Part shown: positions 1 to 64,000 of the stretch, piece by piece | Numbering within the stretch: the first letter of the stretch is position 1 | Layout of the letters: each line of letters starts with the position of its first letter | Source of the DNA: Escherichia coli | GTDB taxonomy: Bacteria > Pseudomonadota > Gammaproteobacteria > Enterobacterales > Enterobacteriaceae | Direction: 5' to 3' (one strand) | Assembly (NCBI RefSeq): GCF_011045215.1 | Contig: NZ_CP049202.1 | Length of the DNA: 64,000 nucleotides | Notes under the pieces: model-generated | Databases searched by the model: none | Told to the model about the DNA's origin: nothing | The model's input: only the letters and a program-made list of their open reading frames with translations | Program-made: the position numbers and the translations under genes

Positions 1-11
1 CTGCTCAGGGA

Positions 12-635
12 ATGCAGGCTAACCAGCAGATATTCTTTTTATCCGACGGCGCGGATAATCTGAGGGAACTGCAGTTCGGTATGTACCCTGAGTCAATTCA
101 TGTGCTTGACTGGTTTCATATTACGATGAGGCTGACGGTGTTAATGCAGTATGCAAAGGGACTGCAGGCATCAGATCCAGCGACGGGCAGTAAGGTGTTA
201 TCGCTTCTGGAAAGCAGTAAACGATACATCTGGCACGGTAATGTTGCCACTGCACTGGATCGTATTGACGATTGCGTTATGTACTGTGATGACCCTGAAC
301 TCAACTATGCAAACCTGAAAGCCCTGCAAAAACAGCTGGATGAGATGTATACCTACATCCGTAATAATCAGATGATGATCCCAAACTACGGAGAAATGCG
401 CCGGTATGGTGAGCCAGTTTCAACAGCATTTGTAGAGTCAACAATCAACGAAGTGATCGCCCGACGAATGGCCAAAAAGCAGCAGATGCAGTGGAGTAGA
501 AAGGGGGCGCATTATTTGTTACAGACCAGAACTGCAGTCCTGAATAACGAACTACAGGACAAATTCGCCAGTTGGTATCCCGGTTGTACGACAGACGCTC
601 AGAGTAGAGGGACGTTATCCGCGATGGCAGCATAG
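12..635 (+). mobile_element. IS-element DDE transposase, C-terminal portion (ORF may run off the window start; family not resolved)
   Basis: 207-aa ORF with transposase-like composition (FLSDGADN, HVLDWFH motifs); sits inside a Tn3-family tnpA remnant. Confidence 0.45.
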
Positions 636-655
636 CTACGGCCCCAAGGTTTTTC

Positions 656-877
656 ATGCTCTCCATCTCCAACGCGATCGTTTATTACAACTCGGCGATC
701 CTGTCACGTTTGCTGAAGCGACTGGAAACAGAAGGTAATGAAAAGGCCATTGAGGCTCTGACCAGGATATCACCAGTAGCCTGGCAACACATTTTGCTGA
801 ATGGGCATTATACCTTTCAGAACAGTAATGAACTTATTGACCTGGATACATTGGTAGTCGGTTTAAAACTGGGATAG
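656..877 (+). pseudogene. Tn3-family transposase TnpA, C-terminal remnant
   Basis: 73-aa ORF matching the extreme C-terminus of Tn3-family TnpA as recalled (NAIVYYNS...ISPVAWQHILLNGHY); far too short to be functional. Confidence 0.6.
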
Positions 878-910
878 CGGAAATTTCGGCGGTTCCGGCG
901 TAGAACCCCG
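873..910. repeat. putative Tn3-family terminal inverted repeat (GGGG outer end on minus strand)
   Basis: tnpA remnant ends inside it; minus strand reads GGGGTTCTACGCCGGAACCGCC... Confidence 0.3.
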
Positions 911-1031
911 AGTAGACCCACTAAGTGATATCGGAGATATTGAGTCCGAATATGACGGTTAACAACATGATAAATAATGGTTTTTATGCTAAGAGTGAGA
1001 CTTTTGGAGGAAATGGGCGCAGAACCCCAAA

Positions 1032-1769
1032 TTAAGAAACTCTGCTTCTTTGATAAAGCTGGCTGATTATACTTACAACAGCTATACTTTTAGTTTTCTC
1101 CAAAAACTCTTCAGGCACAAATTTTTCTGAACTAAGTTCATTTTGGAGTAATGTAACAATCCTTGCTGTTTTATCTGCATATTTTTGCCATTCATTTTTT
1201 AATTCCTTAACACTCTCCTTACGCAATTCAATATCTGCATTAAGTTCGTTAACTGTCATTTTCAAAATTGATATGCTTCTCTCCAGTTGCTCATACTCAG
1301 ATTTAAGCAAAGCAGTATTAAGTTTTTCACGTTTTGCTATCTCTTCCTGCATCACCAGTTTTGTATCCTGGACAGATTGAGCTAACTTCTCAGCATTTAT
1401 CGCTTCCACTTTTTTATCTGCCGTTTCCTTCTGCATCTCATATTCAGCTATCAATGACTTTTTAAATCCTTCACGCTCCTTTGCTTCTAAATATCGTTTT
1501 GTCCATGCAATCCCATAATTTAAATATGGTGATATGACGGACAGAAAAATGCCTACTGTGACAGGAGCTACTAAATACAACCAATAGAACTTTTCAGCAC
1601 TTGTGATTTGCTCTATACGGGTAGTCACTGATGATTTACTCATAAACAGGATAGCCAGGTTTTGCCAGTTAAAGCCACACCATGAAAGGGTTATGTATCC
1701 CCATAATGGCTTTTTCAGACGCTCCTTAACAACGTCGTTTACAGAATCTGTGATTGACTCATTATTCAT
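1032..1769 (-). CDS. hypothetical protein, two predicted TM helices plus long coiled-coil
   Basis: 245-aa ORF in an AT-rich stretch; hydrophobic segments near N-terminus, then E/K/L/Q-rich heptad-like region. Confidence 0.55.
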   Translation of the reverse strand: MNNESITDSVNDVVKERLKKPLWGYITLSWCGFNWQNLAILFMSKSSVTTRIEQITSAEKFYWLYLVAPVTVGIFLSVISPYLNYGIAWTKRYLEAKEREGFKKSLIAEYEMQKETADKKVEAINAEKLAQSVQDTKLVMQEEIAKREKLNTALLKSEYEQLERSISILKMTVNELNADIELRKESVKELKNEWQKYADKTARIVTLLQNELSSEKFVPEEFLEKTKSIAVVSIISQLYQRSRVS

Positions 1770-1846
1770 TTAGAAATCCCCCTTTAACTTTGTCTCTATC
1801 ACTTACAGGAAAAGAGCCGTCGGAAAGAAAACTGCTGATTGAGATA

Positions 1847-2140
1847 TTATTTCATTCGCTCACTGGCAATATTATAAACGTTACACCGCTCTCGTTTCCC
1901 TACAGCAATCACCCATATAACAATTTCTTCATCAATGACCTTATAAATAAGCCTAAACCCAGATGCTCTCAGTTTTATTTTAAAACATCCAGCTAGATCA
2001 CCATGAAGCCTGGCAGCACCAGTGTAAGGATTATGCTGTAGTTTTCTGAGTTTCTTTTTAAACTGGTCACGTATTGTCTTGTCCAGCTTATTCCACTCTT
2101 TAAGGGCCCTTTCGTCAAAGTCGATATTAAAGGTCATCAA
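1847..2140 (-). CDS. RelE/ParE-family toxin (type II TA)
   Basis: 97-aa basic ORF with RelE/StbE-like sequence, overlapping the stop of the upstream antitoxin ORF. Confidence 0.7.
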   Translation of the reverse strand: MMTFNIDFDERALKEWNKLDKTIRDQFKKKLRKLQHNPYTGAARLHGDLAGCFKIKLRASGFRLIYKVIDEEIVIWVIAVGKRERCNVYNIASERMK

Positions 2141-2381
2141 TATTCACCCTGATGCGTCTGGCAGGATTTTTCAGTCGTTCTCTGACAATATTCAGAATAT
2201 CTTCGTCCTCATCATTATCACTGACAACAACAGACACTTCATTGAAAGGGAGTTTTTCATTTTCAGCGACATAACGGAGAAAAAGGCGGAGAGCTTCTGA
2301 AGGTGAAAGATTGAGCTTTTCGAAGACCTGCCAGGCATTTTTCTTCAGTTCTTCATCGACACGAATTTGAACAGTACTCAT
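2127..2381 (-). CDS. RelB/StbD-family antitoxin
   Basis: internal ATG at 2381 gives 84 aa (MSTVQIRVDEELKK...) with acidic C-terminus; overlaps toxin start. Confidence 0.65.
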   Translation of the reverse strand: MSTVQIRVDEELKKNAWQVFEKLNLSPSEALRLFLRYVAENEKLPFNEVSVVVSDNDEDEDILNIVRERLKNPARRIRVNIDDL

Positions 2382-3083
2382 GATAATACTCCGGTAATAA
2401 AGTATGCAGGCAGTATATACGTGAACAGATGTAATGACAAATGTATTGACATGTGACCTATGCCGCGTCAGCGGCATGGAAGGCGGCACTCCGTTGTTTC
2501 ATGTGATACTGGTGTAAAACCGCCGAAGCCCGGCGTAAGCCGGTACTGATTGACAGATTTCACCTTACCCATCCCCAGCCCTGCCAGACTATACCCGCTT
2601 TCAGCTATGAGAGAGCTTCTGTGCGCGGTCGGAGTGGTCCCGACGAGGGTTTACCCGAAGTCGGGGCGTATCTCCGCGTTAGCGGGCCGTCAGGGCCGCT
2701 TACGAGCGTGTACACGATACGTCCAGCCAGAAGACTGACAGCGATGATGATGTAGTTACAACATTCATAATTAAAAGCGACTCTGTTCCGGCCCTTTGGG
2801 CCGGGGCGGGGCCGCTTTTCAGTTATGAGGGATGGGCACGGTGTTTCAGAACTGTGTCTGTCGGGGCCCGCCGCTTGCGGTGGGAGGTGCTTTTAAATTC
2901 TGAGCGGCGCGGCTTTGGCCGCTGCAAGCGAAGGCCTTTTTGTATTTGTTCATAGACGTTTCAGAGATAAAGACTTTCCCTGCGGTGGAACAACGCAGGG
3001 GATTAAATGAAGGGGGTAAGACTATATTGCAGGTTTGCTGTTTCAGGTTTGCAGCTTCTTAAAGTTCTTTGTTTGCGGATTTA

Positions 3084-3092
3084 TGTGGATAA
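3084..3092 (-). promoter_or_regulatory. DnaA box (TTATCCACA on minus strand) in putative oriR
   Basis: plus strand reads TGTGGATAA, about 165 bp downstream of the 342-aa rep ORF stop, as in R1/R100-type origins. Confidence 0.5.
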
Positions 3093-3210
3093 CTGAAACG
3101 ACGTGGCCACGTTCTGACGACCGGTGAGAGATTTTATGGCCGTGTATGGACGGATGTGGGGATTTCAGGTGGTTACGGGGGATTTCTGGCCGGACAGAAC
3201 CTGCGCCAAA

Positions 3211-3225
3211 AGCCCCGAAGGGGCT
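3211..3225 (-). terminator. rho-independent terminator-like hairpin after the rep ORF
   Basis: AGCCCC-GAA-GGGGCT stem followed by a U-run on the minus strand, 35 bp after the stop at 3259. Confidence 0.5.
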
Positions 3226-3258
3226 GGCGATGATTCAGTGCTGAAGGAATGGTGTTGT

Positions 3259-4287
3259 CTAGTGCGGTGGCGGGGCAGCCAGCGTCAGTTCAAGCTGACG
3301 CAACTCCCTGATGGCCAGTCGCTTCAGATGGTCATCGGAACAAAAATAGGCTTCATCCGGCGGCAGACGCTTCCTGAGATACTCTGCCATCTCATGAATC
3401 TGCTGGTCGGCAGGCAGTTTCTTCAGGCGATTAGCACGCTTACAGGCTGCAGCTTTCGCCCGACGGTGTTTCAGCGCATCCTGGCTGCGCTGCAGATACC
3501 AGCGTTTTCTGGCCGCATGTACGGAGATATCTTCATCCTCACGCAGTACACCTTCCCGGATGAGCTGCTGGCGGATTTCACTTTCACGCAGCCGCTTCTG
3601 CTGCTGTTCGTGAAGTTTAACCATATCGACGCCCAGCATCTGCCACCCTGCCGGTGTTATCCAGACATAGCGCGGCAGACGCTGGCGGGTTTCACGGTCC
3701 CACATCGTTTCTTCCGACACACCCAGCACACCAAAACGTACCTGTTCGGTCAGCAGACGGGAAAGCCGGGAGACCGTCACTTCCAGTTCCGGAATAACCT
3801 TCCCCTTGCTGTCTTTCGGGCTGATTTCTCTGGCCAGACGGGAAACACTCATGCCTACGGTATGTGTGCCCGCATCACTGAAGCTGACCAGAACCGGCCA
3901 GATGGCATCGAGGAGGCGTTGTTTTTCCGGACGGAAAGCATATTTGCGACCGGCGAACGTCCGTTTCTGCACGTAAAAAGGATGCAGAGACATGTGCATG
4001 CGCAGGCTCTGTTCGCCAGTCACCGGGTCCTTTTTCACCAGGCGGTGATAAGCGTGCCCAAGCTGCCCGCTCAGCGCCTTATAGCGCGCAGGACGATACC
4101 AGGTCGGATTTTCGCATTTGGGTTTAGTGGAGTGCTCACCACGACGACGCTTTGTGCGCTTCCTTTCCGGTTCAACCAGGAAAGTGGTCGCCCTTCCCGC
4201 TTCATAATCTTCCCAGAAACGGATTTGCTCTTCGGGAGGCAACTGAGCCCAGTGGCCTGGACGGGTATTTTTAATCACCATACCCAC
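3259..4287 (-). CDS. replication-initiator-like ORF (342 aa, basic); relationship to RepA1 unresolved
   Basis: long ORF ending at the terminator and DnaA box; overlaps the RepA1-like ORF in another reading frame; opposite-strand 430-aa ORF judged a shadow. Confidence 0.45.
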
Positions 4288-4816
4288 TCCGTAAGACAGC
4301 CAGACGTGCTTCAGTCAGCGCCAACGGAAATATCCCTAAAAACTCAAAAAAACGAGGCGTCAGCGTTATTGTGCAGCGCTTATTGTAAAAATCTGATGAC
4401 GGGGAACAGACTATAAACCCAAAATCTTCTTCCAGTGATTTAATTGCTCTGACAGCTCGCTCAATGGCTAAATGACCATGAGCATTTTTTCTGGCTAATC
4501 CGCAATCAAGTGCAAGTTCGGTTATAGAACGATGCACTTGATTTGAAACAGGATCGTAGTAGAAGCACATGCCTTGCAACAGTGCATCAATAGCTCTGCG
4601 ACGAAGAACGGAAGGCTTGCGTTTACGTTTACCATTAGCGCGCGCGCACGCAGAAGCTATATCGAATGCAAATGTTTCGGTAAACCCCACCGCTTTGCCC
4701 ATTAGCTTCTCACAGAACGGCAGCGTCCTGGCACCTTCACGGGGTGTGAATACCGGATTAGGGTTCTTTACCTGACGGTAATACGTTTGTTGAAGATCAG
4801 TCACACCATCCTGCAC
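4271..4816 (-). CDS. repA1: RepA1-like replication initiator, N-terminal region (IncFII RepA family)
   Basis: N-terminus (V)[24 protein letters not shown] and [13 protein letters not shown] match IncFII RepA1 as recalled; ORF stops after 181 aa instead of about 285. Confidence 0.55.
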
Positions 4817-4839
4817 TTACAATGCACAGAAGGAGTGAG

Positions 4840-5100
4840 CACAGAAAGAAGTCTTGAACTTTTCCGGGCATATAACTATACTCCCCGCATAGCTGAATTG
4901 TTGGCTATACGGTTTTTAGATGGCCCCGGTAATCTTTCTAGCTCGCCAAAGTTAAAGAAGATTATCGGGGTTTTCACTTTTCTGGCCCCTGTAAATCCAC
5001 ATCAGAACCAGTTCCCTGCCACCTTATGGTGTGGCCAGCCATAAAATTCCTTAAACGATCAGCAATCTATCACTCACGCCTGAGATAAGCAATAATGTGA
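4840..5100. promoter_or_regulatory. copA antisense RNA / leader-peptide control region of the RepFIIA replicon (approximate)
   Basis: position between copB and repA1 with local hairpins; boundaries not determinable by eye. Confidence 0.3.
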
Positions 5101-5104
5101 ATAT

Positions 5105-5362
5105 TCACGAAATCGCTCTGCGTTTCAGCTCTGATTCAATCAGTTTTTCAAGCATCTGCGCCTGGGTAATACCTTCCTCATCCGCCAGTTCACTCAGCCT
5201 GTCTTTTAACCGGGCCTGGATAACCGCATGAAAAGCCTTATGAGTGTTGCTTCTGCGAGCCAGAGAAGCTCTTTGTCTCTCTCTGGCCGGAACAGGGTTA
5301 CCTTTCCGGTATGCACGCTTAGTGCCTGATGAGGAAGTCACTGCATTTTCTGTCTGCGGCAT
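5105..5362 (-). CDS. repA2: CopB/RepA2 copy-number repressor
   Basis: 85 aa; [11 protein letters not shown]...[16 protein letters not shown] resembles R100/R1 CopB as recalled; sits upstream of repA1. Confidence 0.8.
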
Positions 5363-5421
5363 CTCGCCTCCTCAATACTCAAACAGGGATCGTTTCGCAG
5401 AGGATACTACAGTTTTTTTTA

Positions 5422-5558
5422 ATCAGCGACTTGAAAGTTGTGACGATGACATGTGTTGGCGCACAAATCATGTCTGATTACGACCGTTTAATGTGATTTT
5501 GATAATGAAATGACTGAAAAGCAGGAAATGCCTTAACCTGTGTGCCCCCGGGCGGGGC
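5422..5558. repeat. direct repeat copy A (~135 bp)
   Basis: near-identical to 6552..6682 (TTGTGACGATGA...GCGCACAAATCATGTCTGATTACGACCGTTTAATGTGATTT...). Confidence 0.85.
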
Positions 5559-5669
5559 TGGCGGCATCAGAGATATGGAAGATAACCTGAGAGGTTATCA
5601 ATTAAAACTTATTAGTGCCCAAGTGTTACATATCATAAAGAAATGATGCCGCAATAAAATTGCTCAGTC

Positions 5670-6152
5670 TCAGACTTTATAAAATAAGGTGTCAGGTGCC
5701 ACAACTGACTGGACAAAACCAAAACGCTCATAAAACGCTCTGGCGTCATCATCAATTGCATGCACCATAACCGCCTTAACGCCAACCTGTTCAGCCACAT
5801 TTACAACCCGGTGAATAGCATCACTCAGCAGCCATTTACCGAAACCATGCCCCTGGGTACAAACATCAACAGCCAGACGCCCTAACAGAACAACAGGAAC
5901 AGGATTAGGCATGTTATGCCGCAAACTGCGCCCAAGCTCGGCATGTGTGACGGAACCCGTAGCTAATGAGTAGAACCCCACAACACGTAAAGTCCCCTCC
6001 AGGCAAATAACGAACGTGCGGGAAGCATTGAGCATCTGGTTTTTCATAGCCCGACCACGTAACCAGTTACTTAGCACCTCATTTCCACAGTCAAATGGCT
6101 GAAGTATATGCTCATCCGTCAGCAATGCCGGCGCGGTGACATTTATTTCCAT
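5670..6152 (-). CDS. GNAT-family acetyltransferase toxin (TacT/AtaT-like)
   Basis: 160 aa with GNAT-like core; overlaps the stop of an upstream DUF1778-like antitoxin ORF. Confidence 0.7.
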   Translation of the reverse strand: MEINVTAPALLTDEHILQPFDCGNEVLSNWLRGRAMKNQMLNASRTFVICLEGTLRVVGFYSLATGSVTHAELGRSLRHNMPNPVPVVLLGRLAVDVCTQGHGFGKWLLSDAIHRVVNVAEQVGVKAVMVHAIDDDARAFYERFGFVQSVVAPDTLFYKV

Positions 6153-6433
6153 TCAGGCTTTACCGCCATCAGACGTTCACGCCCTTCTGCATTCTGCACA
6201 GGAGCTTCCAGTTGCGTAATAAACGAATCATAACGTTCGTTATCCAGCACAAATAAGCGTTGATCCAGGATAATGTTTTTAGCTTCCTGGTAAGCCAGTT
6301 CAATGATGAAATCAGTACGGTTCTTATTGACCAGGCTCGCAGCATAATCAATAACGGCTCGTTCCTCATCAGTTGCCCGGATGTTAATCTGGTTTTCTCG
6401 CGGTGTTTTACGGACGCTTGCAGCTGTAGACAT
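6143..6433 (-). CDS. DUF1778-family antitoxin (TacA-like)
   Basis: 96 aa from internal ATG (MSTAASVRKTPRENQINIRATDEERAVID...); 4-bp style overlap with the GNAT gene. Confidence 0.65.
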   Translation of the reverse strand: MSTAASVRKTPRENQINIRATDEERAVIDYAASLVNKNRTDFIIELAYQEAKNIILDQRLFVLDNERYDSFITQLEAPVQNAEGRERLMAVKPEWK

Positions 6434-6551
6434 AAAAACCTCAATTGGTAACAATTTGCTATACAATTAATGTTATCGCAAATGGTAACAAAACGCTATA
6501 CAAAATCACTTACGGGAAAAGTGATCACTGATAAAAACAATGACAGAGGCC

Positions 6552-6682
6552 TGAAAATTGTGACGATGATATATGCTGGCGCACAAATCATGTCTGATTA
6601 CGACCGTTTAATGTGATTTCGATAATGAAATAACTGAAAAGCAGGAAATGCCTTAACCTGTGTGCCGGCCCCGGGCGGGACC
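6552..6682. repeat. direct repeat copy B (~130 bp)
   Basis: near-identical to 5422..5558. Confidence 0.85.
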
Positions 6683-6765
6683 GGCTGTTTCCGGCATGTC
6701 GGGTGTCTGCCCCTGAAATACCTCACACTTCCGGAAAGCGGGGACTTCCGTCTCCGCCCGGCAGC

Positions 6766-6915
6766 TTACTTCCGTGCTTCGTAGGCCAGAGTTATCTGCA
6801 CCACTGTATTTCTCCTGTGAATATTCAGCTCACACAACCGTTCCCTGAATATCAGTGAAAAACACAACAACGTGGCGCACACAGCGAGCAACCCTATAAG
6901 GGCATATTTCGTCAT
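6766..6915 (-). CDS. srnB: Hok/Gef-family membrane toxin SrnB-like, with overlapping mok-like leader frame to 6972
   Basis: MTKYALIGLLAVCATLLCFSLIFRERLCELNIHRRNTVVQITLAYEARK matches Hok-family SrnB. Confidence 0.75.
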   Translation of the reverse strand: MTKYALIGLLAVCATLLCFSLIFRERLCELNIHRRNTVVQITLAYEARK

Positions 6916-7260
6916 AAACTTTGACCTCTCTGCAAGGAAGAGGCTACAATCAGTAGTGTTAAGGTACTTCATGCAGACCTCACGAGTTAATGGATTAACG
7001 AGTGGGGTCTTCGCATTTCTGGTACCTGCGTCTTGCCTGAACCAGAAAGGCTCAGACACCCGCAGCGATAATACCACATTCCCGTTTGCCGGCCATGTAC
7101 CTGCATTTTCCGGTTATTATTATAAAAACGCCGGGGACGGGGAAAATTTGCTTTTTCCCGTTTCCGGGGTTGGACAACTGAGCAACGCGAAGGCGTCAGT
7201 TATTTCTGTTTATTACATTCTTCTGTATATTTTCTTTTTACAATTCGACACTGCCTTATC

Positions 7261-7470
7261 TCACCTGACATATGCCCAGACCTCTTTGGGAACTCTGTCA
7301 TATAACCTGTTCATCGTTAATTCAGCAAGACGGTGGTCTGCTGCTGAATTGAAGGCCTCACGCTCACTGTCCGGTAAATCATAGGTGTTCTTACAGATAA
7401 TCTTTTCCAGTGTATTCACCGATGAACACCGCCGTAACTGATATAACCATTCCTGTTTTGTTTTCGCCAT
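7261..7470 (-). CDS. Hha/YmoA-family nucleoid-associated regulator
   Basis: 69 aa; LRRC..NTLEKII.KN.Y.L...E...F.SAADHRLAELTMN.LYD..P resembles Hha. Confidence 0.7.
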   Translation of the reverse strand: MAKTKQEWLYQLRRCSSVNTLEKIICKNTYDLPDSEREAFNSAADHRLAELTMNRLYDRVPKEVWAYVR

Positions 7471-7530
7471 ATTTATTTCCAGTCAGCATGATAATTATAT
7501 GTATTAAAATTCAACGATACAGTCTTTCAT

Positions 7531-7767
7531 TTAATGACTACACCGCTGTCTTTCGCTACAGTTCCCCCTGCAGCGCCGCTGGCAATGCTCTGCTCTTTGC
7601 AGGGCAGACTGTTGCCACTCTGCCCGGGAAGCCATCTGTGCGGCCCGACGCCACGCTCCGGCAGCCTCTCTCCATCGCCCCCTGACCTCCAGTCTGACCG
7701 CCTGACTCCCGGCTTGCTGATAATTCTGGCTCTGCGCATTTCGTGAACTTCGTCTGAGTCCATTCAT
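7531..7767 (-). CDS. hypothetical small basic protein (low confidence; two overlapping frames open here)
   Basis: 78-aa ORF with plausible RBS in GC-rich DNA between hha-like gene and finO. Confidence 0.25.
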   Translation of the reverse strand: MNGLRRSSRNAQSQNYQQAGSQAVRLEVRGRWREAAGAWRRAAQMASRAEWQQSALQRAEHCQRRCRGNCSERQRCSH

Positions 7768-7974
7768 TTTTCCTGTCCCCTTTTACCTTTCCCGATACCA
7801 GCGGAATTCAGGATAAACGTTACTTTCTGATTATTTTTTATCTCTTTGTGTCAAAAGTCATTTCGGATATCCAGGATAATACCCCTCATTTAACTTAAGA
7901 ATAAACATGTGTTACTATATCGCTGCGTAACTTTGTTTGAAGTTCATAATAAAAAATCAGGGGTGAACAGGATT

Positions 7975-8003
7975 TCCTCCATCACGCGATGGAGGATTTT
8001 TTT
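7975..8003 (+). terminator. hairpin plus T-run (rho-independent terminator-like), just beyond the 3' end of finO
   Basis: TCCTCCATC-ACGCG-GATGGAGGA followed by TTTTTTT on the plus strand. Confidence 0.4.
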
Positions 8004-8009
8004 ACTGCT

Positions 8010-8570
8010 CTATTTTTCTTCAAGTACAGCCCTGAGCTCTGCTTTTATCCGGTTCTGGCAACGGATTTTCTCCAGACGCGCTGCCGCATACGCTTCCTCC
8101 TCCTGAGAAATATGCTCCGTCACATACCCTTCCGTGTCATACCGGCAGGCACCGGCTTTCATCGCGCCAAGATAGCTTTCTGAACGGGTGATGGCCTTCA
8201 GCGCCCTGCGCAGTTTTTTATGCGAGAGCGGGATATTCCGCTGCGCCACGTCTTCCAGTAACACGTCCCGGATACCGCAGGCCAGAAGCCGGGGTGTGTC
8301 ACCGTCAAATAATCCCGGCCACCAGGGCTTCAGGGTGTTCACAGCCTCATCCAGTGTGGGCAGGTTCAGATAAATGGACAGCGCCTGTCTGGCCTGCGCT
8401 TTTTTTGCCGCCAGCTCTGCTTCCCGGGCCGCTTTCTCGGCCAGTTTCTGCTTTTTCACCTTCCATTTTGGTGGCGTGGTGACATTGATGATGGTTTTCC
8501 GGCTGCGGACAGGCGTCTCTCCTTCTGTTTTCCGCTTCAGTGTCAGTACCGGTCGTTTCTGCTCTGTCAT
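8010..8570 (-). CDS. finO: FinO fertility-inhibition RNA chaperone (uninterrupted)
   Basis: 186 aa from [14 protein letters not shown]...; closely resembles F/R100 FinO. Confidence 0.85.
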
Positions 8571-8624
8571 GCTGTGTTCTGCCTCTGACGAATCATCCTG
8601 TTGCGGCCAAAGATACCACACCCT

Positions 8625-9371
8625 TTACAGCGCCAGAACGCCCAGTACAACCAGATGACCAGCGTAGAATACCGGGAAAAAATCCCCGGGCCAGAAACGG
8701 GGTAATGATTTCCCTGCACAGGACACCAGACCAACGGTCAGTACCGTCATCACAAGGCCGGCTACAGCCGCCGCATCACTGGCAGCAAGGTTCAGTGCCG
8801 GAATAACAACCAGCAGACATGCGACCAGCGCCAAGCGTTCCGCCCTGTCTTCCGCCCGGTACAATCGGTGACTGACCGCCAGCATCAGCAGCCCGGTAAT
8901 ACCGTAACTGGTGCCGGACAAAAGCAACCACACTGCCAGCAGCAACATGATTCCCACGGAACGCCACCCACTGCGTATTTCACACCATGTCAGCACCTGT
9001 GCCGCAACTGCAAAGGCAAACAGGATATTCCCCTCATACCAGGGAAAGCCGGCCAGATAATATGCGAACTGGGCAATCACCGCCCATCCCCACAGCCGGT
9101 TAATGGTCACCTGCCGGATATGCGCATGACGGGACAGATTCAGCCCCCACACCAGGGCAAAAAGCGGAAAGGCTCCTCGACCGGCCAGAAACATCCACGT
9201 CTTATCCAGATGCAGAATGCGGTTTGCATGGTCCAGAACCATCAGCACCAGTGCCACCGTTTTGATGATATCCCGCTGTCCGGGTGACCAGACCAGCAAC
9301 GACTGCAACCAGGTATCGGTCCGGGCAGCCAGTGAATCATTACGTGTTGTGTTCGTGTTATCCGTTGTCAT
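8625..9371 (-). CDS. traX: TraX pilin acetylase
   Basis: 248-aa polytopic membrane ORF directly downstream of traI. Confidence 0.85.
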   Translation of the reverse strand: MTTDNTNTTRNDSLAARTDTWLQSLLVWSPGQRDIIKTVALVLMVLDHANRILHLDKTWMFLAGRGAFPLFALVWGLNLSRHAHIRQVTINRLWGWAVIAQFAYYLAGFPWYEGNILFAFAVAAQVLTWCEIRSGWRSVGIMLLLAVWLLLSGTSYGITGLLMLAVSHRLYRAEDRAERLALVACLLVVIPALNLAASDAAAVAGLVMTVLTVGLVSCAGKSLPRFWPGDFFPVFYAGHLVVLGVLAL

Positions 9372-9390
9372 CAGCGTTTATCTTCCTGTG

Positions 9391-12300
9391 TCAGTCTCCG
9401 CCCAGGGTTTTCTCTTTCTGCAGGTCACGAACCATATCCCGCTCCATCTGCTGCAGTCGCTCCTGCAGCAGATTTTCCCGGGCAACCTCCCGGACCGCTT
9501 CCCGCACCCGTTGTGGTTCACGCAGTACACTCTCCGGCAGCGCGGCTTCCCGTTCAGTTATGGCAGCCCGGTCACGCTCCTGCCCGGCAATCTCCCTGAC
9601 AGCCTGCTCTGTTTTGCCATCCGGCAGGTCAGGTTTGTTCTCTGCCATTTTACGGACAATTTCATCTGCGCGACGTTCCGTTTCACGGCGGATGGCCTCT
9701 TCAGCCTGCCGCTGTGCCAGTACCTCTGCCGTGACCGGTTCGCCATTTCCGGCCCCCGGCTGGACGCTGTTGTCCGGAATATCTCCCCACACGCGACCAC
9801 CGGTGATGGCACCGGGATTCCACGGGCGACCTTCACCGGCAATTCTCACCACCACACCGCTGTCAGGATTATCACGAGCAATCCGGACGCCATCCTGCAT
9901 GTTATCAGCCAGCAGACTCTCTCCGTTACGGCTGCCCTGCAGGGCCACGAACTGCGCATCTCCGCTGCCTTTCACCCGGCCTTCACCGCTGAATCCCCGC
10001 AGCCCGTTTCCGTCATCCGTAGTCAGTGGGTTCAGCCAGATACCGGCGGACTTGCCGTTACGGTCAAAAGCCGGCAGTGCCACATACGGCTGCGGATATT
10101 TGCGCCCCGGTGCAATAAACCGTGCAGGACTGTCTCCCCCGGCAAGTCCCGCCTGACGGAGAACGGCACGCCCTGCCGCCACGTCCCGCAGTTCCCGTGC
10201 CGTACTGAACAGTCGCTCTGCATTCATGACCTCCCGGTCAGCTTTCGGCTCCAGCACATCGTGGGCAGTCCCTTTCTGTACGGCATTGTTGATGGCATCC
10301 GTCCAGCCCTGACGGTCATCAGTGTACACCTGCACATGCTGCTTCATACGCGACAGGGCAACGTAGGCTGACTCAAAGCCGGCCATCTGTTTCCGGCCAC
10401 CTTCCGTGCCTTCAAGCGCGATGGCAAAGGTTTCACTCGCCCCCTGTGCACCGTGGGCAGTGATGGCATAGGCCAGGTCAATATGTTGTTCTGCCTGCTC
10501 CTGACCGGGGCGAATCACCCGGGTCTGCAGTCCGTCAGAAAGCGTGACACTGTCACCGGAAACCGCCGTCACCGTCCAGACGCTGTTGGCCACATAGCCG
10601 CGCTCCCGGTCACTCTTCGTGAAGCGCATCCGGTCACCGGTCCCCACCCGGATGGTGTCCGGGGTGTACAGTGTGACACCTTCAGCCACCGCCTCCCGGG
10701 GCGAAATCAGCCGCGTGTTACCTTCCGCATCCTGCAGGGTTATCAGCCCGTCACCCTTACTGATACCGGCAATCCGGTGATACACATTATCCACCAGGAC
10801 AAGTGCGTCCCGATGTGTCTCCCAGGTGGAGAGACGACGCAACTCCCCGTCGCGTATATTCGCTGTGTTCAGGACAGGCACCATGACCTGCTCTTTTCCC
10901 AGCTCACCGGCCTTTTCCCGTGCATCATGAATCATGCTGTTCAGTACGCGCCGGTCCTCATTCAGATGCGTGACAATCAGCGTCTGCTCCCGTGCTTCCG
11001 GCGTCCTGCCGGTATAATCGCGGACAATGGCTTCATACAGTGTCATGGGAATATCCGGAAAAGCCTCACCTTTCAGCATCGCCTTCTGCTGCGCTTCTGC
11101 CAGTTTCGCTTCCTGGCTGTGACTGAACTCCGTCACGGAGTGCTCCGGTACCCATGCGCCCTCCTGACGTGGCACCTGAGACGGTTTCACACTCTCAAGC
11201 CCGGACAGTGCCCTTTCCACATCCCGGTTAATCAGGCTGTATACCGCCTCCCGCAGCTCCGGCGTCTGACGCACAATCTCCTTCATGATGGCCACATCGG
11301 CAGCACTGCGCGTCTGCTGGAGACGGAAAGGCTGACCGGGCGCGATGGCCTGCAGCTGGTCCGTGTCACCACTGGCCACGGCACGACCACCACCGGCCGC
11401 AATCAGGGCGTATGCCCGTGCCATGTCGGTATTGCCCACCATTGAGCTCTCATCGAGCAGGAACAGCGTGTTGCTGAAATCCGGCGTTTCTCCGCTGCGC
11501 TGCTGCAGCTGCGTGTCATGCAGAAAGGACGCCAGTGTCTGTGCATCCACGCCAGCGCTGCGCATCTCCCCGACCGCACGGTGCGTGGGCCCCAGCCCCA
11601 CGACACGGGGACGCTCACTCTCCGGCAGCATGTTCACGGCTGACATCACCGCCCGGAACTGTGTGGTCTTACCCACACCGGCATAACCCTGCACCACCGT
11701 GAAGCGGTCAGAGGTTTCCAGTATCATGCGGGTGGCGGCACGTTGCCCCGACGTCAGTTTCTCCATAAGTTCGCCAGGTACTCTCTCCATCAGCGGCGTG
11801 ACAGCCTCCTTACCTTCGAGAATATGGCGAATAATGCTTTTTTCAGCCTCATATGACGCACGGGAAACCAGCAGGTCTGTGCCATAACCTTTTGCCACAT
11901 CCACATGCAGTAAATCACCGCGTTTTATCTGTGCATCGATTTCCCGCCCCAGGTCAGCAAAACTGGTTCCTTCTGCAGCAAACGACTTTGCCTCTGTCAG
12001 CAGGTCCACATGGCTGAAGGCCAGGTTTTTACTTTCCACCACCGGAAGGGCCAGATGAATGGCCTGCTGTGCCGGCGTGTGAAGTGCGGACTTCTGATGA
12101 CTGATAGCGGTTTCCAGCGATGTCTCACCGGCCCGCGCCTTTATCTGCTCAGAAACCACCGTAAAGGAGGGATGGCGGGCAAGTTTTTCCGCAGTACGGG
12201 TTTCATCCAGTGAGGAATACAGCCGGACATCACGACCGCTGCGGGCCAGACCGTTCAGGGTGGCGTTGTCCATTGCCATCTGTGTGACGGAGGCAAAAAC

Positions 12301-14661
12301 CTTCGCACTGTCGCTGACGGAATGCCCGGGCGTTTCCACCCAGCCGTTCTCCAGCTTCAGTGCCGTGAACGGTGAATCAGCCACAGGCAGGGTGGCCGGT
12401 TCAGCCCGCCCCGGCACAACAACCGTCATCGCATCTTCACTGACGGATGCCACCTGCAGGCGGTCACCGCCGGAGACGCGGAGTCCGGGGATTTGTCCCG
12501 TCACCCTCAGACGCTCGCCGTCTGCCACCGGCATTTTTTCCGGCCGGAACAGCGACCAGCTGCTGTCCAGAGAAGAAATACGCACCACCTGCGTTTCACC
12601 CTGCGCATCCCGCAGGGTCAGGCTGTGACTCTGCGCCGTCACCCGGTCTATCACATAGCGGTCATGACTGCGTGTCTCCGGGTTCCACTGCTCCATCACC
12701 ATCCCCGGGCGGTACATATCCCGCAGATAACGGCTCCGGCTGTCCAGCCAGACCGGTGACAGGGCGGTCATGGTTACTTCCGGGTGTCCGAGCACGCCCT
12801 GTGTTTTCAGCTCACTGCGAATGGCCTGTGTCAGTATGGCCTGTTCCCGTACCCCGCTGACCTGTGCCACGCTCTCTTCTCCGGCTTTCACGCTGGCCGC
12901 AAAATCTCCTGCCAGCCGGGCATAGCGGACATTACGGTCCGGTTCACTGATGATGGTGGCCGGTCGCTGTTCTCCCCCCAGCCAGCGATATGTGTTCACC
13001 CCGGCATCCTTCATGGCCATCAGCGCACTGCCTGTACCGGTTCGCTGCCCGCTGTCGGTTATCAGGACCTGTACGTTATGACGTGCGGCACCGTCCAGCA
13101 GGGTTAACGTCTCTTTCAGGGAGAGTTTTTCGCCCTGGTCAACGATAACAGTACTGCCCGGCGTGAAGGCCATGCCTTCCAGCAACTGACGACGTCCGGT
13201 TATCAGCTCACCGGACAGCCGTTCATCCTGCTTCAGGTTCATCTGCGAGCGACGGTCAGCAGCGATAATCTGCACTTCCCGCCCCTGCTCCCGGGCCATC
13301 ATGACCAGTTCAGCCACCCGCTCACGCTGCCCGGCTGCACCGCCCTGCCCGGACACAATGGCCAGCGACGGACGGTCCTGTGCCAGAACACTGACCGCAT
13401 CGCTGTAACCAGCCGTCCGGGGGACACTTTTCTCCGGATGTACGGTCACCCGGTTCTGTTTCATGATGTCACGACTGAGTGCCCGGACGGACAGCTCATC
13501 GAGCACATGAATTCCTGATGTGAACAGCCCCTTCTCACGGTCGAGGGGGATGAGTTGCTCACGACTGATGGCCTCATCGATACCGGCGCGTGCCCGTTCA
13601 ATCACACCATTTTCCGGCGGCAGTATACCGACCGTTCTGGCCAGCACGTCCGTATACGTGAACTGCACTTTTCGTTCACTTAATCCGGCAATGGCCTGTG
13701 TCACCGCCTGCTGCACATCCGGCCCCTCCAGTGAAACAGCCCCGGGCGCCTGCGTGCGGGTCTCTGCCCGTTGCTCCGCCGCGTCACGATACGCCCGGAT
13801 ATCGAACCCGGTTTCCTTCAGTGTCTGCATCCACTCGGTCATTTTGATTTCAGGATCGACGTGCTGTTTGGATTTTCGCGTATCCAGTGCTGCCACATCC
13901 CGGGATTTCAGCGAGGCGTCTTCCCCGACGGCCTCCCTGATAGCCTGCGAACGACTGGAAAAGGCCTCCACCGGTACGCCCGGCATCTCCCACATCCCGT
14001 GCTTACCGACCACTTCGGTTTCATAGCCCAGCGCCTCAACCTGCTCTTTCAGCTTTTCCCGGTAGAGTCTGCCAAAGGCAATCTGATTAGCGTACACATT
14101 CTCAATGAACCCTGTTTTTCCCACTTTGTCACTGCTCAGTGTCTTCCACTCGCCGTTATGCTGTGTAACATTGGCCACCACCGCATGCGTGTGTAACTGT
14201 GGTTCCTGATCGCGACTGGTGTCGTGATTAAAAAGCGCCATCACCAGATTACCGGTCAGCACCGTTTCTGACTGTCCGTCCGTCATAACCCGTGTGGAGG
14301 CCAGCGCCTCCACCTGACGGACAGCAAAATCCACGGCCTGGTTATGTGCATCAATAAGACGTTTATCACCGCCTAACATGGCCATCACGGAGACACTTTT
14401 GGGGGCGGAGAAGGTCAGGTCGTAGCCGGGACGATGCTTATTACTGCCATCCTGCATGCGGCTTAAATCCGCTCCGTCCGGCAGCCTGCCCTCCAGAAGA
14501 CGGGTAAAAACATCCTTATCGACACTGCCCTGCAGCCCCAGCTGTTCAGCCCCCCTGCCGGCCCAGCGTTCTCCCATGCTGCCCAGCACATAGTAATTAT
14601 CCTTGTCGGTATAATAGTTACCGGCACTTCCGGCCGATCTGACCTGCGCGATACTCATCAT
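9391..14661 (-). CDS. traI: TraI relaxase/helicase
   Basis: 1756-aa ORF, same length as F TraI; N-terminal relaxase region and P-loop helicase region. Confidence 0.95.
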   Translation of the reverse strand: MMSIAQVRSAGSAGNYYTDKDNYYVLGSMGERWAGRGAEQLGLQGSVDKDVFTRLLEGRLPDGADLSRMQDGSNKHRPGYDLTFSAPKSVSVMAMLGGDKRLIDAHNQAVDFAVRQVEALASTRVMTDGQSETVLTGNLVMALFNHDTSRDQEPQLHTHAVVANVTQHNGEWKTLSSDKVGKTGFIENVYANQIAFGRLYREKLKEQVEALGYETEVVGKHGMWEMPGVPVEAFSSRSQAIREAVGEDASLKSRDVAALDTRKSKQHVDPEIKMTEWMQTLKETGFDIRAYRDAAEQRAETRTQAPGAVSLEGPDVQQAVTQAIAGLSERKVQFTYTDVLARTVGILPPENGVIERARAGIDEAISREQLIPLDREKGLFTSGIHVLDELSVRALSRDIMKQNRVTVHPEKSVPRTAGYSDAVSVLAQDRPSLAIVSGQGGAAGQRERVAELVMMAREQGREVQIIAADRRSQMNLKQDERLSGELITGRRQLLEGMAFTPGSTVIVDQGEKLSLKETLTLLDGAARHNVQVLITDSGQRTGTGSALMAMKDAGVNTYRWLGGEQRPATIISEPDRNVRYARLAGDFAASVKAGEESVAQVSGVREQAILTQAIRSELKTQGVLGHPEVTMTALSPVWLDSRSRYLRDMYRPGMVMEQWNPETRSHDRYVIDRVTAQSHSLTLRDAQGETQVVRISSLDSSWSLFRPEKMPVADGERLRVTGQIPGLRVSGGDRLQVASVSEDAMTVVVPGRAEPATLPVADSPFTALKLENGWVETPGHSVSDSAKVFASVTQMAMDNATLNGLARSGRDVRLYSSLDETRTAEKLARHPSFTVVSEQIKARAGETSLETAISHQKSALHTPAQQAIHLALPVVESKNLAFSHVDLLTEAKSFAAEGTSFADLGREIDAQIKRGDLLHVDVAKGYGTDLLVSRASYEAEKSIIRHILEGKEAVTPLMERVPGELMEKLTSGQRAATRMILETSDRFTVVQGYAGVGKTTQFRAVMSAVNMLPESERPRVVGLGPTHRAVGEMRSAGVDAQTLASFLHDTQLQQRSGETPDFSNTLFLLDESSMVGNTDMARAYALIAAGGGRAVASGDTDQLQAIAPGQPFRLQQTRSAADVAIMKEIVRQTPELREAVYSLINRDVERALSGLESVKPSQVPRQEGAWVPEHSVTEFSHSQEAKLAEAQQKAMLKGEAFPDIPMTLYEAIVRDYTGRTPEAREQTLIVTHLNEDRRVLNSMIHDAREKAGELGKEQVMVPVLNTANIRDGELRRLSTWETHRDALVLVDNVYHRIAGISKGDGLITLQDAEGNTRLISPREAVAEGVTLYTPDTIRVGTGDRMRFTKSDRERGYVANSVWTVTAVSGDSVTLSDGLQTRVIRPGQEQAEQHIDLAYAITAHGAQGASETFAIALEGTEGGRKQMAGFESAYVALSRMKQHVQVYTDDRQGWTDAINNAVQKGTAHDVLEPKADREVMNAERLFSTARELRDVAAGRAVLRQAGLAGGDSPARFIAPGRKYPQPYVALPAFDRNGKSAGIWLNPLTTDDGNGLRGFSGEGRVKGSGDAQFVALQGSRNGESLLADNMQDGVRIARDNPDSGVVVRIAGEGRPWNPGAITGGRVWGDIPDNSVQPGAGNGEPVTAEVLAQRQAEEAIRRETERRADEIVRKMAENKPDLPDGKTEQAVREIAGQERDRAAITEREAALPESVLREPQRVREAVREVARENLLQERLQQMERDMVRDLQKEKTLGGD

Positions 14662-16814
14662 CAGAAATCATCTCCCGGCTCAACATCCTCCCCGCGCTCC
14701 CGGTGCACATTAATGTTCACCTCTTCACGACGCTGCATCTGCTGCTGGATGTCCGGATGATTTTCCTGTTGCCATGCCTCATAAGCGGCCATATCCACTA
14801 CTTCACCGGATTCACTGATCCCGGGTGGCAGTTGCTGTTCCATCTCTTCTTCCGGTTTCATTTTCAGCTCCTGCTCGATCCCCCCTGCCGGAACATTCAC
14901 ACCTGCATCTGACTTCTTATCATTGATGACAGAAGACACTGGCTGTTGTGGCTGTTCAGCCTGAACCACGTCTTCTCCGGAAACAACCTCCGGGACATCC
15001 GGTTCGAAGAGGCTGGCCATCTGGCGACCTTCTGCTTCTCTTGCGGCAAGCACGGCACTCAGGCGATTCTCCATTTCCGGATTGATTTCACGCGGAATAA
15101 ACTCCGGAGCAACCTTCGGACGTTCCTGATATTTCAGTGAGAGTTTTACTGCCGGATACGGTCCGGGCAGGGTGACATAACAGGTCAGATCCGGCAGAGA
15201 CTGAATGTCGGAATAACTGACCAGCGTCTGGCGCTCCATATCCTTACCGGTCGATACCCCGTCACGCACGGGATCAGCACCGTAGGAATACTGCTCGCTG
15301 GCTTTCAGGTGCTCTTTCTCACCAATTTCACCGGCAGCGAACTCTGCAATCTTATGGCTGGGAGAACGGAAAAAGGCACGGGTGTTCATGACGTCAAACA
15401 GCGTGGCAGCCGCTTTCTCACCGTAGATATCTTCCAGCTGGGCATAGGACTGGATACCAAATACATAGCAGCCACCAAACTTACGGGCTTCCGGCAGGAT
15501 CTCCACCAGGTCCGGCAGTTTGTGTAACGTGGGTAACTCATCACAGAAAAACCACACACGACGGCTACGGTTTTCTCCCATTGCCAGCAGACCACGAATG
15601 GCAATGGACAGCCACATGGAGATCACCGGCTTCAGGGAGGCATGGGTGTCGGCGTTCGACGAGATAAACAGCCAGCCGTTTTTCTGATCTTCCCGGACAC
15701 CACGCATCCAGTCACGGATGGTGAAGGGCTCACCGTTATGCTCAATCCCCTGCAGGTAACGGATGGCTTTCACGTAGTTGGTCAGCACAGCACGGATGGA
15801 AATCGCCGTTTTCTCGATTTTCTCTTCCACCAGGTTGGCCGCCGGTGAATTACGCAGGAAGGTACGCAGTTTTTCGATTTTGATGGAAAGCAGTGTGTCC
15901 ACCAGTTTGCTGTAACTGCGGTTGGGGTCATTACGCATCAGGTACGCCGCTTCCGCAAAAATGGTACGTCCTGAACCCTGCCAGAACGGGTCCTCTTTTG
16001 TGCCCATCGGGATCAGCGTGTTCGCGGTATTATCAAAATCCGGCTGTGTCAGGCACTCCTTCCACAAATCCCAGGCGGCACAGCGGGCATCCAGCGGATT
16101 CAGGATTTTATCGATGGAGGGATCATAGTAACTTTTAACAAATTCCCCTGAACGGTCATAAATCACCACCATATCTCCACGCTGACGGGCGTAGTTGGCC
16201 AGACGACGGATAACTTCCGACTTACCGGCCCCGACCGTGCCGTGCAGACAGAAGTTCTGGATTTCGGAATCCCGGATAATCGGCAGGTCGCCAATCCGTA
16301 TATCGGAGTCCTTGCCGTCTTTTTTCAGCATCCGGGCAACGTCTTTCGGGTTCTCCGTCAGCTGACGACCACCTGTGACTTCATTTTCGCTCTGTTGTTT
16401 ACCCTGACGCCCCAGAATCCAGGAGACAACAAAGAAGGTAATCAGGCAAATAACCAGTGCCACAACTGTGGCCAGAACGAATGCGGACCATAGCTGCTCT
16501 CCGCACCAGATCATATATTTATCATGCAGTACCTGAGCAGCATTCATCCGGAAGGTTTTGCCGTAATACTGGATCTCATATACCGGCTGGGACCTGATTA
16601 AATCCCGCATGCCTTCCAGCGTGGTACACCACCAGTAAATACAGCCGTTCACAAACGTCTGCCAGCTTATTTTTACCCATAAAACCAGACCAACGAGTAT
16701 CCAGAAAAAAATAAACAGGCAGTAAAGCATGATATTGGCGATCTGGCTGAACATGCGGATACGCATGGACGCAATCTGACCGCCCTGGGTCATATCCTTT
16801 GCGTTAAAACTCAT
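14661..16814 (-). CDS. traD: TraD type IV coupling protein
   Basis: 717 aa, N-terminal TM helices, Walker A (GTVGAGKS), Q/E-rich C-terminal tail. Confidence 0.95.
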
Positions 16815-16864
16815 GATGAAACTCCGGGAAAATCTGGAACAGAGCAGAAAAGGATGATGTGGGA

Positions 16865-17602
16865 TTAATTCACAGAAACAGACCAGGTGTACCCTGTATG
16901 CCGGTGGTGATAACCGCCTGCAGTCCTGCCGGAAGAGACCTTCTTTGTAACAATGTCAGTCAGGCGCAATACTTCAGACCAGTCACTCCCATGCGGAAAC
17001 TGGATCTGAATAAAAAGGCGTACCCGTTCACGATGATCCAGAACTGTGTCCGGTTCATAAAGCAGACCACTATCAGGAGAAACACGGGACGTTTTATTGA
17101 TGAGTTCGTATTTATCGGCATGAGACAGTGATGAAAGCGCCCAGGTAATATTTTCGCCCTGATGACCATCAATACGACTGTTCCCCGGCGTCCAGGCAAT
17201 TTCCTGCGCATTCGCCACGATGATCTGTCTCGATACTTCTGCCAGCTTTTTTGAAGTACAGAATACCGGTGCCAGCACACACAGGGACAAAAAATTGCAG
17301 CTGACCGCTTCCGGTTTAACCGGACTGCTCCCGGATTTTTCAGGAAAAGATATTTTTGTCAGTATTTCAGTTAATTCCTTATGCCTGAGAGAGTTAATAA
17401 AGTGCATGACAAGCATCATGAGAAACAATATAACAATAAGCCCTCCGATAACCACTAAAAGGTCAGTATCAATATTATTGTTGTACAGATAGTCTTTAGT
17501 GGTCGCTGTATTATCCTGTATCACCGGGGGGTATTCAGTTACAGGCTTCTCAGTAAATTGATTATTCTCACCAACATATTCAGCGATATTGTCTGATGTC
17601 AT
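16865..17602 (-). CDS. hypothetical single-TM protein encoded in the traT-traD gap
   Basis: 245 aa from ATG at 17602 with GGAG RBS; one hydrophobic helix ([21 protein letters not shown]). Confidence 0.6.
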
Positions 17603-17804
17603 AATGACTTTCTCCGGAAGCTTCCGGCTTCGCCGGCAACACTTCACGGTCGCACAAAGAATTTGCACAACCGCTCAGTGTTTTCATATTTATTTCGGAA
17701 ACGCCGGGGAGAAATAAAATTTATTTTATTTCTTTCCGGGGTTGGACAACGAGCAAAGCGAGGCGTCAGTCAGGAGGCCGGTCAGACCAGCCTCCTGAAG
17801 ATAA

Positions 17805-18536
17805 TCAGAGAATATTTGCGATTGATTTGGCCAGCTGGTCTTCGAGAACAGGCTTCGCCTCTTCAAATTTCAGGTTAACCTTGTTCGCACTGGAGACCAC
17901 ACGGGTCTGGTATTTATGCTGGTTACCTGTTTCAGTACTGGTCTGAATTTTCGCACCTGATGTGCCCTGACGCAGGGCGGCAACATTATCCGTTGTCACC
18001 GTTGCCTTAGTACGCTCTGCAATCTGCACATCCGTGATCATGGTATAGTTCACATCTTCCACCATCGCATCTGCAGCCATACCCACCAGACCGGCAGCAA
18101 GGCCCACACCGAGTGTGGCACCGGCAGAACTGGAATTATATCCGGTGATACCGGCACCTAACGCTGCACCAACTGCTGCGCCTTCATAACCACGGTTCAG
18201 CCATCCCTGAGACTCCCGCAGATCCATCTTATCGGCCTTCAGCACATTCGCCTGAATCCAGTAGTAGGCTTTATCCGGAGAAGTCACCACCTGATATCCT
18301 TTTGCTTTCACAGCATCAGCAATTTTGCCCTGCAGCCCACTCATGTCTTTATCAGACGTGTTTTTGATCTGCAGAAATACCGTGCGTTCGCTGGCGGGTT
18401 CAAGCCAGATGGTCTCACTCATCTGAGTCTTCACCTCAAGGTTACGCTTCTTGATTGCTGTGCTCATCGCACCACACCCTGAAAGGGCCAGAGTGGAACT
18501 GACCAGTGCAACCATCATTAGTTTTTTTGTTTTCAT
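17805..18536 (-). CDS. traT: TraT surface-exclusion lipoprotein
   Basis: 243 aa; lipobox LALSGC; strong match to F TraT. Confidence 0.9.
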
Positions 18537-18549
18537 CCAAAATATCCTT

Positions 18550-19059
18550 TTAACTAACAGATTCTTTTTTGAACAGACCTATTACTGAGACTATTGCAGA
18601 GAGATTATAACGATTTATATCTATAGTATAAATAAAGGAAAAAATTACAAACAGAGTTATCGATAAAAAACCAAATAAGAACGTATGGGCGAAGGAAACT
18701 ATTGAAAAAACAATCACAAACAACAAGATATAAGTTTTGTTCTTATCATACATAAAAGATATAACTTTCGACTCATCTCTGAATTTTTTAGGGATAGCAA
18801 GATACAACATCATTCCATTAGTAATGGCAACAAAAAGGATAAACCCCATTACGCCACTAAAACATATATCAAATCCGGCATCTCGGATATCAACTTTATC
18901 TGCCAGCAAACGGAGAAATGTCGGCCATAATAAAATCCATAAAAATACATACCCCCCTGGCTTTATGACTTGTAATAATGGCGGAATATTAACACCCTCT
19001 ACAGAGAGTACATCCTTTAGTTTCTGTGTCTCCGTTTTTATATCATAGTGAGTAATCAT
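18550..19059 (-). CDS. traS: TraS-like entry-exclusion inner-membrane protein
   Basis: AT-rich, highly hydrophobic 169-aa ORF between traG and traT. Confidence 0.55.
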
Positions 19060-21902
19060 AATGGTCCCTTCAGTTGATTCTTTTTCTCATCAATCATTTT
19101 TTTCACAGTCTCTTCTGATGGCTCAGGTATTATCTTTTGACTTTCTCGCTCTTCATTATATTTATTATTCTGAGATAATGCTTCTGTTTTATGGTGATTT
19201 TGTAGTTCAGAATACTGTTTTCTTACAATATTTTCCTCGCCTCGGATGCTGTTCTGAGTATCTCCGATATTACCTCGATATTCTGTGACCATATTATCAA
19301 CCTGATGTTTTACATCATCACGGATATTACTGTCCTGCGTTCTTTGATCAATAATGGCCTGATGCCCCTGATGGTCAGCAATAATATCCTGGCTGCCACC
19401 ACCCGAAGGTACGCTCTCCATTCCTTTACCAATATCGCCACGGGATTCACGCCAGGCATTATCAACACCAGGCTGTATCTGTTCCTGCACAAAAGACCAG
19501 GCCATCGCCCGACGGCGTTCTGCAATCTCCGGCGAACTGGTATTTGTCAGAATAGCTTCGGCATCCTGCGGTGCGTGTTTCATCACATACTGTGCAAACT
19601 GTTGCGACAAATCTTCACTCATCTGCCCACTCATGCTTTCAGTACGGGATGCCATTTCAGCATATTCATGGCTGCGGGTCATATTCGTCGTGTACTGGTC
19701 GTAACTCTGTTTCGCTGAGTTCAGGGCTGCAGACAGCTGGTCCACACGGGAATCGGCATTATTGTCAGTATGGCTGCCGGACTCACTGACTTTGCGACTG
19801 GTAAAGTAATCGCTGGCCTCTTTAAAGTCCTTACTGGCTTTAGCATCGATATCATGTCGAGCATCATGGGTAGCCCTGCTGCCACTACTTGCAGAATGTG
19901 AATCATCATCCGTTCGATCAAGACTTCCCTTAAATCCGCCTCTGACACCAACTCCACCACCAACCCCAAGAATTTTAGGTTTAATCCCCCATTCAGCATG
20001 AGCATCTGCATATCCGCCATACGAGAACTTAGAACCTGTTGATGCCAGTTCCTGAGTCGCCTGCTCATTACTGATATTATGCGCTTTCGCATAGCTTTCC
20101 ACTGCACTGCGCATACGGCTGGCCATCATGGAGTCCTGTGCGCTCATCGTGCTGTCAGCGCCACCGGTGACAGAATCACTGCTCCCCCGGTTAGAACCAA
20201 ACTGACTGAGCGTATTCCAGGCACTGGCAATACTGCTGCTGAACCCATGCAGGGCGCTTTCTGCTCTGTTCGATGCCTCCCGGGCCATTTCCTGTTGTGC
20301 CGCCGCAATCTGACGCGTTGCATTGATACCGACCGGTAAACGGGACATCGCTCCGCTTGCATCCATAACCATATTACCGTCACGGGTCTGTGTGGCGGTT
20401 GCGCCACTGCCGGTCTGGTACATCATCTGACCAAACGACGTGGTGCTGTTGGTGCTCCAGCTGAAGCCGTTCACGTTTTCCGTCTGCATGTTGCCGTAGG
20501 AGTAATTACCGTCAACCACACTGCCTGCTGCACTGGCCGTCGGACTGATAGATGAAGAGGCGAAGTGGCTGTACACACTGGAAAAACCTGCGCCAAGGCC
20601 TTTTACCATCATCCATGACAACGGGGGTATCATGACAGATATATATCCGGCAGTGGACGCCAGGTCGGAGTATTTCAGCTGTATCTGAGAGAGTTCAGAG
20701 AGCACGACCGGTGCACCATTCTGCTTTGCATAGAATGTCATGGCACTGTTCAGAATGGCATACAGCAACGGCCAGGTCTGGAACCACATCAGGGCAAACA
20801 CATAGCCCTTCAGTACAGACAGCGTTAACCTGTTGAAGACCGCCGCCAGTACCAGGAGCGGGAAGATACCAATGGTAATGCCCACCAGAATGGTCTGCAC
20901 CATCGGCAGGTTTCGCATCAGCACATGACCAATGGAGACATGTGCCAGACGCTGTTTCTCCATCGACGAGGTCGTGGCCAGACTGACCAGGCTGGCGGTA
21001 TCACCGTTACGGGCTGCATTACTGGTGATACCCTCTTTCAGGGCATTCATGGTGACGTTCTGGCGCATAATATGGCTGGCAGACTGGCTGGAGCCGTAGA
21101 AATAACTGTAACTGTCACTCACCAGTTGCCTGAATAACAGGTCCGGGTCCGGTCTGCCGCCAAATATCTGCTGGACATAATAATGCCAGGTCTTGCCTCC
21201 GGTATTCGTATCAAAATTCAGCTTATCCTTCAGTCCGACGGATGCGTCCTTACAGGACACAAACGGCTCTGAACTGTGCAGAAAACTGTAATTATTATTC
21301 GGCACCTGACGTAAAGGGCTGGGCTGAGAAAAGATTATGGTGTACGGGTCAGAGGAGGCCATCAGGTCTTCCAGCGTGTATTTGTGATTCAGGTAAATAT
21401 CACCCAGCACGCAGTTCTGGACGTAGTCCTGAAACAGATTGATGATTTCCGGATTCCGGGACAGAAAATCGGTGCTTTTCACAATCAGGTTCGCCCCGAA
21501 CAGCATGCCTGTCTTGCTGTAGGTGGCGCTGTCAGGCTGAGCGAACACCATCTCATAGCCGGCCACCATTGCATGCCCGATACGGGTCGTCAGTGAAAGT
21601 GGCATCGCCAGTCCGACCGGCACATTATCCACCCGATGGACTTTGACCAGGTCACTGTTATCAATAATCTGCACCGACGTGCGGACATTAACCAGCAGGC
21701 TGATAAGCACAAACACGGCCACCCAGCCCAGCAAATCCATCACGTTGTGCCGCTGTACCCATATCACGGCCACCGCGAGAACAGACAATGTGAGCGCAAT
21801 TTTTTCAATGGAATCCCACGTCCTGGTTCCCATAAAGGCGGCAATGGCGTTCAGGTTATTCCGCAACCATTCACCACCGGCAATCACATAAACTTCATTC
21901 AC
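19056..21902 (-). CDS. traG: TraG mating-pair stabilisation / entry-exclusion protein
   Basis: 948 aa with N-terminal polytopic membrane domain; position and size as F TraG. Confidence 0.9.
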   Translation of the reverse strand: MNEVYVIAGGEWLRNNLNAIAAFMGTRTWDSIEKIALTLSVLAVAVIWVQRHNVMDLLGWVAVFVLISLLVNVRTSVQIIDNSDLVKVHRVDNVPVGLAMPLSLTTRIGHAMVAGYEMVFAQPDSATYSKTGMLFGANLIVKSTDFLSRNPEIINLFQDYVQNCVLGDIYLNHKYTLEDLMASSDPYTIIFSQPSPLRQVPNNNYSFLHSSEPFVSCKDASVGLKDKLNFDTNTGGKTWHYYVQQIFGGRPDPDLLFRQLVSDSYSYFYGSSQSASHIMRQNVTMNALKEGITSNAARNGDTASLVSLATTSSMEKQRLAHVSIGHVLMRNLPMVQTILVGITIGIFPLLVLAAVFNRLTLSVLKGYVFALMWFQTWPLLYAILNSAMTFYAKQNGAPVVLSELSQIQLKYSDLASTAGYISVMIPPLSWMMVKGLGAGFSSVYSHFASSSISPTASAAGSVVDGNYSYGNMQTENVNGFSWSTNSTTSFGQMMYQTGSGATATQTRDGNMVMDASGAMSRLPVGINATRQIAAAQQEMAREASNRAESALHGFSSSIASAWNTLSQFGSNRGSSDSVTGGADSTMSAQDSMMASRMRSAVESYAKAHNISNEQATQELASTGSKFSYGGYADAHAEWGIKPKILGVGGGVGVRGGFKGSLDRTDDDSHSASSGSRATHDARHDIDAKASKDFKEASDYFTSRKVSESGSHTDNNADSRVDQLSAALNSAKQSYDQYTTNMTRSHEYAEMASRTESMSGQMSEDLSQQFAQYVMKHAPQDAEAILTNTSSPEIAERRRAMAWSFVQEQIQPGVDNAWRESRGDIGKGMESVPSGGGSQDIIADHQGHQAIIDQRTQDSNIRDDVKHQVDNMVTEYRGNIGDTQNSIRGEENIVRKQYSELQNHHKTEALSQNNKYNEERESQKIIPEPSEETVKKMIDEKKNQLKGPL

Positions 21903-23275
21903 AGCGTGCTCCCTCCGAAGTGATAGTTGTTCTGGTAACGACTGAGCATGCGGGCGGAAAGCTGCTGACGCATATAGCTCATCTGACGATCGACAACCAG
22001 CAGCGCATCCTGCTGTACCTGCACCTGTGACTGAAACGCCGCAATCTGCCGGGTGGCATCATTCATGTTGTCGTTAATATGCTCGATAACCGCTTCGTCA
22101 TAATTTCCCGTGGCCACCATCGCCCGGGCCTGCTGTATCAGCTCCTGAATGTACTGCAGCAGGATGTCGTAACCGATATAGTCCGTCAGCTGGTAAATCA
22201 TGCTGTTGGAAACACCGAGCATCTGCGGGTCAACCAGGTATTTGAAGACGGGGATGGTGGTACTGGAAATAAAGCCTTTTTCCTTGTCATCCAGAGGTGT
22301 GTCACTGACCGCCTTGTTCTGAATGCTGGCCAGAAGTTTAGTAATCTGAGACTTCAGTGCATTATCCCGGCTGATGGTCACCGGTGTGTCAGCCACCACT
22401 TTCAGGCATTTATCAGAATCGTTGCAGTGATAAATTTTTGCTGTGCCGCCTTCCATCATGGCCCGGATAATTGAGCGGTCAGTGGTTCTGGCCGACAGCG
22501 GTGTGATTTCGCCGTTGGGACCAAACACCAGTGAGCCGGTCAGCGTCATCACAAACTCTTTCAGCTCTTTGTTGCCGTCAAACATTCTGTTTTTGGAAAG
22601 CGCATTCCACATGATGTTGATGTTTTTGGTCACCCGCTCCTTATCCTTGTCGCCGGCTTTATCCCTGACGCTGTCAGATTTCCCGCCAACGGTACATCCC
22701 TGCCGGGAAGCCGCCCAGTCAGCAAAAATATTGCTCTCACCGGCAATGTCCTGACAGACTTTCTGCTGGGACACCTGCGTCCGGGGGAAAAGCCCGCCGA
22801 TAATCCCCTGTGCAGCCTGGCAGGAACTGAGGTTCATACTGTTAATGTCGCTTGCCATTTTCTGCAGGAAGTCTTTTGCAGTTTTGATTTCCGGCACCGT
22901 TGTCTGCAGGGCAAGGTCAAAAAAGTAACCGGCAGCATTGCTCATAATCTGCTTAACAAAACGCTGCAACTGCTCACCATTGATGTAACTGAACGAACCG
23001 AGATAGGCGTCAATGCCGCCACATCCGGCATTGATATCCGGCAGCGTCATGGAAATCAGCTGAACATTTTTGACCTGAGTACGGGCATACAGGGAGCCAC
23101 CGTAAGCATAGCCGGCGGCCTGCCCCTGCCAGACGCCCGGCTGTGTGGTATTGGAAGCAAACCCCAGCTTGTTAAAGAACTGATTCATGTCGCTGTTCAC
23201 ATCCGCTGACGCTGCGGGTGTGACCGTCAGTAAAGCGGCACAAAGAACCAGAAGAGGTTTAATGCGTGGCATCAT
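21899..23275 (-). CDS. traH: TraH pilus assembly protein
   Basis: 458 aa with signal peptide, same size as F TraH. Confidence 0.9.
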   Translation of the reverse strand: MMPRIKPLLVLCAALLTVTPAASADVNSDMNQFFNKLGFASNTTQPGVWQGQAAGYAYGGSLYARTQVKNVQLISMTLPDINAGCGGIDAYLGSFSYINGEQLQRFVKQIMSNAAGYFFDLALQTTVPEIKTAKDFLQKMASDINSMNLSSCQAAQGIIGGLFPRTQVSQQKVCQDIAGESNIFADWAASRQGCTVGGKSDSVRDKAGDKDKERVTKNINIMWNALSKNRMFDGNKELKEFVMTLTGSLVFGPNGEITPLSARTTDRSIIRAMMEGGTAKIYHCNDSDKCLKVVADTPVTISRDNALKSQITKLLASIQNKAVSDTPLDDKEKGFISSTTIPVFKYLVDPQMLGVSNSMIYQLTDYIGYDILLQYIQELIQQARAMVATGNYDEAVIEHINDNMNDATRQIAAFQSQVQVQQDALLVVDRQMSYMRQQLSARMLSRYQNNYHFGGSTL

Positions 23276-23684
23276 TCTCGCCCTCCCTTAATTTGTTCTC
23301 CCGGCGCATACGGCGTTTCAGCAGGAATATCCGGACACCCCCGAATATTATTTCGCACAACGGCAACAGAGAAGCCGCAGCAAGAAAACCAGCTGCAAGC
23401 GCATATAACATAATCGGAATGACATACATCAGGATGTTCCACATATAACGAAAATTATTTAATTCCGGGTCAGCTTTCCACGAATCAATACCGGCACTGA
23501 AAAAATCATGCATAACGTTCCTTACAATCAATCCGGCAACAAAGAAAACCACAAAAAGCCAGAAATATTTTTTTGCATTATCACAGCTGCGCTCAATACC
23601 CCGCTTAATTTTTCTGATTTTGAATTCCTGATTCTTTTTGTTTTCTTTCATTATAAGTTTCCTCTGATATTTCTGATAATTCAT
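23259..23684 (-). CDS. trbF: TrbF-like small membrane protein
   Basis: position upstream of traH; hydrophobic; assignment by synteny. Confidence 0.45.
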   Translation of the reverse strand: MNYQKYQRKLIMKENKKNQEFKIRKIKRGIERSCDNAKKYFWLFVVFFVAGLIVRNVMHDFFSAGIDSWKADPELNNFRYMWNILMYVIPIMLYALAAGFLAAASLLPLCEIIFGGVRIFLLKRRMRRENKLREGENDATH

Positions 23685-23901
23685 TCAGACCGGTCATGCG
23701 GCTGTAATATATTTCAGACACCGAAATCCATCCCACAATTGCCCCCACAAAAAACACAACAGAAACAGAAAAGGTAAGACACAGCGAAACGACAATTTCT
23801 ACAGGGCTGGCGGGATAAAAAAGCCCCTGACGGATAAAGGGGATATTCAGGCTGACGATTATTCCTGTCGCGATGCCGGATATTCCGGCAATGAGTAACA
23901 T
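23605..23901 (-). CDS. trbJ: TrbJ-like small membrane protein
   Basis: about 98 aa from an internal start; position between trbB and trbF. Confidence 0.4.
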   Translation of the reverse strand: MLLIAGISGIATGIIVSLNIPFIRQGLFYPASPVEIVVSLCLTFSVSVVFFVGAIVGWISVSEIYYSRMTGLNELSEISEETYNERKQKESGIQNQKN

Positions 23902-23908
23902 CACCTGC

Positions 23909-24454
23909 TTATTTCGCACCTTTTTTCCCTCCGTACATCTGCAGAACGGTATCCATCCGCGCCATAAAACCAGCGGCATCCGTTGCCCCCTGTAAAAGCG
24001 GTAATGCCTCAAGCGTGTTGACGTTGACCAGGAAGGTGGTCGGTGTGGCCACCGGGATATTCGGGAAGAAGGTCTGCATTACGTCAGGTGGTGCCGGTAA
24101 TGCCTCCGGAAAAGCCGAATCCCCCTGACCATCCAGGGTGTAGGGAAAAACGGAAAAACCGTACTGTTGTGCCAGCTGTTTCAGCACCGGGTCAAACTGG
24201 TGACAGTAAGGGCAATGTCCCTGCATAAACAGCACCACCTTCCAGTCGGCCAGGTTAACCTGCCTGCCGTTGCTGAGGCGGAACCAGCGGGGAGCCGTTT
24301 TTTCTGTTCTGGCTGACGTACCTGCTGCTGGTTGTGCTGGCTGCGCGGCCATACCCTGCGGATTCCAGAGTCGTTCAATTTCATCCCGGGTGGAGGCCCG
24401 CACACCTGTGGCCATTATCAACAGAATGACCGGCAGTAATTTAGTGAGAGACAT
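23909..24454 (-). CDS. trbB: TrbB periplasmic thiol-disulfide isomerase
   Basis: 181 aa, signal peptide, CPYC thioredoxin-fold motif. Confidence 0.8.
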   Translation of the reverse strand: MSLTKLLPVILLIMATGVRASTRDEIERLWNPQGMAAQPAQPAAGTSARTEKTAPRWFRLSNGRQVNLADWKVVLFMQGHCPYCHQFDPVLKQLAQQYGFSVFPYTLDGQGDSAFPEALPAPPDVMQTFFPNIPVATPTTFLVNVNTLEALPLLQGATDAAGFMARMDTVLQMYGGKKGAK

Positions 24455-24725
24455 GTCCGCCCTCCTGCTGCCCTTCCATCATGGCCTGTTGCCTGGCTTC
24501 CAGTGCCTCACGCTCTTCCCGGCTGACACGTGCAATCCATGCATCCAGCACCTGGTATGCGCCGAACAACACAAGGATGGCCGCAATCAACTCCGCCAGA
24601 AAAAAAGCCATCCAGGGTTTGCTGTAAACAAGACGGGCGACGATATGAAACCAGACACCCAGGGAAAATACCCACATTCCCGTAATATCAAGCCGGGGTA
24701 AAGAGAATCTGCGTTTACCTATCAT
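24441..24725 (-). CDS. traQ: TraQ pilin chaperone
   Basis: 94-aa membrane ORF at the conserved position. Confidence 0.7.
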   Translation of the reverse strand: MIGKRRFSLPRLDITGMWVFSLGVWFHIVARLVYSKPWMAFFLAELIAAILVLFGAYQVLDAWIARVSREEREALEARQQAMMEGQQEGGHVSH

Positions 24726-24805
24726 GTTAAACTCCGGTTATTATTTACATGAGAGTATTTATGTCTGTAATATTCGCGTTTGTGTGATATTAATCAGAGG
24801 TACAA

Positions 24806-25120
24806 ATGGAAAAGCGATCTTTTAAAGAAAAACTGGAAATAATCAGAAACATAATAAGAGAGTCGTTACTGGGAAATGCGGCAATTATTGCGCTGATATA
24901 TGCAGCATCACATTCATTACCGGTCAATGCCTTCCCTGACTATCTTGTAATAAGTTTATTAAGTATCGCAGCAGGCATCGTTGTATTATGGTTATTTTCA
25001 ATTATCTATATTTATTTTTGTGAGCTATTCAGAAGCCACTGGATTGCGGTATGGTTTATCATATGGTCTTCAGTAATCAACCTCATTATTTTGTATGGTT
25101 TTTATGACCGTTTTATATGA
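24806..25120 (+). CDS. artA: ArtA-like ORF, antisense to the tra operon
   Basis: 104-aa hydrophobic ORF on the opposite strand between traQ and trbA, as in F. Confidence 0.45.
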   Translation: MEKRSFKEKLEIIRNIIRESLLGNAAIIALIYAASHSLPVNAFPDYLVISLLSIAAGIVVLWLFSIIYIYFCELFRSHWIAVWFIIWSSVINLIILYGFYDRFI

Positions 25121-25121
25121 C

Positions 25122-25469
25122 TTAGCCTGTCATAAGCCCCCTTATAAAAAACCACATCACTCCGGACCATACCGATGACAACATAATACAGATAAATATT
25201 CTTCTGAACCTGTCGAAGCTCGTAACGTCCGGTAATGCGGCCGCAACTATTGAAACAACCATTGCTGCGCCCTGATTCATAATTGCACCACACAGAAACC
25301 AGAGACTGGCGGTAAGCACATATAAACACGCAATATTAATAACAAGGAAAACCAGTGAGCTCAGGAGAAACATTTTCCTGTCATTACGCTCAGAAAAGAA
25401 ATAACCGGCAATAATGACAAATATTAACAGAACAACACCTGTAAACATTTTCAAATAATCTTCACTCAT
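25122..25469 (-). CDS. trbA: TrbA-like membrane protein
   Basis: 115-aa hydrophobic ORF between traF and artA. Confidence 0.5.
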   Translation of the reverse strand: MSEDYLKMFTGVVLLIFVIIAGYFFSERNDRKMFLLSSLVFLVINIACLYVLTASLWFLCGAIMNQGAAMVVSIVAAALPDVTSFDRFRRIFICIMLSSVWSGVMWFFIRGLMTG

Positions 25470-25484
25470 AAATCAAATCCGCGA

Positions 25485-26258
25485 TTAAAAATTGGGTTTA
25501 AAATCTTCAGAAACGTTCAGGAACTGTTTTGCCAGGTCGTCCTGCGAAATAAAGCCGTATGATAACGGGCGAACACTGCCCTGTTTCGGGTCAACCAGCA
25601 TCATGGCCGGGAAATATTTCACGCCGAGGCGCTGCGCCTGCCCCTGGTCAGTCCGGGAATCCGGCAACAGCGGATTAATCACGCCATCCACGGAAACGGG
25701 AATAACACTCAGACCATACGTATCCCGGAAGCCATTAATGACCTGCGCCAGCTGCCCGTCGATAGGGTCCTGACCCCGGTAAAAAAACATGATGCCGTAA
25801 TGCTCTGCCAGTCTGGCAATAGCCTGTCGCTGCTGCGCCTGGTCTGCCGCCAGCTGGTTCCGGACCGTGCCGTTGTAATGGCTGTACTGCAGGTTATAGT
25901 CCAGTTCGGGATGCGCCAGCATGGCCTTTCTGGCGCTCATGGTGAAAAGCCCGGCCTGCTGAGTCCAGTAATTCTGCAGCCGGAAATATTTCACAAAATT
26001 ATCCACGCCGGGATACAGAATGGCTTCGTACAGCGCCCGCTTTGTTGCCGTCTGCAGCGCGGCCAGTTTCTGCATAATATCCGGCTCCTGACGGGGGGCT
26101 GCAGGTACAGGTTTATTTTCTTTTTCCTTTGGACTTATTTTCTCGTTATACCACTGCCAGCCTGCATCTTTCCCTGACGCCGGAAAAATAAAGCAGCAGA
26201 GTAACAGTGGCAGTAATGCTTTATTCATCTTCATTCCTTTCATCATTTTTTCTTTCAT
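25485..26258 (-). CDS. traF: TraF thioredoxin-like pilus assembly protein
   Basis: 257 aa with signal peptide; synteny and recalled similarity. Confidence 0.85.
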   Translation of the reverse strand: MKEKMMKGMKMNKALLPLLLCCFIFPASGKDAGWQWYNEKISPKEKENKPVPAAPRQEPDIMQKLAALQTATKRALYEAILYPGVDNFVKYFRLQNYWTQQAGLFTMSARKAMLAHPELDYNLQYSHYNGTVRNQLAADQAQQRQAIARLAEHYGIMFFYRGQDPIDGQLAQVINGFRDTYGLSVIPVSVDGVINPLLPDSRTDQGQAQRLGVKYFPAMMLVDPKQGSVRPLSYGFISQDDLAKQFLNVSEDFKPNF

Positions 26259-26481
26259 CAGCTTTCTGCAGGCCAGTCAGGGCAGAAAAACAAAAATACA
26301 GAATAAACAGGAGCACACCGGAGTAAAGGATAACGAAAGCAGCGGCAAGCATCCCGTCTGCCGTGGTTTCTTTTACCGTATCCCACGACCAGATAATTAC
26401 CGGGGAAATGACAATCGCTGTAATCAAAAGCCGGATAAGAAAATCAATAAAACGGTTCGACGTGAATATGACTTTCATCAT
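26221..26481 (-). CDS. trbE: TrbE-like small membrane protein
   Basis: 86-aa hydrophobic ORF between traN and traF. Confidence 0.5.
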   Translation of the reverse strand: MMKVIFTSNRFIDFLIRLLITAIVISPVIIWSWDTVKETTADGMLAAAFVILYSGVLLFILYFCFSALTGLQKADERKNDERNEDE

Positions 26482-26504
26482 TTTCCCCGGTTATTTTCCA
26501 TACC

Positions 26505-28379
26505 TTACAGTCCTGCCTGTTTCAGCTGGTCAGCAATCTGCTCTTTCACTTTCTGCGTCAGAACACCACTGTCCGGGATTTTCTGGTTATTCATCAGGTC
26601 TTCGTAGAAGTTAGTGAAATCCAGTCTGTCGAACTGAATTTTCTGCAGCTCATCAACCGTAATCCCCCGACAGTCAGGATGCTTCGCACTGCCAAAACTG
26701 ATACGCAACTGACCGTTGCGCCCCTGCTGCTGGACTATCTGCGCCAGCTTCGAATCAAACTGACAGTAGCTGCGTTTTTTCTCCAGACAGACGCCCAGCA
26801 CTTTCTTCGAACAGAACTCCCCGACGCTGACGGTCAGTTTGTTTGATTTTTCTTTAGCCAGGGCTTTTTCATCACTGCTGCATTTGGCCAGCCCGATATC
26901 CTGTCCCCAGCCGCTGTCCTTACAGCAGTTGCTGTATCCGGCTGCTGCCTTCTTACAAAATTTCGCCTGACCGGTGAAAGCACGGACATCCACCCCGTTC
27001 AGCGCCGCAATATCCTTACCTGCAGCGGCCAGTGCCGCCAGCTGAGAAACAGCTTCGGCAAAATCATTACTCTGCCCGCTCTGAGCCTTATCGCATTCGC
27101 CATCGAGACAGAAGACGTCTCCCCCACAGAGCATCACTTTCCCGGATGTTTTTGACTCACAGGAGTACGTGGCATATTCATGCAGACAGGCACCTTCTTC
27201 GGAGTAAAAGGCGCACTGGTGTGACACCAGGGTACAGGCTGGATTGTCGGTGTAGGTCTGACAGGTTCCCTTGTCTGCTGACTGTGTGACATACGTGTCC
27301 CGGTATGCCCAGCAGCTCTGGTACATGCTGTATGACTGACCGTCTTTCACCAGCGTCCTGTTCCCGCCAGCCTCCGTACATTCTGTTTTTGTCAGTTTCC
27401 CCAGCTCCTTGCTGAACGGGCAGCTTTCAGACCAGACAACATACGGGGTGTACGAGGCTTTTTTTACCCTGACAACCAGACGCAGCTTCATTGCCGTATG
27501 ACGTTTGAATTTTGTATTCCCGACCCGGACGGGGTGAGATGACGTAAAAGCCACACCGGCAGTCAGTGTTTTCTGTACTGGTGTAAATGAGGCATCTGCT
27601 GAGTATTTGGCATTCCAGCTCAGTGGGGTTCCCAGTACTGTAATTGTCATAGGTACACTCTTCTGCAGGTAAGTACGACTCCAGCTGTAATGCGCATCGA
27701 CAATTTCACCGGTAACGGGAGAGGTAATGGAGACAACATACTGACCATTCACTTCACGTGCAGGTAGCTGACTCATTTCATACTCCAGCGTCCGGGTTTC
27801 CCATGTGGTACTCCCCTGCAGCTCCATACGGGCAGTTCGTGTGCAGTACTGCTCCACCTGTAAATCCCTCTCACAGGTATAATTCGTGTATTCACTCCGG
27901 CTAATCTCCTGCGCACTGCACTGCTGCCCGGTGTTTCCCACAATGCTGTCAGCCCGGTTCACCACATCCCTGTCGGTCTGGATAAACGGTGCATCCGGTG
28001 AAAGAATGTCTTTCGGCTTGTTCATGAATGACTCTGTGATGGTTTTTCCGGTTTCACCGGTCGCCCATTCCGTGGTGCCGTCATTTTTCAGGCCGCCATC
28101 CCCGCCGGCAGTCACGCCACCGTAATATTTTGTCTCGTCCGGATTCGCGTTATAGCCGGGGATACTCTCCTGTGGCTTAAAGCCCTGAATACTGCTGCTT
28201 CCCTGTCCTTTGATCTGGTGAGCAAAATCAGAGCCGGCCCGGTAATCACTGTTGCTGTCAGCAAACACAGAAAAGCTCAGGAAAAAAACAATTGCACAAA
28301 GATTGCACGGCTTTACGGAATAATTAAAATTCAGAGATCTGAAAAAGGTATTTATCTTTTCTTTCATAACCTGAACCAT
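26505..28379 (-). CDS. traN: TraN outer-membrane mating-pair stabilisation protein
   Basis: 624 aa, signal peptide, cysteine-rich C-terminal half. Confidence 0.85.
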   Translation of the reverse strand: MVQVMKEKINTFFRSLNFNYSVKPCNLCAIVFFLSFSVFADSNSDYRAGSDFAHQIKGQGSSSIQGFKPQESIPGYNANPDETKYYGGVTAGGDGGLKNDGTTEWATGETGKTITESFMNKPKDILSPDAPFIQTDRDVVNRADSIVGNTGQQCSAQEISRSEYTNYTCERDLQVEQYCTRTARMELQGSTTWETRTLEYEMSQLPAREVNGQYVVSITSPVTGEIVDAHYSWSRTYLQKSVPMTITVLGTPLSWNAKYSADASFTPVQKTLTAGVAFTSSHPVRVGNTKFKRHTAMKLRLVVRVKKASYTPYVVWSESCPFSKELGKLTKTECTEAGGNRTLVKDGQSYSMYQSCWAYRDTYVTQSADKGTCQTYTDNPACTLVSHQCAFYSEEGACLHEYATYSCESKTSGKVMLCGGDVFCLDGECDKAQSGQSNDFAEAVSQLAALAAAGKDIAALNGVDVRAFTGQAKFCKKAAAGYSNCCKDSGWGQDIGLAKCSSDEKALAKEKSNKLTVSVGEFCSKKVLGVCLEKKRSYCQFDSKLAQIVQQQGRNGQLRISFGSAKHPDCRGITVDELQKIQFDRLDFTNFYEDLMNNQKIPDSGVLTQKVKEQIADQLKQAGL

Positions 28380-28392
28380 ACTGGAGAATGAA

Positions 28393-28614
28393 GTGATGTC
28401 ATCTCAACTTCAGAACTGTGTTGATTGTGGTAAAGCATTAAGTCGAACAGCCACAACGTGCGGGAATTGCAGCTCAACGGACCCTTTTGGAAAAAAACGG
28501 CGCAGTGATCGCTTTTACCAGTGGTTTGTAGGGCTGTTTATTACGGCTATTATTATTGCTGGCGGATTATGGTACATGGGGCTTCTTGACGTACCGGGAT
28601 TACTACTCAGATAA
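28393..28614 (+). CDS. hypothetical zinc-ribbon plus TM protein, antisense to tra
   Basis: 73 aa; CVDCG...CGNC followed by a hydrophobic helix. Confidence 0.35.
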   Translation: MMSSQLQNCVDCGKALSRTATTCGNCSSTDPFGKKRRSDRFYQWFVGLFITAIIIAGGLWYMGLLDVPGLLLR

Positions 28615-28983
28615 CGACTTCAGTAACGATATCAGTGTTCTGAAATCGGCACATAACGAGTGACGACAATACCGGTTATACCAGTAATGAGGGGTGTCGG
28701 GCTGAAGCCTGAAACAGAGCTGAAACTCACTGTTAAAAGCCCCCTTCACCGACCATCCCCATGCCAGACGTGGTATTGCTGATTCAGCATCCTGCCGCAG
28801 TCGCTGCTCAAGAAGGGCAGCCATTTTTACCGGACAGGCAAAGGCAATATAAGGAGGCAGCTTTGTAACAGGGAAACCATGTCCCTGACAGGAAGCATAT
28901 GTGCGGAAGCCGTGAATGTTCATCGCGGCCACCAGGGCACGGATCTCCGGATCAATCTGATAATACCCGGCAGGTAAAGTCAT
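28603..28983 (-). CDS. hypothetical protein encoded between trbC and traN
   Basis: 126-aa ORF overlapping the trbC stop (tra-operon style coupling). Confidence 0.45.
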   Translation of the reverse strand: MTLPAGYYQIDPEIRALVAAMNIHGFRTYASCQGHGFPVTKLPPYIAFACPVKMAALLEQRLRQDAESAIPRLAWGWSVKGAFNSEFQLCFRLQPDTPHYWYNRYCRHSLCADFRTLISLLKSLSE

Positions 28984-29636
28984 TTTTGTTTATCTCCCGG
29001 GTTATTCAGCAACGCCCGAGCCACCTGCCGGCAGTCCCCCGTGGCGGCCACTTTCTCCAGCGCCTGGCCGACCCGCAGGTTCCCCCGGATAATGTCGTAT
29101 CCCTGACTGCAGAACACCACCAGTGCCGGTACACTGCGAATGCCGTACTGTGAAAACAGCGTCGGGTCGATCTGAACACCATCAGTCGCGCCGTCTTTCA
29201 CCAGGGACAGCACGGCTTCAGCGGTGGTCTTCAGGTCATTGTTCACCATGCCCCGCAGTGTGGCGGGTATACCGTAGTGCCGGGTTTCGCCCAGCATCCG
29301 TTTCAGCCCCTCTTCGGGAATGGAAAACGACACAAAATACAGGGCACCCTGCCGGGGTTTCCCGTCCTGCGAAGCCTGCTGTTTACGAACCAGCTCATCC
29401 AGAAAATGGTTATCTGAACGCTGAAGGGGGTTTTCCAGCACCAGTTTCTCCGCCCAGGCCTTCAGCTGATGGTCAGGTTTTTCACGCAGTTGTCTGCTTA
29501 AATTTTCCTGCTGCTTCAGGAACTGGCGGTTTTCAGGAGTGTTCACATTTTCTGAGGCATGAACAGTGATATGCATCCCTGCAGTCAGGGCAAAAAGCGC
29601 AAATATTTTCCAGTTCATGATATATCCTGATGGCAT
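28980..29636 (-). CDS. trbC: TrbC periplasmic pilus assembly protein
   Basis: 218 aa with signal peptide; size and position as F TrbC. Confidence 0.8.
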   Translation of the reverse strand: MPSGYIMNWKIFALFALTAGMHITVHASENVNTPENRQFLKQQENLSRQLREKPDHQLKAWAEKLVLENPLQRSDNHFLDELVRKQQASQDGKPRQGALYFVSFSIPEEGLKRMLGETRHYGIPATLRGMVNNDLKTTAEAVLSLVKDGATDGVQIDPTLFSQYGIRSVPALVVFCSQGYDIIRGNLRVGQALEKVAATGDCRQVARALLNNPGDKQK

Positions 29637-29645
29637 TATTACAAT

Positions 29646-30098
29646 TTAATTACCCGTAGGGTTTTCTCTCAGTTTTTCTGCCAGTTTTAAAAAAGCATCA
29701 AATTCTTTCTGATCTGCACATATTTTACTGGCTGTAACCGACACGGTTATTCCTGATATGTTATTGGCAGAGTCTTTAACATCATTATTATGGACGGAGA
29801 CATTATCGGGACTGAAAATATAAACCTTTTCTCTGGGATAATCCCTGTCCACATCCTCCCGCCACTGAATCTGTTCTTTATCAAAACGGTGATACATTAT
29901 TGAGGAAAACCGGCACAGCCAGTCGTCAATGCATGACAGCTTATCCAGTAATTGTTGCGAATGACGGACCTCACTGGCAAGCTGCCGGCACTCCATAATG
30001 CACCGTGACACACCACCATTTGCATTCACAAGCGCTTTCATTTCCAGCAGAACACCCATATCAAGTATTCTGGAGCCATATTTTATATTATTACTCAT
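29646..30098 (-). CDS. hypothetical soluble protein (AT-rich cargo between traU and trbC)
   Basis: 150-aa ORF with no recognisable motif. Confidence 0.5.
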   Translation of the reverse strand: MSNNIKYGSRILDMGVLLEMKALVNANGGVSRCIMECRQLASEVRHSQQLLDKLSCIDDWLCRFSSIMYHRFDKEQIQWREDVDRDYPREKVYIFSPDNVSVHNNDVKDSANNISGITVSVTASKICADQKEFDAFLKLAEKLRENPTGN

Positions 30099-30441
30099 TA
30101 CATCCTCCTCTGTTTTTGTTTACACACTTACCTGGCATAAACGCATCAGAGCACAAATATTTAAAAAACACAGCAGCAAAAGCACACACAAATGCAGCTT
30201 TCAGATATAGCCGGACCAGAAACATTTTCCCTGACATATCTGACTGTTGCCATTCATAAATAACCTCACTGAGGACACTATCAGGAACAAAATAAAACAA
30301 TATTGCAGGTGCCATTACCAGATTAAAAGGAAACCATTTTAATGGTTCATTTATCAGCCGGATAAGCACACAACCTGTTCTTTTTAAATTATGTGTGTAT
30401 TTACTTTTTATCATCTCAATTTTCATAGATATTCCTCTCAT
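30091..30441 (-). CDS. hypothetical membrane protein (AT-rich cargo between traU and trbC)
   Basis: 116-aa ORF with hydrophobic segments. Confidence 0.45.
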   Translation of the reverse strand: MRGISMKIEMIKSKYTHNLKRTGCVLIRLINEPLKWFPFNLVMAPAILFYFVPDSVLSEVIYEWQQSDMSGKMFLVRLYLKAAFVCAFAAVFFKYLCSDAFMPGKCVNKNRGGCNE

Positions 30442-30454
30442 TTGTTAACTCGAT

Positions 30455-31447
30455 TTACAGGAAGACACAGTTACGTTTACGCCACATCAGGTAGCCGAAG
30501 TTTTTCTTTGTGTTGGGCGGATTTTTCCCGGTTTCCCAGCGGGTCACGCTGCGCCCGAACGGGTGGCACTGTCCGCTGTCCGGGTACATATTCACCATCT
30601 GGTAACGCCAGCGTTCTTTGGGCAGGATTGGGGACGGATATTCATTACAGACGGCGTTATTTTTCCCGATGGTTTCCATAATCATGCCCTGACGGTGCAG
30701 CTTGAACGCCATGCGTTCACTGACCAGCAGGGAGGACTGCAACGGACTGGACTCATTACTCACCCAGCCATTGAACGGGTACATGCTGCCCTGCGAGCCG
30801 GCACACCAGAACAGAACATCGAGAGGCATATTAAAGGCGCTGGCAATCGCATCTGCTGCACAGGCCCCCTGTGCTATCGGATTGGCAAAGATGACAGCTT
30901 CCGGATTGAGAATGGTGGTCAGGCTGCTGTCCGTCCAGGTGGGGTCAATTTCAGAAAGATAAGCGATATCCAGGTCACCACCTTCCAGACAGCCCAGCGA
31001 TGTGATGATGTTAAGCCAGTACGTCAGCGGGTATTTGTACCAGTGAACGTGATAGAACGCCCCGTTCACCTGCTTCTCATCCTTTTTCGCCGTTCCCTGT
31101 GCCGTTTTACCAAAAGCCGGCAGGCTGAAGCCCAGGTTCACCATGCATCCCGGTGACCGGGTGACGTCCGTCAGCGCCATCGGCTCCCAGTAACCAATGG
31201 CCAGCCCGATACGCCTGAACAGCGGCGGCGGTGCCGGACAAATCTGAATGGGCATCGACGGGTTCGCCGTGTCGGGGACCTTACCCTGACTGACTTTGAT
31301 ACTGCCCAGCGAGAGCGGGAAAATACAGCTCCAGCAGATATCCGTGATCGGGTTTACAAAACGCCCCTCACAGGCAGAATCCGCAGACGCCGCAGGGACA
31401 TGACCGGCGAGAAGGAATAACATCAGCAGCCACAGGCTTCGCTTCAT
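30455..31447 (-). CDS. traU: TraU pilus assembly / DNA transfer protein
   Basis: 330 aa, same length as F TraU, signal peptide. Confidence 0.9.
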   Translation of the reverse strand: MKRSLWLLMLFLLAGHVPAASADSACEGRFVNPITDICWSCIFPLSLGSIKVSQGKVPDTANPSMPIQICPAPPPLFRRIGLAIGYWEPMALTDVTRSPGCMVNLGFSLPAFGKTAQGTAKKDEKQVNGAFYHVHWYKYPLTYWLNIITSLGCLEGGDLDIAYLSEIDPTWTDSSLTTILNPEAVIFANPIAQGACAADAIASAFNMPLDVLFWCAGSQGSMYPFNGWVSNESSPLQSSLLVSERMAFKLHRQGMIMETIGKNNAVCNEYPSPILPKERWRYQMVNMYPDSGQCHPFGRSVTRWETGKNPPNTKKNFGYLMWRKRNCVFL

Positions 31448-32076
31448 TTTCTGCCCTCCTCTGCCGGAATAAATTCCACCTTCAGGAAGCGATCGCCGGG
31501 AACGGCGCTCACCCGTGCCGGGACCTGATCAATGCCGAGGCGCTGGCAGAGCACACCGTTCTGGTCAAAGTAAACACGGCTGTCCAGAGACTTCTGCATC
31601 TCCGGGATACTGCCCTGCACGAGGATAATTTTGCTCTCCAGTGTGGGCGGCGTCTGGCGTTTCATCCAGGCCACCTGCGCCGGATCATCGCCATTGATGA
31701 AATACAGCGTCTGGTTAAAAGGAACATACTGCAGCGGATTCATCACTTCACCCTGACGGGCAAACACCCGCCCTTCGTTATCCCGGATATCCGCAGCCAG
31801 TCTGACGGACGGGTCAAACAACCGGCTGCCGTATTTCTCCGTGCGTCCGATACCGGGCACGGCAGGGGGCCGCAGACTGTTGCGGATCACCCGCTCCTTA
31901 AAGGCATCCATTTTCCGGCCCATCTCACCGGACTGCTCCAGTGCCGTCAGGCGCTGCATGATCACCGTCAGCATGTCCGGCTCCTTTACCGGCCACAGAT
32001 CGCCCCAGGTACCAAGATCGGCGGCGGCCACACTCTGCCCCCATATCAGCAGGGCAATCAGCCCCCGGCATCTCAT
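31444..32076 (-). CDS. traW: TraW pilus assembly protein
   Basis: 210 aa from internal ATG at 32076, overlapping the trbI stop. Confidence 0.8.
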   Translation of the reverse strand: MRCRGLIALLIWGQSVAAADLGTWGDLWPVKEPDMLTVIMQRLTALEQSGEMGRKMDAFKERVIRNSLRPPAVPGIGRTEKYGSRLFDPSVRLAADIRDNEGRVFARQGEVMNPLQYVPFNQTLYFINGDDPAQVAWMKRQTPPTLESKIILVQGSIPEMQKSLDSRVYFDQNGVLCQRLGIDQVPARVSAVPGDRFLKVEFIPAEEGRK

Positions 32077-32453
32077 GGTTCCGCCCTCATTCGCCGGGCA
32101 ATATCCTGCTGGATTTCCCGGGTGATATCCGGTGCCCCCTGTACCACAGCAGGCGACACCAGAATGACCGCGTGGTGTTTCTGCTGCCACGCCTGCAGGC
32201 TGGCTTCCAGTGCCGTGTTAAAACGCGCTGAAAGGGCTTTTGACTGCGCTTCTGACAGTTGTTTCTGACTGGCGCTGTCAAAAAACGCATCCACGGTCTG
32301 TTTCATGTTGAAGGCGACAGTCACCGGTGCGTTCAGTCTGACAATGCCGTAACTGACGACCGTATTTATTGCCAGTATCCCTGCCAGCGCCAGCCACCAC
32401 GAATGTCGTGATACCTTCTTTCTTCGGTCTTTTAATTTCACATCAGTACTCAT
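32073..32453 (-). CDS. trbI: TrbI inner-membrane protein
   Basis: 126 aa with one TM helix, downstream of traC region. Confidence 0.7.
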   Translation of the reverse strand: MSTDVKLKDRRKKVSRHSWWLALAGILAINTVVSYGIVRLNAPVTVAFNMKQTVDAFFDSASQKQLSEAQSKALSARFNTALEASLQAWQQKHHAVILVSPAVVQGAPDITREIQQDIARRMRAEP

Positions 32454-32536
32454 AATAATGCCCCTGTTTTCTCTGTTTCCTCTTTGCGGTAATATGCTTC
32501 CCTGATTTTCAGGTAAGTTAAAAAGGTGCGTTTTAT

Positions 32537-33644
32537 ATGACGAAAAAAATCCTCTTATTTTCCCTGATTTTTATTTTTAGTATCACCGGCACTTTTTCTC
32601 TTATGATAAACGGCAAACAGAAAAAAAGTGCAGATAAAATCATTCCCGCAATCAACGCTAAATATAATAATAAATGGCTTACACACAGATTAATAAAAAT
32701 GGACTATGATAATGGAACGGCTTTATCTGTTATTCAGAAAGCATGGAATAACACCGAATACTTCATCCTCTCAGCCAGAAAAAAAATGCCAGTCAGCCAC
32801 AACCACTCTTAATTTTCTTTACTGCACAAATGATTTGCTTGGCGAAATGTTTCCTTATAAGGAATCCAATATGGTCAGCCCGGCATATGCCAGTCAGTTC
32901 TCTGATTGCGATCTGAATGTCTATCTTCTCATTGACGCAGCAAAAGAATCTGGCAGGCAGATTGAGATCATATTCGCCCCCTTCCACGCTTTTATTTCAT
33001 ATATTGATGATAATAATGCAAGAGCATACTGGGAAACAACCGCCAACCATAATAAAGGTTCTGTTGCGGATTTAAATGATAATCACTGGTATCAAAAAAC
33101 ATTCAATAAATTCTATTATGTTCCTCGTAGTGAAAATTACATAGAATCACTCTACTCTGTACTGATTGCAAATAGTGTAGACTCATCACATAAAAAAGAA
33201 ATATACAACAATCTTAAGCCGGAAATAAAAAAGACACCATTAGCCTATGATCTGTACTACAGCATGAAAAATGAAATCTCGTCTCAGGATGCCGAACAGA
33301 TTAATCTTTTGTTAAGAGAAGACATTACCTCATCATATAAACAACTTCTTCTTACCGGATACTTCATTAAAAACAACAATACAGAAGCAGCCCAAAAAAT
33401 CATTGACAACATACGAGCAAAAAACTGTAAATCAGACTGCATTAGGTTTAAGAAAAAAGTGTACTGGTACTTTTTTCCATCATATCTGATCTCTCAATAT
33501 GCATCGGAATTTGGCGTCACACTATCCCTTGAAGATATATATTATTATTACGCATTCAATATTATCATTATTCTGTTTAGTTCCCTTTTATTTTTGCCTA
33601 AAAGCAGAGATAAGAACAAGAAAAGGCGTGAGAACAATAAATAA
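32537..33644 (+). pseudogene. secreted Y/N/K-rich protein gene, antisense to tra, apparently frameshifted at an A8 tract
   Basis: 91-aa ORF with signal peptide continues as a 312-aa ORF in another frame; both frames read KK across the A8 run at 32779..32786. Confidence 0.45.
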
Positions 33645-34004
33645 CAGAGCAGGCACACCCCCATCCATAAGGAAACTCAGGGGGAGACTGCAGGTTACAG
33701 GCACCATGATATAGCATCCCATCACGATCAAAGGGCGATGACGACACAGTTCTGTATATTCATATAACCCGGTTCTGCCATATAAATCCCTGACAAGCAA
33801 AGACGGAGCAATCATAAACAAAACGCTTACAATGGCATAAATCATCAGCACATATTTTGTTTCTCTCAGAAATGGTTCCGGTGTATTTATTTCTGATTCA
33901 ACAAAACGCTCATACCAGTACAGAAACAGGTCGCCACAGGCCACACTGTTAAGGATAAAAAATAAGACAATATCAGATACCTTCTTTATATGACAAAATT
34001 TCAT
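33588..34004 (-). CDS. hypothetical polytopic membrane protein between traC and trbI
   Basis: about 138 aa from internal start; convergent 3' overlap with the plus-strand ORF. Confidence 0.4.
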   Translation of the reverse strand: MKFCHIKKVSDIVLFFILNSVACGDLFLYWYERFVESEINTPEPFLRETKYVLMIYAIVSVLFMIAPSLLVRDLYGRTGLYEYTELCRHRPLIVMGCYIMVPVTCSLPLSFLMDGGVPALLFIVLTPFLVLISAFRQK

Positions 34005-34026
34005 ATATACCCCTTGTGACCAACCC

Positions 34027-36672
34027 TTAACCCCAGTTTCCTGACATTCGTTCGCCGGACATTTCATGCTCTTTTAACCAGGCTTCCAGCGAAGCCATCT
34101 CCGGCCCTGACTTCTTCCACGCCAGCTGCCACACCGCCTCATGAATACTCAGGCCCTCTTTACGCTTCTGCTGCACAAACTCAAAATCCGGGCCGTCGGA
34201 GCTGTACATGGCACGGCTTAACGGGTCCACAAACAGACGGTGCCAGGAGGAATGGTTTTCCACCTGCAGCAGGAAGGAACTGAACCACTGGTCTTTAGCC
34301 GCACCAAACTTGCCAATCATGTCCCGCTGCAGTGGCAGGAACTGGTCCGGGAATAACTGGTTATATTTCGCGAACTCCTTCGCACTCTGTTTGAGGATAA
34401 TTTTGTAGGAGGAGTTACCCCATGCCGCACGGGCCGCACTGGAGGCCTTGTCAGAGTCAAAGTCGACGATGTTCTGTGTGATGGTGATATAGGCACCGGT
34501 ATGACGGCGACAGGTGCGGTAACCTTTTTGAATAAACTCACCGACTTTACGATTTTTGAAGTCCAGCAGACGCCAGCCTTCATCAATGACGTTCAGTTTT
34601 TTGAGAGTACGCGGCGTGCGGTACATCCTGTTCTCGATGTAGATAATCAGGGAGAACATCACCGCAACCAGCAGGGACGGACGGTCTTCCAGTCCACCCA
34701 GCTCCAGCACCACCATTCTGGCATCATCCCGCAGGGACGGTTCATCAGAGTTAAAATACCGGCCGTAAGTGCCGCCAGCGGTATATTGATCCAGAAGGAC
34801 AATCATTTCATCCAGACGGCTGCGGATGGTCGGAGACTCGACATACTGGTCGTTATCACGGGCGTTTTTCAGGAAATCCACCACATCATCGATGCGCGCC
34901 TTATTCTTTTTAGCCAGCCAGGAGGCCCTGACCGCCTGCAGCAGCAGACCTTCATGTACTTCATCCAGGTTACCGTTGGGGCTGGCCATCACCGACAACT
35001 GGTCACGGACACGCTCCGCTGACTGGTCAATATCAGTGATGTTCGCAAACGGGTTAAAACGCAGGGTTTCACCGTCCAGATATACGCCCCCCATGTTCTC
35101 ACACAGGGACTTGTAGCCATCCCCCATGTCGAACACCACGGCAAAGCCCCCGGAGTCCAGCACGCTGCGGATAAGTGGCTGTATCAGTCCGGTTTTACCG
35201 GCCCCGGAGGTGCCACAGACCGCCATGTTGTAGTTGGTGTTATTCATCCCCTTAAAGAAGATATCGATAAACGCCAGCTGGTTACGGTAGGTGGGCGCCA
35301 GCAGACCTGCCGGTGTCAGGGGATTATCCGCCACTAACGGCATCAGGTTGGCCACATTAAAACTCTCTGCCCGCTGTACCACTCCGGCCTCTTTCAGCTG
35401 TTTAAACAGCCCTTTCCCGGCCATAAAGGGCAGGCAGGTCAGGAAATTGCGCATGTGGTTAAAGCGCGGTGAAATCAGCTCAAAACCGTTTTTACGAAAG
35501 CTGTTCAGGATGTCCTGCTCCACTTCCAGTGCCGTTTCATTATTGTCCCTGCAGAAGGCTGTGATGTTGAGGAAGTAGGACACGACAGAAGACTGGCCGG
35601 AGCCCAGCCGCTGGCGCAGTTCCCCCCACTCCTTCGCCTCCTTTTCAACTGACGGAAACCATTTGGCATAGGAGGTCTTCGACTTTTTCTCCAGGTCCAT
35701 GTACTTCAGGTTGGCTTCGCTGTGGGTTTTCACCTGGTCTTCCACCACCAGAGTCAACGTCAGGATGAACGGGCAGGAAATGGACATTTCCGGGTTCAGC
35801 AGATTGCTGTAGTTGTCGGCCATGTTCCACAGGAAGGCGATTTCCGGGTTACGGGCCAGATGGAAATTCAGGATGCGGGCCGTGCTGTTCCTGCCGTTCT
35901 CACGCAGGCCCAGCGTCAGGTAATCAGCCCGGACTTTCAGGTCAAAACTGTCCTCCACACACTGATAATTCAGATCAGAATACGGATCCAGCTGACGTCT
36001 TTTCGGGTACAGAGAGTCCGGATTATGGTTAATCATCTCCCCGACAATCTCGATGAAAGCCTGTGCATCCACTGTCTGTGTGGTGATTTTTGCGCCGTGA
36101 AAAGAGGCACGGATGATTTTCACCAGATTTTCCATTTCCAGAATGTCAGCCCGGCTTTTTTTCTTCGAGGGAGAACAGTACGAGATAAACACCCGGTAAT
36201 GGCGCAGGGTCAGGGGCAGATTCATCCCCTCCGGCAGCGGGAACTGTGTCGCTGCCGCTTTCATATAATAGGCACGGGTAATGGCGTTAAACCGTTCAGC
36301 CTGTTCACCTGACCAGGAGAACTCACGCAGCCCGTATTCAATCCTGTCACCAACCAGCTGACTGGACATCAGATGGATACACAACGGAATACCGCGCGGC
36401 AGTTTGGTGCGCAGCATATGATCGAGAGCCTCCACAATGGACTCATTCGCACCATTGATGGGAATGGCTTCCAGCATAAAGCCCATCGTGGTGTCATTCA
36501 TGAACAGGCCGGACTCCTGGTTGTAATCACGGTACGGCAGCAGACGGCTGAACTGCGGGAAGCTCATCTCACCGAGGATCTGATTAGCCTGAGAGGATTC
36601 ATCCGGTAATTTAAGCGCAGTCAGCAGTGAATTAACCGCCTGAGTGACGGTCTCAAGTGGGTTTTTACTCAT
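34027..36672 (-). CDS. traC: TraC VirB4-like ATPase
   Basis: 881 aa; Walker A GTSGAGKT. Confidence 0.95.
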   Translation of the reverse strand: MSKNPLETVTQAVNSLLTALKLPDESSQANQILGEMSFPQFSRLLPYRDYNQESGLFMNDTTMGFMLEAIPINGANESIVEALDHMLRTKLPRGIPLCIHLMSSQLVGDRIEYGLREFSWSGEQAERFNAITRAYYMKAAATQFPLPEGMNLPLTLRHYRVFISYCSPSKKKSRADILEMENLVKIIRASFHGAKITTQTVDAQAFIEIVGEMINHNPDSLYPKRRQLDPYSDLNYQCVEDSFDLKVRADYLTLGLRENGRNSTARILNFHLARNPEIAFLWNMADNYSNLLNPEMSISCPFILTLTLVVEDQVKTHSEANLKYMDLEKKSKTSYAKWFPSVEKEAKEWGELRQRLGSGQSSVVSYFLNITAFCRDNNETALEVEQDILNSFRKNGFELISPRFNHMRNFLTCLPFMAGKGLFKQLKEAGVVQRAESFNVANLMPLVADNPLTPAGLLAPTYRNQLAFIDIFFKGMNNTNYNMAVCGTSGAGKTGLIQPLIRSVLDSGGFAVVFDMGDGYKSLCENMGGVYLDGETLRFNPFANITDIDQSAERVRDQLSVMASPNGNLDEVHEGLLLQAVRASWLAKKNKARIDDVVDFLKNARDNDQYVESPTIRSRLDEMIVLLDQYTAGGTYGRYFNSDEPSLRDDARMVVLELGGLEDRPSLLVAVMFSLIIYIENRMYRTPRTLKKLNVIDEGWRLLDFKNRKVGEFIQKGYRTCRRHTGAYITITQNIVDFDSDKASSAARAAWGNSSYKIILKQSAKEFAKYNQLFPDQFLPLQRDMIGKFGAAKDQWFSSFLLQVENHSSWHRLFVDPLSRAMYSSDGPDFEFVQQKRKEGLSIHEAVWQLAWKKSGPEMASLEAWLKEHEMSGERMSGNWG

Positions 36673-36798
36673 ATGAGTATTCCTTAGTGCGTTTAAAAAA
36701 GGAAAATATCAGTCTGTGGGCCGTGGATATATCACGCAGTGCCATTCTTAAAACCACAGCACAAATAAGAGATGGAGGCTTTTAACAGGAAAACAGGA

Positions 36799-37161
36799 TT
36801 AACGTTCCTTTACTGAATGAGCATCATTTAATGCCTGAAGTTGTTTTTCGCGTATCTTATTGCGCTCGTTTTCTCTTACCCGTTTCACCTCTGCCATTTC
36901 GTTTCTTTCTCTACACGCTGATGCAAGCTCTTTTGCCTTACCAAGACTTAAAGGTTCAGGCTGATAATCAGATGTGTCAGACTTAATAGCTTCCTTAAAT
37001 GCTTCTGCTGCACAGGGGGTATCCTGTGTAATCTCTGTCAGTTGTTCTGGTGTTGCAGGTTGTTGCTCAAGGTAATCATTGTAAAAAAGACCACATATCA
37101 ACATAGCCATAACACCAACAAATATAAAAGCCAGAACAGATTTTAAATATATCGACTTCAT
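36799..37161 (-). CDS. hypothetical single-TM protein (traR-traC gap)
   Basis: 120-aa ORF, hydrophobic N-terminus, charged C-terminus. Confidence 0.45.
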   Translation of the reverse strand: MKSIYLKSVLAFIFVGVMAMLICGLFYNDYLEQQPATPEQLTEITQDTPCAAEAFKEAIKSDTSDYQPEPLSLGKAKELASACRERNEMAEVKRVRENERNKIREKQLQALNDAHSVKER

Positions 37162-37406
37162 TTCATTTTAGCCTTATATAATTCCCATTGTCGGATATAC
37201 TCCTCATACTGAGCCACTGGCACATTAACGATGACTCCGGCACACTCCAGTTTATTAACCGGTTCAGTAAATGCGCCTGTCGGTATATTCACTTCCAGAA
37301 ATTTACAGTCATTTTTCCAGTATCTCCCGACATCCAGTTCATCCATCGTGAATGACTGACTGGCGAACACAACAAGCGTAATAAAAGAAAAACATCCAGT
37401 AAGCAC
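37158..37406 (-). CDS. hypothetical small protein (traR-traC gap)
   Basis: 82-aa ORF with N-terminal hydrophobic segment. Confidence 0.4.
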   Translation of the reverse strand: MLTGCFSFITLVVFASQSFTMDELDVGRYWKNDCKFLEVNIPTGAFTEPVNKLECAGVIVNVPVAQYEEYIRQWELYKAKMK

Positions 37407-37558
37407 ACTACAAACTAATATTTTTCATCTGCTGATCTGCAGACTGAATTTTTCAGGGATAACAAACATAGCCAGTAAGTTAACAACACAGATAACCACA
37501 AGAAAGAGACACAGGAATATAAACCAGTCGATATTATTTCCTTCGAAGTAGTAAGCTC

Positions 37559-37777
37559 TCATTGCCCACCACCATTCAGTGTTTCCATCACATTGTTCAA
37601 AGGTTCATTTGTTTTAACTTCAATACACTCCCCTGTATTTCCAAAGCCCCTGCCTCCATGCGCTTCGATTGTCCGAAGAACCTGCACGCATACGTCCGTA
37701 TTTGGCATGGGAGTAACATTCCAGCTTCCGCCACCGTTAATATTTTTTATCAGCACAAGAAAAATAAAGGTATGCAT
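37559..37777 (-). CDS. hypothetical small secreted protein (traR-traC gap)
   Basis: 72-aa ORF with signal-peptide-like start. Confidence 0.35.
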   Translation of the reverse strand: MHTFIFLVLIKNINGGGSWNVTPMPNTDVCVQVLRTIEAHGGRGFGNTGECIEVKTNEPLNNVMETLNGGGQ

Positions 37778-37855
37778 TCTTTATTACCTCCAGTTAAATA
37801 TTAATCACTGAATATTCATTCAGTTAACTATGAGGTCAGAAACACCGCAGATTTT

Positions 37856-38329
37856 TCATTCGGATTTACTCTCTTCAGAAAACTGCCGGATGGTATCCTG
37901 TTCACGCTGACGAGTGGCAGACTCCTGCATTGCATCCACTTTCTCCTGCCAGAGACGCCGGATATCCTTTTCATCCCGACCAGTCAGTTTTTTACCGGAC
38001 AGCAGACGGTTAAGCAGTTCCTGTCTCGCATCCGGTATGTCTTCAGTCAGACGCATAAGCTGAAGCAGGCTCTGACGGCTGAGGACCATGAGTGATTCTG
38101 GCAGGAGGGTGAAGAAGCAAATAAAACAGCATACCGCACCACTGCAGGCAAGGACCGCAAACAGGATTTTCAGATATATACCATCAACGCCGAACGCAGC
38201 AATAACACAGGGAATCCATGCAATACACGCACAAAACGCCAGGATGTTATATATTCGGTTATGTCTGCGATATATCTGTTGATGTTCATCCAGAATAAAA
38301 TCGATTTTTTCAGCTTCTGATTTATGCAT
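37856..38329 (-). CDS. hypothetical membrane protein (traR-traC gap)
   Basis: about 157 aa from internal start MHKSEAEK...; two hydrophobic helices. Confidence 0.45.
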   Translation of the reverse strand: MHKSEAEKIDFILDEHQQIYRRHNRIYNILAFCACIAWIPCVIAAFGVDGIYLKILFAVLACSGAVCCFICFFTLLPESLMVLSRQSLLQLMRLTEDIPDARQELLNRLLSGKKLTGRDEKDIRRLWQEKVDAMQESATRQREQDTIRQFSEESKSE

Positions 38330-38543
38330 AGTGTTTCCTCTGCCTTTCCTGATACGCCTGACATTCAACACATAACGTCACACCGGGAAATATTTTCCGC
38401 CGGGCTTCCGGAACAGGATTTCCGCATGCTTCACAGAGATAAACAGGAATACCATGAACATTTATTTTCTGGCGTATCCGGTTTATTCCTGTCATGGTCA
38501 GTTGTTCTGTCACTGAATATGCTTCATCGGCTTCATCACTCAC
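38322..38543 (-). CDS. traR: TraR DksA-like zinc-finger protein
   Basis: 73 aa with C4 zinc finger (CEACGNPVPEARRKIFPGVTLCVEC). Confidence 0.85.
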   Translation of the reverse strand: MSDEADEAYSVTEQLTMTGINRIRQKINVHGIPVYLCEACGNPVPEARRKIFPGVTLCVECQAYQERQRKHYA

Positions 38544-38677
38544 GGAATATTCCTCCCGACATGTTCTGACACGCTACCGCCCATCCCTTTTCACGCACAG
38601 GGCACTCGTTTTACAGGCAGATTTTGAATACAGAAAGCCCGCCGGCATTGCCGGCTGATATACAACTTCAGGGCCAG

Positions 38678-39193
38678 TTAATTAATACGTGGTTTTCCCC
38701 ACGCAGACGGTTTAATAACAAAAAACACACTGGATGGCTGATGATAAACATCCTGATTATCAATATAAGGCGCTATCCATAATGCTGCCGTCTGCTCACC
38801 CGTTCTTAGCGGACGGGGAGGCGTTACCGGCACAACTGAACTGACCGGAACAACCGTTTTCACTTCCCGGGCAGCGGTAAACAGCGGGCGTGGCGCCAGC
38901 AGTTTCTGCTCCGGAAGTGCCGTCACCGCAGGTCTGCTGCCGGACGGAGTGGTCGCGGTGACGGTCTGCACCGGCATTGTCCGGAAGTTCCCTTCAGCCA
39001 GGCGCGGCAGTGATGCCGCAACCGGCTTTGCTTCTGAGGACTGCTCCAGTTTTTTGGCCTTATCATTGGCCTGCTCCATCGTCATACAGGTATCGGATGT
39101 GGTGGCGTTACACTCAAATTCCGTACTGGTTCCGGCACAGCCGGAAAGTAATAAGGTCCCCAGCAGAGGAATAAATAAAGAAATCTGTTTCAT
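38678..39193 (-). CDS. traV: TraV outer-membrane lipoprotein
   Basis: 171 aa; lipobox LLSGC. Confidence 0.85.
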   Translation of the reverse strand: MKQISLFIPLLGTLLLSGCAGTSTEFECNATTSDTCMTMEQANDKAKKLEQSSEAKPVAASLPRLAEGNFRTMPVQTVTATTPSGSRPAVTALPEQKLLAPRPLFTAAREVKTVVPVSSVVPVTPPRPLRTGEQTAALWIAPYIDNQDVYHQPSSVFFVIKPSAWGKPRIN

Positions 39194-39441
39194 TGTCCCT
39201 CACCTTTCTCATCGCAGTTCACAAAATCATTCTTCAAATCCCTGACCGTACAGGTTTTTACAATGTCAGGATTTTCAAAAACCGTACTCCGTGATGATTT
39301 ATAAACATATGCCACAATGCGTTTCCCACCCGCATCAGGTTCTGGTGCACTGACTTCACATAACGGAGGTGTTATTCCGGACTCATACAGCACCGGATAA
39401 TTTATTTTTTTGACGCTGCCATCAGAAACCAGCTTATTCAT
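39190..39441 (-). CDS. trbG: TrbG-like protein
   Basis: 83 aa, same size and position as F trbG. Confidence 0.5.
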   Translation of the reverse strand: MNKLVSDGSVKKINYPVLYESGITPPLCEVSAPEPDAGGKRIVAYVYKSSRSTVFENPDIVKTCTVRDLKNDFVNCDEKGEGQ

Positions 39442-39754
39442 CGAAGGGGTCCTTATATTTCTGAATAATTCTGTCGATTAGTTCTTTCACCGGAACAGAT
39501 TTTCCGCCACCGGATTGTCCGGCAACCACAATATGCCCCGGAGAAGAAAATAAACTCATCGACATACCCTTCTTCATCACACCGACAGCAGCCATATTAA
39601 AATTGTCCGGCAATGACTCAGAACCGAATTTCTCCGGTGCAGGAAGGACGATTCTTGTGGCGCAGTTACTGAGAACAGCATGAATAAAATCATCTGACAC
39701 GGTTTTACCCGGCACAGAGAGGGCTGTAATAACATTAATATTACGCATGTTCAT
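39434..39754 (-). CDS. ORF at the trbD position with a C-terminal Walker-A-like motif
   Basis: about 106 aa from internal start; GQSGGGKS motif near the C-terminus. Confidence 0.4.
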   Translation of the reverse strand: MNMRNINVITALSVPGKTVSDDFIHAVLSNCATRIVLPAPEKFGSESLPDNFNMAAVGVMKKGMSMSLFSSPGHIVVAGQSGGGKSVPVKELIDRIIQKYKDPFDE

Positions 39755-40331
39755 TTTTATCTCCGTTGTTTCTGATTGTTCTGTCATCAGGGAAATAAAC
39801 ATGGCATTCCCTGATTTTTCCCGGCAGGGAAGTGTCTTCTGCAAGAACTTCCTTCAGACGCTCATCTGCAGTTGCCACCCGGACACATTTCATTTTTCCG
39901 GGTCGCATCGGATATTTTCCGGAGATCACCGCCAGCGAGACATACATCAGTGCCAGCGTTGCCCATAATGCGGTGAACAGTTGCATCAGAGACTAGTCAG
40001 TCTCCCTGGCATATTCTGCAGCATCCCCCCGGCGAAAACCGCACGTTACAGACGGAGGCATCGCTAAATCGGAACCAAAACTGTTCGAGCAGTATCGGAC
40101 CGGATACAGCCCGGCTGGCGTTCTGCCCCTTACAAACTCGATCTCCTGAACCAGCAATTTCCCCGGTGTGGTGTTGTCCTTCCATAAAACAAACAGAGCC
40201 ATCAGGGCCATTGTGGCCAGTGGCAGAATGACGGCGTATTTCAGACACCAGAACAGTCCTCGCAGAACCCGGGCGACAACATACCGGGCGGCATGGCCCG
40301 CCTGACGGGACGACGTATTATTTGCCATCAT
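39741..40331 (-). pseudogene. traP: traP interrupted by an in-frame amber codon
   Basis: 112-aa and 81-aa ORFs share one frame, separated by TAG at 39993..39995; total about 196 codons as F TraP. Confidence 0.6.
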
Positions 40332-41745
40332 TGCCCCCTCCCTGACTGCCGGACATAAACTGCTGCGGATTCAGGTTGCCCAGTTGCTTCAGCATCTGGT
40401 CAGTATTAAAGCCGTTAAGATGACTTTCAGCTGATGGCGGAACAGGAACCGGACTTTCCGGATTGTCTTCTTCCGCTCTGCTCTGCGTGCGTTCCAGCGC
40501 CATCTCTTCCACGGTTTTCAGCTGGAAGCCGTCCTGGAACACCACGGTCACTTCGTTGCCCGCACCAATCGGTATCACCGGGTGATACTGTTCGGCACGT
40601 TTGATGTAGTAGTCACTTAGCGTCTGTGCGGCTTTCGATGCGCCGCCACCGATACCCATTTTAAGGACATCGCCGACCCCGTAAGCAGCAGTGGCACCCA
40701 GCCCGACAGCCGGCTGGGAGGCGCGCTCCATTCCCTGACCGATACCGTCAACAAATCCCGCGCCCCATGCCCAGCCGAGGATTTTGCCGTTACGCATCAC
40801 CACTTCGCCCTTGATACCGTTTTTACCCCGGAAGCTGACATGCCCCTTAATCGGCATATCAATGGTTTTGCCGTCCTTCAGGCAGCTGATATTGCGGGTG
40901 CGTACAATGGCACGCTCACTGGACACATCCCCCCAGGCTTCCAGACCCACAAAACATCCCGTTGCGTCATACGTCTTGCTGTTCGGCATTTCCACCAGGC
41001 CGGTGATACGCAGCTGCATCGGCACCGTGGATTCATTACCGGTGACAGAGGCATTGGCATCAGCCCCTTCAATCAGCATGGCTTTCGCAAAACTTCCTGA
41101 CGGAATGTACGGCAGTGATGGTCCCTGTTTTCCCTCATTACGGGTAAACACCTTACGCTGTATCCGGTTAGGTACCGGCACAGACTGGTACGTCACCTGT
41201 GGTGGTGGCGTGACACCATTCCCGGGATAAAACGCCGTCGGCGGTGGAACAGCAACGCTGCCCTGCGGCGGGAAGGATACGGGGGTGTTTCCTGGCTGTG
41301 GTTCGCCTTCCGGGCCGGGCGGTGAGGCAGGCATCTGCGGTACAGGCTCACCGGTCGCCGTGACGGGATTAGCACCCAGGGCTTTTACCTGCTCTGCCAG
41401 GGCGGCATTGTCCTGTCCCAGCTTTTCAATACGACGCTGGTCATCACCGCGCTGTTTGTTCAGAACATCCAGCTCACGACGGATTTCCTCATACTGCTTC
41501 TGCATCTGCGCTGCCGTCACCTGCATCTCGGTGGTGGCATGCTGACGCACCTTGTCATCAAAGGTCGTATCCACCACACCGGTCATATCCGGCACAGGCT
41601 CCTGTTCAGCCACGGTTTCACCGTTACCGGACATGTCCACATCAGACAGATACAGTGCCCCACCAATCGCGGAGGCTGTACCGACAACCACAATCCCCAG
41701 CCACAGGTACTGCTTGCGTTTCACAATGGTATTGATACTGGCCAT
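40318..41745 (-). CDS. traB: TraB VirB10-like protein
   Basis: 475 aa, same length as F TraB; proline-rich linker. Confidence 0.9.
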   Translation of the reverse strand: MASINTIVKRKQYLWLGIVVVGTASAIGGALYLSDVDMSGNGETVAEQEPVPDMTGVVDTTFDDKVRQHATTEMQVTAAQMQKQYEEIRRELDVLNKQRGDDQRRIEKLGQDNAALAEQVKALGANPVTATGEPVPQMPASPPGPEGEPQPGNTPVSFPPQGSVAVPPPTAFYPGNGVTPPPQVTYQSVPVPNRIQRKVFTRNEGKQGPSLPYIPSGSFAKAMLIEGADANASVTGNESTVPMQLRITGLVEMPNSKTYDATGCFVGLEAWGDVSSERAIVRTRNISCLKDGKTIDMPIKGHVSFRGKNGIKGEVVMRNGKILGWAWGAGFVDGIGQGMERASQPAVGLGATAAYGVGDVLKMGIGGGASKAAQTLSDYYIKRAEQYHPVIPIGAGNEVTVVFQDGFQLKTVEEMALERTQSRAEEDNPESPVPVPPSAESHLNGFNTDQMLKQLGNLNPQQFMSGSQGGGNDGK

Positions 41746-42473
41746 CAGTTGCCCTCCCCGTCACGGATGACATACACATCCATGCGCGCACCTGCCAGTA
41801 ACTGGCTGGCAGGCTGGCTGAACATCACGGCACGGGTTCCCGGCTGCCAGAAGTCACTTTCCCGGATATTCAGGGCAGACAGCGTTTTATTTTCCACGGC
41901 AAAGCGGACCATCTTCAGGTGATTCCCCGTCCATACGGCATCTGCCACTGAAGACAGCCCCGCCGGGGCCTGCAGGGTTTCCTTTGTCACCGGGACCTGA
42001 TACCAGCCTGCGGGTAATTTTCCGCCACGGACGGCCTGGCTGATGGTCACAAGCAGGGATTCGTAAGGCGTGGACGTTTCCCACGCACCGGCTTCTTCTC
42101 CGGTTCCGCGCAGGTCACTGACCAGCTGAATGGTACGCCCCGCGCCTTCACGGGGAACGGCCTGAATGGAAAGATTCAGACCACGTTCTGTTTCCAGAAT
42201 GAACGTAAAGGGCTTTTTGTTGACGGTGGCAACCACCACACCGCCGGAGGCGGTCTGCTCATTATTGGTCAGGGCACCATCCAGACTGTTCACGGCGATA
42301 ATCCGGTCACCGGGAACGGTAAACAGATTCGGGCTGGTATTGCTGATGGCAATACTGGCCTGACCACCGTTCACCATTGGCACCACGGTGGGGGCCAGCG
42401 TACCGTTTGCGGCCATCACGCTGCAGGAAAAAAACAGGCTGCCGAATATTATTGCCGTATTATTTTTTCTCAT
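41745..42473 (-). CDS. traK: TraK secretin-like protein
   Basis: 242 aa with signal peptide. Confidence 0.9.
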
Positions 42474-43026
42474 CGTCTGTTTCCCCGAAATTATCCAGCC
42501 AGGTCACCCCGTTTTCCCGCTTCAGAATAAGGATGTAATGTTTGATATCAGTGAAAGGTTTTGAATCACCAATCCAGGTTTTAAGCACACCACGAATTTC
42601 CACACGGCCATACTGAGGCCAGACACGAACACTGGTCTGGAAAAAGGCTGAGTTCACGTTATCGTTTTTAATACGCTTCGCTTCTTCAGCCAGAATAACT
42701 TTCATCTGGTTCTGTGCGCCCGGACGGATATATTGCAGAAGCGCCTGATGTGAGGCATCGACGGTTTCTGATGAAACATTCAGGCGGAGGGCAATAAATG
42801 ACAGCGCCATCTGCTGTAAATAAGAGGCATCTGCACTATTCTGCGACACGGCAAAGGGGGCATTAAATGCCATTGGCGTCACGGCAGTGCGTTGCTCATT
42901 CTGAAGACGGTAGTTATTCACCCCCTGAATGACGTTAACAGAGAGGCTGAGAACAATAAGCACTGACATAAATATAAAGGCGATGGCCATTACACGACTG
43001 GTACTTAAACGGGCACCGTGTTCCAT
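42460..43026 (-). CDS. traE: TraE pilus assembly protein
   Basis: 188 aa with N-terminal TM helix. Confidence 0.9.
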
Positions 43027-43047
43027 ATAACAATCCTGGTATCAGTT

Positions 43048-43359
43048 CTATTTAATCCACTGCCGGAAACACGAATCGGGAATATTATGAAAAATACCGC
43101 GCAGCAGGGCTGTTGGCATATACCAGTAAATCAGGTCACGTAACCAGGAACTGCCCCGCCCCTTTTTCAGTTTTTTAATCCCGAAATAAACCAGAACCGC
43201 TGCACCAATACCGAACAGATATTTCGATGTTGTGATACCCCAGCCAGTACAGATTGCTGCGGGTATCAGTTCATCCAGTGGCAGGCCAAAGTAGCGGCTC
43301 TGGTTGGTCAGTGTTTCCGGGAAACGATATTTCTTAAGTTTATTCTCGTCTCCCGACAT
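43048..43359 (-). CDS. traL: TraL pilus assembly protein
   Basis: about 100-aa membrane ORF between traA and traE. Confidence 0.8.
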
Positions 43360-43373
43360 CGTTTTATTTCCTG

Positions 43374-43733
43374 TCAGAGGCCAACGACGGCCATACCCAC
43401 AGCAATAAATACAGAAATGATGGCAAAACCGGCCAGGAACTTGACGTTTTTGGTCATCATGTACATGACCGCACCGACCAGAACTTCAGCCAGAACAACC
43501 CATTTAACAACACTGGAGTCCTTACCGAAGGTCGCCTTAACCGTGGTGTTACCGCTTGCCATCAGGTCCTGGCCCTGTGCTGCCATTGCCAGCTGCGGGA
43601 AGAACATCATCAGAACAGCAGCCGGGATCACAGCGCGAACCAGGCGAAGCATATTCAGACGAGTGAATTTAGAAAAAAACGACTTCTTTTTGACGGGCGC
43701 AGAAGCACCCTGAACACTTAAAACGGCGTCCAT
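43374..43733 (-). CDS. traA: TraA propilin (F-type)
   Basis: 119 aa; ...[75 protein letters not shown] near-identical to F-like pilins. Confidence 0.95.
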
Positions 43734-43775
43734 ATGATTCCTCTGTTTAATATTGATAGTAAAAAATAAAACTCT

Positions 43776-43991
43776 TTATATATCGTCTATGTCTTCAGCT
43801 TCCTCCTTTACTAAAGATGCATTATAAAAGTCGGGAAAACGATTGAGATGATCTTTTAGTCTAATGAACACCTCATTAGTTTTTGTTCTTCCGCTACGAT
43901 CCCTGGCTGCTAAAAGTTTCTGATTAGTTGTCTCATCCAGTATTAATAAGACTTTGTTACCTGGTGCGGCTCTGGTTCTCCCTCTGCTCAC
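43776..43991 (-). CDS. traY: TraY ribbon-helix-helix oriT-binding protein (non-ATG start likely)
   Basis: 71 aa resembling the short R100-type TraY. Confidence 0.75.
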   Translation of the reverse strand: MSRGRTRAAPGNKVLLILDETTNQKLLAARDRSGRTKTNEVFIRLKDHLNRFPDFYNASLVKEEAEDIDDI

Positions 43992-44126
43992 GTTCCCTCC
44001 GCATAATTACTTGAGATAATAAAATATAATCATATAAATCATCTTTAATGAAAACAAAAATAGAGTAAATTATATTAACAAAAACGGGAACCAATGGTTC
44101 CCGCAAAATAACAAAAAGTTAACAGC

Positions 44127-44774
44127 TTATCTTCCCAATATTTCTTTTACTTTAGCATATAAAGGAAGTATCTTTTCCGTTCTAATCATTTCATCCAACC
44201 AGAGATCTCTAGAACTAAATCCATATCGTTTAAATAATTTCATGGTTTTCTTCTTTGATTTAGACACAGTGATGTTCATCTTTGCTGATGAATAATGATG
44301 GCTAAACCCTATCAGATATGGCTCAATGCCTACATATTCATCAGAGGGTACAATTAATTCATTGGAGTATTTAGACACAACAAACGATGACAGATTATCA
44401 TTTGCTACCCAAATAAACCTCCAGATGAAGAAATAGCCGCATGGTGTTATAACACTTTCTATGATCACACTCCATAACGTATTATTAAGTAATATGTCAT
44501 TATTACAATTTACACCATAAATAGAAGAGCATGATTCAATCTCTGCTCTGGATAACTGTAATTTACATTCCAACGTTAAACTATCAAACCATTCATCACA
44601 TGAATTAAAGGACGATCTGATAAGTTTTTCAAAGCAGTTATTTTCCTTAATAAAAGAACCATCCTCGAAGCGGATACATACAGGATATTTTAAAAACGAA
44701 ATAGCCTCTCCAAGACTATGAGGGAAATGCAATTGACTGATGAGTGCTCTTTCTCTACGATCCATCGCACACAT
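44127..44774 (-). CDS. traJ: TraJ transfer activator
   Basis: 216 aa from ATG at 44774 preceded by GGAGG; position between traY and traM. Confidence 0.7.
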
Positions 44775-44857
44775 AGGAACCTCCGTTAAGGATTCTATGG
44801 ACAGTCGATGCAGGGAGTGGCTGCTCCCTGCATCGGCGATTTTCAGTTTCAATTTTT
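44771..44857 (+). ncRNA. finP: FinP antisense RNA (approximate ends)
   Basis: plus-strand stem-loop over the traJ RBS/start, then perfect stem-loop GATGCAGGGAG...CTCCCTGCATC followed by a U-rich tail. Confidence 0.45.
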
Positions 44858-44964
44858 AACGTGGCATTAACCACGTAATCAATATACTAATTATTCTGAT
44901 TATTGTCATCAGTTCGAACCATAAAAAACTCTGATATTTGAACAAAGTCAAAATTTATTTCCCT

Positions 44965-45348
44965 TTATTCATCATCATTTTTTGGAAAGAACCTTTCCAT
45001 CTCAACCGACACCTTCTCTCTGATATCTTCAACCATATTGGCATATTCAAACTTCGGGTTTCCGGAAACATGAGGGCTAAGAGACTCAATACCTAAAATC
45101 TTTGCCACTGTTGACTGCGTTTTTACAACACATTCAAGAAGAAGTTTATTAAACTCTGCCTGATTAAATGCTGATTCTTTTCGTTCCATCTGCGCTTCAT
45201 AAACTCGCAATCCTAACTCAAGCAACATAGAGGCAATACTTGAATAACTAACATCTTTCTCTTTTGCTCCCTCTGCTCGCCTCTGCACAGCAATAGCATT
45301 TATTTTTTCAGACACATGGTCATTAACATAAACCTGAATTTTGGCCAT
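44965..45348 (-). CDS. traM: TraM relaxosome accessory protein
   Basis: 127 aa; closely resembles F-like TraM. Confidence 0.9.
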   Translation of the reverse strand: MAKIQVYVNDHVSEKINAIAVQRRAEGAKEKDVSYSSIASMLLELGLRVYEAQMERKESAFNQAEFNKLLLECVVKTQSTVAKILGIESLSPHVSGNPKFEYANMVEDIREKVSVEMERFFPKNDDE

Positions 45349-45779
45349 AACACACCTTATTTATCTTCCTAAACAAACAATATGTTTTCGTGCTCTCTAT
45401 TCTTCACCTTACGACGAATCGCCATTAGATTCATCATACTAAAATTACGATTCACTATACGAATCAGCAATCATCAAATGACGAATCTAATATAGATTCA
45501 CGCGCCAAGTAAATAGATGTTTTCAAAAAAATAGTCATTACTGAATCATTGACAATTCGTGATAGATTCACTATCGAATCTATCACGAATCCCTGCAATA
45601 TAATTCAAAATTATATAATATAAATACACTTCATTAATTACATGATTTAAAACACAAATCAGCAAAAACTTGTTTTTGCGTGGGGTGTGGTGCTTTTGGT
45701 GGTGAGAACCACCAACCTGTTGAGCCTTTTTGTGGAGTGGGTTAAATTATTTACGGATAAAGTCACCAGAGGTGGAAAA
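45349..45779. promoter_or_regulatory. oriT with nic site between 45688 and 45689 on the plus strand, plus TraM-binding repeats
   Basis: TTTTTGCGTGGGGTGT/GGTGCTTTTGGTGGTGAGAACCACC matches the F oriT nick region; GAATC/GATTC repeat motifs at about 45400-45590. Confidence 0.85.
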
Positions 45780-46289
45780 ATGAAAAAATGGATGTTAGCC
45801 ATCTGCCTGATGTTTATAAATGAGATCTGCCATGCCAATGATTGCTTTGATCTTTCAGGCCGGGATTACAAAATAGATCCTGATTTACTGAGAGCAATAT
45901 CATGGAAAGAATCCCGTTACCGGGTTAATGCCATCGGTATTAATCCGGTAACGGGATATGGCAGCGGACTGATGCAGGTAGATTCCCAGCATTTTAACGA
46001 ACTGGCCCGCTATGGAATTAATCCGGAACATCTGACAACAGATCCCTGCATGAACATTTATACCGGTGCTTATTATCTGGCAATAGCCTTTAAAAAATGG
46101 GGCGTCTCCTGGGAGGCCGTTGGTGCATACAATGCCGGATTCAGGAAGACCGAACGCCAGAACCAGAGACGTCTTGCCTACGCATCAGATGTTTACCGGA
46201 TTTATACCGGGATAAAAAGCAGTAAAGGTATCCGGATTCCGGCCACGAAGAAATCACTTCCGGAAATTAACAGCGTGCAGAACAATTAA
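45780..46289 (+). CDS. lytic transglycosylase, gene X / orf169
   Basis: 169 aa from ATG at 45780; signal peptide; SLT-like core. Confidence 0.85.
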
Positions 46290-46707
46290 TCTTACAGACA
46301 TTGTCAGATACCGGTTATGCCGCAAAAGCGGCATGGAAGGCCACACACAAAAATATCATATGAGTGACAATACTGACTGGCCGAAGCCCCGCGAAGCGGG
46401 AACCCATCTTATATATACCCGGTAACTGCGCAGCCTCCTGCCAGACCATTTTTCGCGGGCACAATATTTACAGACAACCGGAAAGCCAGTTGATGAAATT
46501 GAGGTATATCAGACGACACAGCGATGCCGAAGAATGATAATATAAGTAAAGCCCCGAAAATTTTTCGGGGCTTTACTTATATTATCATGACTTCCACTTT
46601 CTGAACTGTTCGGCAATCACCCATAACGCCTTGTTGATTCTTATATCACCATCAATACCTGTAATGGCTCTTGTCCTAGTATTTTTCCCGGAGGCACTTT
46701 GCCCCGA

Positions 46708-47406
46708 TCATCCACCTTTTATCATATTCTCCTGAACCCGCTGCCAGGTTGTCCAGAGATCGTTCTGTTTATCCTCCCAACGATGGGGAGTAATTATCTG
46801 TTCAGGCGTCACTGGCGTTTTATTTTCATCTTCATACCTGACCATCAGTGCAGCTCTGCTAAATAAATGTTGCTCGTCACTGTTAAGATGAATTTCTTTC
46901 ATCGCCTCCATATTATCAGTGACCTTATCAAAGATACCGAGTACTTCATACGCTCCCTCGATAACCTGCTCGACAATATCACCTTTATGTGGAACGCGGA
47001 TTTCGCCAAAATTATTTCCGCACACCAGGCCATTTGTGCAGACAAAACGAAAAATTCCGGGGATCATCTGATAACTGGATGAACCATCATGTGAATTAAG
47101 CAGGATAATTTCAGGAACTTCCTGCCCGTTAATATGCCCTTCCCTGCGAAGACGTAACATATGTTTACTGTATTCGCGACGTCCCAAATCACGAACCCGA
47201 CTCTGACAGGCAAAGAATGGCTGGAAACCTTCATCACGTAACTTATTGATGATATTGATTGTTGGAATATACGTATAACGTTCACTCCGGGACTCATGTT
47301 TATCACCGGAAAATACCGAAGGCACGAACTGCATTAATTCATCATCCGTTAAAGGACGTTCACGGCGGATGGAATTATACCGACCAAAACGGGAAGCTAA
47401 TCGCAT
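46708..47406 (-). CDS. leading-region hypothetical protein (orf273-position)
   Basis: about 232 aa from internal start; conserved position next to gene X. Confidence 0.5.
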   Translation of the reverse strand: MRLASRFGRYNSIRRERPLTDDELMQFVPSVFSGDKHESRSERYTYIPTINIINKLRDEGFQPFFACQSRVRDLGRREYSKHMLRLRREGHINGQEVPEIILLNSHDGSSSYQMIPGIFRFVCTNGLVCGNNFGEIRVPHKGDIVEQVIEGAYEVLGIFDKVTDNMEAMKEIHLNSDEQHLFSRAALMVRYEDENKTPVTPEQIITPHRWEDKQNDLWTTWQRVQENMIKGG

Positions 47407-47524
47407 AACAGCTACTCCTTTATGAAAGAATAAATTTAATAAAAAATTTTTCCGCTTAATATCATCCCTCCTGGTCACCATTAACAAGATTGCAACAATC
47501 AGGAGGAATATTCATCACATCCAG

Positions 47525-47811
47525 TCAGCAGATCGCCCGGATATCGAGGCCGGCACGCTTAATCTGACGCAGGAACTGTTTGAAGTGATCGGCTTCCGCA
47601 ATGTTGATATGGCGGAACTGCGTATCCACACCCCGGCTGAGCGCGTAGCTATAGCTGAAGGCCATCTTTTCCGGGTGGCTTTTGCGATATTTTTTCAGCT
47701 CAGTCAGGCTGCTGAATTCTAGGACGTCCCACTCTTCCCCGGTGTTTTTTTCTTCCCGGCAACAAGAAGCGTGTACGACGCGGTGTTAACGTGGATATTT
47801 CGGGTACTCAT
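47525..47811 (-). pseudogene. orf95-like leading-region gene with a frameshift in an A7 tract
   Basis: MSTRNIHVNTASYTLLVAGKKKTPG then stop; a 1-nt shift at 47745..47751 restores a 95-codon protein. Confidence 0.5.
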
Positions 47812-47837
47812 CCTGCTTTCTCCTCTCTCTGGTTTTC

Positions 47838-48380
47838 AGCCCCCATCATCTTTTGAGTTTCGGGAGCCGCGGTTTTGACGTTTTGCGGGGACCTGCCTTT
47901 TGTTCCCTCCGGTATTCACCATCATCTTTTTGAGAACCTTCGCCGCAAGGGGCATCACTGCCACGGCCGGAAACGACTGTCCGGGGGCAGACCGCAAAAG
48001 TTTTTGCCTGCTTCTGGGCAAAAACTTTTGCGGGATGTGCATTTCACCCCTGGACTGGCGGAGACGGTTGTGGCTGTATCAGCCCCCGGCGACAGGGGAT
48101 TAAACAGGTGAATGGCACCGGACAGAACAACGGGCAGGGACCCGCCGCAGCGACGTGAAGCGCGGTTTGCGAAACGGCGTTGCCCCTTACATCCCGGCGG
48201 CCTTTTGCCGGGATGCCGGGAGCGCAGGCCACGGCGCGACAGAGGCGGCGCGACCGGAACGGTCGCTGCAAGCCCGGGGTTTCGCGTCAGGGATGGAAGC
48301 CCGCCAGGGCGGAGACAGCTTCGCTGGCTCCGTTCACGACAGCCCGCCCCGCCAGGGGGACGCCCGGAAAAGGCATAAGC
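47838..48380. repeat. ~540-bp structured repeat, copy 1 (candidate single-strand promoter, Frpo/ssi-like)
   Basis: about 95 percent identical to 53226..53790; contains perfect 15-bp inverted repeat GCAAAAGTTTTTGCC...GGCAAAAACTTTTGC and longer imperfect arms. Confidence 0.6.
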
Positions 48381-48709
48381 AGGAGAACAACAAAACAGAC
48401 AATAATCAGGGCAGCAGTAATCAGAGTCAGAACAGGAGGAAAAAGAGAATAATCAAAGGGAAGGTGATGTGATTTCTGACAGGTCATAAACAGAGAAGGC
48501 GGGGGAAAAGAACGGGCGCCGCAGGCGCACGTTCATCCCCGTTCCCGGAGGGAAACGGCCTTCCTGGCAGTCTGGTTGTTCATGCCCGTACAATGCCAGC
48601 AAGGAGAAAGGGGCCACCGGCGAACCAGCAGCCCCTTTATAAAGGCGCTTCAGTGCAGTCAGACCAGCATCAGCCCTGAAAAGGCGGGCCTGCGCCCGCC
48701 TCCAGGTTG

Positions 48710-48868
48710 CTACTTACCGGATTCGTAAGCCATGAAAGCCGCCACCTCCCTGTATCCGTCTCTGTAACGAATCTCGCACAGCGATTTTCGTGTCAGATAA
48801 GTGAATATCAACAGTGTGAGACACACGATCAACACACACCAGACAAGAGAGCTGCGTGGTAGTTTCAT
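48710..48868 (-). CDS. hok: Hok/FlmA membrane toxin, with overlapping mok-like frame to 49009
   Basis: [52 protein letters not shown], near-identical to Hok. Confidence 0.85.
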
Positions 48869-49142
48869 GGCCTTCTTCTCCTTGCGCAAAGCGCGGTAAG
48901 AGGCTATCCTGATGTTGTCTAAGCATGCAGGGGCCTCGTGGGTTAATGAAAAATTAACTACGGGGCTTTTGTCCTTCTGCCACACAACACGGCAACAAAC
49001 CACCTTCACGTCATGAGGCAGAAAGCCTCAAGCGCCGGGCACATCATAGCCCATATCCCTGCACGCTGACCACACTCACTTTTCCTGAAAATAATCCGCT
49101 CATTCAGGCTGTTTACGGGTAATCTGTGTGATTGTTGCCGCA

Positions 49143-49862
49143 TCACGCTGCCTCCCGGAGTTTGTTCGGCACCATCCACCGCTCCATCTCACGGACAGCG
49201 TGACCGGCCTCTCTTGCTGCAAGACTGGCTTCCGCAATAACCTGCCAGAACGGCATATCCTGCCACTGCCAGCGTTCCATTCCGGACAGTGACGGAAAAC
49301 GCTCGCCCCACTGCCAGAACAGGGTTTCCAGGTCATGCTCTGCCACCCGGTCACTCCAGCGTGCATGCCAGCTTCCGACTGTTTCCGGCGAATGGAATGC
49401 CAGTTCGATTTCAGCCTGAGCGACCAGCTCCTGGTACGCACGGGCTTTCTGCTCTGCCTCCCGTGCCTGCTGGCGGCTGTACTTCTGCATGACCAGCGCG
49501 GATTTATGGCGACTGCGCTCCCTGACACGAAACCGCACCGACGGAAACAACCGCTCTGCTGCATCACCGGGAAGGGGAAGGAGGCAGACCTCGCCCTGTA
49601 TTTCAATCAGCACATCGATGACATACAGCCACTGAAGACGGTTGCCGTGCAGTTCTTCTGCGGTCAGGGACGGCATGAAAAATCGCAGGTCAGACAGCGA
49701 TATCCTGCGGCTTCCGTTCAGACAGCGGAAAAACGCCCCCGCATACGGATATTCCGCCAGCGTGTTACCCTGATGGCGGCGTTTTTCTGTCTCCGCCACC
49801 GCCCGCCATGCGGCCTGTTGCTCTGTGCTGAGCGGAACCAGTGCCTGTGAACGTACGCTCAT
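49143..49862 (-). CDS. psiA: PsiA
   Basis: 239 aa, directly downstream of psiB with overlapping stop/start. Confidence 0.85.
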
Positions 49863-50296
49863 ACCTGACCTCCTTCCGCCATCAGGATATGGATGATGTC
49901 GTTAACGCTGTACCCTTGCGTATCCAGTGACGCCGCCAGTGCCAGTGAATGGCTGACGGCTTCCGGTGCAAACCGCCGCTGTACCTGAACCACCGCAAAC
50001 GGCTCACCACCGGCATTCACCAGAACCAGCACCCAGACCTGAGAGACATCGCCCGGTGAACATAACGCCAGGTGAAAACGTTCGTGGGCAGGCGTGAAAC
50101 GGACCTGGACGGGGAAAAAGCCGCCAAACTCGCTGCCGTACTCGCCGTTCATCGTCCAGTTATCCGGCGCATCCAGCTCCCGCATCACGGCGTGAGTCAG
50201 CTCACGGCGTTCATCACTTCCGGCAGCCCGGATATCTTCATATTCCTGTGCGTTCATGGTCTGTAATACATTCAGGGTCAGTTCAGTTTTCATCAC
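49859..50296 (-). CDS. psiB: PsiB SOS inhibitor
   Basis: 145 aa; strong resemblance to F PsiB. Confidence 0.9.
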
Positions 50297-50347
50297 GGTA
50301 TCTCCCTTGCTGCCGCCCCGTCTCCGGCGGGGCGGTGTGGTTGTTCA

Positions 50348-52306
50348 TCAGGCGGCATCAGCCAGGTTATCGGTGCGTTCAGTGGCATCCGTCTGTGGGC
50401 GTGGTGCACACATCCAGCCAGGCACCCAGCGGTTGTCTTTCATGTGGAACTCTGCATGTTCAGCCGCATCGCCTTTCTTCATCTTCTCCGCGTCCCGTGC
50501 AGCACCGGACAGTCCTGCCTCATTCAGGGCTGCGATAATCTGCGGCTTTTTCAGGTGTCCGAAGAAGTTTGCTTTTGTCGGCTGCCACCAGTCGCGCATG
50601 TGAAAGCCGATGGCGCTTTCCAGCGAATCCAGCGGACTGCGTGACGTGTGACCATACTCACGGGTCTGAACACCGTGGATGCTGCACGCAGTGCAGAAAC
50701 TGAGCAGGGACAACAGCACCTCCTGACTGAGTGACAGGAACGTCGCCATGTCCCGTGACCATCCCTCCGGTAACAGGGCCGCAAGACGGGCTTTTTCTGC
50801 CATCATCGCCATGAACGCGGCACCTTCCTTCCCTGACGGCGCATCGCTGGTCAGCGAATAATGTTTACATTCCAGGCTGATTTGTGCTGGTTTACTGTAC
50901 GCTCCGCTGCCAAACACATTCAGGCAGAGCGTCCATGCCAGCAGTGCCAGAGATTTGTCCGGTTGCTGCATGAGTGCTGTCTGGACTGCCAGCGTGCGTT
51001 CGGAAGACATTTTCGTCAGCAGTGGCAGACTGATTTCCTCCACTGATGCTTTCTCCTGCACCTGTTCCGTGCGGTCAGCGTCATCAGTCGCGTCATCTTC
51101 ACTGCGCAACTGCACACCACGCTGGACACATACGTTTCCATAACGCCAGGACACCACCACGCCACTTCCGGCACGCATCTCCGGCGTCCACGCCCTGACC
51201 TTCGCCATGCAGTCAATCAGCTTCATTTCTGCTTCCAGCAGGTCGGATTCCTCACACTGATTTTCCAGCGCGTCGTAACGTGCCATCAGTTCGTTCAGGC
51301 GTTCTTCTTCCGCCTCCGTCAGCACAGCTTCCGGCTCCGGCAGACTGCGGTATGTTCCGGCATCCTCACGGCAGAAACCGACAGGCTCCATACGTCCAGC
51401 ACACCATTCCCAGCCTTCGGCTTCCCGAAGGTGTTCAGCAACAGCCTGGAGTTTTTCCAGCAGGGCGGCATCGAGCGCCACGCAGTCCACATAGCCACCC
51501 TCGTTGTCGCTGAACAAATCGGTGCGCAGTTCATCTGGCGAGAAGGCATCAGCCCCCACGAAGCGGAATTTACTGTTCCCCGCCACCACCACTTCACTTT
51601 CGGTCACCAGACGACGAATGGTCTGTACTTCCGGTTTTCCGCCCCATCCCGACTGACAGGCAGCTTCAAACACCTGTACCTGACGTGCGGTGTCGTTCTC
51701 CAGCGCCAGCGCCTGACAGTGCTCTGTGGTGATGCGGTCTTCTGCCAGCGCATCGAGGATGACAGGCGCAAGGTCAGCCAGTTTCAGCATTCGCTGAACG
51801 TGGCGGGGTGAATAGCCCAGCAAATCACCGATTTGTGCAGGTGTTTTGCCTTCCTGCGCCATTGCGCGGAATCCGGCAATCTGTTCGGCAGGGTGCATAT
51901 CCCGACGATGACCGTTTTCAGTCATTGATGCGGCAGTCGCCAGTTCCTGCGGAATGACCTTCACACGGACAGGCCAGTCAGCCGGAATGATGCCACGCTC
52001 TGCCAGCATGTTGAGTGCTGCCAGTCGGCGACCACCTGCGGCGACACCGTGGCGGTCACCTGGCAGGGCATGAACAACCAGATTCTGTAACAGGCCGACA
52101 CCTTTAATGGAGTCCGCCAGTTCGCTGACGGACTCCGCAGAATACGGCACCGTGCGCACATTCAGCGGTGACTTAATCAGTGAGGACAGCGGCACGCTCA
52201 CTTCCTCCGTCTGCGCCAGCAGGGCAGACAGGGCAGTCTCCTGCTCTTTTGACGGTTTACGGCTGGATTTACGCTCCGTTTTTGTCTTAGACTCTGTAAC
52301 TGACAT
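50348..52306 (-). CDS. ParB-like nuclease-domain protein (leading region)
   Basis: 652 aa with N-terminal ParB/Srx-like region. Confidence 0.75.
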   Translation of the reverse strand: MSVTESKTKTERKSSRKPSKEQETALSALLAQTEEVSVPLSSLIKSPLNVRTVPYSAESVSELADSIKGVGLLQNLVVHALPGDRHGVAAGGRRLAALNMLAERGIIPADWPVRVKVIPQELATAASMTENGHRRDMHPAEQIAGFRAMAQEGKTPAQIGDLLGYSPRHVQRMLKLADLAPVILDALAEDRITTEHCQALALENDTARQVQVFEAACQSGWGGKPEVQTIRRLVTESEVVVAGNSKFRFVGADAFSPDELRTDLFSDNEGGYVDCVALDAALLEKLQAVAEHLREAEGWEWCAGRMEPVGFCREDAGTYRSLPEPEAVLTEAEEERLNELMARYDALENQCEESDLLEAEMKLIDCMAKVRAWTPEMRAGSGVVVSWRYGNVCVQRGVQLRSEDDATDDADRTEQVQEKASVEEISLPLLTKMSSERTLAVQTALMQQPDKSLALLAWTLCLNVFGSGAYSKPAQISLECKHYSLTSDAPSGKEGAAFMAMMAEKARLAALLPEGWSRDMATFLSLSQEVLLSLLSFCTACSIHGVQTREYGHTSRSPLDSLESAIGFHMRDWWQPTKANFFGHLKKPQIIAALNEAGLSGAARDAEKMKKGDAAEHAEFHMKDNRWVPGWMCAPRPQTDATERTDNLADAA

Positions 52307-52369
52307 ATATTTCTCCTTTGACCGGGATGGTTGTATGTCTGCCGGACGCGTTCCCGTCCGGCACCTCTC

Positions 52370-53205
<836 letters not shown>

Positions 53206-53225
53206 GATGTGTCTCCTTCTGTTGA

Positions 53226-53790
53226 TGTTTTCAGCCCCCATCATCTTTTGAGTTTCAGGAGCCGCGGTTTGACGTTTTGCGGGGACCTGCCTTTTGTTCC
53301 CTCCGGTATTCACCATCACCTTTTTGAGAACCTTCGCCGCAAGGGGCATCACTGCCACGGCCGGAAACGACTGTCCGGGGGCAGACCGCAAAAGTTTTTG
53401 CCTGCTTCTGGGCAAAAACTTTTGCGGGATGTGCATTTCACCCCTGGACTGGCGGAGACGGTTGTGGCTGTATCAGCCCCCGGCGACAGGGGATTAAACA
53501 GGTGAATGGCACCGGACAGAACAACGGGCAGGGCCCCGCCGCAACGACGGAGAGCGCGTGCGCGAAACGGCGTTGCCCCTTACATCCCGGCGGCCTTTTG
53601 TCGGGATGCCGGGAGCGCAGGCCACGGCGCGACAGAGGCGGCGCGACCGGAACGGTCGCTGCAAGCCAGGGTTTCGCGTCAGGGATAGAAGCCCGCCAGG
53701 GCGGAGACAGCTCCGCTGGCTCCGTTCACGACAGCCCGCCCCGCCCCGCCAGGGGGACGCCCGGAAAAGCCATAAACAGGAGAGGAACGG
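53226..53790. repeat. ~540-bp structured repeat, copy 2 (candidate single-strand promoter upstream of ssb)
   Basis: near-identical to 47838..48380, ends about 20 bp upstream of the ssb RBS. Confidence 0.6.
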
Positions 53791-53817
53791 AAAGAAGAGG
53801 AAGAGGAAAAAGAAAAA

Positions 53818-53841
53818 GAAGAAGAAGAAGAAGAAGAAGAA
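53818..53841. repeat. (GAA)8 trinucleotide microsatellite
   Basis: gaagaagaagaagaagaagaagaa read directly; absent from repeat copy 1. Confidence 0.9.
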
Positions 53842-54018
53842 CAATAACAAGCACGGTAACCACAGAAAAATAACATCAGAAAAAAACATTCCGGACACAT
53901 CACAAACAGGAAGGGTAACGGGCGACGCGTCAGCGTGGCCCGCTTCCCTTCCGGCAGGCGTCAGCCTGCCAGGGGTTTTCGCGCGGGCTGACAGGCGGCC
54001 TCCACCGCCTGCCCTGTA

Positions 54019-54210
54019 TCACCTGTTTCTGCTGCCCTGAAGGATGTACTGACCGCCGAGGAATACAGCCTGCTGATTCGCCACAAAATCGCAGATTTCA
54101 TCAACAATCTGCGCCGTGGTGAGCGGTTTCTGCCCCATTTCACGACGTCGTGCATTAATCACAGCTTTGTAATTACGCAGAATTTCGCGGGTTTCCGTGC
54201 TGATATTCAT
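54019..54210 (-). CDS. hypothetical small protein
   Basis: 63-aa ORF coupled to the stop of the upstream ORF. Confidence 0.4.
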   Translation of the reverse strand: MNISTETREILRNYKAVINARRREMGQKPLTTAQIVDEICDFVANQQAVFLGGQYILQGSRNR

Positions 54211-54629
54211 TACCCGTTCTCCCCGTCCAGCGCCTGACGCATCACCCGCATAATCTCACGTTCTTCCCTGACAAATGCGTCACCGTCGCCCCCGTTCTCG
54301 CTCCCGACAGCATGGAGGCGATAAATTTCACTACCAGCCATCACCATCACTTTTTCCAGCAGCACCGCAGGGACTGTTACAAGACGGTTTACGCGCTTTT
54401 CCTCCATCAGTTCATTGACAATATCGGAAACAACTCTGTCACATGCGCCATATACAAAAGCATCGTCCAGCCGCTGCATGACGGTTTCCAGCTCATCGTC
54501 TGTCAGACTCCAGTCCTGGGCTATGTGACGCACATCCCCACGGGTCAGCACCACGGCAAAAACGCATTCACTGTCCGGCACGTCTGTATCCAGTACATCG
54601 CGAATGATTTCTTTAACAGTACAGTACAT
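54210..54629 (-). CDS. leading-region hypothetical protein, paralogous to 56333..56767
   Basis: 139 aa; shares MY.T..E...., SLTD.E..TV..R..D and VTVPA.LL motifs with the 155-aa ORF. Confidence 0.55.
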   Translation of the reverse strand: MYCTVKEIIRDVLDTDVPDSECVFAVVLTRGDVRHIAQDWSLTDDELETVMQRLDDAFVYGACDRVVSDIVNELMEEKRVNRLVTVPAVLLEKVMVMAGSEIYRLHAVGSENGGDGDAFVREEREIMRVMRQALDGENG

Positions 54630-54675
54630 GTTCTCGTCTCCTTTACAGGGGCGGCATTGCCGCCCCGTCCGTTAA

Positions 54676-55101
54676 TCAGTCCAGTGCCGCGTAAATCGCG
54701 TTGCATTCAGGGTGAAATTCGATGTGACGCCACAACTGCGCATCACGCATCCGGTAAAGCTGAGTCAGCCCCGCATCACCGCTGTCGTGGTACAGCCACA
54801 ACTGACGGTTAATCACAAGGGAAGTCAGAATGACACCTGCGGCATCAGCACTCACAGTACGGTCAAACCAGTTTGCACCGTTCACCATGTGGAAACGGTC
54901 GCCATCCGGCATCATGTAACCGCCACCGTCCGGCAGGCGGATGAAGTGCCAGAATCCGCCTTCATATTCCGGCATCATTTTTTTCGCCAGCGCGTATACA
55001 GACGCTTCGGCATACAGAAAATCCTGGCCAAACAGGTAAGGCAGAAAAGACAGACGGTCGCACTCTTCAACGTTCAGAGTGACAGATTTCGCATATTGCA
55101 T
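54676..55101 (-). CDS. antirestriction-like protein (KlcA/ArdB-type, tentative)
   Basis: 141-aa acidic protein at the position where F-like leading regions carry an antirestriction homolog; assignment from recall only. Confidence 0.45.
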
Positions 55102-55138
55102 GATGTTTTCCTCCGTTGTTCACATATTCCGCGACACC

Positions 55139-55372
55139 GGGCGGTGCCGTGCCTCCATAAAAGCCGGGCGATAAGGCGGGGATGCAGGGGCGCAAGGGAA
55201 GCCGCAGCCTGACGCACACGGCTGACGGGAGTTGGAGGGTGAGACCGCGAAATCTGAGCGGGTGAACGACCGGAAAATCACGGCAGACGGGAAGAAAGGA
55301 CCGGGTGACCGCAGCGGCAAAGCGTACCCTTGCATCCCTGCCAGCCCGGCTAAGATGGAGGCACGGCACAGC
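55139..55372. promoter_or_regulatory. long imperfect inverted repeat (candidate single-strand promoter)
   Basis: arms GGCGGTGCCGTGCCTCCAT... and ...ATGGAGGCACGGCACAGCC with about 60-nt pairing, directly upstream of 54676..55101. Confidence 0.45.
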
Positions 55373-55517
55373 CCGCACACGACGCTGAGGCCACATAACT
55401 GAAAAACCACAAGGCCATGCCCTGCATGGCCGGGTAAAGCGGAGCCGGCGGCGACTTCCTTTGTGCTCTGTCCGGGGACCGGCAGGAAAAAGGCGGGGAT
55501 TTACCCCGCCAACGTCA

Positions 55518-56288
55518 TCATTTCCGGATTTTTGCCAGGGCATCCGCCATGCTGCGGATTTCGGCCCGGGCTTCCCGGACCACCTCCCGCAGAACACCAC
55601 GGTCAAACCAGCGGCGGGGCGGTTCATCCGGTATACGCAGCACATCGCAGGCCAGCCCACTGGACAGGATATGCTCAATACAATCGCTGACCAGGTACAT
55701 TTCCACCGACGAAAAACGTGCTCCCCGGTTCACGATGGCATCGAGCACCACGGGCAGGTTTTCGTCATCTTCATCGAGCCAGCAGGGGTGATCGCTTTCC
55801 TTCACAACCAGACGAAAGCGGCGCGTCTGGCGGGTCAGCAACGTCTGACCGGTGGTGGTCAGCGCCGCCCGGATACGCCGCGCATCGTCTGCCACCTGGT
55901 AACAGATGCTTCGTATTGCATCGCGCACCGCCGCAAGTACAGCCCTGATTTCGTCTTCTGCCAGCCACTCACCGGCATACGGGAAAGACACCTGCGTTCC
56001 GTCTGCCGGAAGTACCGGCAGCGACTGCCACTGACTGCCGGACAGAACAAGTTCCGCCCCGGTTCCGGTCAGTTTCTGAATGGCAGAGGCCAGGTGCGGC
56101 GGCAGTACGCCGCCGTGACGGTTGATAAGTAACGTCGCCAGCCGGGGCGTATCCAGCCGCACGTAAATGCTGATCCAGCCCGGATGGTTCGGATTTCGCT
56201 GGTCAACATCCGTCTCTTCCGGCCAGCCCTGCGCCAGCAGCAGGTTACGGGCGTGGCGACAAATCAGTGCATTCAGCGTTTCGTTCAT
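55518..56288 (-). CDS. leading-region hypothetical protein (256 aa)
   Basis: long ORF with protein-like composition; no motif recognised. Confidence 0.55.
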
Positions 56289-56332
56289 GATTCATGGTCT
56301 CCCTGAATCGCCGCCCGCAGGCGGCGATAACA

Positions 56333-56767
56333 TCAGTCGTTTTCGCGTGTGTTGTTTTTCAGCAGGGCGCGGGCCTGATTAACCACCGCCAGTCGGCGGG
56401 TGACGCATTCCGGGACGACGAGGCCGTTATCACGGGCGGCCCACTCACGTTTCCACAGTGCCTGTTCAGCGGTCTGAATCAGGGACGCCAGCAGTTCAGC
56501 AGGGACGGTCACCTGGCGGTTTTCGCTCACGTTGCTGATAATCTCCATCACCGCGGCGGAAGAAATACCGGATTCAGTCCTCTGGTCTTCCGGGATGTCC
56601 TCCATGCGCGCCAGGACGGTCCTGATTTCATGATCGGTCAGAGAAATTTCCATACCGTCAGCCAGTGCCTGAATCTCTTCCGGAGACCAGATAACCAGCA
56701 TCAGCGGCGTGTCTCCCGGATACTTTGCTGCCAGCTCCCGGCAGAGCGTTTCGCATGTTCCGTACAT
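56333..56767 (-). CDS. leading-region hypothetical protein, paralogous to 54210..54629
   Basis: about 144 aa from internal start MYGTCETL... Confidence 0.55.
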   Translation of the reverse strand: MYGTCETLCRELAAKYPGDTPLMLVIWSPEEIQALADGMEISLTDHEIRTVLARMEDIPEDQRTESGISSAAVMEIISNVSENRQVTVPAELLASLIQTAEQALWKREWAARDNGLVVPECVTRRLAVVNQARALLKNNTREND

Positions 56768-56780
56768 TCTCGTCTCCTTC

Positions 56781-57002
56781 TCAATCTTTAAAGCACGCAT
56801 CCAGTTCCAGAATTTCGGTATATGCCTCCATCAGGAGGCGGTTTGCGCGAAACAACGTCTGACGCACCAGACGTTCCGGCAGGGTGTCAGCATTAAAGCT
56901 GTACCGCCGCTCCATCTCATTCATGGTTGTACGCAGGTCGCACATGGCATTGGCCACCTCCGCCACTTCGGCGCGAAGTTTTTCGTGTCCGGCATAGTTC
57001 AT
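56781..57002 (-). CDS. hypothetical small protein
   Basis: 73-aa ORF abutting the methyltransferase gene. Confidence 0.35.
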   Translation of the reverse strand: MNYAGHEKLRAEVAEVANAMCDLRTTMNEMERRYSFNADTLPERLVRQTLFRANRLLMEAYTEILELDACFKD

Positions 57003-57686
57003 TTACGCAGCCTCCGGCATAAACCAGTCATCATTCGCGGCCCCCTGCTGCATGGCCCGTTGCACGGCGGCAAGGCGTTGCTGCCCGGCACGGTGATACT
57101 GCTCAAGCAGCTCGATACCGATATACCGGCGTCCGGACTGGAGGGCGGCGACGCAGGTTGAGCCGCTGCCTGCAAACGGGTCCAGCACAATTGCGTTCGG
57201 GTGTGTGAAGCTCTCAATCAGCGGTTGCAGGCTGGTAACGGGCTTTTCCGTCGGGTGATGGCGATTGCCCGAATATTTCCAGCCCAGCACGTCCGGCGGC
57301 GGGTTTTGTGGCAGACGTGGACGGCCTTTTGCCAGGATGTAGGCGCATTCGTGGCGATAGCCCACATATGCGGCCTTCGATGTGTAGTTTTTGGTGAAGA
57401 CCAGGTGACCAACAACGCTGAATCCCGCATTTTTCCAGGCGGCAATAAAGCGATCGACGCGGTTCCAGCCATAGAAGCTCACCATTAACGCGTCTTTTTT
57501 CAGCACGCGGTACATCTCATTACAGGCCGGTTGCAGCCATTCATCGGTTTTATCTCCGGCGATGGTGCGCCCGGAACGGTCACGAAAACCGACGAGATAT
57601 GGCGGGTCAGTTAATATGAAATCAATGGCGTTATCAGGGATACGCGTCATAACATCGATGCAGTTACCAAGAACAAAACGGGACAT
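57003..57686 (-). CDS. orphan DNA methyltransferase (DPPY motif, N6-adenine/N4-cytosine class)
   Basis: 227 aa with DPPY catalytic motif and FAGSGST AdoMet-binding motif; no adjacent restriction endonuclease gene. Confidence 0.85.
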   Translation of the reverse strand: MSRFVLGNCIDVMTRIPDNAIDFILTDPPYLVGFRDRSGRTIAGDKTDEWLQPACNEMYRVLKKDALMVSFYGWNRVDRFIAAWKNAGFSVVGHLVFTKNYTSKAAYVGYRHECAYILAKGRPRLPQNPPPDVLGWKYSGNRHHPTEKPVTSLQPLIESFTHPNAIVLDPFAGSGSTCVAALQSGRRYIGIELLEQYHRAGQQRLAAVQRAMQQGAANDDWFMPEAA

Positions 57687-58034
57687 AATAACGCTCCTTC
57701 TCTTACAGAGGGCACCGGGAGGGCACCCCTGTGGTGCCCGTTCCCCGCTGCCTGTGGGCTGTTCACCGCGTCCGGTAACGGGTCAGGCCGACCGTGGAAT
57801 ATCGCAGCCGTCGTCTTTTTGACGGCGAGAATATGCCGCGAAAGCGGCTTGAAGGGCGTTCATCAGAAAAGGGCGACAGGCTGGCGTACACTGTCACCGG
57901 TACCAGCCGGGAGCAGTAAAAGCGCCCGTCCCGTGCCCGCCGGACGCGGGACACTGACCACAGGCAGCGTTCCTGCCGCGCCGCGTCAGCCGGCGCAGTA
58001 AAAAGAGGAGCACGGCGACATCCTTTGTCGGAAA

Positions 58035-58062
58035 AGAAACGGGCGGTTGCCCGCCCGTCTCC
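58035..58062 (-). terminator. rho-independent terminator-like hairpin after the 323-aa ORF
   Basis: GGGCGG-GCAA-CCGCCC then U-rich run on the minus strand. Confidence 0.45.
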
Positions 58063-58070
58063 GTCATACT

Positions 58071-58997
58071 TCATCCGCCATAATGCGCCACATTGTCGAC
58101 TATCCACGCAGGTCCGGTGACTTCCGGCAGCTCATCGTCATCTGTCGGGGAAGAGCATTCCAGTTCCCCCCACAGCACATCAACGAGCTCTCCGCGCTCA
58201 TACAACTGCCAGCCACAGAAATTGCAGCCCTGTTCGGCGTACCAGTGCTCCAGCGTGCAGCCGAAACGGCGGCTTAATTCTGCAACAACGTTGCTTTCCG
58301 GCTGACACCACGGCGTGTCGAAATCCACCTGAATGAAGTTGTCTCCCTGACGGCTGATATTCACCTCATACCTCACAGGCCACTTCACGCCATACTGTTC
58401 CGTATACCAGTGATACGCAGAAGGAACACCGTTCAGAACACCACCGTTAAAGCCATTCACTTCAACATCCAGGCGGGTGGGCAGAACCGTCAGCAGGTCA
58501 AACGGCATGGTTTTTTCCGGCAGTACATTGTCACACAGACGGTTCCACCACACCGATACATCCTCGTTACTCCAGAAGCCACACCAGTCACCTCTTTTGG
58601 CGGTGAAATGCACGGTGATGGTTTCTCTGACCTCATCCGGTAATCCTTCCCAGCGACGCTGGCCAGTACCACTCTGCAGCCAGAGTTCATGCAGCATCAG
58701 GCAGTTTTGCTCATCCAGCAGTACACCGTCCTGCAGGTATGTCAGCCAGCGGGTGAACGCGATATTCTCCGGCGATACAACACCACGTCCGGCAGCCGTC
58801 AGTCCGGGGCACGGTTCAAACTGCACATCTTCAGTGGTCTGCAGAAGTCCGGCACTTCCGGCCAGAAATAGCTGAATACCTTCATTTGTGGCGCGGCGAT
58901 AAAGCGGTATGACTGCACCGCTGGCCAGTCGTTTAATCTCAGCGATCTGTGCCGGTTCACCAGAAAAATACATACGATTCGAGCACCAGTTTAGCAT
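58071..58997 (-). CDS. leading-region hypothetical protein (about 309 aa)
   Basis: W-rich ORF with its own upstream hairpin and downstream terminator. Confidence 0.55.
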   Translation of the reverse strand: MLNWCSNRMYFSGEPAQIAEIKRLASGAVIPLYRRATNEGIQLFLAGSAGLLQTTEDVQFEPCPGLTAAGRGVVSPENIAFTRWLTYLQDGVLLDEQNCLMLHELWLQSGTGQRRWEGLPDEVRETITVHFTAKRGDWCGFWSNEDVSVWWNRLCDNVLPEKTMPFDLLTVLPTRLDVEVNGFNGGVLNGVPSAYHWYTEQYGVKWPVRYEVNISRQGDNFIQVDFDTPWCQPESNVVAELSRRFGCTLEHWYAEQGCNFCGWQLYERGELVDVLWGELECSSPTDDDELPEVTGPAWIVDNVAHYGG

Positions 58998-59019
58998 GGG
59001 AATTCTCCTCTCACATGCG

Positions 59020-59195
59020 GCCTCCATCAGGCCGTGCCGCACCTGTAACCGGGCGACCGCATACGAATGCAGGTGCGGCCCCGAAGCCGCAGCGCGTGGA
59101 GGAGGAACGACGAAACGTGACCGGGTGAGGAGGCCTGCGACAGCGACACACTTGCATCGGATGCAGCCCGGTTAACGTGCCGGCACGGCCTGGGT
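59020..59195. promoter_or_regulatory. long imperfect inverted repeat (candidate single-strand promoter)
   Basis: arms CAGGCCGTGCCGCACCTG and GTGCCGGCACGGCCTGG with nested inner arms, about 25 bp upstream of the 58997 start. Confidence 0.4.
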
Positions 59196-59351
59196 AACCA
59201 GGTATTTTGTCCACAGAACCGTGCACAAAATGCTGTGGATAAGCTGGACACAACAGTCCACAGCAGGCATACAGCCACACTCTCAGAGAATTGAGCGTTT
59301 TTTAGTCACAATAATGACATTTGACTGTGTGTGGATTCAGTTATTAGAATA

Positions 59352-59367
59352 CTGTATATACATACAG
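59352..59367. promoter_or_regulatory. LexA (SOS) box
   Basis: CTGTATATACATACAG fits CTGT-N8-ACAG, 24 bp upstream of the impC-like start. Confidence 0.75.
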
Positions 59368-59390
59368 CAAAAGAAAAGGGAGATGAGAAC

Positions 59391-59639
59391 ATGATCCGCA
59401 TTGAAATTCTTTTCGACCACCAGAGCACAAAAAACCTCAAATCAGGCACACTTCAGGCGCTACAGAATGAAATCGAACAACGTCTGAAACCACACTACCC
59501 GGAAATCTGGCTACGTATAGACCAGGGCAGCGCCCCGTCTGTATCTGTCACTGGAGCCCGCAACGACAAGGATAAAGAACGTATCCAGTCTCTGCTGGAA
59601 GAAATCTGGCAGGACGACAGCTGGCTGCCCGCAGCATGA
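59391..59639 (+). CDS. impC: DinI-like protein (ImpC-type)
   Basis: 82 aa from ATG with GGGAG RBS; DinI-like sequence; first gene of an SOS operon. Confidence 0.7.
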   Translation: MIRIEILFDHQSTKNLKSGTLQALQNEIEQRLKPHYPEIWLRIDQGSAPSVSVTGARNDKDKERIQSLLEEIWQDDSWLPAA

Positions 59640-60073
59640 GTACCGTTTATCACCGTCCGGCTGACCCTTCAGGCGATGACAGTTACGTGCGACCGTTGTT
59701 TGCCGATCGTTGCCAGGCCGGTTTTCCTTCGCCTGCCACTGATTATGCTGAGCAGGAACTGGATCTGAACAGCTATTGCATCAGCAGACCTGCAGCCACC
59801 TTCTTTCTGCGCGCCAGCGGTGAATCGATGAACCAGTCTGGCGTGCAGAATGGTGATCTGCTGGTAGTGGACAGGGCCGAAAAACCACAACACGGGGACA
59901 TCGTTATCGCTGAGATCGACGGTGAGTTCACCGTCAAACGACTGCTGTTGCGCCCACGCCCGGCACTGGAGCCGGTTTCAGACAGCCCGGAGTTCCGCAC
60001 ACTGTATCCGGAAAACATCTGTATTTTTGGTATTGTCACTCACGTGATACACAGGACGCGGGAGTTACGCTGA
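59636..60073 (+). CDS. impA: UmuD-like protein (ImpA-type)
   Basis: 145 aa with LexA/UmuD-like peptidase region (...GESMNQSGVQNGDLLVVDR...). Confidence 0.85.
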   Translation: MSTVYHRPADPSGDDSYVRPLFADRCQAGFPSPATDYAEQELDLNSYCISRPAATFFLRASGESMNQSGVQNGDLLVVDRAEKPQHGDIVIAEIDGEFTVKRLLLRPRPALEPVSDSPEFRTLYPENICIFGIVTHVIHRTRELR

Positions 60074-61343
60074 TGTTTGCACTGGCTGATATCAACAGTT
60101 TCTACGCCTCATGTGAAAAAGTTTTCCGCCCGAACCTTCGCAACGAACCGGTCATCGTACTCAGCAATAACGATGGCTGTGTGATCGCGCGCAGCCCGGA
60201 GGCAAAAGCCCTTGGCATCAGAATGGGGCAGCTCTGGTTTCAGGTGAGACAAATGCGCCTGGAGAAGAAAATACATGTATTTTCCAGCAATTATGCGCTG
60301 TACCACAGCATGAGCCAACGGGTTATGGCTGTTCTGGAGTCGCTTTCTCCCGCAGTTGAGCCCTACTCAATTGATGAAATGTTCATTGATTTGCGGGGGA
60401 TAAATCATTGCATCTCTCCGGAGGTTTTTGGTCATCAGCTCAGGGAACAGGTAAAGAGCTGGACAGGACTCACCATGGGGGTGGGCATTGCGCCTACAAA
60501 AACGCTGGCTAAAAGTGCACAGTGGGCAACAAAGCAATGGCCACAGTTTTCCGGTGTGGTCGCGCTGACGGCAGAAAACCGTAATCGGAGCTTGAAGCTA
60601 CTGGGGCTGCAGCCAGTTGGTGAGGTCTGGGGAGTAGGACGCAAACTGACGGAAAAGCTGAATGCGCTGGGTATTAACACAGCACTGCAACTGGCGCAGG
60701 CTAACACGGCATTCATCCGGAAAAACTTCAGCGTCATTCTTGAGCGTACGGTACGCGAACTCAACGGCGAGTCCAGCATATCCCTGGAAGAAGCACCACC
60801 GGCAAAACAGCAGATTGTCTGTAGTCGCAGTTTTGGTGAACGAATCACAGACAAAGATGCCATGCACCAGGCTGTTGTTCAGTATGCAGAGCGGGCCGCA
60901 GAGAAACTACGTGGGGAGCGTCAGTATTGTCGGCAGGTGACGACATTTGTACGGACATCCCCCTTTGCAGTAAAAGAACCCTGTTACAGCAATGCCGCTG
61001 TGGAAAAGCTTTCATTGCCACACAGGACAGCCGGGACATTATTGCCGCCGCATGCAGAGCCTTAAACCATGTCTGGCGTGAAGGGTACCGCTATATGAAG
61101 GCAGGAGTCATGCTGGCTGATTTCACACCATCGGGTATAGCGCAGCCGGGATTATTTGATGAAATCCAGCCCCGTAAAAACAGTGAAAAGTTAATGAAAA
61201 CACTCGATGAACTGAACCAGTCGGGAAAAGGGAAAGTGTGGTTTGCGGGGCGAGGAACCGCCCCTGAATGGCAAATGAAACGGGAAATGCTATCGCCTTC
61301 GTATACAACACAATGGACTGAGATCCCCATTGCTTCATTCTGA
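60073..61343 (+). pseudogene. impB: UmuC-like Y-family DNA polymerase (ImpB-type) with frameshift near 61010-61020
   Basis: 330-aa ORF (MFALADINSFYASCEKVFRP...) continues as a 138-aa ORF in another frame; together about 423 codons. Confidence 0.75.
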
Positions 61344-61347
61344 TATA

Positions 61348-61776
61348 TCAGAATAATTTTTTCATTTTAAGACGCACATCATTCATTGCCTCCTGCACCG
61401 AATCAGTAGCAGAAGGAGGCATTTTTTCAACAGATTGCGAAGCACCGAGTTCAGTCAACACAGCTCTGATATCGGCCTGAGAAGGCTTCCATCCAGTCGT
61501 CTGACTGAGTAAGGTTACAACCTGATCTGCTGAAAACTCCTCGCTCAAAATGGCTGTCAGCAATACAGGCAGGCGAGGATCAAGTTGGTGTAACGCCATT
61601 CCAGAAATAAATGCATTCCGGAACAGCTCACCACGCTCAGAACGCGGAACGGACTCTATCGCTTCCAAAGTTTGAAAGTCTGCAGCTTTTTCCGGATGCA
61701 GATAAAGTGTGTATTTTTTCCTTTTCCGTTCATCGTCCACAATATTACTCCTCTTTGAAAGCCGCGATAGCTTCAA
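61348..61776 (-). CDS. parR: ParR/StbB-like partition adaptor
   Basis: 142-aa ORF directly downstream of the ParM-like gene. Confidence 0.6.
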   Translation of the reverse strand: MKLSRLSKRSNIVDDERKRKKYTLYLHPEKAADFQTLEAIESVPRSERGELFRNAFISGMALHQLDPRLPVLLTAILSEEFSADQVVTLLSQTTGWKPSQADIRAVLTELGASQSVEKMPPSATDSVQEAMNDVRLKMKKLF

Positions 61777-62716
61777 CCAGTGCTGTCTGTGGCGACTCCA
61801 TCATCACTACTTTTTGCCCAAGATGGTGCCATGCCGTTTTTATCGAATCATAGATCAACGGGGCCCCACCACCGACAACATAAACACGATTCACATGATG
61901 GAAATCACCGAGCTCATTGACTACTTGCTCCCCCAAACTGGCAATAGCCCCCTCAATGGTATTAAGGACCAGATCAGTTTTTGTTTCGTCATTTATAACC
62001 TGCCGAACAAAGTCCGGGTCATTACGACGTTTAATCAATTCATCTGCAACGAGGAAACTGGTATCACTGGATGCCATGCGCAATGCACTCATTGCAGCTT
62101 TCGTAACTGAAGACACACCAATGCCAGAATTACCATGAATGGCACTTACAGAGTCAAATTGACCAACGATAACACCAACATCAAGCGTAGTGCCGCCAAT
62201 ATCAACTACCAGCGATTTTTCGAACTGACCAACTTTATCCACGACCAGACGAGAAAACACAGCTGGCAATGATTCAGGCATCACATCAACGTGTTCAATG
62301 GTGAAAACATCGCCTTTATTAAGACGAATCGGCCTCATTAAATTCTCAATTTTACGCTGAATGTTGAGTTCATTTTTTTGACACTCTTTCGTATAGAACT
62401 CACTGATAGGCAAAGTCACAGTCAATGATACAGGCTGAGGCGCTAATCCACTATTCAGTAAAGCGTGATGCACAGCTAACAGGTTAACATCCGTATATTG
62501 ATACTCAATATGAGTCGTAAGAATAGATTGGTTGCTAACTTCATCATACGTGTATTTTTTACCATCCAGTTCATAGTTAAATGTCTGGCGAATTCCTAAC
62601 CCGTCAACCTTCCATCCATGACGAAATGAGTTTTGCGACAACGACTTACAGATTTTTCCATTATCATTCCATGCCAACTTGATTGTTGTTGAACCATCAT
62701 CGCAGTATACGTTCAT
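61745..62716 (-). CDS. parM: ParM/StbA actin-like partition ATPase
   Basis: 323 aa; DDGSTTIKL, DIGGTTLD and VVGGGA motifs as in R1 ParM. Confidence 0.85.
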   Translation of the reverse strand: MNVYCDDGSTTIKLAWNDNGKICKSLSQNSFRHGWKVDGLGIRQTFNYELDGKKYTYDEVSNQSILTTHIEYQYTDVNLLAVHHALLNSGLAPQPVSLTVTLPISEFYTKECQKNELNIQRKIENLMRPIRLNKGDVFTIEHVDVMPESLPAVFSRLVVDKVGQFEKSLVVDIGGTTLDVGVIVGQFDSVSAIHGNSGIGVSSVTKAAMSALRMASSDTSFLVADELIKRRNDPDFVRQVINDETKTDLVLNTIEGAIASLGEQVVNELGDFHHVNRVYVVGGGAPLIYDSIKTAWHHLGQKVVMMESPQTALVEAIAAFKEE

Positions 62717-62719
62717 CTA

Positions 62720-62940
62720 TAGCCCCTTAAATACTCAATCTGAGTAAATCATTGTTTCTAGTTGCAAGGTAATACTCAATTTGAGCACTATCATAGTTAT
62801 GAAATCACAAAACACAAGTATTATTTATTACATCACATAACGCACTTCATATTTCACACTTCATAAATATGAACACATATTGACACCTCAGGTTACCGTG
62901 TCAAAATATCATCATACTTCACATATCACATTTATGAGGT
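62720..62940. promoter_or_regulatory. centromere-like repeat region between the divergent par operons
   Basis: AT-rich, iterated AATACTCAAT and TCACA/TTCATA motifs. Confidence 0.45.
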
Positions 62941-62944
62941 TGCA

Positions 62945-63589
62945 ATGATTACTGTAGTTGGTGGGAACAAAGGTGGTTCAGGGAAAACTACCATTGCATC
63001 AAACCTGGCTATTGCTCTCGCAAATAAAGGAAGGGAAGTCTGCCTGTTAAACGGAGATCTACAACGAACAGCCGCAAAACATCATGCGGAACGAGAAGCT
63101 GCAGGACTGTTACCAGCAATAACCCTTGTTGAGAAATTTGATAACCTGACACAAACACTACAGGCTCTGAATGAAAAGTTCGATGATGTAATAGTGGATG
63201 TCGCAGGAAGAAACTCAAAGGAATTCATAACGAGTGGAGTTGTCGCACATCAAATAATTGCGCCACTACAGTGTTCTCAACCAGATCTGGATACTCTTAC
63301 AGAACTAGAACAACAGATAGACGCAATGCGTAACCTTAACCCGGAACTTAAGGTTTATTGTTTACAAAGTATGGCAACAACCAATCCGGTTTTGAGGGGA
63401 AATGAGAGAAAAGAATTCCTTGAATATCTTGAAGAATTCCCAACAATTCAAGTCCTTGATTCAGTTATTTGTTTCAGAAAAGTCTATCGCGATTGCATGA
63501 GCAACGGCACCGGTGTAGTAGAAACGAACAATACAGCAGCCAAAGCAGAAATTGAACATTTAATGAATGAGGTATTTGGCCCATGGTGA
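62945..63589 (+). CDS. parA: ParA-family small Walker ATPase (type Ib partition)
   Basis: 214 aa; deviant Walker A GGNKGGSGKTT. Confidence 0.85.
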   Translation: MITVVGGNKGGSGKTTIASNLAIALANKGREVCLLNGDLQRTAAKHHAEREAAGLLPAITLVEKFDNLTQTLQALNEKFDDVIVDVAGRNSKEFITSGVVAHQIIAPLQCSQPDLDTLTELEQQIDAMRNLNPELKVYCLQSMATTNPVLRGNERKEFLEYLEEFPTIQVLDSVICFRKVYRDCMSNGTGVVETNNTAAKAEIEHLMNEVFGPW

Positions 63590-63858
63590 AGAAACCCAGC
63601 CAGCAAGCATTAAACAGAGCTGCAGTTACGGTAGAACAAGCAGAGGCTCTGGCTCAGCGCCTTGCGGATAAACCATACGGCGCGCCGGAAAAACCCGAAC
63701 CAGAAAAACAATGTCGGACGACAATCTCTCTTGGTGAAAGCATGCTTGTCACAATAGAAGATCTGGCATTGAGGAATAAACGCAATGGTAAAGATCCAAA
63801 AAATGTAAGTGCCATCGTCAGAGTAGCCCTTGAGCAATACTTAAAAACACTAACGTAA
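63583..63858 (+). CDS. parB: small ParB/ParG-like ribbon-helix-helix protein
   Basis: 91-aa ORF translationally coupled to parA; basic; followed by repeats at 63860-64000. Confidence 0.6.
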   Translation: MVKKPSQQALNRAAVTVEQAEALAQRLADKPYGAPEKPEPEKQCRTTISLGESMLVTIEDLALRNKRNGKDPKNVSAIVRVALEQYLKTLT

Positions 63859-64000
63859 TAATCAATAAGTTATTACTTATGAAATCACACTTGTGAATTC
63901 ATACTTTTTAAGCACCCTTGCATACAAGAGATCACATATTGCAGTGGTCTCTTTTTTTACAGAATAAATCACAATTCATAATTATGATTTATGAATTATG

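Follow-up and report, generated by a model that had tools for sequence, protein, structure and literature searches.

Insertion sequences of the ISAzba1 group, which are of the ISKra4 type, encode a pRiA4_ORF3 protein, a serine recombinase, and a transposase (Guerillot et al. 2014, PMC3942029). Their transposases are of the Mutator-like DDE type, p-MULT 4 (PMC3942029), and the recombinase has been proposed to resolve the cointegrates of replicative transposition (PMC3942029). A literature search on ISKra4 and ISAzba1 found the description of the family and no target-site duplication length for the ISAzba1 group.

Layered relics of transposable elements are commonplace at the edges of the accessory regions of IncF plasmids. 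The locus described here is found at the left edge of a 64-kb stretch of Escherichia coli DNA, called the window in what follows. It is best explained as a stack of right-hand transposon ends that was built up by successive transposition at the edge of the accessory region in a conjugative plasmid of the F-like IncFII type, with a probability of about 0.85. Three elements make up the stack, an ISEc51-like insertion sequence (IS) at 1-664 and two transposon ends, called TnA and TnB, at 665-909 and 910-1028 (Table 1). Every component belongs to a well-known family, the IS to the ISEc51-like members of the ISKra4 family and the other two to the small transposons of the Tn3 family. The layering is the ordinary "junk layering" of plasmids, and no new biology is implied. 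No further pieces of the IS, TnA, or TnB are found elsewhere in the window.

Table 1. Positions of the transposon ends and neighboring features in the window
Feature	Position	Strand	Remarks
ISEc51-like IS, right-hand 664 bp (ISKra4 family, ISAzba1-type organization)	1-664	+	Cut by window edge
IS right terminal inverted repeat, ACGGCCCCAAGGTTTTTCATGCTCTCC	638-664	+	Compare 27-bp repeats of L001 copy
TnA remnant, last 245 bp of 4116-bp Tn3-family transposon	665-909	+	96.3% identity
TnA terminal inverted repeat, GGGGTTCTACGCCGGAACCGCCGAAATTTCCGCTATCC, inward from 909	872-909	-	Outermost base 909
TnB remnant, last 119 bp of ~3900-bp Tn3-family transposon	910-1028	+	100% identity
TnB terminal inverted repeat, GGGGTTCTGCGCCCATTTCCTCCAAAAGTCTCACTCTT, inward from 1028	991-1028	-	Compare L003 repeat pair
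AT-rich accessory segment with ORF245 (1032-1769, minus)	1029-1844	-	No PLSDB megablast match
RelE/ParE toxin	1847-2140	-	Pfam ParE_toxin 2.9e-13
RelB antitoxin	2127-2381	-	Pfam RelB 2.3e-16

The three transposon ends

The transposase reading frame of the IS (3-632, with a stop codon at 633-635) is open to the window edge and represents codons 258-467; the ATG at position 12 is internal to it. The 210-residue fragment matches positions 252-422 of the 422 in the NCBIfam ISKra4 transposase model NF033572 with an E-value of 1.6e-59. Its score of 202.1 bits falls under the full-length cutoff of 205 bits because the protein is cut by the window edge, while an intact relative scores 385 bits. An intact 467-residue transposase matches the fragment at 97% identity in its residues 258-467, and another protein, P0036, matches it at 100%. 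At the nucleotide level the IS in the window is 98.0% identical to positions 1607-2270 of an intact 2270-bp copy (L001, NZ_CP050647.1), and copies that carry the PGAP label "ISKra4-like element ISEc51 family transposase" are 96.6-97.1% identical at the DNA level. The intact L001 copy is flanked by perfect 27-bp inverted repeats, GGAGAGCATGAAAAACCTTGGGGCAGT, and the flanks of IS copies in at least five independent contexts diverge directly outside GGAGAGC...GCTCTCC. The IS therefore ends at position 664. When the whole window was searched for the IS repeat, the sole match was at 641-664.

The IS in the window is probably intact, its truncation being only an apparent one caused by the window edge. 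The nearest relative, contig L018, has the whole 2859-bp IS at the same insertion, with genes for the 467-residue transposase, a 190-residue serine recombinase, and a 202-residue pRiA4_ORF3 protein. The left IS repeat is also present in this contig, which shares the insertion of the window. The genes for pRiA4_ORF3 and the serine recombinase are found in the intact IS of L007 and in the IS copies of L011 and L021 as well. Two forms of the IS circulate, one of 2859 bp and one of 2270 bp that is without the recombinase gene, and the left IS repeat in L011 and L015 begins with A, not G.

The IS has probably been active recently. Transposases identical to the C-terminal 210 residues in the window are found in several unrelated contexts, which argues for recent mobility. 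There is no consistent target-site duplication round the other copies of the IS (flanks of L001, L007-L011, and L029). The copy at 7660-10518 of L027 has a possible 6-bp duplication, ATATTA, on both sides, and in this it is alone among the copies examined.

TnA was identified by comparison with an intact 4116-bp element on an ETEC O169:H41 plasmid (L002 1130-5245, NZ_CP024227.1), which is nameless in the annotations seen. The intact element has a divergent resolvase gene, a 1015-residue TnpA (NF033527, 776 bits), perfect 32-bp repeats, and a 5-bp target duplication, GATCA. Window positions 665-909 align to TnA 3872-4116 with 96.3% DNA identity. Codons 946-1015 of tnpA survive (70 codons, at 665-874), and the stop codon, TAG at 875-877, lies inside the terminal repeat. 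The tail matches Pfam DDE_Tnp_Tn3 (PF01526) at profile positions 341-389 of 389 (E=1.8e-12), and it has five synonymous and four nonsynonymous differences from the intact copy over the 70 codons. Since only 70 codons are left, the transposase gene of TnA is nonfunctional. Positions 878-909 match the left repeat of intact TnA at 32 of 32 nucleotides. The right flank of TnA in the window is GAGTA (910-914); none of the relatives has the left end.

The exact 32-bp TnA repeat has isolated 100% matches in several hundred PLSDB plasmids, as judged from a sampled ranking. These solitary matches are mostly on large Klebsiella pneumoniae plasmids, at one place per record, and they suggest either that solo repeats are widespread or that a related element has the same end. 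A set of 739 PLSDB matches at 99% identity or more, largely from Klebsiella, proved when sampled to consist of nothing but the 32-bp repeat, and a match that seemed to continue past the repeat in E. albertii (L004) is a chance similarity.

TnB corresponds to an element on plasmid pFHI_NMBU_11_01 (L003 2220-6119, NZ_CP045713.1). Window positions 910-1028 are 100% identical to TnB 3782-3900 (L003 6001-6119). The tnpA gene is cut in codon 996; codons 997-1012 are at 912-959 (VDPLSDIGDIESEYDG), followed by the stop codon TAA at 960-962. Intact TnB in L003 has a divergent resolvase gene, a 1012-residue TnpA (NF033527, 604 bits), and a pair of 34-nt repeats that are 88% complementary. None of three intact TnB copies has identical 5-bp flanks (ATTAA/AATTA in L003, ATCCA/AAGGA in L048, and CTTAC/TAGTT in L049).

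The terminal repeats of TnA and TnB share their first 13 nucleotides and agree at 19 of 38 positions overall. The motif GGGGTTCTRCGCC is found in the window solely at 897-909 and 1016-1028. The two transposases are 30% identical. This low identity, and repeats that are alike in the first 13 nucleotides only, show that TnA and TnB are distinct elements. With neither a transposase nor a resolvase and with only a single repeat each, both Tn3-family pieces are presumably inert, and they would serve at most as passive binding sites for their cognate transposases.

An ORF at 656-877 runs from the IS into TnA. Its first codons, ATG CTC TCC, come from the IS repeat, and AAGG is found 6 nt upstream. 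This 73-codon fusion of IS and tnpA is probably meaningless. An earlier note on this DNA had taken it as the last 73 codons of a Tn3-family tnpA. The tnpA tail is real, as the PF01526 match shows, and it comprises 70 codons, since the ATG at 656 sits in the IS repeat. The note had also reported the C-terminus of an IS transposase, which the NF033572 match and the identity to P0036 bear out, and it had proposed a search for IS ends, which located the right inverted repeat. The terminal inverted repeat that it placed after tnpA is confirmed by the agreement at 32 of 32 nucleotides with the left repeat of TnA in L002, with the end moved from 910 to 909. All three of these features are real and go well beyond what chance would give. 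The second Tn3-family end, at 910-1028, had escaped the note. The description of these sequences as remnants holds for both Tn3-family pieces and probably not for the IS, which is complete in L018 (2859 bp, three intact genes). An intact single element is seen, in L018, for the IS alone, and the two Tn3-family pieces are genuine remnants.

Related contigs and the order of events

Related E. coli contigs were retrieved by exact-protein look-up of ORF245, the product of the accessory gene next to TnB. At least seven of them (L011-L017) share the ORF245/TnB and TnB/TnA junctions and have no IS at the site occupied in the window. Their TnA remnant is 407 bp long (TnA 3710-4116) and is continuous over the point of the IS insertion, and the 245 bp of TnA that they share with the window have zero mismatches. 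The uninterrupted TnA of these contigs represents the empty site for the IS insertion. In L011, L012, and L015, the relatives that reach that far, a copy of the IS with 99.85% identity lies in the opposite orientation at a distance of about 6 kb. The only relative with the arrangement of the window is L018 (GCA_036881245.1, a contig found in six samples), with 2 mismatches over 2752 bp. It terminates exactly at the left IS terminus, which suggests that there are at least two IS copies in that genome. ORF245 and P0036 are both found on one contig of 167,766 bp.

The junctions are rare in curated collections, yet they are present in public draft assemblies. The strings that span the IS/TnA, TnA/TnB, and TnB/backbone junctions are absent from the genome and metagenome contig collections scanned, and none of the three junctions is found in PLSDB or in complete E. 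coli genomes. Look-up of two variants of a neighboring 375-residue protein gave only contigs in which TnA is free of the IS. About 10 kb of flanking sequence in the relatives contains neither the left half of TnA nor that of TnB, with L011 extended by another 9 kb.

Two further features of the related contigs were observed. A third Tn3-type repeat, GGGGTTCCGTGGGCATTTCTGCGATAATACACGCTAAGG, is found at 11268-11306 of L011 and also in L012-L017, and its outer end cuts TnA at 3710; it has no partner repeat within the locus. L027 is a deletion derivative of the locus (1348-1355, compared with 10458-11344 of L011), in which 887 bp have been lost and the joint has an 8-bp microhomology overlap. Both Tn3-family remnants have gone with it, as have the third repeat and the 3' portion of ORF245.

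The stack was probably built in three steps. In the oldest, TnB, with a length of about 3.9 kb, would have come to lie next to the AT-rich accessory gene, with 3 bp between the stop codon of ORF245 and the right TnB repeat. The 4.1-kb TnA would then have joined its right repeat to TnB in tnpA codon 996 of 1012, and in the newest step the right end of the ISEc51-like IS would have been joined to TnA at tnpA codon 946 of 1015. The IS insertion is assigned to the newest step because the relatives share the TnB/TnA stack and have no IS there. Each of the junctions, at 664, 909, and 1028, is at the outermost nucleotide of a terminal repeat. Joints at the exact ends of repeats point to transposases as their makers and make random deletion endpoints improbable. 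For the TnA and TnB layers, it is the junction geometry only that points to simple insertion. The absence of the left halves of TnA and TnB from the relatives means that there were later deletions or rearrangements, or that plain nesting is not how the stack came about. As consistent duplications are found neither at other IS copies nor at intact TnB, a search for target-site footprints may be uninformative for these elements.

The source of the inserted IS was likely the near-identical copy that lies about 6 kb off on the same plasmid in the relatives. The route would have been either simple insertion of a second copy or intramolecular replicative transposition, in which the resident copy reaches TnA and the intervening segment is inverted. 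The replicative route is a variant of the best explanation that concerns the newest step only, and it would leave two IS copies in opposite orientations. It is a tentative reading with an appreciable chance of being correct, although not the favored one. The resident IS of L011, L012, and L015 has the near identity and the opposite orientation that would be expected, and the window has the predicted junction of the "a-side joined to the IS right end." In addition, the IS carries a serine recombinase of the kind suggested to resolve cointegrates (PMC3942029), and the end of L018 at the left IS terminus is expected if the genome has at least two IS copies. However, a second copy that had simply been inserted would leave the same local junctions, so that neither the window nor the end of L018 tells the two routes apart, and the look-ups of the 375-residue neighbor gave no window-type contig, on either model.

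Instead of transposition into resident elements, deletion or recombination between unrelated DNA segments, whether illegitimate or homologous, could have made the junctions. The missing left halves of TnA and TnB in the flanks of the relatives would agree with such an origin, and L027, which lacks 887 bp at an 8-bp microhomology, shows that a deletion derivative of the locus exists. This origin is unlikely nevertheless, given that all three junctions are at exact outermost repeat nucleotides and that an empty IS site is present in the relatives.

Successive transposition, the preferred explanation, leaves room for a preference in the choice of target. Heterologous Tn3-family elements and this resolvase-carrying IS might be attracted to resident Tn3-family transposons, at the end nearest the repeat. 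The joints of the newcomers (TnA in TnB, the IS in TnA, and the third repeat in TnA) are all within the last 120-410 bp of the resident tnpA, and the outer ends of the stacked newcomers all face the same way. It is this recurrence of joints near the repeat-proximal end of tnpA, in the same direction, that raises the idea of attraction; chance plus deletion is the alternative to it, and attraction seems quite unlikely.

In the Tn3 family, one repeat alone can confer target immunity. The solitary repeats of TnA and TnB might therefore have been kept for a function, either in transposition immunity or in one-ended transposition. The 38-bp ends of both remnants are intact, the window and contigs of the L011 type do not differ in the TnA remnant that they share, and the exact 32-bp TnA repeat occurs widely on its own. 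Retention for function is very unlikely all the same. There is no sign of selection in the tnpA remnant, where the 70 codons have four nonsynonymous and five synonymous changes, and the whole stack is missing from L027.

The accessory segment and the backbone boundary

Between the TnB repeat and the conserved part of the plasmid is a segment with 33-39% GC, at 1029-1844, that contains the gene for ORF245. This protein of 245 residues has no match in Pfam or NCBIfam, and its PADLOC matches are weak, none of them convincing. On visual inspection its N-terminal part shows hydrophobic stretches, and its C-terminal half is long and charged and resembles a coiled coil. The cluster of the exact protein has seven members, which are always beside RelE and which have the TnB repeat wherever the contig extends far enough. 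Megablast similarity to IncF plasmids starts at 1842-1847. By this measure the RelE/ParE-RelB pair is the first IncF-conserved sequence, and it marks the true boundary of the backbone. Beyond RelE and RelB are IncFII repA and then the tra region.

Two IncFII_repA-like ORFs are found on the minus strand at 3259-4287 (342 residues) and 4271-4816 (181 residues). They are adjacent and overlapping, and a repA-like pair of 340 and 177 residues is arranged likewise in the relatives L039 and L045. This suggests that the repA region may be mosaic or partly duplicated.

The earlier note was right that the IS had inserted into an older transposon: the 664/665 junction is at the terminal base of the IS, and the site without the IS is present in L011-L017. 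It went wrong in placing the end of that transposon against the plasmid backbone, as TnA abuts the 119-bp end of a second Tn3-family transposon, which is followed by a rare accessory gene. A model with only two layers, in which the IS lies within a single Tn3-family transposon whose repeat is directly against the backbone, fits the IS and TnA parts as first described and is almost certainly wrong, refuted by the TnB end at 910-1028, where the last 119 bp of a different Tn3-family element are present at 100% identity together with that element's own repeat, and by the sequence at 1029-1844, which is unmatched in PLSDB. IncF homology begins only near 1845.

On the other side of the stack, the genes also vary among the related contigs. 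Past the third Tn3-type repeat are about 5.8 kb of uncharacterized genes, whose products have 375, 242, 276 (DUF7946), 148, 85, and 140 residues. The cargo genes of the relatives have no convincing match in PADLOC, Pfam, or NCBIfam. The cargo of L027 includes Abi_2 and DpnII-MboI, and L029 has GmrSD beside the IS. Overall the region from RelBE to the IS appears to be a slot for variable, defense-flavored cargo.

The stack marks where the IncFII/RelBE backbone gives way to the variable cargo region. As a lineage marker, the TnB/TnA junction unites a small family of plasmid contigs from E. coli, within which the IS insertion sets apart a younger sublineage. The ISEc51-like IS, which looks recently active, could bring about more rearrangement at this border. 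For annotation, the 73-codon ORF should be treated as an artifact of the IS/tnpA fusion, two Tn3-family relics should be counted instead of one, and the term remnant should not be applied to the IS.

Comparison with known elements

The IS resembles the ISEc51/ISAzba1 group in having the same NF033572 match, terminal repeats of about 27 bp, and genes for pRiA4_ORF3, a serine recombinase, and a transposase. The window holds only the last 664 bp of the IS. The likeness to ISEc51 was gauged from PGAP-labelled copies.

TnA is like the 4116-bp element of NZ_CP024227.1 in its transposase type, of about 1015 residues, and in its repeats, which begin with GGGG. In contrast to the intact reference, the copy in the window lacks the catalytic domain, the resolvase gene and res site, and the left repeat. 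The TnA repeat differs from that of classical Tn3 in being without the terminal TAAG, while the layout of the element, with divergent tnpR and tnpA, is like that of Tn3 and gamma-delta. TnB is likewise the end of a known kind of element, the unnamed 3900-bp transposon of pFHI_NMBU_11_01, which is also present on E. albertii and Salmonella plasmids and has repeats of about 34-38 bp that begin with GGGG.

Follow-up and report, generated by a model that had tools for sequence, protein, structure and literature searches.

What might a small membrane protein do on an Escherichia coli plasmid when its gene is located between a relBE toxin-antitoxin operon and the remains of transposons? The stretch of DNA analysed here comprises 64,000 nucleotides and is referred to as the window. 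The protein in question has 245 amino acids, and we asked where its gene came from, to which proteins it is related and in which surroundings these relatives occur.

Origin of the plasmid gene

The gene and the elements next to it are arranged as follows:

656-909, plus strand: second Tn3-family element, consisting of a C-terminal tnpA fragment (656-877) and a terminal repeat (~872-909)
910-1028: 119-bp transposon end fragment, which matches termini of Tn3-family elements from E. coli plasmids with 100% identity
991-1028: Tn3-family terminal inverted repeat seen in the sequence (GGGGTTCTGCGCCC...), with its tip at 1028, 3 nt past the stop codon of the ORF
1032-1769, minus strand: intact ORF of 245 amino acids with an ATG start and 245 uninterrupted codons, according to the ORF list
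1777-1782, minus strand: Shine-Dalgarno sequence GGGGGA, 7 nt 5' of the ORF start
1847-2137, minus strand: relE toxin gene (TIGR02385, E=3.4e-9), 77 nt upstream of the ORF
2127-2381, minus strand: relB antitoxin gene (NF008412, E=7e-35)

The GC content of the ORF is 35.9% (GC3 32.7%), whereas the window as a whole has 50.5%. Along the sequence, a trough of 33-40% GC spans positions ~900-2400. In comparison to homologues from E. coli and Citrobacter, the overall dN/dS ratio of the ORF is 0.24-0.25, with values of 0.12-0.19 within residues 1-95, 0.05-0.07 within residues 96-132 and 0.34-0.35 in the tail. The overall ratio and the higher values in the tail indicate that the gene encodes a functional protein whose C-terminus is less constrained, and the ORF at 1032-1769 is a real gene under purifying selection. 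The initial annotation of this locus had described a 245-aa protein at exactly these coordinates, in an AT-rich islet between a transposon remnant and a RelE/RelB pair. All of this was confirmed, with the gene on the minus strand, relBE upstream and the Tn3-type repeat 3 nt past the stop codon. Two features had escaped it, namely that the islet stops precisely where a transposon repeat starts and that the gene on the plasmid is a cassette without promoter, excised from a prophage-type locus, as set out below.

The relBE side of the locus is matched by more than 5,000 IncF-type plasmids, but all matches end at ~1842-1847 and none of them covers the ORF. A gene of the IncF backbone was rejected, because the plasmid homology halts at the stop codon of relE. 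Other plasmids possess different cargo downstream of the relBE pair, for example an autotransporter. The arrangement of relBE and the ORF occurred in 0 of 72,556 PLSDB plasmids. Apart from the window it was seen in no more than two assemblies, both from short reads (contigs L005 and L006), in which a 1.9-kb unit corresponding to window positions 665-2543 is present with ~99% identity and with different flanks.

In E. coli chromosomes, relatives of the ORF that are detectable at the DNA level (83% identity) are located between tonB and yciI, which is the attachment site of phage phi80 (PMC5727415). In these copies the gene is located at the margin of a prophage or of what is left of one, where it converges with a 4-bp overlap on the gene of a small serine recombinase, a DNA invertase (phrog_125, E=1e-56). 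In the window the native stop codon is kept and the similarity to the relatives ends exactly at the transposon repeat, as seen in the alignment. The invertase gene, which is the usual downstream neighbour, is replaced by the Tn3 repeat, and of a conserved upstream region of ~130 nt only ~25 nt survive (alignment with L001, L003 and L007). From the end of the similarity at the Tn3 repeat and from the ~25 nt left upstream, it follows that the acquired piece extends over ~1029-1795 and consists of the ORF with its ribosome-binding site.

The Tn3 repeats at 656-1028 are the scar of a nested or sequential insertion, which determines where the acquired gene ends on its 3' side. The two repeats have the same orientation and abut, with their tips at 909 and 1028. 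Of one element, nothing but the outer 119-bp fragment (910-1028) is left, and the inner repeat goes with the tnpA fragment at 656-877. To the left of position 665 the window contains a transposase-like ORF (12-635), which is cut off by the window edge.

Since its native upstream region is lost, the plasmid copy may be silent. If it is expressed at all, it would probably be transcribed by read-through from the autoregulated relBE promoter. A sequence scan of the 77-nt gap between relE and the ORF revealed no predicted terminator and no promoter-like site, and the sole good promoter candidate upstream of the ORF is located before relB (2412-2440; 10/12 matches in the scan).

Some further observations concern the surroundings. 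Beyond its match to the window, contig L005 encodes AbiD (E=2.8e-46) and an Aga-type Helical-REase (E=1.3e-26); as L005 and the window differ to the left of position 665, these genes were not attributed to the window. Beside the invertase gene, the loci L001 (10251-11991) and L007 (8735-10535) contain ~1.1-1.2 kb without any annotated or called gene, and in L001 this stretch lies between a large serine recombinase and the invertase. An exchange of the 3' end of the ORF by the invertase was considered and rejected, as the inverted repeats are only short and weak and none of them lies within the ORF. No structured RNA was detected within window positions 600-3300. Elsewhere in the window, near the replication region, a 160-aa ORF (5670-6152, minus strand) has by eye the look of a GNAT-type acetyltransferase and is accompanied by an 85-aa ORF on the same strand (5105-5362). 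These two ORFs may represent another toxin-antitoxin-like pair.

Architecture and family of the protein

A structure prediction, as suggested in the initial annotation, was performed with AlphaFold2 using the family alignment as input (pLDDT 90.2). The model of the window protein consists of a helix at residues 3-19, a kinked pair of helices (21-33/35-43), a helix at 48-56, a continuous helix at 61-213 and a helix at 219-243. On the minus strand, the following segments were distinguished:

1713-1763: residues 3-19, N-terminal charged or amphipathic helix with the invariant R17, according to AlphaFold2 and the alignment
1641-1709: residues 21-43, first hydrophobic helix, kinked at the invariant N34-W35
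1521-1589: residues 61-83, main transmembrane helix with the conserved P69, G73 and P81 (Kyte-Doolittle 1.5-2.0)
1374-1520: residues 84-132, juxtamembrane stalk, highly conserved within the close family
1041-1373: residues 133-243, variable coiled-coil tail (dN/dS 0.34-0.55), delimited by the identity of the N- versus the C-terminal part

A membrane module of ~95 residues runs directly into a helical stalk of ~130 residues, the distal half of which is hypervariable. The long, heptad-like charged region noticed previously is found again as the single helix 61-213 of the model, and the tail matches generic coiled coils. The two transmembrane helices proposed for the N-terminus were only partly upheld. 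Residues 61-83 are strongly hydrophobic, with a Kyte-Doolittle peak of 1.98, and the running Kyte-Doolittle mean of the window protein exceeds 1.0 only at residues 61-88. Residues 21-43, in contrast, are less hydrophobic and kinked, and a second transmembrane helix at this position is plausible. As this segment contains the conserved polar residues N34, Q36 and N37, it might form a re-entrant hairpin instead of crossing the membrane. Its motifs in the alignment are PLWGYI, SWxGFNWxN and LFMS. Across the family both segments are consistently hydrophobic (Kyte-Doolittle means of 1.33 for the first and 1.55 for the second) and are separated by a loop with a fixed length of 17-18 residues. The K/R values are 3.4 for the N-terminus, 2.5 for the loop and 3.8 behind the transmembrane helix. 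This modest positive-inside signal suggests that both termini, and hence the stalk, are cytoplasmic; as far as can be judged from the sequence, the tail is probably located inside the cell.

The protein belongs, according to profile searches, to a large phage-associated superfamily, which the initial annotation had not recognised. Matches were obtained to phrog_4780 (E=2.4e-14, residues 5-203) and phrog_13369 (E=1.2e-12, residues 5-214) as well as to phrog_35327 (E=1.9e-8), phrog_8191 (E=1.8e-7) and phrog_22645 (E=1.5e-4), and the alignments start at the N-terminus and extend through the stalk. All five families are annotated as 'unknown function', so that membership in the PHROG 4780/13369 superfamily tells where the protein is found and not what it does. 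The former statement that no family could be recognised therefore holds only for curated collections: searches of NCBIfam and PADLOC gave no significant match to the window protein, and Pfam yielded only coiled-coil noise for the protein and for 54 aligned relatives. No mention of the family was found in the literature when PHROG identifiers or accessions were used for the search. Homology to a housekeeping membrane protein, which had been named as an observation that would refute the initial proposal, was likewise not found.

A word-indexed search gave ~20 close relatives, all of which are designated 'hypothetical', and an exhaustive search extended the family to 590 representative clusters at E<=1e-3, 68 of them at E<=1e-10. 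The closest homologues share 74-77% identity with the window protein. An alignment-based scan of ~100,000 species-representative genomes detected relatives at 4 loci, which is the sparse distribution expected for an accessory gene; among the loci returned by scans of this kind, L023 was discarded as a false positive. A homologue with 38% identity was present on a 6-kb contig of a metagenome-assembled genome labelled Bacillota (L020). All other relatives seen are from Gammaproteobacteria, and the label of L020 may be a binning artefact.

When 54 diverse members were aligned, the N-terminal ~95 residues were conserved, whereas the helical tail was poorly alignable. Four residues (R17, N34, W35 and P69) are invariant and five more (P21, G24, W30, I52 and P81) nearly so, and the window protein carries all nine of them. 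The two parts of the protein also have different histories. A homologue of the C7 type (P0010, 262 aa) shares 61% overall identity with the window protein, with 86% identity over residues 1-95 and 17% after residue 133, and in megablast searches the C7-type genomes aligned over the 5' half of the ORF only. Comparing the C7 type with the window type, the N-modules are 81-85% and the C-modules 28-30% identical, while the C7-type tail shares 42-47% identity with the tails of proteins possessing more distant N-modules. This incongruence between N-modules and tails indicates that tails were exchanged between lineages by recombination.

Genomic contexts of the relatives

All of the ~20 sampled contexts of relatives are mobile or phage-derived. 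In two epsilon15-like phages the gene is inserted on the opposite strand between the genes of terminase and portal, and in a lambdoid Klebsiella phage it lies, also on the opposite strand, between the replication and nin genes. An orientation opposite to the neighbouring genes, as in these three phages, is typical of morons that are expressed in the lysogen. Other homologues are located behind ogr, where a P2-like prophage ends, in the early region of a lambdoid prophage (L027), next to integrases or, in L021, right behind a cI-type repressor on the same strand. A podophage carries its homologue on the same strand within the structural module, between a gene in scaffold position and the capsid gene. 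In P1-like phage-plasmids the homologue is situated beside higBA or beside a pair consisting of a small ORF and an HTH gene.

Beside these phage contexts, some diverged family members were detected directly behind genes with a link to defence. In L011 (7304-8741) and L024 (218-1642) the homologue follows 1 and 15 nt after a PD-T7-4-like HEPN gene (DUF4145, E~1e-13), and in L026 (2945-4914) it is located 83 nt downstream of an AbiTii gene (E=2e-39). Serine recombinases occur near these HEPN- and AbiTii-linked members. With such genes as direct upstream neighbours, the family is placed in defence islets. In these three loci, the HEPN or AbiTii gene and the family member could form a genuine two-gene system.

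A Citrobacter prophage (L007, 6813-8738) possesses tandem paralogues of 286 and 245 amino acids between the integrase and the invertase, and a paralogue from a Citrobacter prophage matches the same PHROG families as the window protein. In strain C7 (L003), a hypothetical gene of 221 amino acids (12683-13348) is located directly upstream of the C7-type homologue. This gene had no PADLOC, NCBIfam or PHROG match, and it was rejected as a family paralogue (hhalign probability 0.1%).

Putative function and comparison with known systems

The protein is regarded here as a putative inner-membrane protein of a phage moron family, which would most likely protect the carrying cell or element against phages; our confidence in this reading is about evenly balanced. 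The initial annotation had suggested a single-gene abortive-infection or exclusion protein. Among the functions considered, this guess agrees best with the genomic contexts and with a published prediction, and the function remains putative, as the evidence is circumstantial. In Table S5 of the DefensePredictor study, WP_001278968.1 is listed as 'Predicted novel defense gene' with a mean log-odds value of 6.17, in comparison to a cutoff of 4 (PMC13092281). This accession is the annotated C7-type homologue in L003, and the score is therefore that of the homologue and not of the window protein. The overall experimental validation rate of such predictions was 45%, and WP_001278968.1 is absent from the screened units in Table S6 (PMC13092281). 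The association with mobile elements is by itself a weak argument for defence, since virulence factors, envelope-modifying proteins and proteins of unknown function are encoded by morons as well.

If the protein acts in defence, the conserved membrane module would presumably be the effector and the variable tail the specificity or sensor part. In an abortive-infection-type mechanism, the tail would detect a phage product, upon which the membrane module would oligomerise and compromise the membrane. We tentatively favour such a mechanism over superinfection exclusion, a less probable alternative in which entry of the phage genome would be blocked at the inner membrane, because the variable part is probably cytoplasmic and because invariant polar and proline residues are located within the membrane. 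A more far-reaching, speculative and rather improbable proposal is that the whole family represents widespread, modular single-protein phage sensors, in which the NW hairpin and the proline-kinked transmembrane helix serve as pore or disruptor and the coiled coil as a swappable antenna. Binding of a phage protein by the antenna would then cause the membrane module to form a pore or to disrupt the membrane otherwise, and tail swapping would re-program the specificity in nature. Such sensors might act alone or in conjunction with HEPN- or RelE-type RNases, which would then form a second arm. Coiled coils diverge fast for structural reasons, however, and the variability of the tail alone is no proof of sensing.

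A role that benefits the phage and is unrelated to defence, for example in lysis timing, in envelope or lysogenic conversion or as a scaffold, with the gene as a passenger on the plasmid, appears rather unlikely. It would agree with the phage-derived nature of all contexts, with the podophage copy inside the structural module, with the lack of a functional annotation for every matched PHROG family and with a small membrane architecture that superficially resembles holins and antiholins. The gene is, however, outside all lysis cassettes seen, it lies on the opposite strand to its neighbours in three phages, and it remains intact under selection in islets and on plasmids that carry no phage genes. 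A holin or lysis protein in particular was rejected, as Pfam gave neither holin nor spanin matches and PHROG no holin match; in KO-TP1 and L027 lysis genes are located 3-5 kb from the homologue, on the opposite strand in KO-TP1. It is also conceivable, though improbable, that the plasmid copy is an inert, promoter-less remnant of a prophage end, which is not expressed or has no effect. The limits of the homology (~1029-1795), the loss of the ~130-nt upstream region, the Tn3 repeat in place of the invertase gene, the relE-ORF gap without a promoter-like site and the rarity of the arrangement all fit such a remnant. On the other hand, the reading frame, the ribosome-binding site and all family-invariant residues are intact, the 77-nt gap without a terminator permits read-through from relBE, and the 1.9-kb unit was kept at ~99% identity in different flanks. 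An inert copy on this plasmid is compatible with any function of the family.

A partnership with adjacent RNase-type toxins (RelBE, HigBA, HEPN/DUF4145 or AbiTii) in a multi-gene system would explain why such genes lie closely upstream on the same strand in several loci, with distances of 77 nt for relE, 1 and 15 nt for DUF4145 and 83 nt for AbiTii, and also upstream in the case of higBA. The lactococcal AbiT system, which consists of two genes, is a precedent (PMC3710099). Nevertheless, we consider this quite improbable: no such partner accompanies the closest homologues (74-77% identity), the morons in phages stand alone, PD-T7-4 has been described as a single defence protein, and none of the proteins matches an AbiT component of PADLOC. 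A third component of relBE was rejected for the same kind of reason, as relBE occurs on thousands of IncF plasmids without the ORF and the closest homologues have no toxin-antitoxin neighbour. The partner genes derive from unrelated families, which fits co-location on islands better than a fixed complex.

Protection against phages by a membrane-located moron protein is thus the reading that we retain, and the uncharacterised family probably performs a known kind of job. If this is true, hundreds of clusters at 50% identity, mainly from Gammaproteobacteria, would be added to the anti-phage genes of prophages and plasmids. Neither Pfam nor NCBIfam nor PADLOC contains an entry for this family, and its fold is neither solved nor recognisable. 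The two-module design would then be a tractable model of phage sensing and arrest by small membrane proteins, and the family would be relevant for the prediction of host ranges in phage therapy in E. coli, Klebsiella, Citrobacter and Salmonella. On this plasmid, a putative defence-type moron was captured behind a toxin-antitoxin operon as a cassette stripped of its own flanks, beside transposon scars. If the defence function is wrong, the gene is one more conserved hypothetical accessory gene of phages. Predicted defence genes are numerous, but the breadth of the family, its modularity and the capture of the cassette still make it a good candidate for experiments.

With regard to known systems, none of the families of defence, exclusion, holin or toxin proteins covered by the profile and hhalign comparisons showed similarity to the window protein. 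The best matches in PADLOC-DB v2 (PDC-M21B, E=0.0011; LmuB, E=0.002) were confined to the coiled-coil residues 104-224, and the relatives behaved alike. HK97 gp15 and T4 Imm are moron-type inner-membrane superinfection-exclusion proteins and are grouped with SieB of lambda and P22. Like these, the window protein is small, has N-terminal membrane helices and belongs to a family of temperate-phage accessory genes expressed from the prophage, and the placement of family members beside repressor or integrase genes, or on the opposite strand, also resembles SieB-type exclusion genes. SieB, gp15 and Imm, however, do not possess a coiled-coil stalk of ~150 residues. SieB (PF14163) was also rejected as a homologue, with no Pfam match at E<=10 and an hhalign value of 2.1% for profile A2 versus lambda SieB.

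The HEPN and AbiTii systems are connected to the family by neighbourhood. Fusions to HEPN domains are common among AbiTii homologues, and DUF4145 itself counts as one of the HEPN families (PMC3710099). PD-T7-4 combines HEPN with a zinc finger. PD-T7-4 and AbiTii are neighbours of diverged family members, whereas the window protein matches neither of them and has RelBE upstream instead; AbiTii was adjacent in 1 of ~20 contexts and absent from the window and the close homologues. The two-gene AbiT system was rejected, as PADLOC gave no AbiTi or AbiTii match for the window protein and five relatives.

A resemblance in design was seen to two systems for which abortive infection was validated in E. 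coli, namely DS-34, which consists of cI and an AbiZ-like coiled-coil/transmembrane protein, and DS-43, a Csx28-like helical protein with an N-terminal transmembrane segment (PMC13092281). Homology to either was rejected (hhalign probabilities of 0.6% for DS-34 and 0.3% for DS-43), and the domain order of DS-34 is opposite to that of the window protein, with the coiled coil at the N-terminus and the transmembrane part at the C-terminus. As in the window protein, transmembrane and coiled-coil or helical segments are joined in single small proteins in both systems. DS-34 is furthermore co-transcribed with its cI repressor, which is comparable to the family member located behind cI in L021.

Follow-up and report, generated by a model that had tools for sequence, protein, structure and literature searches.

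A replicon that begins like RepFIIA of the IncFII plasmids lies near one end of the window, the whole 64,000-nt stretch of Escherichia coli DNA analyzed here, and its rep region poses a question: is the initiator gene broken, or has the region been built differently from the start? A preliminary description had recognized copB and the N terminus of RepA1, a RepA1-like frame that stops after 181 aa and, overlapping its end in a different frame, a 342-aa ORF running to a terminator and a DnaA box. It left the choice among a frameshifted repA1, a recombinant replicon with a foreign C-terminal part, and two genes, and supposed that the initiator might be compromised. Our analysis indicates that the locus is probably an intact and conserved form of the IncFII-family replicon that has two coupled cistrons as its initiator region, a long one encoding the initiator and a short one encoding an accessory protein maintained by selection.

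Layout of the replicon and the initiator gene

The replicon is read from the minus strand, and its frames were taken from a mechanical ORF listing. The features are given below.

5105..5362, minus strand: copB (repA2), an 85-aa ORF encoding the transcriptional repressor of the replicon (NCBIfam PRK13702)
4889..4979, plus strand: gene for the CopA antisense RNA (Rfam RF00042)
4854-4882, plus strand: promoter-like site of CopA, TTGAAC-17-TATACT (promoter scan)
4797..4871, minus strand: tap, a leader peptide of 24 aa (translation; annotated in locus L001 as "RepA leader peptide Tap")
4271..4804, minus strand: short RepA-N gene, 177 aa (MTDLQQ...), from the GTG at 4804, which is homologous to the tap/repA junctions of relatives
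4271..4281, minus strand: short/long junction, with a GGAG Shine-Dalgarno sequence 5 nt before the ATG at 4281
3259..4281, minus strand: long repA, 340 aa, predicted replication initiator of the RepZ/RepFIC type (match to NF040977 and identity to IncI1 repZ)
3200..3235, minus strand: GC-rich hairpin (approximately 3208-3230), CAGCCCC-TTC-GGGGCT plus a T-run, just past the long repA stop (fold)
2950..3100, minus strand: origin region (alignment with the RepFIC and IncI1 origins)
3084-3092, minus strand: perfect DnaA box TTATCCACA, adjoining TCCGCAAAC (motif scan)
3027-3054, minus strand: two tandem 14-nt repeats in the origin region (repeat search)
2978-3000, minus strand: conserved CCCCTGC..GCAGGG palindrome in the origin region (alignment)

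The upstream part of the replicon proved to be much as first described. The copB product matched the NCBIfam model PRK13702, "replication regulatory protein RepA", with 132 bits (cutoff, 87) over positions 1 to 83 of 85, and its annotation is identical in loci L001 and L002. The CopA gene is full length (positions 1 to 92 of RF00042, 97.5 bits against a gathering score of 60), and folding of the minus-strand mRNA yields the CopT target stem-loop with the loop UUUGGCG. By homology, the control module composed of CopB, CopA, and tap is thus of the R1/R100 type. The stop codon of tap overlaps the GTG of the short gene by 8 nt (GTGACTGA), and the same ORF and overlap are present in relatives. Counted from its first GTG, the RepA1-like ORF spans 4271-4816 and encodes the 181 aa first reported, which become 177 aa from the homologous GTG; the product aligns with PRK13750 at positions 3 to 171 of 287. 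No single RepA1 of about 285 aa follows tap directly in the window. A 534-nt cistron stands between tap and the long gene, so tap is not directly coupled to the RepA of about 340 aa.

The longest ORF in the long frame (342 aa, 3259-4287) overlaps the 181-aa ORF by 17 nt in a different frame, as had been noted. The start of the long gene is most likely the ATG at 4281, the NCBI choice in L001 and L002 that gives 340 aa, or the GTG at 4278. The TAA stop of the short gene (4271-4273) falls within the first codons of the long gene, giving an overlap of 11 nt, or of 8 nt with the GTG. An assembly or sequencing error at 4270-4320 was considered and rejected, the junctions being identical in many independent assemblies. 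A 430-aa antisense ORF on the plus strand (3124-4416) was likewise set aside as a shadow ORF that is not conserved.

The long protein matched NF040977 (RepA_IncFII_LM; NCBIfam) over the complete model (positions 1 to 266 of 266; 316 bits; cutoff, 70) and carries about 56 additional N-terminal residues beyond this match. It belongs to a large family of 337- to 343-aa RepA/RepZ proteins found across the Enterobacterales, and PF02387 (IncFII_repA) is the precomputed assignment for all of its homologues. Its AlphaFold2 model has a pLDDT of 83, and dN/dS of the gene is 0.07 to 0.20. Nucleotide identity to IncI1 repZ is about 92%, a value that applies to a 105-nt segment only (window 4150-4254; query 197-301). 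The long-gene segment is matched by 1,661 plasmid records, most of them of the IncI1 type, with homology that begins at window position 4254; matches to the sequence farther upstream are limited to about 32 records, all of which have two genes. Taken together, the profile match and the substitution pattern indicate that the long ORF is a complete RepA, encoded by an intact gene under purifying selection.

Just beyond the long gene lies a hairpin that is terminator-like and occupies the position of the CIS element in IncFII and I-complex replicons. It is unchanged in an alignment of the window with RepFIC, IncI1, L005, L011, and L023, and it fails a simple terminator scan for having too few Ts. 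The hairpin, the DnaA box, and the origin region align closely with the RepFIC and IncI1 origins. On this alignment, the origin is assigned to the long gene, and the long protein is predicted to be the initiator for the adjacent hairpin/DnaA-box/ori module. The R1-type RepA site, taken as TCNTTTAAA, had no match in or near the origin region.

These results decide among the readings first offered for the locus. The proposal of a frameshifted repA1 fails, since the long ORF covers NF040977 from end to end and shares only 24% identity with the short protein, so that it is not a shifted continuation of the short ORF. The suspicion of a compromised initiator finds no support either: the long gene is intact, its dN/dS is low, and it is followed by a conserved hairpin, DnaA box, and origin. 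The notion of a recombinant replicon was right in that the locus is a mosaic and wrong in its foreign C-terminal part, for what follows the short gene is a whole RepZ/RepFIC-like initiator with an ori module of its own. It was the option of two genes that was correct, the long ORF being a complete RepA by itself; homologues of this ORF, the existence of which had been left in doubt, are abundant.

Conservation of the two cistrons and selection on the short gene

The two-gene junction occurs in at least 26 to 32 independent PLSDB records at 91 to 100% identity, as well as in much more divergent plasmids. The whole 2.5-kb region, with two annotated repA genes, is present at 91 to 96% identity in at least 26 PLSDB plasmids, including plasmid 55989p of E. 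coli 55989 and several Escherichia albertii plasmids. The short and long proteins have the accessions WP_001505108 and WP_000234918, respectively. At 73% nucleotide identity, Salmonella salamae pCFSAN001010 and pSB89A_IMI-2 (L005 and L006) have tap (78 nt), a 179-aa gene, and a 339-aa gene joined by 8-nt overlaps. A protein search returned 27 clusters of 174- to 188-aa proteins with 52 to 99% identity from Escherichia, Salmonella, Enterobacter, and Lelliottia; short proteins of 176 to 192 aa that are more distant came from a profile search against 1.84 billion representatives. In every context of the short family that we examined (the window, L001, L002, L005 to L020, and L027 to L029), the short gene is followed directly by an IncFII_repA gene of 338 to 341 aa. 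The arrangement was seen in plasmids of Escherichia, Salmonella, Klebsiella, and Enterobacter and in metagenomes; L017, L019, and L020 are distant metagenomic loci, and L027 to L029 come from Klebsiella and Salmonella. The stop/start overlap between the two genes is 1, 4, 8, or 11 nt, with a G-rich Shine-Dalgarno sequence in all relatives. Of 10 two-gene loci checked, 8 have an 8-nt overlap between tap and the short gene; L009 and L013 yielded no ATG-initiated tap.

Such conservation suggests that the replicon is autonomous. All 10 typed carrier plasmids also have an FIA or FIB replicon, and none has this one as its sole replicon; co-carriage of this kind is typical of IncF plasmids and is not a consequence of any defect seen at the locus. 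The plasmid may nevertheless depend on another replicon, as the preliminary description suggested. Within the window, tblastn searches for a second replicon with RepFIB RepA and RepE sequences as queries gave no match, a weak negative, and IncFII_repA turned up in no additional copy.

The short protein matches only the N-terminal part of the RepA1 models, namely positions 3 to 171 of 287 in PRK13750 (198.7 bits; cutoff, 478), 1 to 161 of 275 in TIGR03474 (183.7 bits; cutoff, 446.9), and 6 to 171 of 275 in the Pfam family IncFII_repA. Its N-terminal 171 residues are 55 to 60% identical to RepA1, and short proteins retain both the winged-helix fold and the residues that are invariant in full-length RepA1. 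The protein models as a paralogue of IncFII RepA1 that is confined to the winged-helix domain, without the helical C-terminal region of about 110 residues. The 24% identity between short and long proteins holds over 117 residues of the shared domain. In the PDB, neither protein had a sequence homologue, and a search with the PADLOC defence models gave nothing meaningful.

In a neighbor-joining tree built on the shared domain, the short proteins form a monophyletic group apart from the 285-aa RepA1 proteins (bipartition in 100 of 100 bootstraps; UPGMA was also run), and they have a C-terminal motif in common, F/S-P-L/Q-x-L-x-E-A-R/K-L. We found no close full-length relative of the short gene: 30 records match it at ≥92% identity, all of them two-gene, and the next best DNA matches (72 to 73.5% nucleotide identity; pCFSAN001010 and pSB89A_IMI-2) are two-gene as well. 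Among copies that diverge by >50% in amino acid sequence, the short ORF is without exception intact, with length differences that are in frame (175 versus 177 aa) and a family range of 174 to 192 aa.

Selection on the short gene was estimated as dN/dS by the Nei-Gojobori method, with P values testing against neutrality; dS is saturated in the deepest comparisons, and we relied on the closer pairs. Overall, dN/dS of the short gene ranges from 0.04 to 0.22, much as in the long gene, and even unsaturated pairs fall significantly below the neutral value. It was 0.16 between the window and L015 (22.5 synonymous versus 12.5 nonsynonymous changes; p=2e-7), 0.16 between L015 and L016 (p=1e-7), 0.20 between L005 and L006, 0.12 between L011 and L013, and 0.20 between the window and L005. 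For the long gene in the same pairs, the values were 0.12 to 0.18. These data suggest that a single, ancient loss removed the C-terminal helical region from the short gene, which has been under purifying selection since.

Modularity of the short gene and alternative explanations

Sliding-window comparisons revealed that the short gene varies independently of its surroundings. The window and L001 are identical through the control region and short gene and 90 to 95% identical in the long gene, whereas between L005 and L011 identity is 84% upstream, falls to about 55% across the short gene, and rises to about 92% over the long gene and ori; L006 and L007 display the same pattern as the latter pair. 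Contrasts of the L005/L011 type indicate that the short gene moves as a cassette whose exchange breakpoints coincide with the two conserved junctions. The short protein does not co-evolve with the origin, and the swapping of short types between near-identical ori modules counts as evidence against a sequence-specific function at the ori of the plasmid itself.

Other replicons do without the short gene. In RepFIC of pSA53IncF (L003), Enterobacter hormaechei L021, Klebsiella grimontii L023, and Mixta L025, tap is coupled directly to the long gene, and H178, an E. hormaechei plasmid, has a long gene 88% identical in nucleotides to that of L007 and matches the long part only, without a short gene. 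Given near-identical long genes that lack it, the short protein is dispensable for the long/ori module and is no obligatory partner. In P0174, the first 25 or so residues of the short protein are fused to the long protein at a conserved HW motif, and this protein looks like a deletion derivative. In P0189/P0190, from one Enterobacter lineage, a degenerate short part is fused in frame to the long gene, showing that the short protein can decay.

Against this background, several other explanations can be weighed. The mosaic build of the locus, the coverage by the short ORF of only 171 of the 287 RepA1 positions, and the FIA or FIB replicon in all typed carriers would be compatible with recent damage, in which recombination left a frameshifted or truncated repA1 pseudogene, the short ORF is decaying, and the plasmid relies on another replicon. 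We consider such damage very improbable, as the short ORF stays intact in all copies despite the divergence among them, with dN/dS values significantly below neutral, in-frame indels, and a monophyletic family that has a conserved C terminus, and as the 340-aa gene is a complete initiator, not a missing C terminus. Programmed ribosomal frameshifting, by which the short and long ORFs would yield one initiator of about 515 aa with two winged helices, comparable to the two-domain iteron Rep proteins, is hardly credible. The ORFs do overlap in different frames, and natural in-frame fusions exist in P0189/P0190 and P0011; however, the length of the overlap and the relative frame vary among family members, each long gene has its own Shine-Dalgarno sequence and start codon, and upstream of its start in the window the long frame stays open over about 36 nt only and has no slippery run. 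The P0011 fusion comes from a short contig and has the look of an indel or a partial call.

Two further alternatives grant that the short cistron is translated. It could serve as a relay only, in the manner of an enlarged tap or repY leader peptide, with a product that has no function. Overlaps conserved at both junctions, the fused degenerate version in the P0189/P0190 lineage, and related replicons that run the long gene with tap alone would all fit; a pure spacer, however, should have a dN/dS near 1 and tolerate changes in length, and instead we observed values of 0.12 to 0.22, as low as those of the initiator, a length constant at 174 to 192 aa, and retention of the winged-helix fold with its RepA1-invariant residues, which makes this explanation quite unlikely. 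Alternatively, the short protein could be a positive co-initiator, required by or stimulating the long RepA at ori, for example, as a heterodimer or in the loading of a host factor. Its cistron invariably sits just ahead of that of the initiator, with which it would be transcribed and translated; the short protein is under purifying selection and has a DNA-binding-type fold of the same family as the long RepA. Nonetheless, related long/ori modules appear, from their abundance, to function without a short gene (RepFIC, IncI1, L021, L023, L025, and H178), very different short types are paired with near-identical long/ori modules, which is the opposite of the usual behavior of interacting partners, and the identity between short and long proteins is only 24%. 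A co-initiator is thus an unlikely role for the short protein.

Expression of the two cistrons and a possible role of the short protein

With an intact replicon of two coupled cistrons as the favored reading, expression can be envisaged as a relay. In R1, CopA blocks translation of tap, and translation of repA is coupled to that of tap (PMC5717011). At the locus studied here, CopB would repress the rep promoter, and CopA RNA would pair with the leader and block translation of tap. Ribosomes would be handed from tap to the short gene and from there to the long gene via the stop/start overlaps, and CopA would thereby govern both proteins. The short protein would be made in a fixed proportion to, and ahead of, the initiator, and the long protein would act on the hairpin/DnaA-box/ori module directly downstream. 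RNAalifold, applied to eight divergent short/long junctions, found essentially no conserved RNA structure or pseudoknot that would sequester the ribosome-binding site; in the window, the local fold of the junction is no more stable than those of shuffled sequences (z = −0.95), and the TTGGCG present there is not conserved. With no conserved structure at the second junction, it is the conserved overlaps from which we infer translational coupling from tap through the short gene to the long gene.

As to what the short protein does, we tentatively put forward a trans-acting DNA-binding modulator; the fold and its conservation make this possible, and we hold other roles together to have the better chance. 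A winged-helix fragment of this kind, lacking the C-terminal part, could occupy RepA-family sites and act there as a brake or competitor, either at its own ori or at the origins of rival IncFII plasmids. Short proteins that comprise the DNA-binding part of a full-length counterpart serve as negative regulators in other systems, such as InsA beside InsAB' of IS1, the inhibitor protein of Tn5, and the short form of π in R6K. The short RepA-N protein is unlike these in that it is encoded by a separate cistron and is a diverged paralogue (24% identity) that does not derive from the co-encoded long gene, and its inhibitory activity is putative.

A more specific version of this role, which we regard as speculative and rather doubtful, is a plasmid-competition or copy-number device: an IncFII initiator fragment that binds origins, is incompetent for initiation, and travels as a swappable cassette. 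Such a device would throttle its own replicon or block co-resident IncFII plasmids with a similar RepA1. The recognition helix of the L011/L013-type short protein appears nearly identical to that of R100 RepA1. If this version is true, a replicon family in which control of incompatibility is attributed to CopA RNA only would also have an incompatibility determinant made of protein.

Relation to known replicons and significance

Compared with RepFIIA of the IncFII plasmids R1 and R100 (copB, copA, tap, repA1, and oriR), the window has copB, a full-length CopA, a DnaA box with ori, and a tap with the 8-nt GTGnCTGA overlap. It differs in that tap is coupled to a 177-aa version consisting of the N domain only, in place of the 285-aa RepA1, and in that the initiator is encoded by a second gene of 340 aa, which belongs to another RepA lineage and comes with a different ori module. 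The RepFIC-type replicons (pSA53IncF, K. grimontii L023, and E. hormaechei L021) share the control region, the long RepA family, and the hairpin/DnaA-box/ori module, and that of pSA53IncF aligns with the window everywhere but in the short gene; they lack the short cistron, and tap leads directly onto the RepA of about 340 aa. The long-protein N termini of the RepFIC type (MAERYISQRHW... in L003; also P0174) resemble what a deleted short gene would leave behind, so these replicons may be deletion derivatives.

With the repY-repZ replicons of the I complex (IncI1, IncB, IncK, and IncZ), the window shares a RepZ-type initiator, a very similar ori region, and expression of the initiator by coupling to an upstream reading frame. 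In contrast to them, it has no IncI1 leader (the Inc RNA target and repY) and is under FII-type control; its homology to more than 1,600 IncI-type records ends 27 nt inside the long gene, and the product of its upstream frame is a folded protein of 177 aa where theirs is a peptide of about 30 aa.

Databases annotate the locus as two "repA" genes, and the searchable literature held no description of the two-cistron arrangement; the older papers on RepFIC and mosaic IncFII replicons (e.g., Osborn et al. 2000) are outside its reach, and a prior description may exist. Our findings imply that, in annotation, the label of a disrupted repA should be avoided for this locus. They also bear on replicon typing, which calls this single replicon twice, as IncFII/IncFIC from the 5' part and as IncI-gamma/K1 or IncI1 from the long gene. 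Through double typing, "multireplicon" and "IncF/IncI hybrid" plasmids are overcounted; those of the pAA type, for example, that of E. coli 55989, are among them.

In the Enterobacteriaceae, virulence and resistance genes are carried chiefly by IncF plasmids, and the way in which these control their replication is a textbook system. The textbook picture does not include a third protein-coding cistron, conserved and under selection, between tap and the initiator. Should the short protein bind origins, copy-number control or incompatibility in these plasmids would gain a new layer.

Plasmid backbone and genes flanking the replicon

The window represents a conjugative plasmid of the F type; from ~8.6 kb onward it carries traI, traD, traG, and other transfer genes. 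When its first 25 kb was compared, no complete E. coli genome record was identical to it; the nearest complete E. coli record shared 92 to 94% identity across 75 to 79% of this segment. Plasmid A of E. coli C5 shows 100% identity to the window replicon no further than the junction of the short gene and long repA. The following genes flank the replicon.

6905-7061 (-): antisense RNA sok (Rfam RF01794, 94 bits), from a hok/sok killer system
6143-6466 (-): DUF1778-type gene, 107 aa, overlapping the acetyltransferase gene
5670-6152 (-): GNAT acetyltransferase, 160 aa, immediately upstream of copB
2127-2489 (-): putative antitoxin-like ORF (ORF listing)
1847-2140 (-): putative RelE/ParE-like ORF, 97 aa (ORF listing)

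The sok RNA sits upstream of the replicon, and Hok/Gef is annotated at the corresponding place in L001, a plasmid record with the short and long module. The GNAT and DUF1778-type genes, which look like a TacT/TacA-type toxin-antitoxin pair, are also annotated in L001 and in L014, another such record. Downstream of ori, the antitoxin-like ORF precedes and overlaps the RelE/ParE-like ORF, and the two match yacA/yacB of the module records L014 and L016 by position.

Origin repeats and an antisense open reading frame

Tandem repeats and a palindrome lie beside the DnaA box, and a long open frame covers the initiator gene on the opposite strand.

3027-3054 (-): two tandem 14-nt repeats, CTGCAAACCTGAAA / CAGCAAACCTGCAA
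2978-3000: CCCCTGC...GCAGGG palindrome
3124-4416 (+): 430-aa ORF, antisense to long repA over its whole length and to part of the short gene

The tandem repeats and the palindrome are candidate binding sites for the initiator, and origin alignment showed that both are kept in the RepFIC and IncI1 origins. The 430-aa ORF was considered as a gene and rejected as a shadow ORF, because the matching open stretch shrinks to 232 aa in L002, a close relative, and to between 109 and 262 aa in other relatives.

Natural derivatives and replicon typing

The proteins P0189 and P0190 (Enterobacter sp., 469 to 473 aa) carry long RepA joined in frame to a degenerate short part. P0174 (360 aa) retains no more of the short gene than its first ~25 residues, which are followed by the long protein's HW motif. 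P0011, encoded on a small contig, is a short-long fusion. These appear to be natural derivatives of the short/long module, and their existence suggests that RepFIC-type single-gene replicons can arise via deletion of the short gene.

In seven PLSDB records (L001 to L003, L014 to L016, and L028), all F-type plasmids (MOBF/MPF_F) without an IncI backbone, MOB-suite splits the single replicon into two types: the copB-to-short part is typed IncFII or IncFIC, and long repA is typed IncI-gamma/K1 or IncI1. Such double typing of one replicon makes "multireplicon" counts too high.

Follow-up and report, generated by a model that had tools for sequence, protein, structure and literature searches.

A GmvAT-type toxin-antitoxin operon lies between two copies of the hok-copB spacer in an F-type plasmid of Escherichia coli

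We analyzed a stretch of 64,000 nucleotides from an Escherichia coli contig (NZ_CP049202.1, assembly GCF_011045215.1), hereafter called the window. The plasmid it belongs to is an F-type (IncFIC/FII-control) conjugative plasmid, and the region studied is 99.8% identical to plasmid A of E. coli C5 (NZ_CP010123), which is typed IncFIB/IncFIC/IncI-gamma-K1. Read along the minus strand, the order of the elements is traI, traX and finO, a hok/srnB locus, one copy of a direct repeat R (the hok-proximal copy, R_h), the genes gmvA and gmvT, the other copy of R (the copB-proximal copy, R_c), copB, and then CopA, tap and repA. The features on which the rest of the text relies are the following.

4889-4979, plus strand: CopA antisense RNA of the IncFII-type control region (Rfam RF00042, 97.5 bits for a gathering score of 60)
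5105-5362, minus strand: copB/repA2, replication regulatory protein of 85 aa (NCBIfam NF010256, 132 bits for a cutoff of 87; RefSeq annotation of NZ_CP010123)
5424-5562, no strand: R_c, copB-proximal copy of the duplicated hok-copB spacer (repeat search and alignment)
5563-5669, minus strand: cassette-specific 3' flank of the toxin-antitoxin (TA) operon, in all cassette-bearing IncF loci, but in neither empty sites nor distant TA homologues
5670-6152, minus strand: GNAT toxin of 160 aa, GmvT orthologue (identity to pCP301 CP0059, Pfam GNAT domains, PDB 9ilr)
6143-6433, minus strand: TacA/DUF1778 (RHH) antitoxin of 96 aa, GmvA orthologue (identity to pCP301 CP0060, PF08681)
6434-6543, minus strand: promoter/operator region of the TA operon (direct-repeat family and conservation in TA homologues)
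6544-6685, no strand: R_h, hok-proximal copy of the duplicated hok-copB spacer (repeat search and alignment)
6700-7062, minus strand: hok/srnB-type type I toxin locus (Rfam RF01794, 94 bits for a gathering score of 59; RefSeq "Hok/Gef family protein")

The cassette between R_c and R_h is 981 bp long (5563-6543) and carries a GNAT toxin and a TacA/DUF1778 antitoxin. The toxin is identical to CP0059 of the Shigella flexneri plasmid pCP301 at 153 of 160 residues (96%), and the antitoxin to CP0060 of the same plasmid at 97 of 100 (97%). Matches of the toxin to the Pfam domains Acetyltransf_7, Acetyltransf_10 and Acetyltransf_1 (PF13508, PF13673 and PF00583, E~1e-7) indicate a GNAT fold, and its matches in the PDB are 9ilr, a near-identical solved structure (E=8e-103), TacT (5fvj, E=4e-44) and AtaT/KacT (about 1e-17). 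The antitoxin matches the profile PF08681 (TacA1/DUF1778) with an E-value of 4e-19. By homology, the pair is thus a GmvAT orthologue, i.e., a type II toxin-antitoxin of the GNAT/RHH (DUF1778/TacA) kind. The antitoxin gene lies immediately upstream of the toxin gene, with its stop overlapping the toxin start by 10 nt; it starts at an ATG at 6433, with a GAGG 5 nt upstream, and the RefSeq annotation extends it to 6445. The published substrate that GmvT acetylates is almost exclusively Gly-tRNA(Gly) (PMC9177977). GmvAT has a stabilising effect on pINV, and neighbouring DNA can be guarded against deletion by TA systems (PMC8923223). Given the 96% identity to GmvT, acetylation of Gly-tRNA(Gly), neutralisation by the antitoxin and post-segregational killing would be expected of the present pair as well. 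Judged by this homology and by its place on the plasmid, the module is an addiction system located directly upstream of the replicon.

The promoter region of the operon contains two direct repeats of 25 nt (6442-6466 and 6479-6503), of the form GGTAACAA-N5-TATACAA, which are the probable operators of the antitoxin. TA homologues of 71-74% nucleotide identity share the operator part, as far as ~6505, and the outer ~38 bp (6506-6543) are cassette flank. At the other end of the cassette, the 3' flank (5563-5669) includes a perfect 8-bp hairpin at 5581-5599 and has a 25-bp indel variant in the class of loci represented by L006 and L009.

The IncFII-type control region of the neighbouring replicon is complete in kind (CopB, CopA, tap and RepA), and its initiator part is atypical. 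The interval 3259-4816 on the minus strand of the window is that of a hybrid replicon, in which tap is followed by a truncated IncFII-type repA1 of 181 aa, covering profile positions 1-171 of 287, that overlaps by 17 nt a complete RepA of 342 aa. The latter shares 94-95% identity with the RepA of many plasmids typed IncI1/K, with 1,467 records in the 90-95% identity band. The same hybrid arrangement occurs in NZ_CP010123 and in pEA4_88, and pRHB01-C08_3 has the same IncI-type RepA at 99.1% identity.

On the other side of the cassette, RefSeq annotates a hok coding sequence at 6766-6915 (an ORF of 49 aa), and an Rfam "sok" match covers 6905-7061 on the hok-sense strand. NCBIfam Hok models match this gene only below their cutoffs. 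An inverted-repeat search gave a 15-nt inverted repeat at 7048-7062 and 6700-6714, probably the tac/fbi fold-back pairing, and the best sigma-70-like site in the region (6921-6950 on the plus strand, TTGACC-18-TACAAT, 10/12) lies opposite the leader of hok, in antisense orientation, and probably corresponds to the promoter of sok. With a Hok ORF, a sok/leader region and a predicted fold-back pairing all present, we assign the locus to the srnB-like Hok/Sok type I toxin-antitoxins. Further along, at 7480-7658 on the plus strand, there is a sub-threshold Rfam match to AS-pc02 (32.5 bits for a gathering score of 40, E=3e-5), an antisense RNA described from the IncFII plasmid pHK01. Other plasmids show the hok side of the cassette to be a hotspot of insertion, with an insertion of ~1.26 kb inside hok in locus L005 (5235-6494), an IS481-family element in L007 (~4055-5128), and a group II intron with ltrA in L011 (3939-5618).

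The core of the two R copies extends over 5424-5546 and 6544-6666, where a repeat search of the window aligns 123 nt without gaps and with 114 identities (93%). Beyond this core there is an indel of 3 bp and then a 17-nt match between 5546-5562 and 6669-6685. Over their full length the copies measure 139 and 142 nt and are 90.1% identical (E=1.4e-51; MAFFT and BLAST on the 64-kb window), and neither the repeat search nor BLAST returned a third copy in the 64-kb window. The longest perfect tracts they share are of 43 nt (5457-5499 and 6577-6619) and 34 nt (5513-5546 and 6633-6666), and weak homology continues for ~15 nt past their right ends, to ~5577 and ~6700. The initial annotation had described near-identical direct repeats at 5422-5558 and 6552-6682 with the TA module exactly between them. 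The repeats are real and these coordinates are good to a few bases, but an identity of 90-93% makes "near-identical" generous; similarly, the module is bracketed by the repeats, but its genes lie 107 bp (5563-5669) and 110 bp (6434-6543) away from them.

R is native DNA of the IncF replicon, namely the spacer that separates copB from the hok/srnB-type killer locus. In the empty site of pDLI.6n (968 bp, locus L001), we find copB, one R and hok, without TA. On its left, this site matches the DNA to the left of R_c, and on its right the DNA to the right of R_h; its single R aligns with both copies in the window. The spacer is a composite. The initial ~76-89 nt are found with copB also in plasmids that lack hok at this site (1623-1711 in locus L026, 1927-2015 in L027), and many flank matches in PLSDB stop at window position 5499, which corresponds to the replicon-side part of R alone. 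The other end, with a GC-rich hairpin, travels with the hok/sok module of ~0.5 kb (window ~6620-7120), which is itself present in some plasmids and absent from others. Since the duplicated segment spans the junction between the hok and replicon modules, the TA operon would have arrived after hok was already in place. The conservation of R is ordinary, with 79-97% identity between plasmids, which is below that of hok. R is not a dedicated recombination site: it is a spacer made of replicon-upstream DNA and of the tail of the hok module.

The position of the left part of R, and its co-occurrence with copB, suggest that it may hold the upstream or promoter region of this gene. Two sigma-70 scans, one of them looser, gave no convincing promoter of copB or of the TA operon in R or next to it, and an Rfam scan of 2500-9000 at E<=1 returned nothing inside R, with CopA, sok and weak matches elsewhere. 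The GC-rich hairpin at the right end of R_c (5546-5562) has its counterpart in R_h (6664-6685); the former lies 3' of the TA operon and the latter just 3' of the fbi element of hok. It forms the better stem in minus-strand RNA, where U-G replaces C-A, and may be a terminator. In the empty site of pE6474.1 (L012, ~733-743), 16 bp of this hairpin are missing at the hok end of R, which shows that it is not indispensable. Minus-strand folds that include the 3' regions of hok or of the TA operon are stable (z=-4.0 and -3.2), which is due for the most part to the structure at the 3' end of hok and to the GC hairpins. The plus-strand fold of R2 is no better than that of shuffled sequences (z=-0.3), and we make no claim of a small RNA in R. 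Our search of the literature gave nothing usable on an earlier description of these repeats or on a mapped copB promoter.

The distributions of R and of the TA module are very uneven. R has 2,933 places in 2,846 PLSDB records, and is single-copy and cassette-free in ~2,660 plasmids. The TA core (5563-6543) is in 187 records: 105 Shigella, 79 Escherichia, 2 Salmonella and 1 Klebsiella. The Escherichia records include many E. albertii and livestock E. coli, and the TA DNA is ~95% identical to that of the 105 Shigella records, which are pINV. The 87 places of R beyond one per record are close to the number of non-Shigella TA plasmids (82), so that R, at the sensitivity of megablast, is duplicated essentially only where the TA module is present. 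At least 60 non-Shigella records span R_c, TA and R_h from end to end. Matches to the copB and hok flanks occur in at least 5,000 records, among which 55 cover at least 80% of a query that includes the TA module. As regards complete E. coli genomes, 1,988 out of 5,426 carry R. The IncF plasmids that we examined have one R when they lack the TA module and two when they have it, with the exception of pRHB36-C07_3, which has R_c only. The initial annotation had proposed to look for related plasmids with a single repeat and no TA module, and these exist: there are thousands of IncF plasmids with copB, one R and hok, such as pDLI.6n. It had also named an outcome that would speak against its reading, namely repeats duplicated regardless of the TA module; what we observe instead is a duplication found essentially only with it, the full R-TA-R arrangement being present in 44 of the 1,988 R-bearing genomes.

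All ten cassette-bearing loci compared (the window, L004 to L011, and L025), including plasmids of E. albertii and Salmonella, have the same junctions. The left flank of every R_h contains GATAAAAACAATGAC, and to the right of R_c each locus has one or the other of two related variants, which the 25-bp indel further into the 3' flank distinguishes. That these junctions are shared by all the cassette-bearing plasmids examined suggests a single old origin. Within one plasmid, R_c and R_h are only 73-92.5% identical among the sampled loci, and this divergence points to an old duplication whose copies have not been homogenised. The Shigella virulence plasmid fits in this history. In pCP301 (L003), a remnant of 95 bp (4883-4977, R positions 1-95) remains beside gmvA, IS600 has replaced the toxin side, and, on the antitoxin side, a copy of IS1294 follows ~300 bp after the remnant. 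The presence of this remnant indicates that the gmvAT of pINV goes back to the same R-TA-R structure, in the spacer between hok and copB of an IncF plasmid.

More distant TA homologues, with 71-74% nucleotide identity, are found at unrelated sites in pESI-like Salmonella plasmids, in a Salmonella IncFII plasmid and in an Enterobacter plasmid. They are homologous over the two genes and the operators, as far as ~6505, and neither R nor flanking repeats were found at these homologues. We also found no donor arrangement in which the TA module is next to a single native R. The plasmid pRHB36-C07_3 (L022) was considered as a progenitor and rejected, as its TA module is nested in the subclade of L005 and L010 and the breakpoint on its right lies within the promoter flank of the cassette. 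It keeps R_c and the TA module, has lost R_h and hok/sok (~860 bp in all), and has the TA operator region joined directly, at 1708-1712, to DNA upstream of a gene for an ANR-family regulator. It looks like a secondary deletion variant.

One pair of near-isogenic plasmids from a single UK survey differs by the presence of the cassette, which is absent from pRHBSTW-00673_2 (L023) and present in pRHB06-C20_2 (L025). On the copB side they agree at 676 of 676 positions, as far as a point within R; on the hok side they have 2 mismatches over ~1,880 bp, and otherwise they differ by the TA module and one R alone. The single R of L023 matches R_c up to ~644 and is R_h-like from ~680, which puts the switch point at 645-676, inside R. 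The cassette is thus polymorphic, with a one-R empty site in homologous DNA and a breakpoint in an identity tract. As read from this alignment, the pair shows a recent gain or loss by homologous recombination, in either direction. It would fit a double-crossover allelic exchange or an integration/excision, with one crossover in a 37-nt identical tract of R. The R of L023 differs from the R_h of L025 at 5 sites in 677-775, and L023 is therefore not a simple deletion product of L025. When we compared all chimeras of R_c and R_h from 10 cassette-bearing loci with 10 empty sites, no empty site was an exact chimera, the best having 4 mismatches. Similarly, no clean product of a deletion from repeat to repeat was found, including in a search with an in-silico R_c/R_h deletion of pVCSW7. 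A simple deletion between the two copies is nevertheless plausible given their identical tracts.

The divergence of the repeats is not uniform along their length. The identity of R_c to the consensus of empty sites is, by quarter, 0.93, 0.99, 0.89 and 0.80, falling towards the cassette, and that of R_h is lowest in the cassette-proximal quarter (0.875). Such a gradient is expected if the outer parts of the repeats exchange with the pool of plasmid backbones and the inner parts stay linked to the cassette. The module had been initially described as gained by recombination, or as one that could be lost by repeat-mediated deletion. The polymorphism at the repeats and the exchange boundary inside R, seen in L023 and L025, agree with this view, but the empty site that is an exact chimera of R_c and R_h did not turn up. 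On the whole, the observation and its interpretation hold, but the R-TA-R structure is old and not a fresh event in this plasmid, since at least ten lineages share its junctions.

We regard as the best explanation, with a probability of about 0.78, an old insertion of a GmvAT operon into the hok-copB spacer, accompanied by a duplication of the spacer, and followed by spread through homologous recombination and retention by addiction. More precisely, a GmvAT-type operon of ~1 kb, with its own promoter and operators, would have entered the spacer in a single old event, with ~140-155 bp duplicated on either side. The founding route might have been the Campbell-type integration of a circle with the TA module and R; alternatively, two copies of the plasmid might have undergone an unequal or illegitimate exchange. 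The R-TA-R structure would then have been transmitted by descent and also exchanged among IncF plasmids in the same cell, through homologous recombination of the RecA type, presumably dependent on RecA, with R and the neighbouring copB and hok DNA as homology arms, as seen for one near-isogenic pair. The repeats would make the cassette deletable in principle, the identical tracts being of 43 and 34 nt here. From the published biology of GmvAT, a deletant would run out of the labile antitoxin but still contain the toxin, and post-segregational killing by GmvT would select against it. Such counter-selection of the products of recombination between the two R copies would explain why diverged repeats persist.

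The structure might have arisen in other ways. The hok module and the spacer upstream of the replicon could have been duplicated in tandem, with the TA operon later replacing the copB-proximal hok body. This would account for the fact that R extends across the boundary of the hok module and the replicon, and for the weak homology between the copies, which continues for ~15-20 bp past the GC hairpin into the hok 3' region and is clearer in the class of L006 and L009 (GGCGATTTCTGAAATGTG versus GGCTGTTTCTGGCATTTC). We nevertheless consider this origin unlikely, since there is no recognisable hok/sok remnant in the 107-bp 3' flank or in the 38-bp outer promoter flank, and no plasmid with a tandem hok-R-hok-R was seen. 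Even if R is native backbone DNA, and its left part accompanies copB in the absence of hok, it is hardly credible that the repeats are ordinary control sequences of the replicon or of hok duplicated regardless of the TA module, because R is single-copy in empty sites and its extra copies track the TA module. Chance similarity or an assembly artefact, which we place with this last explanation, would have to produce a match with E=1e-51 and the same structure in more than 60 independent complete assemblies.

Direct repeats that bracket a small self-contained module could also be site-specific recombination sites, with the TA module as a mobile cassette akin to Xer/dif modules or to integrons. 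The imperfect palindrome that an inverted-repeat scan reveals in R (5448-5458 and 5464-5474) goes in this direction. Yet the ORF list and the annotation have no recombinase or transposase gene in 5424-6685 or next to the cassette, and the single pattern that we tried for a dif/cer-like core (6-nt spacer, up to 3 mismatches) has no match anywhere in the window. The R copies are 73-92% identical, with changes spread along their length, R is cassette-free in the ~2,660 plasmids mentioned above, TA homologues occur elsewhere without R, and the one exchange that we mapped falls in a plain identity tract, as homologous recombination predicts. A site-specific origin is therefore very improbable. As for transposition, a scan of 5380-5620 and 6500-6740 gave two short internal hairpins and no terminal inverted repeats at the ends of the cassette, and the duplication consists of ~140 bp of backbone, versus a target duplication of 2-14 bp for a transposon or an insertion sequence.

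The insertion of the operon with duplication of the spacer can be extended into a bolder proposal, in which R-gmvAT-R would be a self-protecting, homology-armed cassette that hops between co-resident F-type plasmids, the duplicated spacer supplying arms that suit almost any IncF replicon, with addiction killing the excisants and with the expression of the TA operon perhaps tied to replicon control. The last element comes from the position of R_h, which puts a copy of copB-upstream DNA before the TA operon, so that its expression might be linked to the control of the replicon, like Kid and copB in R1. We find this proposal doubtful as a whole.

According to these results, gmvAT, one of the three systems that maintain the Shigella virulence plasmid, had its original site in the spacer between hok and copB of ordinary IncF plasmids. 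They provide a sequence-level case of an addiction module that F-type plasmids gain and lose through homologous recombination at a defined spacer of ~140 bp, which may be of use for the annotation of IncF backbones and for reasoning on the stability of resistance and virulence plasmids. This is a known TA system in a known backbone, and the work adds a modest comparative-genomic detail that is biologically ordinary and involves no new mechanism. As far as we could find, the duplication of R around gmvAT was previously undescribed, and it traces the gmvAT of pINV to the hok-copB site.

Several known systems resemble this one in part. The proteins are of the same families (Pfam GNAT and TacA1) as those of TacAT, AtaRT, KacAT and ItaRT, and toxins of the GNAT-DUF1778 family acetylate aminoacyl-tRNA (PMC9177977). 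In contrast to the module described here, these four systems are mostly chromosomal or at other plasmid sites. To our knowledge, none of them has been reported with this duplicated spacer. The Kis-Kid system of R1 (parD/pemIK) is likewise a type II toxin-antitoxin directly beside a copB-copA-repA replicon of the IncFII type, and its Kid toxin is functionally coupled to the copB-repA mRNA (PMC4344636). Kis-Kid differs in being on the other side of the replicon, in having a toxin of an RNase family and in lacking flanking repeats, and we see no sign of such a coupling for GmvAT here. The TA modules of Acinetobacter plasmids flanked by pdif (XerC/D) sites are also small, bounded by recombination sequences and able to move between plasmids, but pdif are inverted Xer sites of 28 bp, whereas the repeats here have no Xer-like core and are direct repeats of ~140 bp of backbone. 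The succession of repeat, insert and repeat is also the product of Campbell-type integration, and an empty site made of the left of one copy and the right of the other is what excision or deletion between direct repeats leaves; compared with the textbook case, no circular donor is known, and the R copies are old and diverged rather than identical. The closest relative is the GmvAT of Shigella flexneri pINV (pCP301 CP0059/CP0060), which has the same operon layout and operator region at ~95% DNA identity. There, the module is off the replicon, bounded by IS600 and IS1294, and has lost R_c and most of the 3' flank, whereas the module of the window is intact between hok and copB.

Follow-up and report, generated by a model that had tools for sequence, protein, structure and literature searches.

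Two Hok-family loci, a RelE/RelB pair and a GmvAT-type acetyltransferase pair, all apparently intact, in an F-like plasmid segment of Escherichia coli

Introduction

The Hok homologues studied on plasmids include Flm, SrnB and Hok itself, and expression of Flm is toxic (bioRxiv 10.1101/2025.08.07.668861). Documented stacks consist of ccd, flm and srn in plasmid F and of vapBC, gmvAT and ccd in pINV (PMC10899753). In F33 plasmids, pemKI, hok-sok and srnBC occur together, in some cases joined by vagCD and stbDE, and pemIK is found immediately beyond oriR (PMC6052338). GmvAT, the one acetyltransferase toxin-antitoxin (TA) system reported from pINV, stabilises both pINV and pSTAB, an effect that depends on Lon and is strongest at 21 C; in Shigella at 37 C, the effect is weak (PMC6519299). 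Its toxin, GmvT, acetylates Gly-tRNAGly (PMC9177977). Post-segregational killing by hok-sok and by a tacAT system has been followed by live imaging (PMC10899753).

The DNA considered here, a 64,000-nucleotide stretch of E. coli contig NZ_CP049202.1 (the window), is a segment of an F-like (IncFII/FIC-type) conjugative plasmid, the TA content of which comprises two type I loci, both of the Hok family, and two type II pairs. In a preliminary description, such stacking of addiction systems was held to be typical of large F-like plasmids, in agreement with the inventories of F and pINV (PMC10899753) and of F33 plasmids (PMC6052338). All four modules named there are real, yet the span assigned to them, 6766-48868, needs correction, given that both protein pairs fall to the left of it (1847-2381 and 5670-6433).

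Overview of the Four Modules

Judged by their sequences, all four modules, namely flm (hok type), srnB, RelBE and the GmvAT-type acetyltransferase pair, are apparently intact and mutually unrelated (Table 1). Their presence is far beyond chance, and the family assignments passed curated Rfam, Pfam and NCBIfam thresholds. In every module the ORFs are full length, catalytic residues are conserved in both type II toxins, regulatory RNA features are intact, and the type II operons show the canonical geometry of antitoxin first and an overlap of 10-11 nt. Exact copies of all six protein sequences already exist in public data.

Table 1. Features of the four modules, in window positions
Feature	Position	Strand	Basis
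RelE-type toxin gene, 96 aa	1847..2137	-	PDB, NCBIfam and Pfam matches
RelB antitoxin gene, 84 aa	2127..2381	-	NCBIfam and Pfam matches; 11-nt overlap with relE
Putative promoter TTGTCA-17-TATACT, upstream of relB	2412..2440	-	Read from sequence
~140-nt direct repeat, copy B (copB-proximal)	5424..5562	.	Repeat search, 93% identity
GNAT acetyltransferase toxin gene, 160 aa, GmvT orthologue	5670..6152	-	pINV and PDB comparison
DUF1778/TacA-type antitoxin gene, 96 aa	6143..6433	-	Pfam TacA1 E = 2.9e-19; 10-nt overlap with toxin gene
Two 25-nt direct repeats, 37 nt apart (putative operator/promoter)	6442..6503	.	Just upstream of antitoxin start
~140-nt direct repeat, copy A (srnB-proximal)	6544..6685	.	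Includes srnB mRNA 3' hairpin
Full-length srnB mRNA (predicted)	6655..7063	-	Ends by homology to F
srnB toxin CDS, 49 aa	6766..6915	-	Exact bounds; Pfam HOK_GEF
Leader-plus-toxin ORF, 68 aa, in-frame (srnB counterpart of mok)	6766..6972	-	Translation
SrnC-like antisense RNA gene	6921..7020	+	Promoter TTGACC-18-TACAAT (6921-6950), hairpin plus U-rich tail
Full-length flm mRNA (predicted)	48603..49036	-	End pairing and terminal hairpin
flmA/hok toxin CDS, 52 aa	48710..48868	-	Exact bounds; Pfam HOK_GEF
flmC/mok leader ORF, 70 aa	48714..48926	-	Overlaps flmA in another frame
FlmB/Sok-like antisense RNA gene	48882..48975	+	Promoter TTGCGC-17-TATCCT (48882-48910), hairpin plus UUUU
Promoter-like site for flm mRNA, TGGTCA-18-TATGAT	49043..49072	-	Sequence scan

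The flm and srnB Loci

Each Hok locus is more than a coding sequence, comprising an mRNA unit of ~410-430 nt and an antisense gene, the RNA ends at both loci having been placed by homology and consensus scans. At each locus, a hydrophobic Hok/Gef toxin of ~50 aa is accompanied by a mok-type leader ORF overlapping the toxin start and by a cis-antisense RNA gene recognised at the sequence level on the + strand, opposite the start of the leader ORF. Folding revealed long-range 5'-3' (tac/fbi) pairing within a highly structured mRNA at flm and at srnB.

FlmA of F is 100% identical to the window toxin, the exact sequence bearing the name FLMA_ECOLI in UniRef; the protein matches Pfam HOK_GEF (E = 4e-21; 74.8 bits vs. 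a cutoff of 22) and scores above the cutoff of the NCBIfam Hok subfamily model. Over 651 nt, the locus is 99.4% identical to F flm, with only 4 nucleotide differences, and shares with it the mok-type overlapping frame, the antisense gene and the 5'-3' fold-back. As such, what had been described as hok/mok at 48710..49009 is, by alignment and by its position in the leading region, an orthologue of flm specifically, rather than of R1 hok. A Hok locus does exist there, but the range given corresponds only to a GTG-extended, in-frame version of hok, the mok frame being that of flmC. In the predicted flm mRNA, the 5' sequence GGCGCUU (49030-49036) pairs with AAGCGCC (48644-48650), the minimum free energy (MFE) of the fold being -195 kcal/mol (z = -7.5 vs. 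shuffles), and the Rfam hok/sok leader is matched at 48866..49037 (E = 2e-19). The FlmB-like RNA is predicted to start at ~48918 and spans the flmC start codon (48924-48926). The neighbours of flm in the leading region are psiA/psiB, ssb, an antirestriction gene and an orphan methylase gene.

The bounds previously given for srnB proved exact. Its product is a divergent Hok member that passes Pfam HOK_GEF (E = 9e-7; 28.8 bits vs. a cutoff of 22) and scores under both NCBIfam Hok cutoffs. Of its 49 residues, 46 are shared with SrnB of F, the substitutions in the window being V16L, G35R and V41I. The locus is 96% identical to F srnB/srnC over 530 nt, with the antisense promoter, leader ORF and pairing of the ends in common, although in F the sequence 5' of an extended -10-like TGGTATTAT is unlike that in the window. 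Translation of ORFs at the srnB locus revealed no leader ORF in an alternative frame. The Rfam hok/sok-leader match spans 6905..7061 (E = 6e-20), and the mRNA folds back through an inverted repeat (5' 7048-7062 with 3' 6700-6714), the MFE structure (-177 kcal/mol; z = -6.9 vs. shuffles) pairing both ends. The SrnC-like promoter, found by promoter scan, matches consensus at 10 of 12 positions, and the RNA is predicted to begin at ~6957. Rfam 'sok' matches are located on the toxin-mRNA strand.

At both loci, a stable and tightly folded toxin mRNA would be kept from translation by the 5'-3' fold-back pairing, with a short-lived cis-antisense RNA, FlmB or SrnC, covering the start of the leader ORF. 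In a plasmid-free cell, the antisense RNA would decay, allowing the processed mRNA to be translated into a ~50-aa peptide that damages the inner membrane. Killing of plasmid-free segregants by both loci is supported by analogy, through their 96-99% identity to the tested loci of F and the literature on these. The cognate antisense-mRNA duplexes were calculated at -122 and -119 kcal/mol and the cross pairs at -50 and -45, close to the shuffled background of about -40, so that the RNA antidote of flm should not stand in for that of srnB, or vice versa.

The RelBE Pair

The window RelE aligns with E. coli RelE in the PDB (4v7k, 4fxe; E = 7.7e-30), including the residues of KIKLR...R...KRER..VY, and matches NCBIfam RelE_StbE (37.1 bits vs. 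a cutoff of 27.9) and Pfam ParE_toxin (E = 2.8e-13). The conserved Lys, Arg and Tyr positions serve catalysis in RelE. RelB matches the NCBIfam equivalog PRK11235 (120.6 bits vs. a cutoff of 96) and Pfam RelB (E = 2.3e-16). With a RelE-fold toxin retaining the conserved active-site residues and, directly upstream in the same operon, a gene for a RelB/DinJ antitoxin, the pair is, on sequence criteria, a true RelE/RelB homologue. By family membership, RelE would act as a ribosome-dependent mRNA endonuclease neutralised by RelB, the latter being labile through Lon.

The toxin can be aligned over its whole length with that of K-12 chromosomal RelBE, yet is only 54% identical to it; speculatively, a host chromosomal relBE of this kind could cross-neutralise the plasmid pair. 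Only a handful of plasmids carry the same relBE beside repA. No study testing a plasmid RelBE of exactly this type for post-segregational killing was found in the literature consulted. A 245-aa ORF beside relE was considered as a third module component, an assignment that was not supported, as relatives with 77% identity to it occur in chromosomes without relBE; the ORF is also missing from most plasmids bearing this relBE.

The GmvAT-Type Cassette

The GNAT toxin is related to tRNA-acetylating toxins, with PDB matches to TacT, AtaT, KacT and ItaT, and retains both the catalytic Tyr and the acetyl-CoA motif, its sequence containing QGHGFG and AFYERFGF; the upstream gene, overlapping that of the toxin, encodes a DUF1778/RHH antitoxin. 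The PDB matches include 9ilr, a near-identical protein of solved structure (E = 7.7e-103), and TacT 5fvj (E ~ 4e-44), with roughly half of the residues being identical in alignment with TacT structures. The catalytic Tyr aligns to Phe in chain 5fvj, the Y-to-F mutant. A literature search for a paper describing 9ilr found none.

The toxin shares 95.6% amino acid identity with that of S. flexneri pINV GmvAT, and 95 of the 96 antitoxin residues are shared, as are the operon layout and upstream repeats. The pair, of the TacAT clade, is accordingly a GmvAT orthologue. Matches to the cassette at ~95% nucleotide identity were found in 105 Shigella plasmids. 'tacAT from E. coli 53638' (PMC10899753) was rejected as the same system, being 90% identical to Salmonella TacAT, whereas the window toxin reaches only E ~ 4e-44 with TacT structures, vs. 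E = 7.7e-103 with 9ilr. In cells carrying the orthologue, the labile DUF1778 antitoxin would neutralise the toxin, which would otherwise acetylate charged tRNA (Gly-tRNAGly in the case of GmvT) and so block translation.

The insertion point of the pair is between srnB and copB, with a copy of the ~140-nt direct repeat on either side; three-way alignment showed this repeat to be single-copy in F, between these same genes. E. coli C5 plasmid A has the same placement, flanked by the ~140-nt duplication, as do several E. albertii plasmids. The 25-nt upstream repeats are conserved in the C5 plasmid and pINV. The antitoxin Shine-Dalgarno sequence reads TGAGG in the window vs. GGAGG in the closest relatives, reflecting a G-to-T change at 6443.

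Search for Additional TA Modules

Motif, Rfam, Pfam and annotation searches revealed no further TA module in the window. Searching all six frames for the Hok R/K..LCE motif returned only flm and srnB; an Rfam scan at gathering thresholds returned the two hok/sok leaders and nothing else of TA type; Pfam scans of 20 unassigned ORFs, among them pairs of overlapping small ORFs from the tra and leading regions, matched no TA family; and PGAP annotations of the closest plasmids listed no further TA module. A ParA-like ATPase gene (62945..63589) was rejected as a Zeta toxin (20.5 vs. a cutoff of 22.3 bits) and is paired with an RHH protein gene in the manner of a partition system. An Hha-like gene and the small ORF upstream were likewise rejected as an Hha/TomB-type pair, the ORF matching neither TomB nor any other Pfam family. 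Some records annotate this ORF as an ANR-family regulator.

Probable Contribution to Plasmid Stability

The sequence shows that the modules are present and look intact, to which families they belong, how their RNAs are built and that they are orthologous to tested loci; activity and the contribution of each module in this plasmid are inferred. On this basis, the four modules very probably act as independent post-segregational-killing systems of characterised families, three bracketing the IncFII/FIC-type replicon and one lying in the conjugative leading region. As no two antidotes are related, a plasmid deprived of any one module would still have three in force, so that it would be hard to cure.

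It is possible, albeit considerably less likely, that the modules are kept mainly for other roles, such as abortive-infection defence against phage, exclusion of competing plasmids or, for flm, early post-conjugation establishment, with stability a side effect. The leading-region neighbours of flm listed above fit such a role, as does that region's reported richness in anti-defence genes and hok/sok loci, at least as relayed for PMC11541004 in bioRxiv 10.1101/2025.08.07.668861, and the cargo left of relBE in a related contig includes Abi_2 and DpnII-type genes. Three of the four modules, however, lie close to the replicon, where maintenance functions would be expected, and orthologous loci have been shown to stabilise plasmids, namely F flm and srnB, according to the literature on these, and GmvAT (PMC6519299). 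Nor are such roles and maintenance mutually exclusive.

Less likely still is that at least one module is a silent passenger, decayed, neutralised by chromosomal homologues or restricted by temperature, such that real redundancy is below four. GmvAT is active mostly at 21 C (PMC6519299), and ccd has been proposed to decay in part under redundancy (PMC10899753). The one-base departure of the GNAT antitoxin Shine-Dalgarno sequence, the greater variability of RelE than RelB among relatives (7/96 vs. 1/84 differences) and the relBE and hok homologues encoded in E. coli chromosomes point the same way. Against this stand the full-length ORFs, conserved catalytic residues and intact regulatory RNA features, together with the recurrence of the exact protein variants on many public contigs, which argues against decay.

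If four independent killers are indeed in force, anyone curing, miniaturising or destabilising the plasmid would face systems that do not cross-react, two damaging membranes and two blocking translation by different routes. Since three are clustered in the ~5.3 kb surrounding the replicon, even a derivative trimmed to the minimal replicon would still include them. With coordinates and identities corrected, an experimenter can see which published reagents and conditions apply, such as the Lon and temperature dependence of GmvAT.

Comparison with Known Systems

Beyond oriR, relBE sits where R100/R1-type plasmids have pemIK (parD/kis-kid), as does E. coli C5 plasmid A; RelE and PemK belong to different toxin families, making relBE a positional analogue of pemIK and not a homologue. 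One could envisage exchangeable 'addiction slots' flanking the replicon, one beyond oriR taking relBE here and pemIK elsewhere, the other between srnB and copB, entered by the GmvAT cassette via the ~140-nt duplicated sequence. As srnB, gmvAT and copB-repA are co-directional and the terminator-like hairpins separating them are only weak, read-through from an autoregulated TA operon could feed copB/repA expression. That such slots exist and that read-through couples TA state to copy-number control is nonetheless a highly improbable combination.

The exact combination of modules around the replicon, as a whole, was absent from PLSDB and complete E. coli RefSeq genomes. Individually, the four are already-known systems, such that the preliminary observation is correct but ordinary; current understanding of TA biology is unchanged, and the value of the finding is practical, not conceptual. 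The closest known system to the window hok locus is F flm, a near-twin of hok/sok (parB) of plasmid R1, which likewise lies in the leading region between psiA/psiB and a DUF932 gene. Similarly, srnB lies between finO and the copB-repA replicon in both plasmids, but directly abuts copB in F, whereas in the window a 1.1-kb TA cassette intervenes, the counterpart of which in pINV is found among IS elements and T3SS effector genes.

Plasmid context and the four modules

Rfam matches in the window (CopA, the FinP/traJ 5' UTR, an antisense-to-traG RNA and two hok/sok leaders), together with the order of the ORFs, identify it as a segment of a large F-like conjugative plasmid. In the ORF map, gene order starts with an IncFII/FIC-type replicon (copB, tap, repA), followed by finO and traX, a complete F-type tra operon extending to traM, and oriT. 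These are followed by a leading region containing flm, psiA/psiB, a ParB-like gene, ssb, an antirestriction gene and an orphan methylase gene, beyond which lie an impCAB-type operon and two partition systems. A preliminary description had listed two Hok-family loci, a RelE/RelB pair and a GNAT/DUF1778 pair within positions 6766-48868; both protein pairs indeed exist but lie to the left of that span.

Coordinates of toxin-antitoxin (TA) modules and other features in the window
Feature	Position	Strand	Remarks
245-aa ORF	1032..1769	-	directly downstream of relE
RelE	1847..2137	-	
RelB	2127..2381	-	
Replication initiator region	3259..4816	-	two ORFs
Direct repeat (~140 nt), first copy	5424-5562		93% identity between copies
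GNAT toxin	5670..6152	-	
DUF1778 antitoxin	6143..6433	-	
Direct repeat (~140 nt), srnB-proximal copy	6544-6685		
srnB CDS	6766..6915	-	49 aa; passes Pfam HOK_GEF
srnB antisense promoter-like site	6921-6950	+	TTGACC-18-TACAAT
Overlapping ORF pair	29646..30441	-	116 aa then 150 aa; 8-nt overlap
trbI-traC insertion	32454..34026		AT-rich, ~1.6 kb
Insertion ORF, apparently split	32537..33644	+	
Insertion ORF	33588..34067	-	
~650-nt element, first copy	47836..48500		directly downstream of flm
hok/flmA CDS	48710..48868	-	52 aa; passes Pfam and NCBIfam Hok subfamily models
mok-type leader ORF (flmC)	48714..48926		70 aa; frame other than hok
flm antisense promoter-like site	48882-48910	+	TTGCGC-17-TATCCT
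~650-nt element, second copy	53209..53900		upstream of ssb
umuC/impB-like gene, apparently split	60073..61343	+	330-aa and 138-aa ORFs
ParM/ParR (StbAB-type) system	61348..62716	-	
Small ParA-like ATPase with RHH protein	62945..63858	+	

The flm and srnB loci

Both Hok-family loci were aligned to plasmid F (NC_002483). The leading-region locus is 99.4% identical to F flm over 651 nt, encodes exactly FlmA and occupies the same position, between psiA/psiB and a DUF932 gene. The replicon-proximal locus matches F srnB at 96% identity over 530 nt, and its toxin shows three amino-acid changes. The coordinates earlier assigned to srnB proved exact. At the other locus, described as hok/mok at 48710..49009, the hok CDS is real, but the range given is that of a stop-to-stop ORF, GTG-extended in the hok frame; mok had thereby been placed in the hok frame, whereas the actual mok-type leader is read in another.

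The inferred full-length mRNAs of flm (49036..48603) and srnB (7063..6655) gave minimum free energies (MFE) of -195 and -177 kcal/mol, respectively (z = -7.5 and -6.9 versus shuffled controls). In the MFE structures, the extreme 5' GGCGCUU of flm is paired with AAGCGCC at 48644-48650 near the 3' end, and the 5' end of srnB (7048-7062) is paired with 6700-6714, also near the 3' end, in the tac/fbi arrangement. Such pairing holds hok-type mRNAs translationally inert.

Opposite the start of each leader ORF, a promoter-like site on the + strand precedes a hairpin with a U-rich tail; we infer these to be SrnC-like and FlmB/Sok-like antidote genes. These elements, rather than the Rfam strand, were relied upon, since the Rfam 'sok antitoxin' family RF01794 (157 nt) matches the toxin-mRNA strand across the whole 5' leader (6905..7061 and 48866..49037) and does not correspond to the ~65-nt antisense RNA itself. 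RF01794 strand calls should hence not be taken as the antitoxin gene.

At the blastn level, flm and srnB show no similarity to one another, and their toxins are 35% identical. Predicted antisense-mRNA duplexes reached -122 and -119 kcal/mol for the cognate pairs, as opposed to -50 and -45 kcal/mol for the cross pairs, with a shuffled background of about -40 kcal/mol. This modeled difference supports the view that the RNA antidotes of flm and srnB should be orthogonal.

The GNAT/DUF1778 pair

In F, srnB abuts copB, whereas in the window a cassette of ~1.1 kb containing the GNAT/DUF1778 pair is inserted there, flanked by a direct repeat, the srnB-proximal copy of which takes in the srnB 3' hairpin. 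E. albertii plasmids likewise carry a repeat-flanked cassette between srnB and copB, as does E. coli C5 plasmid A, the plasmid most closely related in the replicon region. In PLSDB, 187 plasmids match the 979-nt cassette, 105 of them from Shigella (~95% identity). The S. flexneri counterparts are situated among IpaH and OspC genes on the virulence plasmid pINV, whose GNAT toxin is 95.6% identical to that of the window and whose antitoxin is identical at 95 of 96 residues. GmvAT, reported as the one acetyltransferase TA of pINV, has a Lon-dependent stabilizing effect on both pINV and a model vector, mainly at 21°C (PMC6519299), with Gly-tRNAGly being the almost exclusive acetylation target of GmvT (PMC9177977). 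Among PDB entries, the GNAT toxin matched the near-identical 9ilr (E = 7.7e-103), with TacT, AtaT, KacT and ItaT scoring lower.

The cassette and its C5 copy differ at one base in 979. A G-to-T change at 6443, where pINV also differs from the window, is the sole difference from C5 in the aligned region upstream of the antitoxin gene. This change converts the antitoxin Shine-Dalgarno sequence from GGAGG to TGAGG, trimming it to GAGG, and abolishes the upstream ATG used by PGAP as the DUF1778 start (MEVFM...). Loss of that codon suggests the downstream ATG at 6433 to be the true antitoxin start.

The RelBE pair

RelE could be aligned end-to-end to structures of E. coli RelE (E = 7.7e-30, 54% identity), with the active-site Lys/Arg/Tyr positions being kept, and RelB scored above the NCBIfam RelB equivalog cutoff. 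There is an 11-nt overlap between relB and relE, with a promoter-like sequence (TTGTCA-17-TATACT) upstream of relB. The pair is found directly beyond oriR, where E. coli C5 plasmid A instead carries pemIK. F33 plasmids likewise carry pemIK at this position, which has been called a hot spot for integration (PMC6052338). In pRHBSTW-00673_2, this relBE is found directly beside repA, and the pair appears in only about ten plasmid records among the matches listed in PLSDB.

The 245-aa ORF downstream of relE, predicted to encode a coiled-coil/membrane protein, is part of an AT-rich block (GC ~0.37). No Pfam or NCBIfam model matched it, its PADLOC matches were weak and below significance, and its family is rare (20 hits). 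The relB-relE-ORF trio also occurs in two Logan assemblies, one with Abi_2 and DpnII-type genes nearby, and relatives of the ORF (77% identity) occur in E. coli chromosomes beside a resolvase, without relBE.

Completeness of the tally and neighboring features

The TA tally covers the 64-kb window, one part of the plasmid. A six-frame Hok-motif search of the window found no third Hok locus, Pfam scans detected no TA family in 20 unassigned window ORFs, and PGAP annotations of close relatives list no further TA modules. As small uncharacterized ORF pairs remain, four is a minimum for recognizable families within the window. One overlapping pair, between traU and trbC, resembles a TA module in geometry alone, with nothing further in its favor; neither ORF had a Pfam match and both are hypothetical in relatives.

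The two partition systems adjoin one another and represent maintenance functions working beside the four TA modules. The replication initiator reads as two ORFs, of 181 aa (RepA1 N-terminus-like) and 342 aa (RepA_IncFII_LM match), both called RepA by PGAP in the closest relative; the initiator may be a mosaic or have been duplicated. The split umuC/impB-like polymerase gene, downstream of DinI-like and UmuD-like genes, is probably a frameshifted pseudogene; the PGAP listing of the closest plasmid contains no intact umuC. Within the tra operon, the trbI-traC insertion, the ORFs of which had no Pfam or PADLOC matches, is found in 24 PLSDB E. coli plasmids but not in E. coli C5 plasmid A, in which trbI and traC are directly adjacent. 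In the leading region, the two ~650-nt copies share the same N-terminal pseudo-ORF translation, and the second contains a long homopolymer-rich run (translated KKKK/FFFF); these may be the Frpo/ssi-type single-strand promoter repeats known from leading regions.

Proposed mode of action and comparison with known systems

The four modules would serve as independent post-segregational killers of two kinds, namely, two RNA-controlled membrane toxins and two protein-controlled toxins of translation, one directed at mRNA in the ribosomal A site and the other at charged tRNAGly. The remaining antidotes would be orthogonal because the protein families are unrelated. Three of the modules lie within 1847-7063, on both sides of the replicon, with the fourth being located in the DNA first to enter the recipient. 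That all four are active is presumed from their integrity and their orthology to tested systems.

All components have been described before, and public collections contain each of the exact protein sequences (FlmA in ~1000 contigs, the GNAT toxin in 491 and RelB in 80); the exact SrnB, RelE and RelB variants have one longest listed contig in common (167,766 bp). The full combination around the replicon was not found whole, with no relBE-bearing PLSDB record and no complete E. coli genome covering at least 80% of it; this reflects mosaic shuffling of known parts. Post-segregational killing has been seen in live cells for hok-sok and other families, and redundancy of the kind has been stated for both F (ccd, flm, srn) and pINV (vapBC, gmvAT) (PMC10899753).
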